Assembly (NCBI GenBank): GCA_051313645.2
Contig: JBNRSN020000029.1
Location: forward strand, 40,920,001-40,984,000
Origin: Centroscyllium fabricii
Lineage: Eukaryota
Length of the DNA: 64,000 nt
Reading direction: 5' to 3'
Positions 1 to 64,000 of the stretch are shown one piece after another. The position numbers were made by a program, and so were the translations under genes. Within the stretch, counting starts at the first letter, position 1, and every line of letters starts with the position of its first letter. The notes beneath the pieces were generated by a model. That model did no database searches, was not told the origin of the DNA, and worked only from the letters and a program-made list of their open reading frames with translations.

Positions 1-280
1 TATAACACACGATCCATTGCTTTCAATGGAGAGTAAAATCGGACGGCAGGGGGTGGGAGGTGATATGAGCGTTTGACCTGATCTCGTTATTTTGCTGACG
101 GGTGGGTGAGGTTAAAATTGTCCCCAGGTGAATCAGATAGACTGCAGAGTCCTTTCGTGTCTATACTTTCCTAAAATGGCTTACCACCTTTTAGATCTGT
201 GCCTATTACCCCCGTAAATCGCTGATTCAATTTCTTGATATGGATTTCTACCCTTCCCATAGAAATGAAACAAGTCTTAC

Positions 281-307
281 CAAAATCATAAAGTACATTC
301 GTTTTGA
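281..307 (-). CDS. Candidate 27-nt phase-1 micro-exon (xKTNVLYDF)
   Basis: Minus strand ggttgcag|TCAAAACGAATGTACTTTATGATTTTG|gtaaga; strong donor, weak acceptor. Confidence 0.35.
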
Positions 308-388
308 CTGCAACCATGGTGTATTACACCTCCTCTTCGTCTTCGAAACCTTTTGCACATTTTGTATCTATAGACTTAGCATCCTACA

Positions 389-646
389 CCAAAGATGTGC
401 GGGTTAGGTTGATTGGCCATGATAAATTGACTCTTCGTGTTAGGGGGATTGAATATGTGGGGTTACGGGGATCGAGTGGGATATGTGTCGATGCAGGTTC
501 GCTAGGAATCGAGGGATATGGGGGAGGGCAGGGGCGGGACACTGGGTTTGGATGATTAGCCATGATCTCATTGAATGGCGGAGCAGGCTCGAAGGGCCGA
601 ATGGCCTACTCCTGCTCCTAGTTTCTATGTTTCTATATTTCTATGT
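389..646 (+). mobile_element. 5'-truncated HE1-type V-SINE with CR1-derived tail
   Basis: ccaaagatgtgcgggttaggttgattggcc body, ggccgaatggcctactcctgctcc tail and ttctatgt repeats; matches the full copy at 35110. Confidence 0.9.
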
Positions 647-649
647 TGC

Positions 650-1200
650 ACTAATGCCTCTGCGCCTTTGTGCTGCTCAGTGCAATATCGTTGGCCTTTA
701 CCTATCCGCTCATAAGCAACGATTTATTTACCAAAGGATTGTCTTCCCATCCCCTTTCAGACACCGTCAGAATTCAACAAGAATGCGCTCTTAGCTCGTC
801 TTATTCCTAATCAACACTTTACCCGTTGGTGGCGTCATCCTAAGACACGAGGCCAGCTTCCACGTGTACGCTTATGACACCCGGCTCTACCTCTCCTGAA
901 CATCGCTCGCCCATTCTTCTGCCTCAATGCTATAACATTGATTTTATATATCCAGTACTGGACGATTCTCCATTTCTTCCAGCGAAACAGTGACAAGACC
1001 AAAGTCCATATTACTGGTTCCCACCAGAATATCTGTATCCCAGGCCCTGACGTCACCCCCGCTGCAGTGAATAACGTAAGGTTAACTGGACTGCTTGAAA
1101 TGTTGATACCTATGCAACCCTGATCTCCGCCTTTGACCCCTCCTAATATATATTCCTACGGATCCACAGCCATTTATTTTTTTGCACCTCTGCAAAGAGA
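650..1200 (+). mobile_element. Highly degraded Penelope-like fragment (probable GIY-YIG region)
   Basis: Pyrimidine-rich sequence resembling the C-terminal part of the Penelope copy at 39.1-39.8 kb; no intact ORF. Confidence 0.4.
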
Positions 1201-1454
1201 TGATTACGTCTCTGTGAAGCGCTTGTGTGTCTTTGTTACTGCGGTAAAAAATACACCTAATTGTTTTAAGAATAGCATACACTTAAGGCACTTTGTTTCT
1301 AGGAATTTATATTTTAAAGTGTCATTACAATGTGCAGCGCTGATGGAAACTATTTGCATACTGGCTGTATGAGTTACCCATTAGCAGAGTACAAGGGGGG
1401 CAGCCAATTAGCAAATGTACATTAATAAACCGTAAGTTCTTCAACGTTCTTTGC

Positions 1455-4400
1455 TTTATTAATTCGTTTATGGGATGTGCACATCGTTGGCAAGGACAGC
1501 AGCTATTGCACATCCCTAATTGCTCTTGAGAATGTGGTGGTGAGCTGCCTTCTTGAAACGCTGTAGTCCGTGTGGTGATGGTACTCGCACAGTGTTAGGT
1601 AGCTTAGTTCTAGTATTTTTACCCGGTGATAAATTTCTACGTCAGGATGCTGTGTGACTTGGAGTGCAATTAGGAGATGGTGGTCCCATGCTTCCCTTTT
1701 CTTTCTAGGTGGAAGAGGTCGCCGGTTTGGAGGTGCTATCGAAGAAGCCTTGGCGAAATGCTGCAGTGCATCTTGTAGATGGTATACACTGCAGCCACGG
1801 TACGCCAGTGGAGGAGGGAGTGAATGTTTAATGTGGAAAATGGGGTACTGATCATGCACTCTGCTATGGCTTGGAAAGTGTGAAGCTTCTGGCGTGTTGT
1901 TGGAACTGTCGTGATCCAGGCAAGTGCAGAGTACTCCACCACACTGCTTACTTGTGCCTTGTAGGGGGTGGAATGGTTTTGGGGAGTCAGGATGTGAGAC
2001 ACATGCCGCAGAATACCTAGCCTCTGATCTGCCTTTGTTGCCACAGTATTTACGTGGCTGGTCCAGTTAAGTTTCTGGTCAATGGTGACCACCAGGATCT
2101 TGTTTGTGAGGTATTCGGCGGTGGAAATGCCGTTGAATGTCATGTGGATGTGGAAAGAACCTCGCTTTTGGGAGATAGTCATTGCCTGGTGCTTCTATGG
2201 CACCAATGTTACAGGCCACGTCGTCCAGGCTTCGTTGCATGAGGGCATAGACCTTTTCATTATCTGAGGTGTTGCTAATGGCGCTGAACACTGCGCAGTC
2301 ATCAGCAAACATTCCCATTTTACATCCCATTTCTGACATTATGGTGGAGGGAAGATAATTGATGAAGCAGCTGAAGGTGGATGGGCCTGGGACACTGCAC
2401 TGAGGAACAGCTGCAGCATAGAAACATAGAAGATAGGAGCAGGAGTAGGCCATTAGGCCCTTCGAGCCTGCTCCGCCATTCAATAAGATCATGGCTGATA
2501 ATCCTAACCCAGTACCCTGTCCCTATATCCCTCGATCCCTATCGAGCGTGCACTGACACATATCCCACCCTATCCCAATATCCCTACATATTCAATCCAC
2601 CTAACACTAAGCGTCAATGTATATTCCTGGGGCTGTGAATATTGACCTTCAACCACCCCAATGAACTTCCTTTGTGCTAGGTATGACTCCAGCCAATGGA
2701 GCATTTTCGTCCGATTCCCTTTGACTTTAGTTTTACTAGGGCTTCTTCATGCAGCACTCGGTCAAATGCTGCCTTGAAGTCAAGGGCAGTCACTTTCAGG
2801 ACACCGCTGGAATTTAGCTCCTATGTGCATGGTTGGACCAAGACTGTAATGAGGTCGGGAGCCAAGTTCTCTTGGCAATACCAAGCTGAGTATTAGTGAG
2901 CAGTTGTTTGGTGAGTAATTGCCGTTTGATAGCGCTGCCGTTGACACCTTCCACCATTTTGCAGATGATTGAGAGTTGAGTAGTATTTGGCCAGTTTGGA
3001 TTTGTCCAGCTTTTTGTGAACAGGAAATACTTGGGCAGTTGTCCACATTGTCAGGAAGATGCCAGTGTTGTCGCTGTAATGGAACAGCTTGGCTGGAGAC
3101 GTGGCTCATTCTGGAGTAACGTCTTCAGTATGGTAGCTGAGATGTTGTCGGGATTCATATCCTTTGCCATATCAAGTGCGCGCAAACGTTTCTACATATC
3201 ACGGGCAGTGAACTGAGTTAGCTGAAGACTGGCTTCTGTGAAGATGGGGACCTCAGGAGTAGGCCAATATTGATCAACCACTCTGCACACCTGGCTGAAG
3301 ATGGTTGCAAACGCTTCAGCCATGTATTTTGCAATTACATGCTGTGTTCCACCATCATTGAGGATGGGATTATTCATGCAGCATCCACCCATTAATTGTT
3401 TAATGTGCCACTACCATTCACGGCTGGATGCAGCAGAACTGCAGAGTTTTGATCCGATCCATTGTTTGTGGGATAGCTCAGCCCTGTCTACAGCATGCTG
3501 CCTCGGCTTTTTAGCATGCATGATGTCCGCTGTTGCAGCTTCCCCATTTTGGTACCTAATTTTAAGGTACGCTTGGTGCTGCTCTTCTACACACGTTATC
3601 TTACCAGGGTTGGACCTCTGGCTTGATGGTAATGGTAGAGTGAGGGACAGTACTTTCCATTAAGTTTCAGATTGTGGTGGAATACAATTCTGCGGCTGCT
3701 GATGGTCGACAGCGCCTCATGGATGCCCAATATTGTGCTGTCAGATCTATTCTGAATCTATCCAATTTGGCGTGGTGTAGTGGCATACAACACGATGTCC
3801 TCAGTGTGAAGACGTGACTTCGTCCCCACAATCATTATGCTGTGGTGACTGATAGCAATACTCTCCTGGACAGATGCATCTGCAATAGGTAGATTGATGA
3901 CGACGATGTCAAGTAGGTTTTTCCCTTGTGCTTCTTCCACGTGGTGTTCAATATGGAGGAGAATTAATTCATTAGCTGACGGAAGGTGTAAGCTGGTAGT
4001 CTGCAGGATGTTACCTTGCCAATGTGTGACCTGTAGCCGTGAGACTTCATGGGGTCCATTGTAAAAGTTGAGTATTGTCAGGGACTCTCATTCCCGACTG
4101 TAAAACAAACAGCTATGAACACAATAATAAGAATGAAATGTGATGGTACTTTCGGCACCACTGTGCCGCCACACCTGGTGATGGAGGATTTTGGGAAATT
4201 GACTGAAATGTATGATCCTGTGAGTATGACAACCTGTGGCTGATGCTTGACTAGTCTGTGGGACAGCTCTCCAAATTTTGGCAGACGAACCCAGATGTTG
4301 CTGCGGACGACTTTGCGGGCTTGACTGTGTCGGGTGTCGGGGCCAGGTGTTCCGTCCCATTTTCATTCTTATTAATGCATTTTGCAGTGGTTTATTAAAA

Positions 4401-4705
4401 CTGAGTGGCTTGCTAAGCCATTGCACATGGAACCACGCTGCTGTGGGTCTGGGGTCACATATAGGCCAGACCAGGTAAGGGCAGCAGATTCCCTTCTCTA
4501 AAGGACATTAATGAATCTGATGAGTTTTCTTAGGGCAATCCGATATTTTCATGGTTGCCGTTACCAATAACAGCTTTTTATTCCAGATTTATTTAATTAA
4601 CTGCACTTAAAGTTGTCTGCCGTGGACGGTTTTGAACTGACGTTTCTGGATCATTTTCCAGGCCTCTAGATTACCCGCCCAGTGAAATTACCACTACGCA
4701 ACCAA
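1455..4705 (-). mobile_element. Degenerate non-LTR retrotransposon (L2/CR1-group, APE + RT) with tRNA/SINE-like 5' head
   Basis: RT fragments VPQCSVPGPSTFSCFINYLP..MFADD and YKAQVSSVVEYS; APE fragment NLLDIVVINLP..SHH; A/B-box-like motifs at 4627-4701. Confidence 0.8.
2417..2612 (-). mobile_element. Truncated HE1-type SINE nested in LINE
   Basis: catagaaacatagaagataggagcaggagtaggcc tail interrupts the RT region. Confidence 0.85.
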
Positions 4706-4753
4706 TTCCTTGCATGAAACGTTTTGTTAAAATGTTCCATGTATTTTCGAAAC

Positions 4754-4786
4754 CAGTGCTTTTCCACATGGTAGTCATTGAATTAG
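4754..4786 (-). CDS. Weak candidate 33-nt phase-1 micro-exon (xNSMTTMWKST)
   Basis: Pyrimidine tract plus aag acceptor, weak gtttcg donor, 74-nt intron from the exon at 4861. Confidence 0.25.
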
Positions 4787-4860
4787 CTTTCGACACAACC
4801 AGAGACAAACAAGGAAAAGGTTCACCGAAAAAAATTGTGAATTATATTTTTATGCCTTAC

Positions 4861-4887
4861 TGCAGTCTTGAAGTTGTTTTTTCAATT
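4861..4887 (-). CDS. 27-nt phase-1 micro-exon (ELKKQLQDC)
   Basis: ttttatttag|AATTGAAAAAACAACTTCAAGACTGCA|gtaagg; amphipathic helical peptide. Confidence 0.65.
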
Positions 4888-5064
4888 CTAAATAAAATTA
4901 CATGAACCATGTCATCTTAAGCGATTGTAGTAAGATCTCATCAACAGAATGTTATTATACAAGTTCAGTAATGGTACACTGTCAAACCATAACAAAATAA
5001 ACCTCGGTGCTCTACACAGGGATACCAACCACTTTCTCTTAGATCAAAATAGCTTATGCTGCAT

Positions 5065-5298
5065 TTACCAGAGGGTGGTGAATATGTGGAATTCTTCACA
5101 ACAGAATGTTGTGGAGGCCAAATCACTGAATATATTTAAGAAGGAGATAGATAGATTTCTAGAAACAAAGGCATCACGGGTTCTGGAGAGAGAGCGGGAA
5201 TGTGGTATTGAGATAAAAGATCAGCCATGATCATATTGAATGGTGGAGGAGTCTCGAAGAACCGAATAGCCTACTGCTGCTCCTGCTTGTTTCTATGC
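5065..5298 (+). mobile_element. CR1 3'-end fragment
   Basis: QRVVNMWNS..VVEAKSLNIFKKEIDRFL ORF2 C-terminus plus 3' UTR. Confidence 0.85.
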
Positions 5299-5460
5299 AA
5301 TTTAGAGCAGGATCTGATGTCATTTACCAATTGTACAAAATGCACCCACCTTTCTCTGTTCATTCTACCTTCTCTCTTGTTTTGCAAAACCAATTCACAC
5401 ATTTATGGACCGATACATTGACTAAATATTTTTTCTAGTTCAATGTTAAATATAATGAGT

Positions 5461-6459
5461 GGGGGGCGGAATCGGCTGGTTGCACCTCCCGTTCGTGGGA
5501 TCGGGGGGCGCTAATGGGGGTGCAAAGCATCTAGTATCCGGTCGCGGTGAGGTTAGTGCCGCTCGGGAAATTGACTAGGCATTTTGGGGCGACGCTAAGC
5601 ACTACCTCCACGATCTCCTGTGACGGCAGATGCTGACGTCATTAGAGTGCACTACGCCCCGGTAGTGTCCCGCCCAAATATTGAGTGGCGCCCGCTGCCT
5701 TTCCACCTGCCACTAGCAACAACAGGTTGAGGAGAGCGTTCTGAAGTCAGAAAGGGACTGGGGAGCGCTATTTAAAGGTTACTGCTTCCTGCCTTTTTCT
5801 GTTGGTGACATTTTTGCACCACGCATTCTGAGAGAGTGAGAGAGAGAAACTTTTGGAGAGATTCAACACCAAAGGAGTTTTGGGTACTGAGCAGTAGTTT
5901 GCAGGTTCAATTCGTATTACCCATCCTTGTATGGATGTAGAAGAGAATGTGGGGGCTGCACTCTCAGCTCTTTCTTGGGTCTATCCATTGTTCTTCCCAA
6001 CACATTTCATTTAGCTATCTCTCCAGGCCCAGATTCAAGTCTGCAATGAGCAGGATGTGGATGGGGAGCAAGATCAACCCTCCCCTTTAAGACAAAAACA
6101 GAAAATGCTGGAGAAACTCAACACGTCAAACAGCATCTGTGAAGACAGAAACAGAGTTAACTTTTCACGTGGATGACCTTTCGTCAGAACTCACGTTTAA
6201 GAATTAGACGGTGCCAGTGTGTCTGTGTTCCATTGCTGACTGACCTCACATGAGCTTTCCCAGCGCTCTGAGGTAATGGCTCACTTCTCGGCCTGTGCAC
6301 CTTAACCGAGGTGTCTACCGCCTGATGCAGCGCTCCAATCACCTCCGGAGTCAAAAAAGCCAAGTTTGCAGTTGGAGGAGATAATGAGCGCCAGCCGCTA
6401 AATTTAGCGCTGCGCTGAGTATAGCGCCCCCAAATGGGGCGCTACCGAATTGTTCCCCC
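5461..6459. mobile_element. Non-autonomous PIF/Harbinger-like element
   Basis: Imperfect TIRs ggggggcggaatcgg / ccgaattgttccccc, agt/aat flanks, GC-rich subterminal sequence similar to the element at 29784. Confidence 0.6.
6088..6190 (-). mobile_element. Penelope terminal-repeat fragment with degenerate hammerhead motif
   Basis: Minus strand CTGACGAAAGGTCATCCACGTGAAA; homologous to 39967-40065. Confidence 0.7.
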
Positions 6460-8377
6460 AATAAGCTATGAAGTGATGTACACAATAGTTATCACCATTG
6501 TTGCGGTTGTTATATGCAGCAGCATCATCAATAAAAAAGAAAATTGTCAGAGTAAAACGGGCTTCCAATTCCGATGGTGCGCTTTGCACCAACACTCATG
6601 ACAATGTATACCCCACGGACATCAATGGAACTGACTATCAGGAGGAAACTAAAACAGTTAGTCCACCTCATTTCATGCCATTCCGCCCGTTGTGAATACG
6701 GACCTAAGAATTTCGAATGTATCTATTCCAGCTTTTCATTTCATTAATCAGCATGATTGAGGTTCATGCAAAGGCCCTTGGTTGCAACCTAAAGATGGTG
6801 TTCCACAGTGAGCTGAGCTGTGTTTTGAGCTGCAAATTCGCCAGCTACGACAGCCTCCTTCCACCACAGTTAGCATGACCACTTGTGAGCGAAATGAACT
6901 AGCCACTAATAAACCGCTTCATCACTAGGTTAAAAACGTGTCAACTGCGTTGCTCGCCGCCCGCCTCATCTATCAGATATCAGCAAATCGAGAACACTCC
7001 AGATCTACCTGTCTCCTGCGGAATGGGCATAAAAATCAACTTCACCAACAGCAAATCTGATGTTGGATGATAGGCATCCACTAACGCACCCACCCAATGT
7101 TCCTTTCGAGTAAAATCAGTGTACATGTGTTTTATAACAGGCTGCCGGTCGGCGATTGATCACCTTGCACTACGAGTCATGAATAATTTCATGTGCAAAC
7201 TACTTTCCGGGTCTCGCACCTGAAACATACGCTAGATTTCTGTAAAACTTTGTTAGCGCTTGTTCCTGCTTCTTCAACTCTGGCATTGGAAAGCAGTGCA
7301 GCCTCGGCAAGCAATTTCATTTCAAAAGGAACGACCGTGGTAGGCAGTTTACGGTTTTGCTTTCCTTAAGTGCGCAAGTAGCGCGAAAGTAGAAAATCTC
7401 CCATAAATAATTTGCATTTTCATGGCAATTTTGCGAATTGCTACGTATTGCTCAATTTAAAAAATAAATCGAAAATAACCACACTTTACCATTCACGCTG
7501 CCGGTTTGCTCCTCTGTAACAGAAACAGAACAGGTGGTATCAAATTGAAAACAAAGGCATATAATGTTGCCACGATTAGTGGGAGGCCAGAGCATTTGGA
7601 AAATTTTAAAAACCAGCCTAGGTAGATTTACAAAAATAATAAACGGAGAGACGATGAATTAGTAGAGTAAACTAGACAGAAATATAAAATAGTTAGTAAG
7701 ATCTTCTGCAGGTATATAAAAAGAAAGAGCAGCTAAAGTAAACTTTGGTCCCTTACAGGATGAGATTGTGTAATTAATAATGCGGAACAGGGAAATGGGA
7801 GAGACATTGAACAAATATTTTGTATCAGTATTCACGGTAGAAGACACTAGAATCAGACAATAACACATAATCATGGGGCTACAGGTAGGGGCGAACTTAA
7901 ACCAATCACTATCATTAAGGAAAAGGTACTGGGTAAAATAATGGGACTAAAGGTGGACACGTCCCCTGGTCCTGATGGCCTTCAGTCTAGAGTCTTAATA
8001 TAATTGTCTGAAGAGATACTAGATGCATTGTTTGCAATCTAGCAGCATTCCCTGGACTCTGGAGAGGTGCCAGCGGATTAGAAAACCGCAACTGTAACGC
8101 CCCTATTTAAGATGGTAGGGATACAGGAAGGAAGAAACTATAGACCAGTTAGCCTAAAATCTGTCATTGGGAAAATGCTGGAGTCCATCATTAAGGAAGC
8201 AATAGCAGGAATTTCAAAATTTCACAAAACATTCAAGCAGAGTCAGCATGGTTTGTGAAAGGGAAATCATGTTTGACAAATTTGCTGGAGTTCCTTGAGG
8301 ATGGAAAGAGCAGGGTGGATAAATTAGAACCAGTCGATGTGGTGTATTTGGATTGCCAGAAAACAAGCGATACGATG

Positions 8378-8605
8378 ACCAAAGATGTGCGGGTTAGATT
8401 GATTGGCCGTGAAAAATAGACCCTTAGTGTTAGGGGGGATTGAATATGTGGGGTTACGGGGAAAGGCAGGGATATGTGTCGGTGCAGGCTCAATAGGGAT
8501 CGAGGGAGAGGGCATGGGCGGAGTACTGGGTTTGGATGATCAGACATGATCTCATTGAATGGCGGAGCGGGCTCGAAGGGCCGAATGGCCTACTCCTGCT
8601 CCTAT
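8378..8605 (+). mobile_element. Truncated HE1-type SINE (rest of tail at about 12200-12223)
   Basis: V-SINE body and tail, interrupted at ctcctat. Confidence 0.85.
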
Positions 8606-11600
8606 AAGAACATAAGAACATAAGAAATAGGAGCAGGAGTAGGCCAATCGGCCCCTCGAGCCTGCTCAGCCATTCAACAAGATCATGGCTGATCTGATCC
8701 TAACCTCAATTTTATTTTTACTCTCCACCCCGCCCAGACCCATGTGATCACCTGGTAGAGGCGAAAAACCAGCAAAAAAAAACCAGTAGCCAATTTGGGA
8801 GAAACAAAACAGGAAAATTCCTCTCCGACCCATCTAGGCGATCGAAAACTGGTCCAGGAGATAACATGGCCGATCTGAACCTAGCCTCACGTCCACTTAC
8901 CTGCCCGCTTACCATAACCCCTAATTCCCTTTAATTACAGGAAACTGTCTATCTCAGTTTTAAATTTACTCAACGTAGTGGCTTCCACAGCTCTCTGGGG
9001 CAGCAAATTCCACAGCCCCACCACCCTCTGACTGAAGAAGTTCCTCCTCATCTCAGTTTTGAAATGGCAGCCACATATTTTAAGATTATGCCCCCTAGTC
9101 CTAGTTTCACCCACCATTGGGAACATCCTCACCGCATCCACCCGATCAAGCCCTCTCACAATCTTATATATTTCAATAAGATCGCCTCTCATTCTTCTGA
9201 ACTCCAATGAGTAGAGGCCCAATCTACTCAGCCTCTCGTCATATGTTAGCCCCCTCATCCCCGGAATTAACCTAGTGAACCTTCTTTGCACTGCCTCGAG
9301 AGCAAGTATGTCCTTTCTTAAATAGGGATACCAGAACTGCACGCAGTATTCCAGGTGTGGTTTCACCAATACCCTGTACAACTGCAGCAAGACCTCCCTG
9401 CTTTTATACTCAATCCCCTTAGCAATAAAAGCCAACATTCCGTTTGGCCTTCCTTACCACCTGCTGCACCTGCATATTAACTTTTTGTGTTTCCTGCACC
9501 AGGACCCACAGATCCCTTTGCACTGAAGTACTTTCCAGTTCCTTTCCATTTAGATAATAACTCGCTCTATTATTTTTCCTGCCAAAGTGCATAACTTCCA
9601 GTATTATACTACATCTACTAAATCTCTGCCCACTGACGTAGCCTATCTATGTCCTTTTGCAGGTTTTTAATGTCCTCCTCATTCATCACCCTCCCTCCCA
9701 TCTTTGTGTCATCCGCAGACTTTGATATGTTGCACTTGGTCCCTTCTTCCAAATCGTTAATATAGATTGTAAAGAGTTGGGGTCCCAGCACCGACCCTTG
9801 CGGAACACCACTCGTGACTGCCTGCCAGACTGAGAACGAACTATTTATCCCAACTCTCTGTTTTCTACCATGCCAGAATATTACCCCCAACCCCGTGATT
9901 TTTTATCTTGAGTAATAATCTTCTGTGGGGCACCTTGTCAAATGCCTTTTGGAAGTCCTAATACACCACATCCAGTGATTCCCCTTTATCCACCCTATAT
10001 GTTATGTCCTCAAAGAACTCTAGCAAATTTGTCAAACATGACTTTCCCTTTGTAAAACCATGCTGACTTTGTCCTATTAAATGGTGTTTATCCAAATGCC
10101 CTGTTACTGTTTCCTTAATAATAGATTCTAACATTTTGCCAACTACAGATGTTAGGTTAACTGGTCTATAATTTCCAGCCTTCTGTCTATTACCCTTTTT
10201 AAATAAGGGCGTTACTTTAGCAGTTTTCCAATCTGCCGGAACCTTGGCCGAGTCTAGAGAGTTTTGAAAAATTATTACCAACGCATCCGCAATCCCTACC
10301 GCCACTTCCTTCAAGACCCTAGGATGTAAACCATCTGGTCCAGGCGATTTATCCTCCTTAAGTCCCATAATTTTCCCGAGTACCACCTCCTTAGTGACTT
10401 TAATCGTAATTAGCTCCTCCCCCATAGAGCCACCTGTTTATCCAATGTTGGGATATTTTGAGTGTCCTCTACTGTAAAGACTGATACAAAATATTTGTTC
10501 AGCGCTTTTGCCTTCTCCATATCTCCTACCATTAATTTCCCGGTCTCATCCTCTAAAGGACCAACATTTACTTTTGCCACCCTTTTTCTTTTTATGTAAC
10601 TATAGAAACTATTGCTATCTGTTTTATATTTTTTGCTAATTTACTTTCATAATCCATCTTCCCTTTCCTAATCAATCCTTTTGTTATCTTTTGCTGACAT
10701 TTAAAAACTTCCCTATCTTCTCACTAGATTTAGCTACCTTATATAACTTTGTTTTTAGTCGGATACTCTCCTTTATTACTTTACTTAGCCACGGATAGTT
10801 GTTTTTTCTTTTACACCCCTTTTTCCTCAGTGGAATATATTTTTCTTGAAAGTTATAAAATAACTCCTTGAATACACACCACTGATCATGTACCGTCTTA
10901 CCGTTTAATCTGTTTCCCCAGTCCACCTTAATCAATTCTGCTATCATACCGTCATAGTCTCCTTTATTTAAGCTCAGTACCCTTGTTTGAGATCCAACCC
11001 TCTCACCCTCTAATTGAATTTGAAATTCGACCATGTTGTGGTCACTCTTTCCAAGGGGATCCTTTACTAGGACATTTCTAATTAATCCTGTCTCATTACA
11101 CAGGACCAGATCCAAGATTGCTTGCCCCCTGGTCGGTTCAGTTACGTACTGTTCAAGGAACCCATCCCTAATACCCTCAATGAACTCTTTCTCAAGGCTG
11201 CCAGGTCCAACTTGATTAGTCCAGTCAATATGAAAGTTAAAATCGCCCATAATTATAGCTGTTCCCTTATTACAAGCCCCAACTATTTCCTGATTTATAC
11301 TCCGACCAACTGAATTACAACTGTTTGGAGGCCTATAGACTACGCCCACCAGTGTTTTTTTCCCTTTATTATTTCTTATTTCCACCCAAACTGTTTCACC
11401 ATCTTGATCCTCTGAGCCAATATCATTCCGCTGTATTCCCGTGATACCTTGCCTTACTAACATAGCCACCCCACCTCCCCTTTCTTCCCGCCTGTCCCTC
11501 CTAATCGTTAAATACCCTTGTATGTTTAATGCCCAGTCCTGGTCACCCTGTAGCCATGTCTCCGTAATTGCCACAAGATCATACCCATATGTAACTATTT

Positions 11601-12200
11601 GTGCCGTCAACTCGTCCATTTTATTACGAATACTACATGCATTCAAATAAAGGACTTTCAAATATGTCTGACACTTCATTCCTTCTTTTTCCATTTTTTC
11701 AACTTTACCTTTATCTCCATACATTCTTTCCCTTCCTGACACATTCTGTCTTTTAATTGCCCCGTTGTTACCTATGTCCATTACGTTCTCCAGTGTCATT
11801 TTATTTATTTGCTCTCTAGAACCCCCCCCCCCCCACTAATTAGTTTAAAAGCCCTCTCTACAGCCCTAGTTATTTGATTCGCCAGGACACTGGTCCCAGC
11901 CCGGTTCAGGTGAAGCCCGTCCTGCCGAAACAGTTCTCTCCTGTCCCAGTACTGGTGCCAGTGTCCCAAGAAGGAAAACCAAATTCTCCCACACCAGTCT
12001 TTGAGCCACGCATTTAACTCCCTAATTTTATTTACCCTAGCCAAATTCGCTCGTGGCTCAGGTAATAACCCAGAGATTATTACCCTTGAGTTTCTGTTTT
12101 TTAGTTTGACCCCTAGCTGCTCATACTCCTGTAACAGAACCTTCTTCCTTGTCTTATCTATGTCGTTGGTACCAACATGTACCAGGACAACTGGATCCTC
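8606..12200 (-). mobile_element. Relatively young CR1 LINE: ORF1 esterase C-terminus, APE endonuclease, RT, 3' UTR, (TTCTTATG)n tail
   Basis: ORFs 11805-12044 (DGLHLNRAG), 10684-11799 (AITETWL, GDFN, SDH), 9958-10425, 9618-9890 ([13 protein letters not shown]), 8935-9438; a few frameshifts. Confidence 0.95.
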
Positions 12201-13121
12201 TATCTTCTATGTTTCTATGTTTCTACATAAAAGGTTAGTACACAAGTTAAGAGCTCACTGGATTGGGTGTAATATATTAGCATGGATAAAGAATTGGCTA
12301 ACTAACAGTAAGCAGAGTGTCGGGATAAATGGGTAGTTTTCCTGTTGGCGAACGGTAACATATGGGGTGCCACAGGGATACCTGCTGGGACCTCAACTAT
12401 TTACAAAATATATTAATGTCTTGGATGAAGGGACCGAGAGTAATGGTGCAATATTTGCAGATTATAGGTGGAAAATAAATTTGTGAAGAGGACACAAATA
12501 ATTTGCAAAGGGATTTAGACAGGCTAAGCGAGTGGGCAAACATTTGTCAGATGGTGTATAATGTGGGAACGTGTTAGTTTATCCACTTCCATAAGAAAAA
12601 TGTTAAAAGGAAATTATTATTTAAATGGAGAGCGATTACATAATGCTCTAGGACAGAGGGGCCTGGGGGTCCTTGTGCGTGAAATACAAACAGTTGGCCT
12701 CAAGTACTGCAATTAATCAGGAAGGCAAATGGAATGTTGGACATTATTGCATGGCTTTGAGAGCATAACAGCAGGTGAGCCCTGCGACAACTCTACAGGG
12801 AATTATTGGGACCACACCTGGAGTATTGTGTACAGCTTTGGTCTCCTTATATAAGGAGGGATATACTTGCAGTGGAGGCAGTTCAAGAAGGTTCACGAGT
12901 TTGATTCTTAAGATGAAGGTGGTGTCTTATGAAGAAAGGTTGAGCAGGTTGGGCCTATACACATTGGCGTTTAGAAAAATGACAAGTGATTATATTGAAT
13001 CACATAAGATACTGAGGCGGCTTGACAAGGTATACGCAGAGAAGTTGTTTCCCCTCATGGGGGAATCTAGAACAAGAGGGCATATTTTCAGAATAAGGGC
13101 TCGTCCATTTAAAACTGAGAT

Positions 13122-15290
13122 AGCATAGAAGCATAGCATAGAAGATAGGAGCAGGATTAGGCCAATCGGCTTCTCGAGTCTGCTCCGACATTTAATGAGA
13201 TCATGGCTGATGATTTTCATGTAGTACTCTGTCCATGCTTTGTTCCCATATCCCTTGATTACTTTAGCATTAGGAAATATACCTAACCCCTTCTTGAGAA
13301 TATTTAATTAATTGGCATTAGCTGGCTTCTGTGGTAGAGAATTCCAGAGGTTCACCATTCTCTGGTTGAAGAAATTCCTCCTCATCTCAGTGCTAATTGG
13401 CGTACCCCTTATGCTTAGCCTGCTACCCCTCGTTCTGGACTCTCCCGCCATCGGGAACATCCTTCCTGCCTAGTCTGTCTAGTCCTGTTAGAATTTTGGA
13501 AGTTTCAATGCGATCGCCTCTCATTCTTCTCAACTCAAGCGAATATAAGATTAATCGTCCCAATCTCTCTTCAAACTTCATGATCCCAGGTATCAGTCTT
13601 GTGAATCGTCGCTGCACTCCCTCTATTGCAAGAACATTTTTCCTCAGATAAGGCGACCAAAACTGCACACAACAATGGAAGTGTGGTCTCACCAAGGCCC
13701 CGTACAACTGCAGCAAGTCCTCCTTGCTCCTGTACACGAATCCTCACTTTGAAGGCATTACCGTCAGCAAATGGTGTGCAAGGACACCCAGTTCACGTTG
13801 CACTTCCCCGTCTCCCAAATTATTGCCGTTCTGATAATAATCTGCCTTCCTGTTTTTAACACCAAAGTGGAAAACCTCGCATTTATCCACATTATACTGC
13901 CATGCATCTGACTAATCACCCAACCTGTCGAAACCATGCTGGACTTTCGCTGCATCCTCCTCACAGCACGCACGCCCACCCAACTTTGTGTCATCCGAAA
14001 CTTTGAAATATTACATCTAGTCCCCTCGTCTCGATGATTAATATATATAGTGAAGAGCTGGGGTCCTCGCACCGATCCCTGCCGTACCACAGTAGTCACT
14101 GTCTGCCACTCGCAAAAACACCCATTTATTCCAACTCTTTGCTTCCTGTCTGCCAAACAGTTCTCTTTCCAAGTCAGTACATTACCTCTAATGCCAAGTG
14201 CTTTACATTTGGACCCTAATCTCTTATGCAGGATGTTATCGAAAGCTTTCTGAAAGTCCAAATACACCACACCCACTGGTTGTCCCTTATCTATTCTACC
14301 AGTCACATCCTCAAAAAATTCCAGTAGATTAATAAAGCTTTACCTTTTGTAAATCCATGTTGACTTTGTCCGATCCAGTCGCTGTTTTACAAGTGCTCTG
14401 CTTTTACATCTTTTATAATAGACTCTAGCATTTTACCTACTACCGATGTAAGGCTTACCGTCCATAATTCCCCGTTTTCTCTCTGGAGCCTTTTTTAAAT
14501 ATTGGGGTTACCTTACCTACCCTCCAATTCCAAGGGAACTGTTCCAAAATCTATAGACTTTTCGTAGATGACCAGCAATGCATTTACAATTTCTAGGGCC
14601 ACTTCCTTAATACCCTAAGATGTAGATTGTTAGGCCTTGGGGACTTATCGGCCTTCGATCCTGTCAATTTCCTTAACACCATTTCCCTACCAAAACTGAT
14701 TTCATTCAGTTCCTCCCTCTCATCAGACACTATGTTCCCCGACTACTCTGGGAATTTATTTTTGTGCTCCTGATGTGAAGACAGAAACAGAGTATGTATT
14801 TAATTGGCCAGCCATTTATTTGTTCCCCGTTATAAATATCCCTGATTCAAAATGCAAGTGCCCTACACTTGACTTCACAAATCTTTTTCTCTTTGCATAT
14901 CTATGCAAGCTTTTACAGTCGGTTCTTATGTTATCTGAAAGCTTACTCTCATACTCTATTTCCCCCCTCTTAATTAATCCCTTTGTCCTCCTTTGCTGAA
15001 TACTAAACTGCTCCCAGTCCTCAGGTTTGCTGCTTATTCTGGCCAATTTATATGTCCTCTCCTTGGTTCCTATAATATCTATAATTTCCCTTGTTAGCCA
15101 CGGTCTAGTCAGATTTTTTGTTTCGTTTTTATGCCAAACAGGGATGAAAACATTCTGTAGTTCATCCTTGCGATCGTTAAATCTTTGCCGTTGCCTATCC
15201 ACCGTCAACACTTTAAGTAACGTTGCCCAATCCATCCTAGCCAATTCGCGCCTCATACCATCATTGTTCACTTTATTTAAATTCAGGACT
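13122..15290 (-). mobile_element. Degenerate CR1 LINE (ORF2 + tail)
   Basis: YLDFQKAFD, QGSVRGPQLF and VQRRFTRLIPG fragments; tail at 13122-13165. Confidence 0.9.
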
Positions 15291-15699
15291 GGTGGACGAG
15301 GAGGAATTTCTTCCCTCACAGGGTCGTAAACCTGTGGAATTCTGTGCCACAGGAAGCTGTGGAGGCTGGGTCATTTAATACATTTAAGGTGGGGAAAGAC
15401 AGATTTTTGAGGAATCGGGGAGTGATGGGTTATTGGGAGCGGGCAGCGATATGCAGGTAAGCCCAAGATCAGATCAGCCATGATCTCATTGAATGGCGCA
15501 ACAGGCTCTATGGGCCAAATTACTTTACCAATCATATTCTTATGTTCTTATAAAATGTCTTGAGAAAGACTCACAGTTGACACCATTTGGAGCTTATTTC
15601 TGGATTGGTCATTTTGAAAGAAAGCAATGTGGAGCAAGCATTCAGAAGAAAGTCAGGTTAATCATTTGCATGTTTCTGCCGGAGCGAAGAGTTCTGTGA

Positions 15700-16380
15700 G
15701 GTACATCTTTGGGAGTTCAGGGACCGTAATTAGCGGCCCTCATAGAGATGTAGAATCGCCTGTAACGATTGCGCAAGTTCTGGGTATAGGAATGTGCTGC
15801 GCATGTGCTAAATCCTGGAACTTGCGATCTTCCGCATCCCCAGGAAAGGGGCATGCCAACTCCTGCCCAGCAAATATCCATGAGATTCTTACGCCTGGTA
15901 AGATATTTCATAACTGAAAAATTATTATTTAGCAATAATTTATACAATTATAAAATCGCCAAATAAGGTATGTTCATTTTAATCCCGTTAAAGCATGTAC
16001 ATTTATTTTTGAACAATTACATTTTTGTTTCAAATATTTAATTAAATGCCATGTTAAATATGTGATTTGTTTTATTTTTCTGATGTCGTGGTGTATGTTT
16101 TGGGGTGTTCCAATTCATACTTATGGGACTTCCGTACATATGAATTCCTGAAAGAATGAATTGGGATCCCATTAAGTCATTTTTTGTTCCTGGCCACATG
16201 ATCCCAGGGGCGCAAGCAAACCGCCTGTGTCCCTCGGATACATGGGCCACTGCACGCAGGTACCCAGAGAGGCTGAAGACTTTGAGTCTCCGTAACTCCC
16301 GGCCCACCATGAAGGCCCGCATTTTATTTGGCGGCTCAGTGGTATTTCACCGCTGGAAGCCTCCGACCACAAATTCAGTG
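15700..16380. mobile_element. Harbinger-like MITE, same family as 63014 and 36715
   Basis: Shared gcatgtgctaaatcctggaacttgc and attcttacgcctggtaag motifs, AT-rich centre. Confidence 0.65.
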
Positions 16381-16569
16381 ATGAAATGTTGGTTTCTGCG
16401 TGAAAGGCGGATGTCACGAGCACAGAAGGAGGTTTAATATCTTTTACATTTTGCTAAGATGCTGGGTGGCTTAGTTCCAGACTGAGCGGCAGTGGTTGCT
16501 TCAGCCACTATTTGACGTCTGATTGGAACTTGAGAACCGTGCTCGATTTTTCTTTCAGTGAATTTCGTT

Positions 16570-16875
16570 TTCAAACATATGCATTTCATTGCTGATTTAG
16601 TGCTGTGGGACTGCCACCGTGTTCAATCCCACATAGGGCCGTTATTTCCGATAGGAGGCTTCGTGCGTGCGGAGGCCACATATCGGGTACAAAATCTACG
16701 CCTTTTCCTGAGAGCACCCGAGCTCTGGACTCTTCCAACCCTGGGCATCTCCTGGTACGTACGCACAAAGACCCAGGTATCCCAGGGGCACAGGCAGTCC
16801 AAAGCGTCCCTGGGATGACATAGCGAGGCGAGCCAATCGGAGAACGGAATTCCCCTTCATACCTTTGTAAGGTAA
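16570..16875. mobile_element. MITE terminal fragment
   Basis: Inverted-orientation similarity to the right end of the preceding MITE. Confidence 0.5.
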
Positions 16876-16877
16876 AC

Positions 16878-19150
16878 CATAGAAACATAGAAACATAGAA
16901 GATAGGAGCAGGAGTAGGCCATTAGGCCCCTCGAGCCTGCTCCGCCTTTCAATGAGATCATGGCTGATCATCCAAACTCAGTACACTGTCCCTGCCTTCT
17001 CTCCATATCCCTTGATCCCCTTAGCCTTAAAAAATGTCTAACTACTTCTTCAATATATTTAATGAATTGGCCTCTACGGCCTTCTGTGGTGGAAAATGCC
17101 ACAGGTTCAACACTGGGTGAAGAAATGCCTCCTCATCTCTGTCCCAAATGGCTTAACCCTTATCCTTAGACTGTGACCCCTGGTTCTGGACTCCCCGGCC
17201 GTCGGGAACATACGTTCTGCGTCTAGTCTGTCGAGTCATGTTAGAATTTTATAAATTTCAATGACAGCCCCTCTCATTCTTCTAAACTCCAGCGAGTATA
17301 AGACCAATCGACCTAATCTCTCCTCATATGTCATTCCTGCCCAGGCATCCGCTTGGTGAATCTTCACTGCACTACTTCCATGGCAAGAACATCCTTCCTC
17401 AGATAAGGCGACCATATCTGCACACAATACTGAAGATGTGGTCTCACCAAGGCCCTGTAGAACTGCAGCAAGGCACCCTATTCCTGTACTGAAATCCTCT
17501 CGCTACGAAGGGCAACATAACATTTGCCTTCTTAAACGCCTGCTGCACCTGCATGTTAACCTTCAGCGATTGGTGCACAAGGGCACCCAGACCTCGTTGC
17601 ACTTCCCCTTCTCCCAATCTATTGCTATTCAGATAATAATTTGCCTTCCTGCTTTTGACACCAAAGTGGATAACCTCGCATTTATCCACGTTAGCTTGTT
17701 TCTGACATGCTTCTACCCAATCACCCACCCTGCCCAATACATACTGGAGTTGCTTAGCATCCTACCCACAGCACACACGCCCACCCAACTTTCTGTCGCA
17801 TGCAAACTTGGAGATATTACATCTAGTTCCCTCTTCAAAATCATTAATATGTATTGTGAATATCTGGGGTCCAAGGATCGATCCCTGTGGTACCAAACGA
17901 GTCATTTGCATGCCGCTCGGAAAAATATACTTTTATTCCAACTCTTTGCTTTCTGTCTGCTAACCAGTTCTCTATCCAAGTCAATACCTTTCCCCCAATC
18001 CCATCTGCTTTACAATTACACGATACTCTCTTATGTAGGACGTTACTGAATTCATTTGAAAGTCCAAATACACCACATCCACTGGGTGTCCCTTATCTAT
18101 TTAACAGTTGCATCTTCAAACAATTCCAGTACATTAGTCAAGCACTATTTACCCTTTGTAAATCCATGTTGACTTTGTGCGCGCCTGCTACTGTTTTCCA
18201 AATGCACTGCTACTACATCTTTTATAATGGACTCGAGCATTTTCCCCACTACCAATGTCAGGCTTAACGGTCTGTAATTACCCATTTTCTCTCTACTACC
18301 TTTTTGAAAAGTGGCTTAACATTAGCTACGCTCCAATCCATGGATACTGTTCCAGAGTATATCGCAATTTGGAAGATGACAAGCAATGCATCTACTATTT
18401 CCAGGGCTACCTCCTTAAGTACCCTAGGATGTAGCTGGGTAGGTGCTGGGCATTTATCGGCTTTCAATCCCGGCAATTTCATTAACACCATTTGCCTACA
18501 AATACTGATTTATTTCGTTGTTCCCTTTCATTCGATCCTATGTTCTCCAACCTCTTTGGGAGGTTAGTTGTATACTCCTTTGTGAAGACAGAACCAATGT
18601 ATGCAATTAATTGGCCCACCATTTATTTGTTTCTCATTATAAATTCCCCTGATTCTGATAGCAAGGGACCTACTCTTGATTTCGCCAATATTTTTCTCTT
18701 CACATATCTATAAAAGCATTTACAGTCAGTTTTTATGTTCTCTGCAAGCTGACTCTCATACTATGTTTCCCCCCTCTTAATTGATCCCTTTATTCTCCTT
18801 TGCTGAATCCAAACCTGCTCCCAATCCTCAGATTTACTGTTTTTTTTGGCCAATTTATACATCCTCTCCTTGGATCTTATGCTATCCCTAATTTCCCTTG
18901 TTAGACGGGTTAAGTCACCTTTAATGTTATATTTTAATGCCAAATTGGGATGAACAAACTCTGTTATTCATGCATGCGATATTTGAATATTTGCCATTGC
19001 CTACCCACCGTCAACCCTTTGAGTGACATTTCCCAATCAACCCTACCCAACTCGCACCTCATACCATCGTAGTTTCTTTTATTTAAACTCAGTGCCCTAG
19101 TCTCTGAGTCAATTACTTCTCTCCCCATCTTAATGAAGAATTCTGTTATA
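16878..19150 (-). mobile_element. Degenerate CR1 LINE
   Basis: catagaaac tail repeats; LHPRVLKEVALEIVDAL and KCEVIHFG fragments. Confidence 0.9.
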
Positions 19151-19152
19151 TT

Positions 19153-19916
19153 GGCCCAGAAGTTGCAGTGGAGCCTTCGTGCGGGTGCGGTACCTGCTTA
19201 ATGCATTTGAACTGCCCATATTCAGTTTTGCTTTTTGCACTCAGAAATTGCAGTTAGCCCAGCCTGTCAGAGCACCGTGCGAGTCTCATGGGCATCTGAA
19301 GTGCGTAATTAGTGTGAGATGGCTTTTGAGACCACCTGATTGGCAGCGAGCCAATCAGTGGAACCAATTCTCCGTTCAAAACTTCCACAGAGAAATCTGT
19401 GCGAGTTTTGAAAGGAGAGATTGCCCAAAAGACATCTAAAAACAAAAAGAAAATTTTACAAACACCACATTTTTTTAACAATACCCCAACTAACACAAAT
19501 AACCTATTTTAAAGAACAAAAAATTACAGAAACATTTTTCAACTTCCAACAGGTCTAAATAAATACTTACCTGTCTTTAAAGTTATCAACAATTAAAAAC
19601 CTGAAAAATGAACAATTAAAATCCATAAAATACACACTTACCATATAAAAGCGGCTACTTACGACTGCTTTTTCCCAGCATAGAAAATCCTGGTCTTGGT
19701 CCGTAGAAAAACTTAAAACAAATATCGGAATGACTCGACGCTCCCGTAGTTCGATGCTTCCTGCGCTGGACCTCGCAGAAACTCCAACCCCACCCCACCG
19801 CTGGGCAGCATAGGAAAACCTGAAGCTGCGCTACCGGCTGCTTCCTGCGGGTTTAAACTCTGGTGTGCTCGCACCAGAGCTTAAACTCGATATGCGTAGA
19901 CTTTAATTTCTGGCCC
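19153..19916. mobile_element. Harbinger-like MITE (~760 bp)
   Basis: Ends ggcccagaagtt / aatttctggccc with att/aat flanks; left part nearly identical to 41489-41850. Confidence 0.8.
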
Positions 19917-20067
19917 AATATGATTGCTCCGACCCACGGGGCCTTGCACAACAAGATTGCTAACTAATCCTTTCTCGTTACATAACCTGTCAACATTATG
20001 AATGGAGATCAGTGATTTAAGACACTTCAACATTAAGTGAATGTTTTAAATAAGTGAAAATTATATC

Positions 20068-21168
20068 GGACCAGAAATTCCGGTCAGTGGCTTCCTGCGG
20101 GTCAAGTCCCCGAATTGCACTTACCTAGCGTGCGTACCTCACAATAACGAGCTCCTGGGTTGGAATCCTGCTTGGCCCGGGACTTCTGTGTGTGGTGTTT
20201 GCATGTTCTCCCCGTGTTCATGTCGGTTTCATCCGGGTACTCCGGTTTCCTCCCACCGCGCAAAGAAATGCAGGTTAGGTGAATTGGAGGTACTAAAAAT
20301 TGCCCATGAGTATGTGTGTGAGATATAGTTCTTAGTGTTGTGGTTGTCAGGGTATATGGGAACAGGGTATGAGGGGGGTGCTGGGTTTGGATGATCATCC
20401 ATGATCTCATCAAAATGGCGGAGCAGGCTCGAAGGGCTGAATGTCCTACTCCCGCTCCTATCATCTGTGTTTCTGCGGCCTCTGTGCTGTGGGCCCACGT
20501 GGATTTCCGATCCTGGGCCTCCTCCAGCTGCTGGGGCGCAGTGCTTGTGTATCGCAATGGCGCAGTTAGTTTGCAGCGCCCCCTGGGATCACGTGGGCCA
20601 TGGAGTGCCAATCGTAGCAGGGAATCTCTATTCATAGATCTGACAGGAAGTCAAGTCAAATCTGAGAATAGAGATCGGCCCCAAAACCTAAGTATAAATT
20701 GAAATAAATTTGAAATAAAGCACTTATTAAAAATAGCTATAAATTACATAAAATAACTTTTTAAATCAAAAATTTAAATTTTTGAAAAAGTTAATTACAA
20801 TTTCGAACGGATCTAACATTAAACGTACCTATCTTTACATTATTGAGAAATAATAAAGCAACAGAAAAATGTATAAAATTTACTTAATTCACCACTTACC
20901 TTGTTAAGAGCAGGCCTTCTGACTGCTTTTGAAATGGGCAGGTGCTAGAGACTTACCCTCCTGGAGAAACCTGTAAAAAATAGGAAGTTCGAGGCGTACA
21001 CACTGCCTCTCTGGCGTCCGCGTTTGACCTGTGAACACATTCCTTCAAGGGAACTGAAGTTCCGGATTCCAGCACATGCGCAGTGTATGCACGAAACCTG
21101 CACTTTCGTTGTCCCTACACGGGAGTACCCAGCGTGTCCTCATCCGTGTGAACCCGAATTTTTGGCCC
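20068..21168. mobile_element. Harbinger-like MITE containing a SINE
   Basis: Ends ggaccagaaattccgg / ccgaatttttggccc. Confidence 0.75.
20130..20473 (+). mobile_element. V-SINE, second subfamily (same as 32815-33193)
   Basis: B-box-like gggttggaatcc, V-domain, tgtgtgtgagatatagttcttag variant segment, CR1-type tail. Confidence 0.85.
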
Positions 21169-23571
21169 ATTAAATTAATTGAATTAATATTCAAACAAAA
21201 TTGAATTAAAAAAATCAATTAAAGTGTTTATACGGGACTAAAGCTAAACTTGCGCTTTAGAAAAGTAACTTTATATTATAAATGTGTGAAAAAAAATATT
21301 TGTTTAACTTTTTCAAACTCTTAAGCTTGGAAAAGCAGGCCTTACGCAGCACAATCGGTTTAGAAATATTGTACTGGGGTAATCATTATTAAAAATCTAC
21401 AAAGCAGGCGACTTTCACCAGCAGAGAAAAATCAATTTACGATGCCTTTAAGAAATTAACTGCCATTTTACTTTATATTTACCAACTGTCTCCAGTTACC
21501 CCAGGTGCGTGGTCGCATTTCTGTTGCATTCGCTCCACAACAAAAACTCCACGAGATGTTCTCTAGAACAAGCTACTCATTGTTTTCCATTTCAGCTATG
21601 AAACGAACCAGCTTTATAATTGACATGAAATAGCAAAATAAAAAGCACAGTGATATCATAATACGTCCGGCACTAAGAATTGATTGTGATATTTGCAGTT
21701 AAGATGTTTTAACTTTGCTATACATATCGTGAATCCTTCCTACAACACCATTCTGTGAAACAAAATGATGGGGGTGAAATTGCACGTGGAGCGGAAGCAC
21801 AGGCGGCATTCTCTGACTTGCCAACTGTTGTAAGACACGCCGAATATTCACCCCGATTGGAAGCAGCAACTATTGTGAACACCTCTTTTCCCTTGGGATC
21901 CTCGGTTTCACCAGTAGTTTGATAGCAATGTATGCCCCATGAAGTATTTTAATAGACAGGGTAATTTAGCGAGTGGCTGCGTGTACACTATTGAAAGCAG
22001 AACTCCATAATAGCACCAAAATATTTCATATTACCAGTCTTGCTGCCAGCTTCACCCCCTGTAAGAGAAATATAAAAGCAATCCCTCTGAGGAAAAGTTT
22101 CAAATTAAGTCATTTCCAGCATTTTTTGTTTTAGATTCTTTCTTTGAAAATTCAGTTCTAATGGAAGCAGCGACTTTGGCGTGCAGCATTTTTTCATGGT
22201 TCTGGAGTGCGGCACTTTATGTTTTGAGGATTTGTCGTGTAGACTTTCCCCAGGCTTTCCGTTATAGGCAGTGACAAACATGCAGTACGCAGAGTAGGGG
22301 GATTGTTGACTGCTGACTGTGCAAGTGACCCCAGAATCAAGTGGGCCAGGCCAAACAATGAAAAAAGGGGATTACTTTTATGCTTATGAGGATGCCATTC
22401 AAGTAAGGAATCCGCATATGCTTAATAGAATTCCACCATTAAGCACAATTTCCGAAAACTGAAATGAGATACATGATCACAGCTTCAAATATAATTAAAA
22501 TACAATTTCTTTAAAAATGTAAAATAAAAAAATAATTTTTGAGAAATAAATTTAAACATTTTCAACTGAGTCAAAATAGACCTGAATTAGCTCTAAATGT
22601 AATTGATTGTTTAAAACATTTTAACCATCTTATTGTAACATTGATTTAAACCCTTAGGCTGGTAAAATGACGCCATATGATAAGTGCTTGGTGGGTACAA
22701 GTTGGGCAGTAATTGAGGAACTAGCCCAAATCTGCACGAGCAAAAGTGAATTTACAGCCGATGGGTATGATCTGCCAAGGTTCTCCGCCGCGGGTACTCT
22801 GAACTTGTGGGGAACATATGACGCTGAACGCTGTGCATACGCCGTCATAGGCCCCGGAAAATCCGAGCCAAATAGTGCAACGCGCCACCAAACAAGCCAT
22901 AGGAATACCAAACTGCAAACTGTTACTCAGTTTAGAACAGGTGTTGTACTGTGAGTCAACATAATTAAAGACCTACCAAGCAGACTAATGGTATCTGCAG
23001 AGCACAATCAAGATTCGATTGCATTCGGAAATTCGTTGCCTTATTACTTAATATTTATCCAATGCCTAAACCTATCCCATATGCAGGTATACATTTCCAC
23101 TGAACACTTTTGTTATTTATTTTCCATTTCAGCTATGAAATGGACCGGCATTATATTTGACCTGAAATAGAACAGCAACTAATACAAATATACCATAACA
23201 CGTCCGGCATTGATTATGATATTGGCAGCTAAAATGTATAAAACGTGCTGTACATAGCGTGCACCATTTGTGCTTCACCGTTCTGCAACACAACGTAGGG
23301 ATAGGCTGTTGGTGAAATTGGGCTTAGCAGGGAAGCAGACGCGGCATTATCAGTTTTGTCGACTGTTATTTGACACGCCGAATATTCCCTTCCATTGGAA
23401 GCAGCGAAGATGGTGAGCAGATTTCTTACTTGGGTTCCTGCAGTGCGCCAATAGAGTGACTGCAATGAAGGTCCCATGAAGTATTTTAATGTACTGAGTA
23501 ATTTAGCGATTGGCTGCGTGTGACTCTATTGAAAATAAAACCTCATAATAGCCCCTAAATATGTCACATTA

Positions 23572-23715
23572 CACAGTCCAAAGATGTGCGGGTTAGGTTG
23601 ATTGGCAATGATAAAATGGACCCTTAGTGTTAGGGGGACTGATTGTGTGTGGTTACGGGGATAAGGTGGGATATATGTCGATGCAGGCTCGATAGGGATG
23701 TGGGGAGAAGGCAGA
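23572..23715 (+). mobile_element. Internal HE1-type SINE fragment at the B/C unit junction
   Basis: acagtccaaagatgtgcgggttagg..ctcgatagggat. Confidence 0.85.
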
Positions 23716-24096
23716 AACAATACAAGCATATGCACTTCACTACGAATTGATTATGATATTTGCAGCACAAATGGAATAAATTTGGAATATATATTGTGCT
23801 TCATTTGTGCATCCCAAAGCTGCAACACACAGAGGTGGGAGGGGCGGGAGTGTGGTGGAGGTGAAATTGGCCTTGGCGGGGAAACAAACGAGACATTATT
23901 TCATTCGCCGACTGCTATATGATGCACCAAACTTTCAGTTCTATTGAAAGCAGCGAAAATGGTGAGCAGTTTTCTTATATCTATTTTGCAGTGCTCCAGT
24001 AGCGTGGCAGTAATTAATGTTTCACGAAGTATTTTGATTTACAGGGCAGTTTAGCGATCGGTTGCGTGTGGGTCAATTGAAATTAAAGCAGAATAT

Positions 24097-24859
24097 GGCC
24101 CAGAAATTCGGGTGCCAAAGCGTGAGTACACGCTGATTACTCATGCGTAGGCCAAAGAAAAGTACTTGTTTCGTGCATGATCTGCGCGTTCGCAGGAACC
24201 TGGAATTTCCATTCCCCTGAAAGAAGGGGTTCAGAGGGAAAACACGCGCATGTGAGGGGTGGTGCATGCGCATCGAAATTAGGGTTTTTTTCCATGCTTT
24301 TCCGGGCAGGTAAGTCTCCAGAAGTTAAACATGAAAAAAGCAGTCGTAAGGCCTGCTTTTAACAAGGTATGTGTTGAGTTAATTAAAATTAAAACATTTT
24401 ATCCACATGTTTATTATTTTTAAGTACTTTCAAGAAAGTTTGTTTTATTTTTAGGTCCGTTAGAAAATGTAATTCATTTTTTCCAAAATTTAAATTTTTC
24501 TTTAAAATAGTTATTTCATGAAATTTATAATTATTTAAAAATGTGATGTTCTTTTTAAAATGTGTTTGAAGTTTTAGGGATGTTTTGGGGTTTATAGTAT
24601 TTCGAGTTTTGACAGCACTCCCTGTCAATTTTCTGAATGGTCAATTCCATGTGACTATTGGCTCGCCATGTCCCCGTGATCCCAGGGGACGCCTCGAACT
24701 AACTGCGCCGCCAGGCTACGCAACAACTACGCTCCGGGAGTTGGAGGAAGTCAAGGATCGCAAACACATGCGGGCCCACAGCACAATGGCCGGCACGCTA
24801 GGTAAGTGCACGTCACAGGGTTGCAACCGTGGGAAGCCGCCGACCCGAATTTCTGGGCC
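24097..24859. mobile_element. Harbinger-like MITE with perfect 17-bp TIRs
   Basis: GGCCCAGAAATTCGGGT ... ACCCGAATTTCTGGGCC, inserted into tandem unit C. Confidence 0.9.
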
Positions 24860-26041
24860 AATAGCCCCAAAATATGTAATTTTCACATTCCTTGCTTCCA
24901 GCTCCCCCCCCCCCCACCCATCGGAAAAACAGAATAGGAATCGTGTTGAGAAAAAGTTTCAGTGGAAGCCAATTCCAGATATTTTTTAGATTTTTAACTT
25001 TACAAATTCAGTTCCATTGGAAGCAACGGCATTGGCGAAAAATTTCCTTATTTGTGGTTCTGGAGTACGCCAGCATTTCGGATTGAGATATCTCGATTAA
25101 ATTTTATAATTTAAAAAGCAATTTTGCGATTTGCCGCATATGGCTCAGTTAAAAAATACACACATAAAGTAGCATAATTGGGCGATGTTTCTGCTCTTGT
25201 TGCCGGTTTGGTACCCGAAAGATAAACAGTGCAGGAATCGTTTTGAGCAAACTACTTCACGACTATCCATCTCCATCATGTTTTTAGATGCTCTCTTTGA
25301 AAATGAGTAAATTGAAAAAAGCCGTCAGGTAAAATCATTTGAAACCTTTGGAAATCTCTGTCTTGGTGTAGGCTTTTGTGACGTAGCTGAGTAGCACTTG
25401 AAATGGCAACTTCTGAGCTGACGGTGGAAGCCACCAGTGCTGAAGGAGATGTAACACCTTTTGTCTGGTTGTTGCACAGAATTTTCCGAGACTCATTTTC
25501 ATTTTCAGGGGCAGATACTCAGTGGGCGGCTAATGGGAATGAGTGTACTGCGTTCGATTTTATTTCCATTGAAGTAAATCTGACAAACATATGCATGTCC
25601 TTGCTGATTTAGGACAGTGCGACTGCCACTCTCTTCAATACCACATCATATTAGCAAAGCACAAAAGCAGCCATTAAAAGAGATGGTCACCTGTATTTAG
25701 ACTTGCCGCAATGTACTTATTACTTGAAGTCAATGGAAAAACACATTGGATGGAATGCAAACCAGTTCCGATTCGCTATCGCCCACCTTGCAGTAGCAGA
25801 TAAGTCGAATTGTTACCCCAACTCTCTGCTTCTGAACTGGCAGAATAAGCTTCCGTCTGGCTATATTATGGAGGCCCGTAACACCACTTAAAATAGAGAT
25901 AGCTGTATGTATAACATGTATATTTGCACTGCATGGCCGTTAGGAATACAGATCTGTCAGCCGTCACTAAGTTTGGATGTGGGAGATCAGATTTATCTCT
26001 CCCTTCCATATGTGCGTTCTTTAAGTCAGCTTCTCTTTCGC

Positions 26042-26072
26042 CTGATGAAGGGGCAGACGCTCCGAAAGCTTA
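26042..26072 (+). ncRNA. Minimal hammerhead ribozyme motif in a Penelope terminal fragment (about 26030-26125)
   Basis: CTGATGA-A-GGGGC-AGAC-GCTCC-GAAA-GCTT: core, 5-bp helix II, palindromic AAGCTT; followed by aataaa. Confidence 0.7.
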
Positions 26073-26417
26073 TGATTTAAAATAAAACTGTTGGACTATA
26101 ATCTGGTGTTGTGTGACTTCTTATGTTTGGAAGAAGTATTGCACTAGGATTCAACATAATTAAAAAACTTAGAAAACAGTCTACGGTCACCGGATGAGCT
26201 CAATCAAGATTCGATTCCGTTCGAAATTATCTGCCATATTACCTAATACTTGCCAACTCTCTACAGATAATCCAGATGCAGGGAGTAATTTCCTTTGCAG
26301 AAACAAGAAATTTCTCCACAAGAAACATAACAAAAGATGCCCTCTGGAACAAGATACTTATTATTTTCCAATTCAGCTATGAAAAGCACCAACATTAGAA
26401 TTGATGTGAAACAGCAA

Positions 26418-28000
26418 TATAATATTTTGGAGAAACTAAAGGTAGACAAATCTCCTGGGCCAGACGGGATATATCCAAGGATTCTCTGGGAGGCGAGGAA
26501 CGAAATTGCAGAGCCACTGACCTCTATCTTTAGATCATCGCTATCCTCGGGGATAGTCCCTGAGGACTGGAGAGAGGCGAATGTGGCTCCCATATTTAAA
26601 AAGGGGAAAAGGGGCGTGCCAGGGAACTACAGACCAATCAGCCTCACCTCAGTGGTTGGAAAGATGATGGAAAGGGTCCTGAGGGACAAGATCTACGACC
26701 ATCTAGAAAGGGGCAAATTAATCAGAAGCAGTCAGCACGGTTTTGTTAAGGGTAAATCGTGTCTGACCAACCTGATAGAATTCTTTGAAGAGGTGACCAG
26801 GAGTGTGGACGAGGGAAAGGCGGTTGATGTCATATATATGGACTTCAGCAAGGCGTTCGACAAGGTCCCGCACGGTCGGCTCATGAAGAAAGTAAGGAGT
26901 TGCGGGGTAAGCAGCAAAGTGGTGGGATGGATGGAGAACTGGCTGGCTCAGAGGAAGCAGAGGGTAATGGTAGAAGGCCAATACTCGAGCTGGAGACCGG
27001 TCACCAGCGGGGTACCACAGGGGTCGGTGTTGGGGCCACTACTGTTTGTAATCTTCATCAATGACTTGGAGGAGGGGGCTGAGGGGTGGGTCAGCAAATT
27101 TGCAGATGGCACAAAGATTGGGGGAGTAGTGGATGAGGAGGAAGGGAGTAGAACGATTCAGAGGGATATAGACAGGATGCAGAGCTGGGCTGAAGAATGG
27201 CAAATGGAGTTCAACACGGGGAAATGCGAGGTGATGCACTTCGGCAGGGCAAATAGGAAGAGGGAATACAGGGTCAACGGCAGGATCCTGAGTGAAGCAG
27301 AGGAGCAAAGGGATCTGGGAGTATATGTACACAGATCACTGAAGGCTGCCACCCAGGTGGACAAAGCAGTAAAAAAGGCCTATGGTGTATTGGCCTTCAT
27401 CAACAGGGGAATAGAGTTTAAGAACCGGGAGGTCATGCTGCAGTTGTACAGGTCACTGGTGAGACCACACGTGGAGTACTGTGTGCAGTTCTGGGCACCG
27501 TACTACAGGAGGGATGTGGAGGCACTGGAAAGAGTGCAGAGGAGATTCACCAGGATGCTGCCGGGAATGGGGGGAAAGTCATATGAGGAACGGTTAAGGG
27601 AACTGGGACTCTTCTCCCTGGAACGAAGAAGGAGGAGGGGGGACCTGATAGAGATGTATAAAATGATGAAGGGGATCGACAGAGTAAATGTGCAAAGACT
27701 GTTTCCCCGGGCGGGAAGAACGACAACAAGAGGACACGAGCACAAGATTCAAGGAGGAAGATTCAGACGGGATGGCAGGGGCAAGTTCTTCACACAAAGA
27801 GTGGTCGGGGAATGGAATAGGCTACCATCTGAAATAGTGGATGCGGACAGTCTGGGTGCTTTTAAAAGGATGATAGACAGGTACATGGAAGGGAAGGAAC
27901 AGTAGGGGGGACAGGAAAAATCAGAGACGGAATAAGGGCGGCACTACATTGAGGGCCCAAGGGCCTGTACAGTGCTGTATGTTCTATGTTCTATGTTCTA
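26418..28000 (+). mobile_element. Young 5'-truncated CR1 with uninterrupted RT ORF (to 27905); catalytic FADD changed to FADG
   Basis: ORF 26337-27905: [36 protein letters not shown]; (TTCTATG)n tail; flanks rejoin as tandem unit D. Confidence 0.95.
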
Positions 28001-28638
28001 ACTACTTCAAATATAGGGTAATATATCCGCTCTAGGATTTTTGTATGATATTTGCAACTAAAATGTATTAATATTGCTACACATTTCGCGCATCATTTGA
28101 GTGCCACAATTATGCGAATCACAGAGGGTAAAATTGAACATGAGCATTGATGCAAAACAAGCGTGTCACATTGCTTGCCCATTGTGGGGTCCACCCGACA
28201 TTTAATTCCGTTGGCTTCCAAAGGAATGAATTTCGGGCGTGTTTTTAATGTTTGGCAAATACGGTTATACCTGTTATGCTTCCGTGCCCATGTCCAATGT
28301 CATTGCAAAGTTACTTCTGCCGTTGGACACTTCAACACTAGAGGAAATTAAATTTGTTCCAGAAAATGCAGATGTGCATTTATGTAGCTACAGCATCACT
28401 AACGATCTAGATGTAAAAGTTCGCTCTGCCATGATTTGCATGGATAACATCATGGAGTATCCATTGGTATGTCATAATGCCCACTGACATATCAGGATGG
28501 TAACTTTACCAAGCACTATTTTTATGCAAGGGAAATTGAATCTTTAAATTAAATGAAAACACGTCATCACTATCATTATCAGCACCAGCTTACGATTATC
28601 CTCCATTCAGTGAATTAAAATCTTAATTTCAATCTTAC

Positions 28639-28674
28639 CCACATTTAATCTTCTGAATGTGGAATATTTCCATT
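28639..28674 (-). CDS. 36-nt micro-exon (phase 1 EWKYSTFRRLNV, or phase 2 MEIFHIQKIKC)
   Basis: ctttttctag|AATGG..ATGTGG|gtaaga. Confidence 0.6.
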
Positions 28675-28801
28675 CTAGAAAAAGTTGCTGTTGTATAAGA
28701 CAGCAGGAATTTTTGTAATTTTTTTTTGAATCAACACATTTGAAGTTACCATGAGATTCTCTTTAGCTGTGCATGTGGTATAACATTCTAACAAATATTA
28801 C

Positions 28802-28838
28802 CTCTGCATGCAAATTCTTTGCAACTGGATTTCCTGTT
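28802..28838 (-). CDS. 37-nt candidate exon (EQEIQLQRICMQ), frame-shifting
   Basis: gcatttag|AACAGG..GCAGAG|gtaata; 78-nt intron from the exon at 28917. Confidence 0.45.
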
Positions 28839-28916
28839 CTAAATGCAACAGTAAACTCCAGCACCGCATGACACAGTTTGGTATGGTTTGTGTGCGCCGT
28901 TCTAGTTATTGCTTAC

Positions 28917-28943
28917 CACACTTTTCTTTAAGGTCTTTGATTT
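28917..28943 (-). CDS. 27-nt phase-1 micro-exon (EIKDLKEKC)
   Basis: tactttttctcag|AAATCAAAGACCTTAAAGAAAAGTGTG|gtaagc. Confidence 0.7.
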
Positions 28944-29783
28944 CTGAGAAAAAGTATTGATGAAAACAGCCTGTTAAACGAAGGTTGCCTACCTTACTAC
29001 TTATGGAATTCATGGTATAAATGAGATCTAAACGGACAGTCGTGTGATATATATGTACGATATCTGTCAGTGTTGGGGATCGTGCAAAACCCATTTGTGT
29101 AACATGATCTATTCTCCTGAGGGAAAGACAAATATCCATTCTATGGGGAATGATGAACTCTTACAAATTCGAATTCGCAAATGATAAACATTTCAGAAAT
29201 TTATAAATGTCGGTGTTATATGTAGCGTTAAAAATATCATATTACTTTATTTCTTACAGGATTACAGATTACGTGCAACCTATACACAAATATCCAGTGT
29301 CCTTATTGCACCGCAGAATGATCGATTGCATTTTGTGTGATGCTTAGAGAAGTCCTGCAGGATTTGACGTTTGTGAGTCTCATAATTGTATGCTTCAGTA
29401 TTTTCACGTTTCATGATACATTTACTCTTGTTCTAGAATAATTGTTAAAAAGAGTAACATTTAGGGGTTGTATTACAGAAAACTCTTCCACACCACTTAT
29501 TTGCTACAAAACTGTAAACGATACCCAATTCATTAGCCTGTTTAAACAATTGCTAAACATATCATGTAGATTTTGCTCGGAAGTCTCTGGTCCCATGCAC
29601 TGGACAGTTTTCCACGACCAGGCTTTACCATCTGTATGGTGGTAAATAAACATAGAGAGAGGGGCATACAAAGTCATTCAACGTTTAAAACAAAGCTACC
29701 AGGGCACGTATTCTGGGAGCTCACAGAAGGATGCAGATGGGCAACTGGAGATATTTGGGCGAAATACATTGTAGCCGAGGATT

Positions 29784-32700
29784 GGGCGCTAAATTGGCAA
29801 ATGTTATAGCATCAGTACTGGAAATTAATGATTCGGACAACACGCTAAATTAAATGGTATCACTCGAAGAAAGGAGTGGAGCACAAAATGAAGTGCTGAT
29901 AAAATAGCGTTGCACTCCAAAGAGCTAAGCAATTTCAGATGCAGTCTAATTGTAGTTATCATTGGCACAGGCCCCTTCCAATTCTTAAATGGAAGGTTCC
30001 GTCATCCTGCAGAACCTCATTCTCAGCATTGCTATCTCTAAAGCTCTCTCAACAAGCAGCCAATGAGAACGAACCGGATTACTAAAGGAGGTTTCTTTAT
30101 GGCAGATCAATGGCCCAGGGAGAAAATGCGCAGACTCTGGCAACATGAATTGGAGGCCTTGGTCTCGGGCAGCACTGTGGTTTCCAGGACTCACACGCAG
30201 TGCAAGAAGAAATGTAACGACCTCACTCAGGTAGTGACGGTGAGTGAATGCTTCAATAAATGCTACATACCACCAGTTGAAAATCAGTCTGCACACACTG
30301 ACCGAGCACTCACCCACCCACAAACTCGATCTGCAAATACTGACACCCACATCTCACAACTTGTAAACATTGGCAGCAATTCAACAATTGCTGGCACATC
30401 TCGCAAACACATAGCCCCACAGTCAGACACGCACTTTCCTTTCGCTTGCAGGCCAAGTTCGCTCACAACAAGAAGGAGCAGGAGTGTACAGGCGGGGGAC
30501 AACCTGACACCTAACCACATTATGAGTTGGAGGAAAGTGTGATGCAAATCATTTGGCGCCAGTTGGTGGGTGCCGTGGCCACCAGCGACGAAGATCACCT
30601 TGGGGAAACAACGGTGTCCCTAGTAGATATTCTCACATCTCATTTCTTGCTCAGCCCACAAGCCTTTCCCATAATCATGATAACGTTTCCCTTCCTGCCG
30701 CCCTCTACTCACTGCAACACGACTCTTGTGACTTTATGCTTACAGATAATGTGCAAGCAGCTGAGATGCATATCCCTGAGGTTTTCAGAGAGAGCAAGGC
30801 CGAATAAGAGGAGAAAGAATACACCGCATCACTGCATGACTCACCCGCACGTACCAGCTCATATATTGGCACTATGCATTGTTTAGAGGCTAGTAGCGTA
30901 GCGGGAACTGCACAGCGTGATGGACTAGAGACGAGCGGGCTGCAGCAAAGCCAAGGGAAAATGTAGCGGACGAGTCAGGGCGATTTTGCACACATGTTCT
31001 GCTGCACAGTTCTCAGTTGAGGATTTCGATGGGGAGGCCACCAGAAGAACGGTGATAGGCATGCATACAGAGATGATAAGTGCAATGCCAAGGGTGCCTG
31101 AGAGCCTCTTGGCAATGGCAAAGTGCGTGGAGGAGTCCAGCTCCAAAATTGCAGAGCACTGTGCACTCAATGGATCACATCATTTGCAGTATGCACAGGA
31201 TGGTAGACTCTCAGGGAGACCATGGCGACCAGGGGGTCATGCTGCGTGTGACAGGCAATGTTGCAGCTTCCATTGCAGCACAGGCAGTAACGACGCAATG
31301 ACTTAGTGCTGTAATGTCATCTCTGCTTGATGCCATCGACTTCCAGACTGTTCTAATGCGGTTCCAGCTTGATGCCACACAATCTCACACTGCAGCCAAT
31401 GTGGTTGGTTCGACCAACGTTCCCCGGGGCGTTCGCTGTGTTGCAGCAGGCCAATAATCTGTGCACCAGCAGATTGTTAGTGATGCTGATGTGCAGTCCA
31501 GAGGGAGTGGCAGCTGGTCAGGATAACAGCATTCCTACTCCCAACACTGGCAAACGCAATTGCCTTATATCTGTCTGTAATCCAGGCAGCCTAGAAGGCT
31601 GCCACCCATGCTGAGGTGGTGCTGTCTACTGCTGGGCCTTCCAGGCTCAGATCTTGTCTAGGGCGTCCTACAAGGCCATCTGAAGTCTACCACATAGACA
31701 CTCAGGAGCCTTCCAGCCACAGCGCTTCAGCCACTGGGCCTAAACATCGTAGGAGCACTATGGTAGGCAAAAGCAATTTAATGAGGGACACAAAGGGATT
31801 GTACATAGGCGAGCAGCTTATATTATAATCGTGAATAGGTGTTCACTGTCTATTGATAAATGTATTAATTGGCTTTGGATGATTTGTGGTGTCTCTCGTT
31901 TTAGCTTTGCGCTGTGATATGGCCTGCGATAGCGATGGAATAATGGGGATATGTGCGCAAAGCAGACCTGGGGTTTAATGAATTGGAACCGCAGTCTGAA
32001 GAGGCCATCATGGACCGACCTTTCAGAAGGCCGATTGAGTGCTTGCCTCCTCCCTTGCTCATATTTCTGCTCTTCCTTCCCATTGCCCTCATCCACGTCT
32101 TCATATTCCTCCTCGTTCTCGTCCTACTCCTCCTCTTCCTCTTCTGGAGTGGTCCCGCGGTCCTGGTGGCAAGGGCTGCGTTTCCATGAGAGCCAAGTTG
32201 TGCAGCTTGCAGCAGATCATGAAGAAATGGGACACACGCTCAGACCAGTACTGGAGGGTTCCTTAAATGTGGTCAAGGCAACGGAACCGCTGCTTGATCA
32301 CCCCGATGATGTACTTGGTGATACTCCTGGTATCAGTATGGCTCTCATTATATGAGTGCTGAGCTGGAGTGTTGGGTTGTGGAGAGGAAGCATGAGCCAG
32401 GTCGAGAGCGGATAACGTTTGTCCATGACCAGCTAGCCGTGATCTGGATATGGTGGCTGGAAGAGTGCTGGCATACCGGTCTGGCAGAGGACAAAGGCAT
32501 CTTGGCTGCAGCCAGGATAGCAGGCATTCACATTGAGGATTCATGGCCTGTAGTCACACACCAAATGCACGTAAAGAGAGTGGTATCCTTTGCAGTTAAA
32601 GAAGACCTTAAGATTTTTATGCAGTCCCTGCAAAGCCACGTGGGTGCAGTCAATGGCGCCCTGCATTATGGGGAGGCCCGTCCACTTGGCGAATCCACAA

Positions 32701-33987
32701 CTTAGTCACTTTTCCGATTATAGAGAACGTTTTATACCTCCCGGGTGCAGCGCTGGATGGTAAAGTGTGAGATGTTCGCTCTATCTCCTGTTGCAGATGG
32801 GCAGGAACAGCTGACACAGAAACACAGAAAGTCAGAAGCTAGGAGTAGGAGTAGGCCATTCGCACCTTCGGGCCCGCTGCGCCATTTTGATAAGATCACG
32901 GCTGATCATGCAAAACCAGAACCCCCCTCCTACCCTCTCCCCATATCCCCCAATACCCCCAAATCTAAGAACTATATCTCACACACATACTCATGGACAA
33001 TTTTTAGTATCTCCAATTCACCTAACCTGCATGTCTTTGTGTAGTGGGAAGAAACCGGAGTACCTGGAGGAAACCCAGACGAACACGTGGAGAACATGCA
33101 AACTCCACGCAGAGAGGTCCCAGGCCAAGCACGATTCGAACCCAGGAGCTCCTTATTTCGAGGCAGCAGTGCTAACCACGGCGCCACTGTGCCGAAGAAT
33201 TTGAGGGCGACAGTGACTTTGACTGCCACTGAAAGGTATGTGGCCGACCTGATCTGCGGCTCGATGTCTAATTGCAGGATATGGCAGAGTTCGCTGACCA
33301 CATCCTTGCTGAAGCAGAGCATTATAATGCCCTGCTCCTAGCTTAATTGGAGGTAGGAGAAGTGCTCTCAGAATATCCTCGGAGGGCAAGTCCTCCTGTT
33401 GAAAGCATTAATGGTGCTCCTGCACCTTCTGGCCACATCTTGCAATCTTTCTCGCTGCATCCGGTCCCTCTGCAGTAGCTCTGGAGAGCGAGGTCCAATG
33501 CCAGGGCAGCCCCATTAATATAACGATGTGTACCACTTTGACATTTTGTCAGAATACATTTAACAATTTTTTAGTCGCCACGATACTCCTGGCACTAAAG
33601 AACCTTTAAATGACTGAACTAAACTCTTGCACAATCGCAAACTGACAGGGACACATTAACCTGACAGCTGCGTCTCATCCCTTTGAATTTCAACGCTGGA
33701 GCCTTCATCTGCCTGCTTCATGCCTGTCATTGCCGGGTCGAGGAGCTAAGGCAGACGGCGTTAATCAATTAGGCTGATCGGGTGCCCAGTGAACGTTTCA
33801 CACTCATTGAAGTCGCGATCTTCCTGGTGCTAAAGCCACGGACACCAACTGATAGCGGCGGCACTAAGGGGTGACTGGGTTTGGTTTGTGGCGTTGGAAT
33901 CGCCTTGCATGGCGCTACTCATTCGTGCCCCATTATGCACACCTGCCAGTTGCTAAGGCGAAGCGTGACCAACTTAATTTCTCTCCC
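29784..33987. mobile_element. Decayed autonomous-type PIF/Harbinger transposon: Myb/SANT-like gene (+) and HARBI1-like transposase (-), convergent
   Basis: RTHTQCKKKCNDL followed by a gtgagt donor; SVAVKVTVAL and YNESH..IGVIKQRFRCLD transposase fragments; TIRs gggcgctaaatt / aatttctctccc with ATT on both sides. Confidence 0.85.
32815..33193 (-). mobile_element. Full-length V-SINE (subfamily 2) inserted in the Harbinger transposase
   Basis: tRNA-like head TGGCGCCGTGG..GGTTCGAATC; acacagaa tail repeats. Confidence 0.9.
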
Positions 33988-34863
33988 ATTAAATTAAATA
34001 TCCGTCTCAGTCGGTAGCACGAAACAGTTCTATCACATTCGTCGTAAGTTACGCACGTCGCCTAATATACAGTTCCTTTGCAACAAATGGAATTAAATAT
34101 CAGGCACGGCAGATGTTACCATACCATTTGATTTGCGCCAGCGCTCGAGAATAATTCCTACATGTTTTATAACTGAAGCAAAACGACGCACTGATGTGGG
34201 CAGATCAATAATGTTGATTATCTTGTAATTTGCACTGAATGAGCTACCGTGTTGGTCGGCAGCCCAACATCGTTTTTATTGCATAGGCTGCTTGTTATAA
34301 ACCTCGCTAAATATTGCTCAATTGAAGTGAATGGAGATCATATCGAAATTTGCTGGAGTTAAACGCACGATATTTCAACTGGAACAGCAGTTAAACACTT
34401 CTAATTTTAGTTTTCACGGAAGCTAATGGTAATGAAAATTGGGAGAGCTGTGTAAATGGTGGCCAATTTAAAATTGCGCATTTTGCACGATCACCAAATG
34501 TCAAAATTATCCCCCATTGAACTGACAATCGAGCAGGACATATATGGCGGCCTATGTGTTACCACCTGATATATTCGTCTGCCAATGAGACTACTTTGAA
34601 CTGTTGCTCTGTATATTCATTCGTTGTGAAATTAAGCAGGTTCATTTTTATATCGCGTCTCGTCTTGTCAACTATTTTCGTGGCCCAAGTTCAACAAGAG
34701 TGGAGAGGTACTTGGTGGCAGATGTAAATGACGTGCACATGCGTTTCAGGAGAAGCTGGCAACGATGTTTACGCCAGGCTAACGTGAAAGTACATAATGT
34801 GCTGTGTAATCCTCTATAACCTGTAACAGCATGGGAAGCCCTTACTGCAGCAAATTACCTCAC

Positions 34864-34890
34864 TGTATTGCGAATGTATCTTGGGCAGAT
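34864..34890 (-). CDS. Candidate 27-nt phase-1 micro-exon (DLPKIHSQY)
   Basis: atttag|ATCTG..ATACA|gtgagg; in-frame alternative donor gives exon end 34846; weak pyrimidine tract. Confidence 0.35.
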
Positions 34891-34999
34891 CTAAATCTGA
34901 CATATATATTAATTGGATAACGTTCGCATGAATTCCACTCAATGGTACAAAACAAGATCTGTTCTTGCTGTTGATGCAACCACCAGGCAAATCATAATA

Positions 35000-36407
35000 T
35001 ATAAGTAATGATCTAGACGAGGGAACTAAATGTAATATCTCCAAGTTTGCAGACGACACAAAGCTGGATGGGCGTGTGTGCTGTGAGGAGGAGTCCCATA
35101 TTTTCATGTGCGGCATGGTGGCATAGTGGTTAGCACTGTTGCCTTACAGCACTAGAGACCCGGGTTCAAATCCAGCCTCGGGGACTATCTGTGTGGAGTT
35201 GGCACATTCTCCCCGTGTCTGATTGGGTTTCCTCTGGCTGCTCCGGTTTCCTCCCACAGTCCAAAGATATGCGGGTTAGGTTGATTGGCCATGATAAATT
35301 GACCCTTAGTGCTAGGGGGATTGAATATGTGGGGTTACGGGGATAGGGTGGGATATGTGTCAGTGCAGGCTCGATAGGGATCGAGGGATATGGGGACAAG
35401 GCAGGGACAGGGTACTGGGTTTGTATGATCAGCCATGATCTCATTGAATGGCGGAGCAGGCTCGAAGGGCCGAATGGCCTACTCCTGCTCCTATCTTGTA
35501 TGTTTCTATGGTTCTATGATGCAGAAAAAATTCCGTATGATATGGGCAAGTTGGGTGATTGTGCAGATGCATGGCAGATGCAGTATAATGTGGATCAAGG
35601 AGAGGTTATCCACTTTGGTGGCAAAAACACGAAGGCAGATTATTATCTGAACAAAAACAGATTGGGTGAAGTGGAAATTCTACGAGGCCTGGGTTTCCTT
35701 GTGCACCAGTCGCTGAAGGTAAGCATGCAGGTGCAGTAGGTGGTTAAGAAGGCAGATGGTATGTTGGCCTTCATAGCGCGAGGATTCGAGTACAGGAGCA
35801 AGGATGTCTTGCTGCAGTCATACAGGGCCTTGGTGAGACCACACCTTGAGTAATGTGTGCAGTTTTTGGTGCCTTATCTGAGGAACGATGTTCTTGCCAT
35901 GTTGGGAGTGCAGCGGAGATTGACCAGACCTATACCTGCGATGGCAGGAATGCGGAATGACGAGAGATTGGGTCAATTATGCTTATATTCGCTGAAGCTT
36001 AGAAGAATGAGAGGGGATCTCATTGAAACTTATAACATTCTAACAGGAGTAGACAGGCTAGATTCAGGAAGGATGTTCCTGATGGCGGGGGAGCCGAGAA
36101 CGAGGTATCAACGTCTAAGGGTAAGGGGTGAGCGATTTACGACTGAGAAGAGAATGAATTTCTTCACCCAGAGAATGGTGAACCTGTGGCATTCTCTACC
36201 ACAGGAGGCAGTGGAGGCCATTTCATTAAATATATTCAAGAATGTGTTAGATATATTCATTTAAGCTAAAGGGATCAAGGGATATGGGGACAAGGCAGGG
36301 ACAGGGTACTGAATTTGGATGATCAGCCATGATCTCATTAAATGGCGGAGCAGACGGGAGGGGCCGAATGACCTACTCCTGCTCCTATATTCTATATATC
36401 TATGTTT
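35000..36407 (+). mobile_element. 5'-truncated CR1 interrupted by a SINE
   Basis: SKFADDTK at about 35040; ORF2 C-terminal fragments, 3' UTR and tail. Confidence 0.9.
35110..35518 (+). mobile_element. Full-length HE1-type V-SINE (long tail)
   Basis: A box TGGCATAGTGG, B box GGTTCAAATCC, V-domain, CR1-derived tail. Confidence 0.95.
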
Positions 36408-36714
36408 ACAGCAAATCGGTTTACCGTCATCTCTTGATCGCAGAACTTGTGCTGCAGGTAAACACATACAGTTTAGAATTGTAGTCATAACAATTCAGTA
36501 AAGTTTCTGTTGGTGCAATTGCAGTTTTAAATCTAACATTATGGAACAAAATGAGTCAGTTCTGCACTAAGGCTGTAAAAAGCAATCTTAAAAATGTAAA
36601 GTTTTTCAGCATAAAGTCCAGATAGATACAGCGAAGAACAAGTTTGGCAGAATAATGACCATTACCTTACAAATTCCACACATTTTTAGTTGAGAGAAAA
36701 TCTCAGAATTTAAT

Positions 36715-39700
36715 GGGCGATTTGTGCGACCCTTACAGGCACATAGGAAGTGCGTATGTGGTGCGTACGTGCCCATCGGGGCCGCGCAAGTGCCTGTTTC
36801 AGGCATGCGAAGCACATGCGCTGAAATTCGGCTCTTGAAATCTGTCAAGAATTCACAGGTGACAGATGATCCGCATGCACACTAAAAGTGCCTCTGCGGG
36901 TGGAGATTTGCGCTTTTTGCACAAATTCCGGTTGCTGAATGACAGTCAAATTCTTCTGCCTGGTAGAAGCAGGCGTGCGGCCTTCTTTTGCCAGCTTAAT
37001 AGTTTAAAAATAGAAATATAAAATATGATAACTCATTTATGAATTAAAAATAATCTTCTAAAAGGTCAATTTATTTTTGGCCCCTTAATAATAATGTTTT
37101 AATTATATTTTTGTTTAAAATATTTAATGACATGACATTTTAAATTTAATTTTAAATATGTAATGTTTAAATATATATATTTCACATTTCAGTGAGATTT
37201 TAAACGTGAATCTCATTCATACATTTGACAATTAAGTGCATCGAGAAGAAGTTCTGCTCCTGTCACCGACGGGATTGCTATTTTCTTCTCAACCTTGTTC
37301 ATCCTCATTGCTTTCAGTATCGCTTCTCGTGTTTGATCAGCTATCTGCCAAGACTCGTTTTCACAGCCACATCTCTTTCCTCAGCAACTGTCTCCGGTTT
37401 AAGTTATTCAACAGGAATTCCAACCGAAATTCCACCTCTCGTGTTTCGGATCCACCTATGATTTCAAATATCTCCAAGATATTCAGCGTCCATCCAACTG
37501 CTGATCTTGCCGCATGCTGAGATCCACGCTCAACGCTGTGCCCCGCCACATGAACAATCTCGATCATTCTCATCAACAACACTAACGCATTCTATCGCAA
37601 AACTATCCTGGTCCCACTGTTCCATTTCATCCTGCAACTAAAGAAAAAACATTTTTTTCTTCCTTTCAGATGTCAAGGATTGCAAGCTTCGGCAGCTCTT
37701 GGACACAAACGCCACTCCAGAGCTTTCTTCCCCTTCAATGTCCTTTGACTCCATCCCTTCTTCCAATCTCACCCGCTGCTATGTTTTCACTATTCCCTCT
37801 GACCTAACAATCTGTGGCCCTGAACCAGCAGGCCGCAGCAAATACGCACGCATTTCAATGAATTTCGAACTTGGCACGATGCTGAGCTCTTTTACATCGC
37901 CTTTGTCTCCGTACCCACTTTTATAGCCAGGAGTCTTTGCCTCCATGGCTGTCCAACTTATAGACCGCAACCCCCCGCAAAGCCCGCTTCTACCTCGTTC
38001 CAAAGACCACAATGCGGGATGTCCTGGTAGACCCACCGTTTCAGCCTGTTCTTGCCCCACGGAACTGATTTCTTCCTATCTGTACTCTACTTTTGCCCCT
38101 TGTTGTCCATTCTCATCCAACCTACATTCACGATTCTTCTGAAGCACTCCACCACTTTTCCAGTTTCCAGCTTCCTGGCCCCAACCGTGCTCATGTCACT
38201 ATGGACGTCCAATGCCTGAACACATTCATCCCACACCAGGATGACCTCAGGGCTCGCCACTTCTTCCTTGAATAGATGTCGAACATTGCCCCAAGGAACT
38301 TATCTCTGCCTATCTCGACACTATCTTTCTCCCCTTGTCCAGTCCCTTCCTACCTACACCCGTGACTCTTCCGACACCCTCCACCACTTTAACAGCTTTC
38401 AGTTTCCCGGCCCCAACCACCTCCATTTCACTATGGACGTAAATCCCTCTACACCTCCATCCCCCACCAGGATGGCCAGAGTGCACTACACTTCGTCCTT
38501 GAACAGAGGCCCAACAAGTCGCCATCGATAACCACCCTCCTCCACCTGGCTGAACTGGTTCTCACATTGAATAACTTCTCCTTTGGCTTCACTCATATCA
38601 TCCAGATTAGTGGTGTTGCTATGGGAATCCTTATGGGCACTAGCACTGCCTGCCTTTTCGTGGGGTATGTGGAAGAATCTTTGTTCCAGTCCGACTCAGT
38701 TCCCCTTCCGCCTCTCTTTTTCTGGTATATTGAAGACCGTATTGGTGCCATTTTCTGCTATCGCCCTGAACTGGAATATTTCATTCACATTGCTTCCAAT
38801 TGCTACCTTTCCCTCCAATTCACATGGTCCATCTCTGATTCTTCTGTTCCCCTCCTTGACTTCTCTGTCTCCATTTCTGGCAAGTCACTATCGCCAAACA
38901 ACCACTGCAAGCCCACTGACTCGTACAGCTATCTGGTCTACATTTACTCCAACCTCGCTTCCTGTAATGACTCTATTGCATGCTCCCAGTTTGTCCAGAT
39001 CTACCGCACCTGTTCTGATGATCCCACCTTACATACCATTGCCTTCAATATGTCTTCCTCTTTCCTAAACTACGAATTCCGCTCTACCGCGATTGGCTTG
39101 GCCCTCAACCCTGTCAGTTCCATTTCCCGTTCTTCTCCTCTCACCCCTTCTCCGTCCCAGAAACTCGATAGGTGTTACCCATGTTCTCACCTTTCACCCC
39201 GCCAGGCTGCACATTCAATTTATCATCCACTACCATTTCCCCCACCTCCAACCTGATCCCACCAACGAACGCATCTTTCCCTCACCACCTCTTTCATTAA
39301 TCTGAAGGGTCTGCTCCCTCCGCAACATCTCGGTCCACTCCTCAGCCACCCCTAACAGCACCTGCCCCCCCAAGGGCACATTCCCGTGCATGCACAAAGA
39401 TGTAACATCTGCCCTTTTACCTCCTCCCTTCCCAATGTGGAGGGTGCCCAAAAACCCCTTCCAGGTGCAACAGCGATTTAATTGTACTTCTTGAAATTTT
39501 GCTTCCTCTATTCACTGCTCATGATGCGGTCTCCTCTACATTCGGGAGACCAAACGCTGATTGGGTGACCGCTTTACGGAACAATTACCTTCAGTTGTAA
39601 GGGTGACCTCGAGCTTCTGTTGGTTGTCACTTTAATTCTTCCCTCCACTCAGTCTCTGACCTCTCTGTCCTCGGCCTCTTAGCACTGTTCCCAAAATGTC

Positions 39701-40293
39701 CAACGGAAGCTCGAGGAACAGCACCTCATCTTTCGATTATGCACTTGACAGCCTTCTGAACGCAACATTTAGTTCAACAATTTCAGGCTATATCCTTCTA
39801 ACTTTATGAGGCGACAACTGTTGATGATTCTGACATTCTCATTTGCACATTTTATCTCTCCTGTGTTCAATTGTCGCACAGATTATGCCTTCAGTTACTT
39901 CCACCCCGCCTCCTTTTTCCTGTCTCTGCACCTGCATAAAAACTGTGACATCTCCAACGTTTACCCGTTCTGAGGAAGGGTCACAGACATGAAACGTTGA
40001 CTCTGTTTTTCTCTCCACAGTTTCTGCCTGGCCTGCTGATTGTTACCTGCTTTTTCTGTTGTTATTTATGAAGGGTGTTTAGCTTTTTCCATTAGTTCGC
40101 CTGGCCAATGTCATCCAATGTGCACTTGCGAACCCCGTGTACCCGTGGGATACGTGGGCCTCCGTGCATTTCGAAGAGGAGAGGCCAAGGATCGCAAGCC
40201 TCAGGATCTACGGAACCAGCAGGTACGTTCATAGATTTTTTCCCGACCGGAGTCATCCACGTATAGGAAGCCTCTGATCAGAGATTCAGGGCC
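36715..40293. mobile_element. Harbinger-like MITE split by a Penelope insertion (about 36715-37222 and 40075-40293)
   Basis: Halves match the left and right parts of the 15700 MITE; ends gggcgatttg / gattcagggcc. Confidence 0.65.
37225..40070 (+). mobile_element. Degenerate Penelope-like retroelement (RT + GIY-YIG) with terminal repeat
   Basis: PGRPTVSACSCPTELISSYL, FTMDV and QISGVAMG..ACLFVGYVE RT motifs; CGLLYI.ETKR GIY-YIG remnant at about 39520-39560; hammerhead-like motif at 39970-39998. Confidence 0.9.
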
Positions 40294-40367
40294 ATTTTAT
40301 TTTCATACGAGCTTATGTGTTGCCAAACTGGGGATAGATAAGGCGCTGGGAGCAGCATAATTGTTTT

Positions 40368-40676
40368 CTTAGAATCCCTACAGTGCAGATAGAGGCCATT
40401 TAGGCCCATCGAGTCTGCACCGACACATATCCCACCCTATCCCCGTTAACCCACTTATTTAATCCCCCTAACACTAAGGGTAAATTTATCATGACCAATC
40501 AACCTAACCCGCACATCTTTGGACTGTGGGAGGAAATCGGAGCGCCCGGAGGAAACCCACGCAGACACGGGGAGAATGTGCAAACTCCACACAGATAGTC
40601 ACCCGAGGCCGGATTTGAAACCGGGGCCCTGGCGCTGTGAGGCAACAGTGCTAACCACTATGCCACCGTGCCGCCC
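40368..40676 (-). mobile_element. Full-length HE1-type V-SINE with short alternative tail
   Basis: tRNA head and V-domain; tail ctcgatgggcctaaatggcctctatctgcactgtagggattct. Confidence 0.95.
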
Positions 40677-41363
40677 GTTTTCCAACAGAATCTGTAACAT
40701 TATGGCCTAGCATCGCCTTCCCTCTTTCATTGCCTTCAAGCTAGGAGACCAACCCTGTTTCCATGAAGTGTGGAAAAGCATGCCACGCAGAACACCAGGT
40801 GTATGTAAAATGATATGGAACTCGAAAATCAAACTACATTAAATGCTACAAAACGCTAATGCTAGTCTGTGGATGCAAAGGAAAGCATGAGGAGTGAGAA
40901 CAATGTCTTAATTCAGTAAAAAGATTCCAGTCTAAATCCTGTGATCGTCTAATGGTACTTCCGACCAAGAGGACGTAATAGATAGGAACACGTTTCACAG
41001 ACTATGGAAATGTGTACAAGAGAGAAGACATTAATTACGGATGGCGGGTTGGATTGAGTTGATATTATTGGGAAAGAGGTGTATGTATGGTTTTAGAAAT
41101 TAAATAGGATTTCGATGCTGCTTATACAAAAGTCAAGTGATCAGCAGTAGCTCTAAATGACAACCTAGAAAATACACAACCAGTTATTATCTCAATAGCG
41201 CTCAAGCCTACATTGCATAATCTGATAGTCTTGATCTTTGTTCAAAAAGGGCGTATATGAAAAAACAACAGGATGTGTTATTCAACTCAAGATGTTCCGA
41301 GTAAATATATAGAGATGTTTTATTCTCAGGTGAATATAAAGCATTTGAAATGAATTGCCTTAC

Positions 41364-41399
41364 CTGCGTCCTGCAGTCTTCCGATCAGTTTTCCTATTT
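41364..41399 (-). CDS. 36-nt phase-1 micro-exon (EIGKLIGRLQDA)
   Basis: ttcatatttcag|AAATAGG..GACGCAG|gtaagg; both sites near consensus. Confidence 0.7.
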
Positions 41400-41488
41400 C
41401 TGAAATATGAATACAGCTTGTTGTACTGCGAAAGCTGAAAGCATCATGGAATATTTTTTCAAAGTTAGTGATCGCAGAAGAATATATT

Positions 41489-41850
41489 GGCCCAGAAATT
41501 GCAGTGGAGCCTTCGTGCGGGTGGAGTACCTGCAACACACTTGAACAGCCCATATTCAGGTTTGCTTTTTTGCACTCAGAAATTGCAGTTAGCCCAGCCT
41601 ATCAGAGCTCCGTGCGAGCTTCATGGGCATCTGAAAGCCGTAATTAGTGCGAGATGGCTTTTGAGACCACCTGATTGGCAGGGAGCCAATCAATGGAACC
41701 AATTCTCCGTTCAAAACTTCCACTGAGAAATCTGTGCGAGTTCTGAAAGGAGAGATTGCCCAAAAGACATCTAAACAGAAATATAAAATTGTACAAACAC
41801 CACATTTTTTAAACATTATCCGAACTAACACACATAACCTATTTTAAAGA
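41489..41850. mobile_element. Truncated MITE, near-identical to 19153-19515
   Basis: Direct alignment over about 360 bp. Confidence 0.85.
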
Positions 41851-44800
41851 TATGGGCAGACTCCAATTTCTCGCCCATTCAGTTTGGGCCTAGCGCACAA
41901 TGGGAGAATACCTATTTTTTTCAATTGCAAAGATAATTGTGAAGAATGAAAAATAGCAGCGAATTTGATTTTGCCAGCTTTCGCTACCAGCCTGGAGAAA
42001 TGTAGCGCACATTTAGTTGGCTTCTTAGGTGTCTATTTCCAATTGGATCGCTCGGGCCAAGAACGGGCGTTCTGGATCCGCTGCAGTTACAGAAATTAAC
42101 CGATTTCCATTTTCACTGATTTCAATAGAAATCGGGCTGTTTTTATCAATGGAGTTTAAATTGGGTGGTTTCTGCAACGGGTGCCCAATCCCCAACATTG
42201 GGATCATTGTATTAACATTGGGTTGAGGTGGAAAATGGGAGATATCAAGTTGGCTGTCTTTTATACACACCTAGTTCTTTATCCAGTTGACGTAAATGGA
42301 AGGGAAGATCGTGTGGGGTGTATAATCGGCGGCCAGCAAGAATTCACCGATTATACACTATCGCCCAAAGTTAAAATTACGCTCCACATATTGCCGGATA
42401 TTCCAGTAGGTATGAATAAGTAAGTTAAAAGAAATAAACATCCATCAGATTTTCGTGACAAATCCTGTCCTTTCAACTCAAGAATGAACAGCATAACTTT
42501 CAAAACAATGCATATATAACAAGGGAAAAGATTTATCTATTACCAGTCCAAATGAAGTCGGAATAAAATTTTAATTCTGAAAACTCACATATATTATATG
42601 GCTGGTAATCGCTTTCTGATGTTGAACAACGTTACTTGTAGGAGCGTTAGAACTTTACCGAGCATCAATACATGAAGTTGTATGTATAGATATAACAAAT
42701 TGTGAGTTTGGATAAAAAAAAATGCTGATATACGAAATAAGTCCAAATGCCAATTCAGTTGAACGTTTATTAAAGATTTTAGATATTTGTAAAACTTTTA
42801 GAAGATTTTAAATGTTCTCGAAGTCTTTGAAAGTTTTTATCATCTTTAAAATGTTTTCAAAGTGTAATTTCAGTAGAAGAGGCAGAGAGACGTTACTGCG
42901 GGCTTGGCTTAGATTTGACAGCTTTTGTGGGCATGACTTCCCTTACGCATTGGCTGTACGCAGTGCTCCTCTCGTCGATTAAGTCACATGCTGTGCAGAA
43001 CTCTGCAGCGTCAAAGAGGAAGTCTGTGTTCTGGGCCTTGCACAGGTTTAGTTCATAATCTCTTTGCAGGTTGGCAGTGTACTCCGTAGCTAAACCACCG
43101 ACCGTAATTTTGGGGCAATGAATGATATAATTATAATGTCGCTTTGCTCGGGCACTATTCAAACAATGTATAATTAGAAAAAATTGCAGCGGTCAATTGC
43201 AGCCCTGCATAAAATTGATGGGTGCCTGGCTGTCCTGTTAATACAAAGTTTAAATTATGCCAGCAATCAAGACAAAGTTACAATATTAACTTTGTCTTGA
43301 ACCTGCGAATTTGCCATGTTACAGTCTGTATTATATAATTACTTCGCAAGTTGCCAAGTAATTTAACTGTACATTAATTTGTTACAAAGGCCTGTGAACA
43401 ATTGCATGGAGATAAGGGACATTGTAGTTGTTAACCCGACAATTTTTGTGACGAAATTGGAGAAATATTGCAGCGATCACTAACAAGTAAATTGAAAATA
43501 AATAGGTAGTTTGCTACTTCTACAGCAAAACATGTTGGATTCGAATGCAATGTATAGATATCGTGACGTATTTACCGATGTCTTTTGCCAGCAGCTGCCT
43601 CACTGTAACACAATTCATTAAGCGAATGTATTCATTATTGTTACGAATCTACAAATAACAACAAATATAATTATATTAAACGAATCAGTCGAGAGTACAA
43701 AGTGCAATTTGTAAGGTAAAACTATTACACAAACTCCAGTTAAAATGCATTCTGTAAATAATTGGGATGATATCTTTTTGATATAATGCTACGCAGTCAA
43801 ATATAGGCCCTGAAATTACTCAGTCGTGGATCGTCATGAACGACTGTAAAATTCTTAACGAAGTCTCTATTACACTTCACAAATCGTCGTGGAATTCTGA
43901 CATGAGACAAATTTTCTTTGTCAGTGGTTCAGCGTAAGAGCGTGGAGGGCAGACGCTCTTATCACGCACTGGGGTGTATACTGCTCAGAAATGTATGTAA
44001 TTTAATTTTAAAGAAGGAAAACACTTGGATCCTGATGAAATAATGGAGTCTGATACATCAATAACTTCAAGCAAAGCTTTAATCGACTACATTAACACTA
44101 TGTAAAAAAGACGGGTTTTCCCATGCTTCCAGTTGAAACTTTCTCCACATACTGAGCAGTTCCAGTATTTATAGTAGCAGGAAACAGGAAGTGACAAGTA
44201 CAGAGTTCAGCCCTTAGTCTTCCCCCGGAAGTCTGTTTAATATTACCACAGATCCCAAATTGCAACACGTGCTTTCGTAGCAACACGCTCTCGGCAGGTT
44301 TGGATGGGAAATGTGCTTCTTAGTTGAAAGAGAAATTATGTCTCTCGCTGTAATCCTTAATTTGTAGGTCGATTGTTTGTGTGTGTTCTGCATTGATATA
44401 AATTATCTAATCATTCTTATGTTTCTTCTATTTCCTGAAGTGTGTAAGTTTTTCCCAGGGAATGAATGAGAACACCAATAGAAATTAATTAAGCAATGCA
44501 TTGTACTATAACTTCAGTCATATGAGTCAATCTTGCGCATGTTCTACTTTATTGGAACGCTTTTACCTGGTTATTTATCCACATTGTTTTTGTGAAAATG
44601 TGTTTCCTGACATCAATCTTGAACTTACATTTCATTATATGTGCCTGAGTAGAGCGAAAAACTGCATTTGATCGTCATATTATTACCTTGATGATATTAT
44701 CCAATTACCTCAAGATAACTCCCTGAAAACACGGCCGTGACCATGAGCTTCATACTGTCCGCCTGATTATTTTCCTTTATTGTGCGCAAGTAAAAGATAA

Positions 44801-46074
44801 TTGGAACGCTCAGTGGGTGTTATTATTATGTTGCTGCATTACTTATATTGTTTATTGTGTTCCGGGATCACGGAAAATTATCATCTGTTACCCATTTTGA
44901 AGAAAATAGGTGGAACATGTGTGCAGCAAATATAGAATGCTTGGAAGTTAATGATCCAACTTCCCAACTTACAGCCTCCTTGTAACTCGCTCAGCCAAAT
45001 GCTTCTGTAAATGACCTCCCTTAGAGAGAGAAGAAATGTGACTGGAAAGGGTTCCTGAAAACGGCTGTTTAGAGATTAGGAGCACGATGGGGTTTTTCTC
45101 CCTAAGTCGTACCCTAAATTTTGGTGAAACGGCTCAATTCTCCAAAATAATGAACAGCACCAGTAAACAGGTCTAGAAACGTGATAAAAAGCATCAGTTT
45201 CATGGTTCAGATGGAGATGGCACAGATAACTTTATTCAATGCCATAATGAGTCAGAGCAGCAAAACGTAAGCAAACTGATGAAGACTGCCACTAGACTAA
45301 TGCTTCTGTGCAAGCGACGATAAGTAGCAGTTATAAAAGTAAATTATCAGTAATCCACCCTTTTTTACATTACAAAGTGAAGAGATATGCCTGTATAAGT
45401 TCTTGATCACTGCCAATGCGCGGCAAGGTTATCGGCCTCTGCTTTCAGCTGCTGCTTTTGCCAACCTTCAATTTTCCACAGAAGCAGAAAAACAAGGCAT
45501 AATCGCTGGAATAGATTATTTCATCCCTGCCTAACTGCAAAACTTTAGATATTTCCATGTTCTATCTTGCCATCACGCTAGCAGCATGTCCGCACTTCTA
45601 TCTGGGTTGGATAATACTTGGAAACTTCTGTTTTCCCCTGCCTAGCCCATATCCAGCTTCAGAGTACCTACCGCATTTTGGTAAAGCAAAATTGACGTAA
45701 TTAATAATTGTCTGTTATCAGAAAATCAATGATTAAACGGATTATGAATCAAAGACGATTCCTATTTCCGAATGGAAATCTTATAGGCCCTAAGCCAACC
45801 AAGGGGCTTCGGCGGCACTGAGTGGTTTATCGTGAATGGTGGTCACATCATATGCCTTTCCCTGTCGATTAATGTCAGCACACACAGGCATAGAACCACC
45901 ACGTGAGGCGAATTTCTAGGCATCGTTGTCTTAAAATAAGCAGCTCGCTGCGTGAGAGTCACCTCCGTTGGCGAGGCCCTCCGAAAATTCAACCCAATAA
46001 AGTGCTGGGATCAAACGTTGTTAGCTGAAGTCACTGTTACGGCATCGTTTTCTCCCCCTAACTGCCTTTAATTA

Positions 46075-47200
46075 CGTACAGCACGGGAACCGGCCATATG
46101 GCTCACATTGTCAATGTCGGCATTTACATTCACTCGAGCCTCCTCCCATTCCTTCTCAACTAACTCTATCTGCATAATCCTTCATTCCCTTACAAGAAAC
46201 ATAGAAGATAGGAGCAGGAGTAGGCAATTCGGCCCTTCGAGCCTGCTCCGCTATTCAATGAGATCATGGCCGTTCATTCAAAACCAGCACACCGCCCCTG
46301 CCCTCTCCCCATATCCCTCGATCCCCATCTAGCTTACACCGACACATATCCCACCCTATCCCAGTACCCCCACTTATTCAATCCCTCTAACACTAAGGGT
46401 CAATTTATCATTGCCAATCAACCTAACCCGCACATCTTTGTACTGTGGGAGGAAACCGGGAGCTCCCGGAGGAAACCCACGCAGAATGTGGAAACTCCAC
46501 ACAGATAGTACCCGAGGCTAGATTTGAACCCGGGTCTCCAGAGCTGTGAGGCAACAGTGCTAACCACTATGTCACCGTGCTGCCCACACTTGTTTGCCTA
46601 GCTTTCCCTTAAATGCGTCTATAATATTCGCCAAAAATATTACCTTTGGTAGCGTATTCGACATTCTCACCACTGGTAAAGTGTTGTCATCTGAATTATC
46701 TATTTGATTTCTTGGTAATTACTTTACATTGAAGTAATCTAGTTTTGTTCTTCCCCAAGTCGAAACACGATCACTGTCTGTAATCTATTAAAACCTATCA
46801 TAATTTTAAAAACCTCTATTAGGTTATCGATTATATCCCTCTATTCAAGAGAAAAGAGGCGAAGCCTTTTCTCATTTCCCGATAGCCAGAAATTCGCAGT
46901 TCTGGTATCATCCTTGTAATTGTTTGGTGCACTCTCTCCATTACCTCTATATCCTTTTAATACTACGACGACCAGAAATATACGCAGTACTCCAAGTGAT
47001 GTCTAACCAAGTTTCTATAAATGTTTAGAATAACTTCTCCAGTTTTCAATTCTGTCACTCAAGAAAGGAACCCTATTGTCTGGTTTGCTTTTTGCATCAA
47101 ATTAGAAGCCTTATTTTAGTGATTTATTTATATTACACCAAGATCCCGTTACTCCTCTACACCACTCATACTTTGGTTTTACAAATATTATGCGATCTTG
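46075..47200 (-). mobile_element. Old CR1 3' fragment interrupted by a SINE
   Basis: Antisense ORF2 C-terminal motifs and 3' UTR. Confidence 0.75.
46197..46586 (-). mobile_element. Full-length HE1-type V-SINE (long tail)
   Basis: Head, V-domain and tail as at 35110. Confidence 0.95.
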
Positions 47201-47864
47201 TTAAAATATTTAAGAAATTATTTAAGTGGCCAAGCTATAACTGCATTCATTCATTATAAAAATGTTGGTGTTGGAGCAAATGTGGGGGAAGGGAAAGCGT
47301 AATTTTGTCGCTACATCTGAACAACAGACCGCTTGGAAGTGCAAGGAGAGGGAGTAGAAACACCCAGGTCAAGATAATGGCTCATGCCCTGATAAGTGTT
47401 TCGTTGCCAAGATACCACATAACATAGTTGAAGTGAAACAATTAGCCTACGTACTTACTGTATTGTAAAGAAATATAGCACAAAGGCAAAGACTGAACAG
47501 AATAGAAGCTGGGTAAACACCTAAAAACCAGGCCTCAAATAAACGTACAACGTATGTAATACATGGGCACAGAGAAAAGTTACATTATAGTATAAAACCA
47601 GAACAATTTTTCGATATAGTGTTCTTGCAAGAGATGCGAGCCGTTCAGCGATGCTCAAGGCCTACAGGACTAGGGCTAGCGGCTCCAGATCTTGGAAACC
47701 GGATGTGTTATAGTCTTGGGACGGAGCGCGCTCTCAAGCCAGAAGGAGCCAGGGAACCATATTATAAAATGTGCATGTCATCTTGATATTTGTATGAATG
47801 TAAGACCTTTAACAATCAATGTAATAATGCGTGTTGTTATAAAATCACAATAGCGTGAATTATG

Positions 47865-49447
47865 GTCAGAGTTATTGCCGCAGGACTAACTGCCCTTTGG
47901 TGCGATTTATCCGGGGGCAGCGGGCGCATTTGTCATTGAGTCGAGTGGGATTATTTTGACAGAGGGTCCGCAACCCATTTTGAACACGCCGCCACGCGAC
48001 TCACATATGTCGAGTCAGTCAATGCTGAACTGACCCAACACGCAGAGTCGGGGGAGGCGGTTTAGGTCATTATGAATTTGTTAAGAGCCACGGAAACATT
48101 AGTTTGCACTCTCCTTGACATTTTACGAGGCCGCGCAAGGGAAGAATGCTGCTCAGGGATCAAGTGATGTAAGCAGTTCGGGAGTTGGGTTACCATGAAA
48201 TGATCATGTTACTTGACAACAGCAAATGTGCTATAAAGGCTCCCATCTCATAGCCGTTCACTTTGCAAGCTCAGAACCTGCTGCTTGGGGAATCTGTAAG
48301 ACAGAGTGAGTTGTATGCAGGTGGCAAGTGTTTGGAGTAAACGCTGTATCCAGTTTCACATCATTGACACAATCTCTCACCACTGACAGATTGCTTCTGT
48401 CATCTCAAGTTCAGCTGCCATCAGCATGAATCAGCATTGTTGCCCTTGAAACTATCTTAGCTTTGTCCTCAGAATCCCACCACAATCATTCCCAATACCA
48501 GCAGCAACAGGCAAACCAACAGCACCAAGAAAAACACCAAACTTCCTCGCTGTCAATTGGTGCTGCACGGGACACAGGACATCAGCACTCGGCCACATTG
48601 CTACCCGGGAGGCCAAGGAAGGTCAGTAAGCCGCTTTCAAAGGTGCATAATAATATGTCCAAGAACGCAGATTAACAGATATTTCACAGGAACATTGGCT
48701 AAGCACACAAGTGCCTACCATTGTGTGTTGTTAGCTGCAATGATTGGACTAGGATGAGGGTGAGTGTGATGAGTGGCTAGTGAGATGGAGAAATGATACT
48801 GTTGATAGACTGGGATTGATGGAGGTTCAAGGTAAGTTTGTGCGAGGAAGGATGTGCAGGAGTAGGGTAGGGGAGGCAGAGTGATGGTGATGTGATGATT
48901 GGTAAAGCAGGGTGAGGATTAGTGTGGCTCTGCAGTAACGTTTTGTGATCTATTGAGATCATTGAAAGATTTGCGCCAGGGAGCCTGGTCGTCCTGCTGC
49001 CAACCCTACTTGTGTCCTCCTGTGTAATATGCAATGAGGCTGCGTTGATCTCATGGAAAGGTCCTTGGAAAGGAAGCGCATCTCCCTCCGTATTTTAGCT
49101 CCCTTCATAAACATACGGAAATAGTCATAGGAGAACCTAGGTTTAGCTCTGCATCTCTGTGCAGTATTTCTCAGTTTTCGCAGCTCCTCAGTGCTGCAGG
49201 AGACTGACAGCATCGCTGTCAAAATAAATGTTTGCATGGTCCCTTTAAGGAAACCGTCTGAAAATCTGGCAACAATAGACGTCATTAGGCCCTCTTACGT
49301 CAATTGGCCGACAAACGCGCTGGGCGGGCTGAATAAGCCTAATCAGTGCAAGATCAACTTGGACCACCGGCTGGAGCCAACAACGAGGCCGAGACCCGCC
49401 AGCACCCCAGCCGCAACAGACTCGCCGGAGTAGGGGAAATCGCGACC
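47865..49447 (-). mobile_element. Harbinger deletion derivative with Myb/SANT-like remnant
   Basis: AKPRFS.. and ..QIFQ/NDL remnants at 48950-49170; GC-rich subterminal ends. Confidence 0.55.
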
Positions 49448-49522
49448 ACTGTTGCAATGATAACCACGGTGTAATTCTCCAACAAACCTCATTATTTTTC
49501 AAAACAAAATGTAATAACTCAC

Positions 49523-49564
49523 ATTCCTCAATTTTGAAATTAATTTTCCAATTATATGTCCACT
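49523..49564 (-). CDS. 42-nt candidate micro-exon (phase 1 xWTYNWKINFKIEE; phase 0 SGHIIGKLISKLRN)
   Basis: tttttaatttgcag|AGTGG..AGGAAT|gtgagt. Confidence 0.55.
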
Positions 49565-49689
49565 CTGCAAATTAAAAATGCCTTCAGATGATTTGTTGCA
49601 TTGATCATCAATTTTGCAAGTTCTTGTCTTGCACAACTTTTGAATTTCCGTTTTTGATTCCAAAATCGAAATCCTTAAAATTAAATCAG

Positions 49690-50760
49690 AATATCAGCGG
49701 TCCAAGGTCTGATCATCCTGCTACACTGTATAGCTAACACCCACTATCTGCTTCCTGTCTGATCCACTATGCTACCTGTCCTCTGACTCGACATGCTCTG
49801 TCCTTATTCAGTACTACTTTATGTGGGAACTTATCGAAGGTTTTCTGAAAATCTGGATCTAATACTTCTACTGAGTTAGTATTGTCTACACTCTCTGTTA
49901 CCTCTTCAAAGAATTCAATGATATTGGTCAAGCAAGTTATTCACTTTAAAAAATCATGCCATCTCTTTATTATTATAGATTTACTTCTAGCTGTTTTCTT
50001 TTTTTTATCGTTTTGTAGGAATTGAATTATCTTCCCTACCACTGATGTTAAGCTGAGTAGTCTGTAGCTCCCTGGACATGTTCTATCTTCCTTCTTAAAT
50101 ACAGATATAACTTTAGTTATCCGACAGTCGCTTTCGCTAAAAAAAAATCTGATTTATTAATAAATATGTGTAATACTGCCTGTGCTATATCCTCGCTGGA
50201 TTATTTTTAAATGGAGGGATCCAATCCGTCCAGACCAGAGGGTTTACCCTCTTTGAGTTTGTTTAGTTGTATTTTATTTCTGTTCTTTTTTAAATTTTAA
50301 ATGCTGTTATATAATTTCCATTCTCATCTTTTCATATCATATCTACCTGATCCATCTCCCTACTGGAGTAAAGTAATGATTTAATCTGTCTGCCATTTCG
50401 CAGCCGCTGCCTGTGATTTTATCCCATCTGTCACTTCCTCCCCCTATTTCCGTCCCGATTTTCTATTTTTAATTAACATGCCTATCGAATAATTCACTAT
50501 TTTCTTTTTCTTCCTTGATTATTTTATTCCATTATTCCTGTTTGTCTTCCTAGATATTTTCGACTTTTCTCCTAATCTCTTCTTAATTACCCGCACCATG
50601 CTTTCCCCTGCTGTACCCATACTTTGCGTATGCCTCTTTCCTTACAATTAATCAGTCTGTTATGTCCTCATTCATCTGTGATGCCTCAATCGTGTTTAAT
50701 ACTCCATGTTTTAGTGGAATATTTTCGCCATATACTTAGTGGAAAACTTTTGTAAATGTA
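49690..50760 (-). mobile_element. Very old CR1-type RT fragment
   Basis: Antisense LDFQKTFDKVPH-like and CLTN..EFFEEVT remnants. Confidence 0.7.
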
Positions 50761-50774
50761 CTCATTGATATACA

Positions 50775-51205
50775 AGGACGACTTGAACAACCTACCACTA
50801 ACCTGTCTCAAATCAAAAAGGCCGTTTGGACCATTGCCGAACCCCTTCAGTGATCCCCCTCAGCCTTGGTGACCGATGGCGAAATCGTTGGAAGAATTAT
50901 GACATAGGGAATGTATACCTTACAGAGGAACTCACAATAAACCTTGAAGATTCAAAACTTCCTTGTAAACGGTGGACAACCATCAGCTGCCTCAAAGCGG
51001 TCACGGTAGATGCTGCCACATTTTGCTTAGATGTAAGTTTAAACCATCCACATCAAGAGACTTTCGAGCTCCTAATCAGACCGTGGAGCACGTCGTTTAT
51101 AACTGCCCTCAGAGGAAATTTGCAGGCTGCCTACAATACATCAACTCTGTTACTCCAGAAGATTTGGTCTGGATATTTAACTTAAATATTGACATTTGAT
51201 GTGCT
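50775..51205 (+). mobile_element. 3' end of an Ingi/Vingi-like LINE (CCHC knuckle region)
   Basis: LPCKRWTTI / SGHGRC..APNQTVEHVVYNCPQRKF across a frameshift. Confidence 0.55.
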
Positions 51206-51224
51206 TTGCTACTACTTATGGCAC

Positions 51225-54200
51225 GCCAGAATTCCAAGAGTGACGCAGGCAAGTGGAAGCAGCTGATTGCTATGTACCGCCAGGTGAGTATTTATATTAA
51301 TCTACAGTTTGACAGTTAAGGCTAACAGTTTTGAAAGGTTAGAAGGTCTTAATATCAGTGCTTATGGTTTCTCCGGTCTCTGTTGTGTATCGGGGAATGA
51401 TACTAACCAACGGCCTTGAGTATTTCATTTAATTGTAGTGTAATTGGTGGTATTGATTTGATTTAAGTTAATTCCAATTAATTGAAGGGTAAGTCAACAC
51501 AGCACCGCTGGGCCCCTTGGGCATACTCCTCATGCACGAAATGGCAAATCAGGGACATTTCCTGTGTCCCTGACGACCATGTGTGTGGGAAGTGTATCCA
51601 GCTGCAGCTGCTGGCAGACCGCATTGTGGTGTTGGAGCTGCGAATGGAAATATACTGGAGCATTCGCGATGCTGAAGATGTCATGGGTATCATGATTAAT
51701 CAGTTGGTCACACCACATGTAAAAGCTGCAAAGGAGGAAGGGTATGTGTGACCGTCAGGCAGAGTAGTAGGATCAGGCAGGTAGTGCAGGGTCCCCTGTG
51801 GACAACCCCACTCCAAACAGATATACCGCTTTGGATATTGTTGAGGGAGATGGCTTATTGGGGGAAGGCAGCAGCAGCCAACTTCCTGGTACCGTGGGTG
51901 GTCCTGCTGCACAGGACGGGACGAAGGCGAGTGGGAGATGTATATTGATAGGGGATTCTATTTTAAGGGGAATAGATAGCCGTTTCTGTGGCCAAAAATG
52001 AGACTACAGGATGGTATGTTGCCTCCCTGGTGCAAGGGTCAAGAATGTCTCAGAGCGGCTGCAGATCATTCTGGAGGGGGAGGGTTAACGGCCAGTTCTC
52101 GTGGTGCATATAGGTATCAACGCAATAATAAGAAATTGGGATAAGTTCCTAAAAGCTGAATACAGGGAGTTAGGAGGTAAATTGATAAATAGGACCACTA
52201 AGGTAGTAATCTCAGCATTGCTGCCAGAGCCACGTGCTAGTCAGAGTAGAAATTGAAGGATATTTCTGAAGAATGCGTGGCGAGAGGAATGGTGCTTGGG
52301 GGAGGAATTCAAATTCCTGGGACATTGGAACCGATTCTGGGAGAGGTGGGACCAGTACAAACTGGATAGTTTCCACCTGCGCAGGATCGGGATCGATGTC
52401 CAAATGGGAGTGTTTACTGATGCTGCTGGGACGGGTTTAAGCTAAAATGGCAGGTGATTGGGAACCTGTGCAGGAGACAGAGGAAAGTGAAACAAGGATA
52501 GAAGCACAAGCTAGGAAGGAGAAAAGCAAATGTGGCAGTCAGGGAAATCGAGGGTTTAAACCAAGTATGGCCACGGCAAATGATAATTCTAAAAGTTCTA
52601 ATTGTGTTAAAAAGCAAGCCTGAAGGATTTGTGTCTTAATGCAAGAAGCATTCGTAATAAGGTGTAAGAATTAACTGCGCAAATAGAGGTAAAAGGATAT
52701 GATATGATTGGAATTACGGAAACATGTCTTCACGGTGACCACGGTCGGGATCTCAACATCCAGGGGTATTCAATATTCAGGAAAGACAGGCAAAAAGGAA
52801 AAGGTGGCAGGATAGCATTGCTGGATGAAGAGTAGATTAAGACAATAGTAAGGAAAGCTATTAGCTCTGGTGATGTGGAATCTGTATGGGTAGAGCTGGG
52901 AAATTCCAAGGGGAAGAAAACATTAGTCGGAGGTGTATACATACCCCTAAACAGTAATGCTGAGTTTGGGGCTAGTACTAAACGGGAAATATAAAACACG
53001 GGCAATAAAGGCACCACATTTATCACGGGTGATTGCTGAAGTCAAGCGTAGGTCCATTGCAGTCAGAATCACTGGAATTTATAATTGGGAGACAAGAAAA
53101 ATGGCGCACCAATTAAACACATACTTTGGTTCTGTCTTCACAAAGGAGGACACAAATAACTTCCCGGAGATGTCGGGGAACATACGATTTAATGAGAGGG
53201 AGGAACTGCATGAAACCAGAATTTGTAGGGAAATAGAGTTAGGAAATTGACGGGATTGAAGGCTGATAAATCCCCAGGGCCTGATAATCTACATCCTAAT
53301 ATAATTAAAGAAGTGACCCTAGAAGTAGTAGATGCATTGCTGGTCATCTACAGATTCTGGAACAGTTTACATGCATTGGAGGGTAGCTAATGTAACCCCA
53401 CTATTCAAGAAAGGTGGTAGAGAGAAAACGGGGAATTATTATCTGGTAAGCCTGACTTATGTAGTGGGGAAAATGCTAGATTCCATTATAAAAGATGTAA
53501 TAGCAGAGCACTTGTAAAACAGTGACAGGATCGGACAAAGTAAACATGGATTTACAAAAGGTAAATCGTGCTTGACTAACCTATTGGAATATTTTGAGGA
53601 TGTAACTGGTGGAATAGATCAGGGAGAACCATTGGTTCTGGTGTATTTGGACCTTTAGAAGGCTTTCGATAAGGTCCCGCATAAGAGATTAGCGTGTAAA
53701 CTAAAGGCATATGGGATCGGAGGTAAGCTACTTACTGGGATAGATAAAGAGTTTGAATAAACGGGTCTTTTTCCAAGTGACAGGCATTGACTAGTCGGGT
53801 ACCGCAAGGATCGGTGCTAGGGCACCAGCTATTCACAATCAATATTAATGATTTAGTCGATGAACTAAATGTCATATCTCCAGGTTTGCAGATGGCATAA
53901 AGCTGGGTGGGCGTGTGTGCTGTGAGCGATATGCAGATAACCTACAGTATGATTTGGAAAGCTTGGGTGAATGAGCAGATTCAATTCATTTCAATTCAAT
54001 TCAAGTTTTATTGTCATTGCAAAGTACTAGTACAATACAACGAGACGAAGACTCGACTCTCCCTAGAGTAGTGCAAATAAATTACATGCAAATTGCATAC
54101 AGTAAAGTACATTATCAGGCGTGCAGGTACCGGAGTTTATTTTTAGAGCTCATGACAGATGCAGTACAATGCGGATAAATGCCAGGTTATCCACTTTGTT

Positions 54201-54975
54201 GGGAAAAACAGGAAGGCAGATAATTATCTGAACGACAATATATTGGAGAAGTGGAAGTGCAACGAGAGCTGTATGTCCTTGTGCACCAGTCGCTGAAGGT
54301 AAGCATGCAGGTGCAGCAGGCGGTTAAGAAAGCAAATGGTATGTTGGCCTTCGTAGCAAGAGCATTCGAGTAAAGGAGGAATTATGTATTGCTGCAGTAG
54401 TACAACGCCTTGTTGAGAGCACACCTTGAGGATTGTGTGCAATCTTGGTCGCCTTATCTGACGAAGGATGTTCTTGCCTTGGAGGGAGTGCAGCGAAAAT
54501 TCTCCAGGTTAATATTTGGCATCACAGGAATGCTGTATGACGAGAGCTTGGATCAACTGGGTTTATACTCGCTGGAGTTTAGAAGAATAAGAGGGGTTCT
54601 CATTCAAGTTATAAAAATCTAACATGACTAGACAGGCTAGATGCAGGTTGTTCTCGATGGGTGTGAGTCCAGAACCAGGGGTCGCAGTCTAAAGATAAGG
54701 GTTAAACCATTTAAGACAGAGAGGAGGAGGAATTTCTTCAGACAGAGAGTGGTGAAACTATGGAATTCCTTACCACAGAAAGCAGTTGTGGCCAATTCAA
54801 AATATATGCAAGAGGGAATTAGAAATATTTCTTAAGGCTAAAGGGATCAAGGGATACGGGAAGAAAGCAGGAACACGGTACTGTATTTGGATGATCAGCC
54901 ATGATCTCATTATATGGAGGAGCAGGCTTGAGGAGCCAAATGCCCTTCTCCTCCTCCTATCTTCTATGTTTCAAT
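51225..54975 (+). mobile_element. Near full-length degenerate CR1 (ORF1 Cys motif + SGNH esterase, ORF2 with internal deletion)
   Basis: SSC..W..VPDDHVCGKCIQLQLL, ILIGDSILRGID, APE and RT remnants, 3' tail. Confidence 0.9.
53980..54150 (-). mobile_element. Short LINE 3'-tail fragment with (TTCAA)n repeat nested in CR1
   Basis: ttcaattcatttcaattcaattcaagttttattgtcatt interrupts the RT sequence. Confidence 0.55.
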
Positions 54976-55099
54976 GTTATTTTCGATTGAAGAATAATAC
55001 TGCTATTCTATATCATTGTTTTCCAATATTGCTGTTCATTTTATTTCCTAAGGTTCTGTTCTCAGCCACTCAAAATCAGCTTTTGTCCAATCTATTAGC

Positions 55100-55900
55100 C
55101 TAGTATTTGTCATGCTTGTTTCATTCACAATTATTACCTCAACGTGCTTTATATCATGGTCACGATTGCTTGATGTTCCCCCTACCTTTACTTCTCTTAC
55201 CTGTTCTTGTTCATTCTCCATTACTAGATCCAGCAGTGAATCTTACATTATTGAGCGTCTTCCATGCAGGTTCGATAGGCGTCCTGCACACATTGCAGGA
55301 GCTCCATTCCATTAACACCTTTATGTAATTCTACTGACCGGGGTATTGACCACCACCTTATTATTATTATTCTGTTTGCTGTTACTCATTTCCCTAATTT
55401 GTTAGCATATTTCTTCCTCTATCTCCCTTCCACTCTTCGGTGGTCTTTAGTCGACTTCATATTAGTGTGATTAATCCTTTATTATCTTAAATCTCTATAC
55501 ACAGTGATTCTATTTCTGTCTTATTGCGTTACTTTTTTACACTGCCATTGTGTTATCTCCAGTATCTACATGTATTACCTCTCCCATTTATTCCGCTATG
55601 CCTTTTCTTAGTATATTATACATGTAATGTTTAATTCAGAGTCTTGATTTATCAGCAGCCCTGTCTCAGTAATCCCTACTTTCTCAGTTTCCTCGCAATA
55701 TATTAGTACCTTCACGTCCTTTGTTTTATTCCAGTCATTTTGTGCTTTGCTGTGCAGATAGTTTAACTCATTTTAATAATAGTGCCTCACAATTTATCAT
55801 TAACCGTATTTTTACACTACTATTCTACAATTCTATTTATTCCATCGCAAGTGATGTCCGTCCTTACTTTAGTTTGTCCTATGCACTCATTTCCATTTTC
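55100..55900 (-). mobile_element. Old CR1-type APE endonuclease fragment
   Basis: Antisense remnants of LLDLV, SNRDHDI and AITET-like motifs. Confidence 0.6.
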
Positions 55901-56080
55901 GTTTATATTTAGACATGCTTCACTTCTTGTCAGTACCTCCCCTCCGTATGGCCTGGTAATAACCTTCGCCACCTCCTTATTTATAATTTACACAAGGGCA
56001 CACGTATTTTATTTCCCAAATAAACATAAACGACTGTTCTGGTTCCTTGGTTCAATTTGAAGTTGTAATTAATTACTTAC

Positions 56081-56107
56081 TGCTCGCTTTAAGAAGTTTG
56101 TTGCGTT
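56081..56107 (-). CDS. 27-nt phase-1 micro-exon (ERNKLLKAS)
   Basis: ttctttttttattcccatactcattag|AACGCAACAAACTTCTTAAAGCGAGCA|gtaagt. Confidence 0.7.
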
Positions 56108-56429
56108 CTAATGAGTATGGGAATAAAAAAAGAACACGGGTAATAAATAATAAGATATAAAAAGTAAATTTCACTTCAATTATATTATACCAAGGATAAT
56201 CACTCAAAGTAAATAAAATATCTAATCTGGCCAGGATTTTTCACAAATCATAAGAAAATGTAGCCTGAACTAATTGAGTTTCTAACTTTTCCGAACTTGC
56301 AATATATTGCTGAGATGCCTGTAATATTACCAAATTAATATATGTCTGTAAGAAGCACGGTGCTTGCAATGAAATCTTGGATGTTTATGTGTGCTGAAAC
56401 ATTAGATAATAATGGATTGGTAACGTGAT

Positions 56430-57150
56430 TTCAGCTACAGTCGTGATTTTGCTCTACCTAGCCAGGCGGGAAAACCAAGGTTCGAAGCCGGTTTCACATC
56501 CGCCCATTTATAAAAAACCAGGCACGGATAAAACCAACATTGCGACCGATGCCGTCAGTTTCCCAACATGGGCTTGGGTTAAAATTGCCACAGATCAGGA
56601 TATTGGTTCTAGTACTAGACCCGCATCAGAACAATATTGAATGAAGAGAGAAGGTATGTAACAGGTGTTGCCATGAGGCAAGTTTAGCTTTCGAGTTGAA
56701 TAGGTATTAAAAATAGAAACACATTGGCAGGACTTTTCAGAGTTAAGATAGGGTGGGTTGCTCGCAAGGGTGCAAGTGAAAGTTGAAACGAGCACAACTT
56801 GCCTCCAAGCCGCCTGCTTTCACCTTTTATTCAGACAGTAGGCGGGGGTGGTGCAAGCGGGCTGCCAACCCGCTGCCAGGAGGCGGGTTAGCAAAATAAA
56901 TATTATAATGTTGCCTAAAGTCCCTGCTTTGCCGGTTTTATTGCAAGCGGGCGCGGATCCCGGGCTCGAGATTCCCGCAGTTTGCACTGAAGTGGCCGCA
57001 GCCTCGAGGAGCAATGCTTGCAGTCCAGGAGCAGCGGACGTGCTTCCTCTAGCACTGTAGCTCCCCCCCCATCAGCTTGACCCTCCCCGGCATCAGGGTT
57101 CGGTAGTCCCCGTGATCGGACCTACCCCCCACCCAACTTTGGACAACTCC
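56430..57150. mobile_element. GC-rich MITE-like remnants
   Basis: Inverted GC-rich motifs (ggcggg..cccgc, aaaattgcc) like other DNA elements in the window. Confidence 0.4.
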
Positions 57151-57169
57151 CTCCACGGGGATCACGTCT

Positions 57170-58470
57170 CCTTCAAGTATTTATCTTATTCCCCGTTAAA
57201 AGCTACTATTGAATTTCTATTCACTTCTCCAGGCACAGCATACCAAATCAGAGACAATCTTGCCTTTAATTAAAAACCTTAATTTCGCCTCTGGTTCTTT
57301 GGTCAACCTCCTCAACCTGTGCGCTCTGGTTATCGATCCTTCAGCCATTGTAAAAAAATTTTTTCATTTAATCTGTTTAATCCCTTCATGATTTTATCAT
57401 CATCTATTAAATCACGTAATCGCCTCCTCTGCTCCTATCTTCTATATTTCTATGTTTCTCCAATTGAGTCATGTAACTGTAATCCTTTAAACCTAGTTCA
57501 AATTTGTAAGTATCTTCTGCTCCTCTCCAAAGATTTCAGGTCCTTCCTAACGTGTAATGCCCAGAATATAGTACAAAGAAGCAGCTGGGGCGAAATTAAT
57601 GTTTTATACAGTTTCAGCATACATTCCTGACGTTAAAAAAAAGCTTTTCTAGCCGGCCCTGCTACGTTCAGAGATATGTTCACAAATAACCATAGGACTC
57701 AGTGTTCATGCATCCCCTTTAAAATTGTAACATTTAGCTTGCATGGTCTCTCCTCATTCTTCGTACCCAAATGTATCACTTCACACTTTTCTGCATTGAA
57801 TTTCATCTGCCACAATCCGCCCATTCCCCTAGCCTGCCTATGTCCTCTTGAGGTTAATTGCTCACTAACTCCCTCACTGTTTATTACTCTTCCAAGTTTC
57901 GTGTCTTCTGCAAATTTAGAAGTTGTTTCCTGTACCTTCAAGGATAAATCGTTGATTTTCTCAAAAACAGCAGCAGTCCTTGTCCTGGAACTTGGGGAAC
58001 ACCACAGTGTACCACACTTCAGTCTGAAACACAGCCATCCATCACAACTCTCTGTATCCTATCAATTAGCCAATTATGCATCCATGCCGCTGCTGCTGCC
58101 CCTTTTATCTCATGAGCTACAGTTTTAAGTGCTTCCTTACCAAACGCCTTTTGAAAGGCCATACACGAAACATAAGCTGCACTGATCTCCTCCACCATTC
58201 CTGTTACCTGATCAAAATCTCAATCAATTTAAACAAACACGATTTGCTCTTCAAAACTCCGTGCTGGCTCTCTTTATTACCTGTCCATGTGGCTATTAAT
58301 ATTCCCCCTGCCTTTGTTTCTATAAGATTCCCTGCCAGCGAGCTTAAATGACAGGCCAATAATTGCCAGATTTATCCTTCATCCCTTGTTTGAACCAATA
58401 TCTGAAGTTAGCAAACCTCCAGTCCTCGAACACCACCCCTATATCTCAGGGGGTTTGAACGATTTTGGTC
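57170..58470 (-). mobile_element. Old CR1 RT / 3' fragment
   Basis: SKFAEDTKLG..WQMKFNAEKCEVIH. Confidence 0.85.
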
Positions 58471-59276
58471 AGCAGCTGTTGTAGAATTTTTGTCCACTAT
58501 TTTCAAAGAGGGATTACTTTATTTTATAATCATTGGGCCAGTAATTGACCTTGTGCAGTAGTGCAAATCCGTCAGGAGCGGATCGGATGGCCGTTATATG
58601 GCCCCTCCTATTCCATTCCATCAACTGTACTGGCACTGAATAGCTGGCAGTGTGTATAGAGGCATCACATTCAAACCTCTACAAGTTGCATTGCCGCCCA
58701 AAACGACGTTCTTCCCCACTGAATACAAACAATTTTAATTTTCCAACATTGTTCACAGCTAACTGCAGCCTTCATGCTTAAAAAACAATAATCGGCAGTT
58801 AAAAATTAAAGTGTTAAATGAAGGCCGTTATATTAATTTGAACCAAACCAAAATATGAAGGTTTTATTAAGGCTGTTGACATTTTGCTGTGCCGGAATGA
58901 TTCACTTGCATTTAAGGTCTTATGGGATTAAGTGAAATATTGCACCATTAAATGATGGACAGCATTTTCAATGATAACTGGTAAAGATTTCCACATGCTG
59001 CTATGTAGATAACATAGCAAACATCAAGTTACCACCTCACAAGGTAATATCACGATAAGGTAGGCGTAACAATAGGATAACAGTAAAACCTGAAATTATC
59101 ATGAAAAAATAAAACATTATGAATATACGACATAAGATTCAAAACAACGAAATGTCGCAGATTGCAATTATCTTTAGACCAATTTCTAGACGCAAAGAAT
59201 GAATGCATGTCAGAGTGCCGAACGACGAAACGTCCATCACTGGCCCGTTAAGTTCACCTACAGGTATATCCGGTAC

Positions 59277-59315
59277 CTGGGCCACCATTTTGTAATCTCA
59301 CTCTTCTTCGGGCTC
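59277..59315 (-). CDS. Candidate 39-nt phase-1 micro-exon (GARRRVRLQNGGP)
   Basis: tgttacag|GAGCCC..GCCCAG|gtaccg; 73-nt intron from the exon at 59389. Confidence 0.4.
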
Positions 59316-59388
59316 CTGTAACATTTAATATTAATAGTGTATTCAAGGCGTGTAAATAAATAAATAATAAAACGCAGAAAGTGTTTAC

Positions 59389-59412
59389 CTATACATTGTT
59401 CCTCTTGCTCGG
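59389..59412 (-). CDS. 24-nt phase-1 micro-exon (xEQEEQCI)
   Basis: ctgattttgttctgtcgtatcacag|CCGAGCAAGAGGAACAATGTATAG|gtaaac; branch-like CTGAT. Confidence 0.5.
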   Translation of the reverse strand, partial: PSKRNNV

Positions 59413-59515
59413 CTGTGATACGACAGAACAAAATCAGGTTACATCTACTAACAATGTGCCAACAAAACAGAACTGTGTTTTGGGGTATATGCATCGCTTT
59501 GGAAAATAATAACAA

Positions 59516-59559
59516 ATGTAAATGTGTGTGTATACGTATGTAAATGTGTGTGTATACGT
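59516..59559. repeat. 22-bp tandem duplication
   Basis: atgtaaatgtgtgtgtatacgt x2. Confidence 0.9.
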
Positions 59560-59681
59560 ATAACACGATTGGAGTGGGAATATCCTGTACATACTAAAGT
59601 GCTATGTACATACTTCACAAGATAAATTAAGATTCTGTTGATTCTGCACAATGACGTAAATCAACCCCATTAAGGATTAAT

Positions 59682-60432
59682 GGCCCCAAAATTAGGGTGA
59701 CCGTGGGCCGTTCTGGAGCCACTTACTCACGCGTGTGGGCTCCAAATGCAGGAAGACACTTTTTCCCGGAGCTACCTGCAATTTCGATGAAGGCCAGTGG
59801 GGGATCGTGAGCTGCAGCGAGCTGCAGTGCATTCGCCTGCGCACCACGAGGTGCGCAGTGGAATTCCAATTTTTGCTTAGAGTTTTTTTAACTGTGTAAG
59901 TATCGGGAAAGTTACTCTGAAAAAACTCAGCTGTAACGATCCCTTTTTATCAGGTAAGTGTTTAATTTTATAAAATGTAATTTTTTTTACAGGGTTTTAT
60001 TTTTTTTTAACTTTAAAGACAGGGAAGTATTTTATCGGCCCGTTAAAAACCTTAAATTTATTTTCTTTTTTTTCTTTAAAATAGGTAATTTGTGTTAGTT
60101 AGAGTATTGTTAAAAATGTGGTGTTTTTAATTTAATTTTTGTGTTTAGATGTGTTTTTGAAGCTCTTCCTTTTCATAACTTACACAGATTTCCCCGTGTA
60201 AGTTATGAATGGAGGATTGCTCCCATTCATTGGCGCCCTGCAGATCACGTGGTGCCACACGAGATCTTCCACTAACTACGACGTTGAGTTACACCAGCGC
60301 GGCACCTGGAGCCTGCAGCAGGTTTCCAAATCGGGATTTCACATCCCAGAATTGCAGAACGGCAGGAGCGCAGGGTAAGGGTACCTTGGAGGCTTACACT
60401 CGCAGGAAGGCTCCGAGGCTAATTTTTGGGCC
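59682..60432. mobile_element. Harbinger-like MITE (~750 bp) with AAT target duplication
   Basis: aat-ggccccaaaattag ... ctaatttttgggcc-aat. Confidence 0.85.
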
Positions 60433-61098
60433 AATATGTTGACCTTTTTGTAAGATAAAATAACGTGCCACTGGCAATAAATGAACAGTGCAAGCTTCCT
60501 GGAGATCTGGAAGAAATTCGTCCATGCTTCCCGCTGCTGGTGGTGTAATCGTTATCGTTCATGTTGCGCTCTCTTTCAAGACAATATTTATCCCCTGAGT
60601 TGTCTCTCTTATGACCTATAAACGTGCTGTTCATCTAGATTTTCAACACATTCATGAAGAACATGTCTCCAGTTTCGTTACATACAGCCCGTTAAATGGG
60701 AAATCGTCTCCGGCCGCTAAGTAAGTACATTGTAACAGAAAGTGTTTTGATTTCTCCAAAACGTACAGTGATCAAAAGTACTCCCTCCTCCAACATTTAT
60801 AAGTGTGCTGACACATAGCTATCAATACAATCTTAGAAATCTTTGCTGCTATGCTTAAGTAGCGGTTGCGCATCAGAATCACTCAAAGAGGTTGCACTGA
60901 CCCATCGCTATCCGACAGGTGCTATCATTGCTAGGGCAAGGAGAAAGCATGAGTCCATGAAGTAGGAGTACTTGCTGCACCAATGAGAAGGGGCGACGTT
61001 GAAAATTCAGGAAGACTATCATCTCTCCCCGGAACAACCAGCGGGTCCAGCTGAACCACACATGGGCCGCTCTGAATTTTCTGCCCACACTCGCTCAC

Positions 61099-61160
61099 AC
61101 GCCGATTTAGGGCTGCCAATGGCACAGGAGCCCGATCGTTATATGTAAATGATGCCATCG
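61099..61160 (-). CDS. Candidate exon (AMASFTYNDRAPVPLAALNR), 60 or 62 nt depending on donor
   Basis: tgactgtttcatattcccag|CGATGG..; donor gtgtga or gtgagc; 81-nt intron from the exon at 61242. Confidence 0.4.
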
Positions 61161-61241
61161 CTGGGAATATGAAACAGTCATGCCGTAGTTGGCAAAGCAA
61201 CTCCCTAACTTAATAATGAAATGGTATAATCTCTACTTTAC

Positions 61242-61268
61242 CTGTATATTTCCCTTTGGATCCCTCTA
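61242..61268 (-). CDS. 24/27-nt phase-1 micro-exon with NAGNAG acceptor (xEGSKGKYT)
   Basis: ctgattttcacttccattttag|TAG|AGGGATCCAAAGGGAAATATACAG|gtaaag. Confidence 0.5.
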
Positions 61269-61413
61269 CTAAAATGGAAGTGAAAATCAGAATTTTACTG
61301 TGAACAGTCAGACAACAAGACATTGGTTACTTTGTTACACTGTGTGCTGATGCGACTATGCAGATATGCCTTGCTGGCAAGTGATTTCTGATTCTGGTTG
61401 CCAAGGAAGTGTA

Positions 61414-61448
61414 CGCAGGGAGCTCCGGCGCAGGGAGCTCCGGCGCAG
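61414..61448. repeat. 15-bp tandem duplication
   Basis: cgcagggagctccgg x2 plus cgcag. Confidence 0.9.
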
Positions 61449-61987
61449 CCATGCAATGAAGAATCATCTGCAAATTAGATCTTTTGGCACACCTAAAGAA
61501 CGAGATTGTGGACCTCTTCAAATATTGCGGATATATTTAGTAGAAATTCTGCTGTGCGCAAAACAAACCTTATTCGTCAGGAAGACGATAAAACACGGAG
61601 TAGTTGTTATCTGGAAAGTTATTCTGTAAAACATTATTGTGGTTCTCCAGAAGAGCACTTTGCAAAAAATAAAGAACGTCCGTGACTCAAGGAGGATTAG
61701 GAAGGTGAATGGATATTATAGACGAATTAACAAGAGGAAGCGGGTGCAAGTTTGATTCAATCAACAGCATATTTATAGATAAATAAACTCACAAGCTTCC
61801 TTCAACTTTTTCTGCAGTGCTTTAATTTCTGTAAAGGGAAGTCATTATAAACACAGGACTTTAGCGTTTCATTTTGAGTTTTACCTGCTTTTCACAGTTG
61901 GGAATGCAAGATGCCAAGACCAGATTGTGGCAGAGTATTGCGCTTGTACAAAACATTGCACACTTAAGCTGCAATTAGAAATCTAAT

Positions 61988-62746
61988 GGCCCAGATTTTC
62001 AGACCGCAGTCCTCCCGCAGGTGGAGGGCTGCGACCTGGGGAAAATCTGCGCCCTTACCTGAGGGCTCCCGGGAGGCGCAGATTTCCGCTGCTTCGCCTA
62101 TCGTAACGGCCGGTGCGCAGGGCCCACGTATCCCAGAGGTGCAGTTAGTTCGCACCCTGGGATCACGTGGGCCATGGGGAGACAATCAGAGAAGGGAATC
62201 TCCCTTTATAAATTTGACCGGAAGACCAGTCGAATGTATGAAGGGCGATCACCCACAAAAACAGAGCCAAACATCAAATAAATTCATTAAAAAAATCAGA
62301 TTTTTAAAATGACTTGACATTACATAAATTAACTATTTTTAACAAAGAATTATATTTTTAAAAAAAGTAATTAAAGTTTTCACCGGGGTTAAAAATAAAC
62401 AACTTTTTTAAAAGTATTTTTAAATGATAAATCAGTGGACAGAAATGATTATATTACTTTATTCAACTCTTATCCTGGTAAAGGCAGGTATCACACCTAC
62501 TTTTACTAGGCAGAAGAATTGTAAGTGTTTTCTGCGGGTGGAGGGTCTCCAAAAAGCGAAACTCTCCGCCCGCAGAGGCCCTTCTCACGGGCAGCCGGAG
62601 GATCTGTTAAGAGCTTTCTTGACAGATCGAAAATGCCGGTTACTAGCACATGCGCAGTGTATGCCTGAAGCCGGCATTTCCCATGTCCCGAGGGTGGGGG
62701 TGGAGAGGGTGCGGGGAGCACCCGTAGGGATCGGAATACCCGGCCC
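61988..62746. mobile_element. Harbinger-like MITE (~760 bp)
   Basis: ggcccagattttc ... ggaatacccggccc; shares ccctgggatcacgtgggccatgg with the 20068 element. Confidence 0.8.
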
Positions 62747-63013
62747 ATAGTAAAATAATCGGCAACATAAACATTCCAAAGTCCATTGTAGAACATTATT
62801 GTGTGAAACTATAGGTCATTCTTAAAGGGCAACAACATTAACATTGATGGAGCGCATTTCAAGGAAGCCCTTGTAGAATACTTCAAGTGATTCAATGGTT
62901 AATTTAATCCAGCATTTTAAACTCAGGTCTTTAGTGTTATATTAATAGATGAGGGAACGGAAAATCCTAATCCTGTCTCTATGCACGAACAGCAATGAGT
63001 TTGGAAACACAAT

Positions 63014-63467
63014 GGGCAGTAATTTGCGGGCCCTTCTGGTCCGTACACGCTGTGTACGCGCCCGTAACATCGGCACATGTTTAGGGTTTAGGCATGCGCT
63101 CCACATTCGCTAAAACCCGGAACTTGCAAACTGTCAAAAATGTTCTAAAGCGATCCTACGAAACCACGGGGAAAGGCAACAGTGGTCGGAGAGTTGGGAT
63201 ATTTGCCCAGCTTCTGCCCAGGGATTACGAAGAAATTCTTAAGCTTGGTAAAAGCAGGCATAAGGACTGCTTTTACCAACGCAAGAGTTTGAAAAACAGC
63301 AAAATAAAATGTTATCATTAATTTATATTTTTAAAAACTTGCTAAATGAGGTAAGTATAATTAGCCCCTTTAAAACATGAATATTTATTTTTCAAAAAAT
63401 TATATTTTTGTTTTAAATATTTAATAAAATGCAATTACGCAGTCATATGTCCCAGAAAATCCGGGCC
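63014..63467. mobile_element. Internally deleted Harbinger-like MITE
   Basis: aat-gggcagtaattt ... aaaatccgggcc-att. Confidence 0.7.
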
Positions 63468-63659
63468 ATTGTCACCGGCCAACACAATTACGAAGAAGAT
63501 TAGCCAGCAGCTGTGTCTAGATTAAGAAATGCATAGGATACATATATTCTGCGATCCTAATGCTTCGTCATTTATTCTTTAATAAAAGCGAGCAATCGAT
63601 ATGTTTGTTTGCCAACGAAATGTCATGGCTGCATTACTTCAGTTTTATAATGTATAGCA

Positions 63660-64000
63660 ACATAGAAAGAGAAGATAGGGACAGGATTAGGCCTTTCGCC
63701 TGCTCGAGCATTCCCCGCCATTCAATGCGATCATGGCTGATCATCCAAATTCAGTACCCTGTCCCTGCCTCCCCCCCATATCCCTTGATCACTTTAGCAT
63801 TAATAAATATATCTTGTTGAATATGTTCAAGGAATTGGCCTCAACTGCCTTCTGTGGTAGAGAATTCCACAGGTTCACCACTCTCAGGTTGAAGAAATTC
63901 CTCCTCACCTCTGTACTAAATGGCTTACCCCTTATCCTTAGACTGTGACCTCTGGTTCTGGACTCCCCCGCCATCGGGAGCATCCGTCCTGAATCTAGTC
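63660..64000 (-). mobile_element. CR1 3' end (continues beyond window)
   Basis: GESRTRGHSLRIRGKPF..VVNLWNSLPQKAVEA plus tail. Confidence 0.9.

Follow-up and report, generated by a model that had tools for sequence, protein, structure and literature searches.

A minus-strand array of phase-1 micro-exons in the MHC region of Centroscyllium fabricii, predicted to encode coiled-coil rods

Micro-exons on the minus strand of the window

We analyzed a window of 64,000 nucleotides of Centroscyllium fabricii DNA (contig JBNRSN020000029.1, positions 40,920,001 to 40,984,000). The window is predicted to hold 10-14 internal exons of a gene of about 250 kb, hereafter gene A, that covers it entirely (1..64000) on the minus strand. 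Positions are relative to the window (contig C811 position minus 40,920,000) unless given as contig positions. A preliminary description had proposed a hidden minus-strand gene made of symmetric phase-1 micro-exons that encode a coiled coil. Our analysis supports this proposal, the exons having the composition of a coiled coil and keeping a heptad register. Each of the five peptides that the description named is encoded on the minus strand by a segment flanked by AG and GT; the numbers it gave are the low (donor) ends of these segments, 56081-56107, 41364-41399, 28917-28943, 28639-28674 and 4861-4887. Its range of 281..61268 lies within the array, which extends far past it on both sides; a strong 36-nt exon at 61793-61828 already lies just beyond.

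This phase-1 exon (EIKALQKKLKEA; 61793..61828, trained score 17.6) has an intact paralog at -453,746. Because it ends in a T, a stop would arise on splicing to the next exon in its 24-nt form. That next exon, at 61242..61268 (scores 10.7 and 10.8), measures 27 nt, or 24 nt via a tandem acceptor at 61265; the frame after 61793 stays open in the 27-nt form only, the 24-nt form giving one junction stop, and the paralog at -454,350 is of the 24-nt form. Four further phase-1 exons with intact paralogs follow: 24 nt at 59389..59412 (score 8.9; paralog at -456,259), 27 nt at 56081..56107 (ERNKLLKAS; generic score 4.1; -457,397), 27 nt at 43576..43602 (score 11.5; -460,928) and 36 nt at 41364..41399 (EIGKLIGRLQDA; score 12.3; -464,247). 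A probable 27-nt exon at 36425..36451 (score 9.6) has no aligned paralog and is similar to exons of the xxLRLKDx class in other parts of the array, its best matches being the exons at +297,540 and -47,245. The 27-nt phase-1 exon at 28917..28943 (EIKDLKEKC, score 18.2) stands in a region unaligned to the paralog. The 24-nt phase-1 exon at 22035..22058 (score 10.8) has an intact paralog at -484,000, and two decayed local copies of its region, their splice sites lost, occupy 23512..24977 (about 24860-24977 and 23512-23578). Another 24-nt phase-1 exon of the same class, at 7490..7513 (score 10.6), matches the paralog exon at -484,000 at 76% over 51 nt. The 27-nt phase-1 exon at 4861..4887 (ELKKQLQDC, score 7.5) has an intact paralog at -497,729.

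Three minus-strand segments are unproven candidates. The 36-nt segment at 28639..28674 (EWKYSTFRRLNV; generic acceptor -0.2), one of the five named earlier, is atypical in composition, and the 27-nt segment at 281..307 (generic acceptor -2.2) is probably where the earlier range began; weak acceptors and the lack of an aligned paralog keep both at candidate rank. The third is a Trp-rich 42-nt segment at 49523..49564 (generic score 6.3) outside any aligned paralog block. Among the exon lengths originally listed, 24, 27 and 36 nt are confirmed, no 39-nt candidate passed on the minus strand of the window, and this last segment is the only 42-nt one with good generic scores at both splice sites.

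The micro-exons stand out from chance

An exon model whose 63 training exons all lay outside the window was applied to the window's 36.6 kb of low-copy DNA. It recovered nine distinct 24-, 27- or 36-nt exons on the minus strand and none on the plus strand, with a mean of 0.12 (maximum 1) in 60 dinucleotide resamples. A generic splice matrix on the same DNA gave 7 minus, 2 plus and 0.73 in resamples (maximum 4). Over 664 kb, the generic matrix alone found 51 minus against 2 plus candidates at 27 nt, 24 against 1 at 36 nt and 17 against 3 at 24 nt, with no excess at 21 nt (2 minus, 3 plus). Phase 1 is open in 49/51, 24/24 and 15/17 of these minus-strand candidates, respectively; phase 0 is open in 24/51, 2/24 and 7/17. 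Scanning the whole genome with two motifs gave 30 and 76 matches, of which 15 and 18 fall inside the array interval, every one of these on the minus strand. Both motifs had been tuned on 664 kb of that interval; 6 and 8 of the interval matches come from beyond the tuned portion.

Could the segments simply be AG..GT matches arising by chance in repeat-poor islands? The candidates at 28639 and 281 and the 42-nt one, which have no independent support, would fit such a reading. It is refuted by the strand, length, phase, resampling and paralog tests, and the motif-scan matches concentrate in the array interval on one strand, so we give it practically no credence. On every DNA test, the minus-strand micro-exons behave as real exons.

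Four sequencing runs (two samples, one study) behave as genomic DNA; one of the two samples may be the assembly's own. Contigs from these runs cover the exons at 43602, 49564, 56107, 59412, 61268 and 61828, with a zero-difference contig for each, and none of the 40 differences listed, of 218, is exonic. Likewise, none of the 15 joints listed, of 909, in these genomic-DNA-like contigs is a splice. A 40-residue natural frame that includes one conserved micro-exon matched none of 56 candidate proteins at E <= 10, and with profiles of single micro-exons a held-out target scored below shuffles.

The array lies beside nurim in the MHC region

The array occupies about 1.93 Mb between RBM4-like and nurim-like genes in the shark MHC region, reaching about 1.2 Mb to the right and about 0.65 Mb to the left of the window. 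Its exons are all on one strand and all in phase 1, and by extrapolation they would number 300-360. Three B30.2 exons related to one another and a paralogous pair of ATG exons occur in the interval, which makes a tandem cluster the most likely form of the array; the gene of the window is then most likely one of several related genes predicted in some 2 Mb beside nurim. One of the B30.2 exons, at contig 42,045 kb within the interval, is intact and carries a stop. The intact 3' B30.2 matches its two interval neighbors and one C1233 copy at E 1e-27 to 4e-43, and any other scored B30.2 exon at E 3e-21 or weaker. Many PRY-SPRY exons lie on the same contig at 15-57 Mb. A PRY family scan placed nothing in the interval among its best 150 of 488 candidates, a blank that is misleading given the divergent B30.2 exons later found there.

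The corresponding regions of other elasmobranchs look empty or hold very long models. In published annotations, 0.96 Mb upstream of NRM in sawfish and 1.83 Mb in white shark carry no annotated gene. In the catshark MHC, RefSeq models LOC119976524, LOC119976526, LOC119976528, LOC119975528, LOC119976764, LOC119975529 and LOC119975530 are tabulated upstream of NRM (PMC10751288 supplementary file 1). According to that source they are very long, 0.18-1.18 Mb each, and tile 3.9 Mb (PMC10751288). The tabulated models are like the array in position and strand relative to nurim; the table gives neither names nor sequences, so that they would be orthologs by position only. Six LOC identifiers from this region (four catshark, one sawfish, one white shark) are named in none of the papers found.

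The predicted ends of gene A and its paralog

Gene A has a colinear duplicate, gene B, 70% identical and about 500 kb away. Eight exons of the window have intact gene B counterparts. Gene A is predicted to start with a 131-nt ATG exon at 179,669-179,799. This exon encodes 39 hydrophilic amino acids (best 11-residue hydropathy 0.25) that have no database match and include no signal peptide, Ig domain, membrane span, RING or B-box. Neither it nor the start exon of gene B matches Pfam or shows a Cys/His pattern; for the genes farther upstream no start was found. The ATG exon and the indel-rich exons upstream are conserved between the two genes, and a CpG island at -78 kb has a paralogous one at +185 kb.

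At the other end, a 27-nt micro-exon at -61,692 to -61,666 contains TGA and TAA and would stop gene A, keeping strong splice sites (8.8 and 5.8). Directly downstream, at -63,971 to about -64,490, lies a broken B30.2 exon. The corresponding exon of gene B is intact (contig 40,270,085-40,270,605, 650 kb left of the window; Pfam SPRY E 3.3e-9). The preliminary description had suggested looking for a PRY-SPRY exon to the left of the window, and one is present as a broken copy at 64 kb and an intact one at 650 kb. At contig 40,277,541 a short exon with a stop was dropped as a candidate 3' end once this B30.2 exon was found 7 kb further on. An in-frame open 318-nt intron at -89,640 resembles ordinary intron sequence and is taken as chance.

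Such lesions raise the question of whether gene A is a young pseudogene, a long-functional duplicate now decaying whose window exons are real but unused. The B30.2 exon has three lesions in 518 nt, one 27-nt exon has two stops, one exon has been replaced by a repeat near 5,280, local exon copies have decayed and the acceptor at 56107 is weakened; the exon at 61793 also requires a shifted acceptor for its donor-side T. Yet the coding lesions cluster 3' and the ATG exon is intact, and in the middle of gene A 19 of the 21 paralog-block exons keep an intact gene A counterpart, where a uniform decay rate would have struck several. In a neutral simulation a mean of 5.0 (maximum 12) of 25 exons were still intact. 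Across the 25 exon pairs dN/dS is 0.67, and across the eight window pairs 0.53, for pairs preselected as intact in both copies, with both lineages pooled and no confidence interval; the ratio lies below 1 by a mild margin only. Hydrophobic residues stay hydrophobic in 47 of 56 cases across the 25 pairs. We consider a pseudogene distinctly unlikely.

We likewise think it unlikely, if somewhat less so, that the array forms one or two giant transcription units, running from the upstream exons through gene A into gene B with internal promoters as alternative starts. It is similarly doubtful that such a unit skips the gene A stop exon and broken B30.2, to give a rod that ends in an intact B30.2 and reaches about 3,000 residues at most. 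The uniform strand and phase of the exons would suit such units, as would the intact micro-exons of gene A beside its decaying end and the gene B ATG exon, whose 132 nt are open in phase 1 throughout and could be internal. Moreover, no 3' end or terminal exon was found for the exons at +217 to +364 kb, between +217 kb and the B30.2 exon at contig 42,045 kb; these may thus splice into gene A, in which case gene A would be no separate unit. Against this, the gene A ATG exon would shift the frame if internal, and the two ATG exons are paralogous together with their indel-rich upstream exons and CpG island, lying in a 46-kb gap or a short way downstream of a B30.2 exon. The still strong splice sites of the gene A stop exon and the intact B30.2 with its stop inside the interval also speak for separate genes.

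A 21-residue unit split between two exons

The 36- and 27-nt exons alternate, so that 12 + 9 = 21 amino acids make three heptads: of 100 transitions in length, 45 go from 36 to 27 or from 27 to 36 nt, and two from 36 to 36. A hand-curated chain of 37 gene A exons reads without a stop and has a hydrophobic periodicity of 0.429, compared with 0.188 in residue shuffles and 0.273 in exon-order shuffles, with none of 300 shuffles of either kind reaching the observed value. The 3.5-residue hydrophobic period of the chain depends on exon order. Loss of a single 9- or 12-codon exon would keep the frame and move the heptad register by two residues; skipping a 36+27 pair would be the only skip to preserve both.

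Comparison with butyrophilin, BG and TRIM genes

As predicted, gene A looks like the cytoplasmic half of a butyrophilin or BG gene but falls outside both groups. Butyrophilins such as BTN3A1 share with the array heptads followed by a terminal PRY-SPRY exon and linkage to the MHC (PMC8813856, PMC12841164). Short phase-1 heptad exons, a butyrophilin feature, are present in the array, and the terminal B30.2 is intact in two paralogs and broken in the window's gene. Unlike butyrophilins, gene A as predicted has no IgV-IgC-transmembrane front, and its family's rod would run to hundreds of residues instead of a few heptads.

Chicken BG genes have an IgV and transmembrane front and about 27-37 tail exons of 7 (sometimes 8) residues (PMC4046983, PMC5938342, PMC8813856). 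Like the array, BG is an MHC-linked tandem family in which many tiny exons encode a heptad coiled coil and exon number differs among paralogs, and it lacks a B30.2, as predicted for gene A. The array differs in that the gene A start has no Ig or membrane span, its genes span 0.2-0.6 Mb or more and its paralogs retain B30.2. Its dominant exon sizes are 27 and 36 nt, one of each together encoding 21 residues, against 21 nt in BG, which does not support a BG-type tail.

The preliminary description had inferred a BTN/BG-like or other coiled-coil gene. On one such reading the exons form the tail of a true BTN or BG membrane protein, for which Ig and transmembrane exons would have to lie far upstream. 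We judge this very improbable. Phase-1 micro-exons followed by B30.2 in an MHC region do recall such proteins, and the best solved structure for the B30.2 at 42,045 kb is BTN3A1 (E 2.6e-30; TRIM58, 3.4e-23). A lone membrane-span-like stretch also precedes a phase-1 donor at contig 42,246,418-42,246,576, 35 kb upstream of the first micro-exon; no other occurs in 370 kb of low-copy DNA at a threshold set after seeing it, and the stretch has no relative in protein library or atlas searches, Pfam or its own genome, these blanks being weak. Yet 1.26 Mb separates the stretch from the window, and an intact B30.2 stop exon lies downstream of it, so that it could at most be part of the first gene. Gene A's own ATG exon is hydrophilic, and the BTN IgC model (PF22705; 32 matches, 77/77 candidates scored) has no match on the array's contig, the genome's BTN-like IgC exons being on other contigs. 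No Ig motif was recognized up to the RBM4-like gene, and no Ig exon in 464 kb or in the 5'-most 100 kb, in an interval that was read except for about 1 Mb, mainly at contig 41.28-42.18 Mb; a V-set scan placed nothing in the interval among its best 150 of 1397 candidates.

TRIM proteins are like the array in combining an intracellular coiled coil with a C-terminal B30.2 (PMC8813856). As predicted from the DNA, a coiled coil followed by B30.2 would hold for the array family, with the two linked by splicing; the array's predicted coiled coil differs in being assembled from dozens of micro-exons.

CCDC7 and TSBP1/C6orf10 are micro-exon testis genes. The terminal B30.2 would argue against homology to either.

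Discussion

We consider it reasonably probable that the window holds internal exons of gene A, encoding a likely intracellular coiled-coil rod of about 400-450 residues, and that gene A is a tandem paralog of neighbors whose rods likely end in B30.2. With the exons spliced in order, the product would form a coiled-coil dimer. The rod of genes B and D may serve as a long spacer presenting a ligand-binding B30.2, comparable to the C-terminal half of a butyrophilin or TRIM protein, no Ig or membrane part and no RING ligase having been found. Gene A would have gained a stop about 10 nt before its last predicted junction. Under the 50-nt rule a stop this near the last junction escapes nonsense-mediated decay, and the gene A transcript would therefore escape it. 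The stop may then have freed the B30.2 to decay, leaving a headless rod comparable to chicken BG, which lacks the B30.2 of butyrophilins. By analogy, such a rod may pair with its B30.2-bearing paralogs as a structural partner or decoy. Because the exons are symmetric, rods can lengthen or shorten by exon duplication and loss without frameshift.

A bolder proposal, which we regard as improbable, is that the 1-4 Mb beside nurim in elasmobranch MHCs form one locus of at least 300 micro-exons with alternative starts and B30.2 ends. Such a locus could be read into a rod of about 3,000 residues, an Ig-less and RING-less version of the micro-exon/B30.2 module that butyrophilins carry behind the membrane span. 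If true, it would approach titin, with its 363 exons.

In the elasmobranch MHC an apparent gene desert is filled, the number of coding micro-exons in the matching interval being estimated at 300-360. As hardly any of these exons is of alignable length, ordinary annotation would pass the family over; with the exact exon coordinates, RNA can be tested at the level of junctions. With a predicted rod and B30.2, no Ig or RING, and a 21-residue unit split 12+9, the family would stand between butyrophilin/BG and TRIM genes. It offers a test of serial splicing of 27-nt exons in multi-kilobase introns and a direct test of how coiled-coil tails grow and lose B30.2.

A minus-strand array of micro-exons

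All five peptide segments named in the preliminary description lie on the minus strand and are bounded by AG and GT. In the comparison between strands and with shuffled sequence, an exon model trained on 63 exons, all outside the window, calls nine distinct window exons on the minus strand, none on the plus strand and a mean of 0.12 in 60 resamples. The 39-nt exons also claimed were not found on the minus strand of the window. The segments at window 49523-49564, 28639-28674 and 281-307 (all minus) are candidate exons, as yet unproven.

Splice sites were also scored with a generic matrix (score ≥ 5) in the low-copy DNA of 664 contiguous kb. Minus- and plus-strand candidates numbered 51 and 2 at 27 nt, 24 and 1 at 36 nt, and 17 and 3 at 24 nt; all lengths from 12 to 75 nt together gave 317 and 222. 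Phase 1 was open in 49/51, 24/24 and 15/17 of these minus-strand candidates, respectively. Repeats occupy more than half of the window (53% by self-comparison), and window 26331-27905 (plus strand) holds an open frame of 524 codons for a LINE reverse transcriptase, presumably CR1-type.

Extent and neighbors of the array

The 664 kb contain 124 array candidates; the plus strand yields 17 at an equal cut-off. Sparse samples revealed similar exons between +1,143 kb and -617 kb (signed positions are relative to contig position 40,920,000). Two motif scans of the 7.2-Gb genome placed 15 of 30 and 18 of 76 matches on C811, the contig whose positions 40,920,001-40,984,000 form the window, all of them minus and inside contig 40.297-42.186 Mb. 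Walking to both ends located the outermost micro-exons at contig 42,210,854 and 40,279,981. Scaling up from about half of this 1.93-Mb interval gives an extrapolated 300-360 exons and 2,900-3,400 codons; titin has 363 exons. Single matches to a 27-nt exon motif on four other contigs (C558:740,764; C858:21,125; C1278:667,389; C335:95,542,773) encode array-like peptides and may mark related micro-exon genes elsewhere.

Downstream, the array adjoins a nurim-like gene (90% to its best match), whose exon has shark and ray proteins as closest matches and so marks the genome as elasmobranch. The upstream neighbor is an RRM/zinc-knuckle gene; its domain order and the sawfish table both identify it as RBM4-like. 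Between this gene and the cluster, a CpG island at contig 42,265,065-42,265,391 (L111) carries several GCGCATGCGC palindromes, which we take to be NRF1-like, and is a candidate promoter. A 159-nt phase 1-1 candidate exon at contig 42,246,418-42,246,576 (minus; L109:2418-2576) encodes a 26-residue hydrophobic stretch; the first micro-exon follows 35 kb downstream. It may supply a membrane anchor to the cluster's first gene; a search for its relatives found none. At contig 42,211,422-42,211,448 (minus; L105) lies a 27-nt exon in which an ATG comes after an in-frame TAA; it is either a broken exon or the one that starts the first gene.

Predicted gene borders and B30.2 exons

We divide the array into four predicted minus-strand genes, A to D. 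Searching to the left for a PRY-SPRY exon, as had been proposed, yielded a broken B30.2 copy in gene A at -63,971 (early stop, two frameshifts) and an intact terminal exon in gene B, with its acceptor at contig 40,270,605 (-650 kb), 173 codons, a stop and AATAAA (SPRY E 3.3e-9). A third, intact B30.2 lies at contig 42,045 kb, with PRY and SPRY both above cut-off. In searches that each scored 150 of about 550 candidates, a fourth B30.2 exon, belonging to this clade (37-42% identity), was found on another contig at C1233:1,629,917-1,630,423; it is possibly an additional family member.

On the 3' side of the broken B30.2 lies a CpG island (-78 kb), and beyond it come exon-like segments rich in indels and a 132-nt exon whose ATG has a good context. 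An equivalent set occupies +179 to +186 kb, its ATG exon (179,669-179,799, 131 nt) having an indel before the ATG. These two copies, belonging to genes A and B, are the only ones found. Each ATG exon codes for a hydrophilic 39-residue peptide that carries an acidic tyrosine motif and has no Pfam match. Gene A is thus predicted to begin with the ATG exon at +179.8 kb and to continue through 381 codons in 42 called micro-exons to a 27-nt stop exon (TGA-TAA) at -61,666, the paralog of which has an open frame; the broken B30.2 comes last. The start set, stop exon and broken B30.2 therefore place the window inside gene A. Gene B spans the stretch between -78 kb and its B30.2 at -650 kb; gene D extends from near contig 42.21 Mb down to 42.045 Mb. 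Gene C has exons from contig 42.04 Mb to +217 kb; no 3' end was found in the 184 kb searched. At +214,356 (L017), near a stretch paralogous to the 3' part of gene B, a 24-nt exon-like segment combines good splice sites with a stop in frame, which suggests that the end of the upstream gene is decaying.

Paralogous exons and the predicted product

A colinear duplicate of the block between +170 kb and -66 kb, with about 70% identity, occupies -264 kb to -655 kb. Eight window exons have an intact counterpart there. Of the 21 exons called in the paralog, 19 are matched by an intact exon in the gene A block; of the other two, one is apparently spurious and one gave way to a repeat inserted near window 5,280. 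Across 25 equal-length exon pairs, selected for being intact in each copy (a further pair, differing by 3 nt, was excluded), protein identity is 59% and dN/dS 0.67 as a point estimate; the flanking sequence aligns at 71% identity, 62 gaps occurring over 2,978 columns. Under a neutral simulation, AG, GT and an open frame survive together in 5.0 of the 25 pairs on average. The predicted protein evolves fast, yet keeps its frame, length and hydrophobic positions. A 27-nt Gly/Ser-rich exon, identical at -224,994 (L054) and -237,338 (L055), lies within a 12.3-kb tandem duplicate, reflecting a recent duplication or an assembly artefact.

K, E and L each make up about 16% of residues, and P 0.2%. Hydrophobic residues favor positions 2 (63%), 5 (81%) and 9 (67%) in 36-nt exons and position 4 (71%) in 27-nt exons, which in a 12+9 unit would correspond to heptad a, d, a and a. 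The periodicity spectrum peaks at 3.45-3.5 residues and falls on exon-order shuffling; the gene A chain used for this was hand-edited by moving one acceptor, adding four low-scoring exons and dropping three. The rod is predicted to be a coiled coil.

Relation to known families

Four published accounts (PMC4046983, PMC5938342, PMC8813856, PMC12841164) give BG genes an IgV domain, a membrane span and tail exons of 21 nt, without B30.2; butyrophilins IgV-IgC, a membrane span, few heptads and B30.2; and TRIMs RING and B-box. The shark family shares a micro-exon rod and B30.2 with this set but gave negative results for Ig exons in the DNA searched and for membrane and RING segments in the start exons of genes A and B. 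The proposed reading as a BTN/BG-like tail is not supported by the Ig and membrane results; the hidden minus-strand micro-exon gene is supported by strand, phase and paralog data. Since rod and B30.2 are kept and Ig, membrane and RING segments were not found, we regard the family as an analogue that would work like the inner half of BTN/BG/TRIM proteins without membership.

Supplementary file 1 of PMC10751288 lists, beside the sawfish nurim-like gene, 0.96 Mb without a gene, a 4-kb uncharacterised model and an RBM4B-like gene; 1.83 Mb without a gene beyond white shark NRM; and, in reedfish, nrm directly adjoining dhx16. In catshark, according to the same file, the 3.9 Mb upstream of NRM are tiled by seven same-strand models of 0.18-1.18 Mb each. 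By position, the sawfish, white shark and catshark intervals are presumably orthologous to the array interval, and RefSeq may hold partial catshark models of the family. In the non-subscription literature, titles and abstract openings contained no description of such a family. On DNA evidence the gene family is real and has poor annotation or none; it is a variant of the coiled-coil/B30.2 type whose expression, splicing and function are predicted.

Beyond the DNA anatomy, the following rod/B30.2 scheme is what we infer. Phase-1 symmetry would permit free exon gain or loss, which is visible in the paralog comparison and in decayed copies at window 23.5-25 kb; only the 36+27 exon pair would keep the heptad register. 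Gene A would produce the rod alone, whereas in genes B and D the rod would bear a ligand-binding B30.2. Because neither a ligase nor a membrane anchor was detected in B and D, their products are likely intracellular adaptors or sensors.
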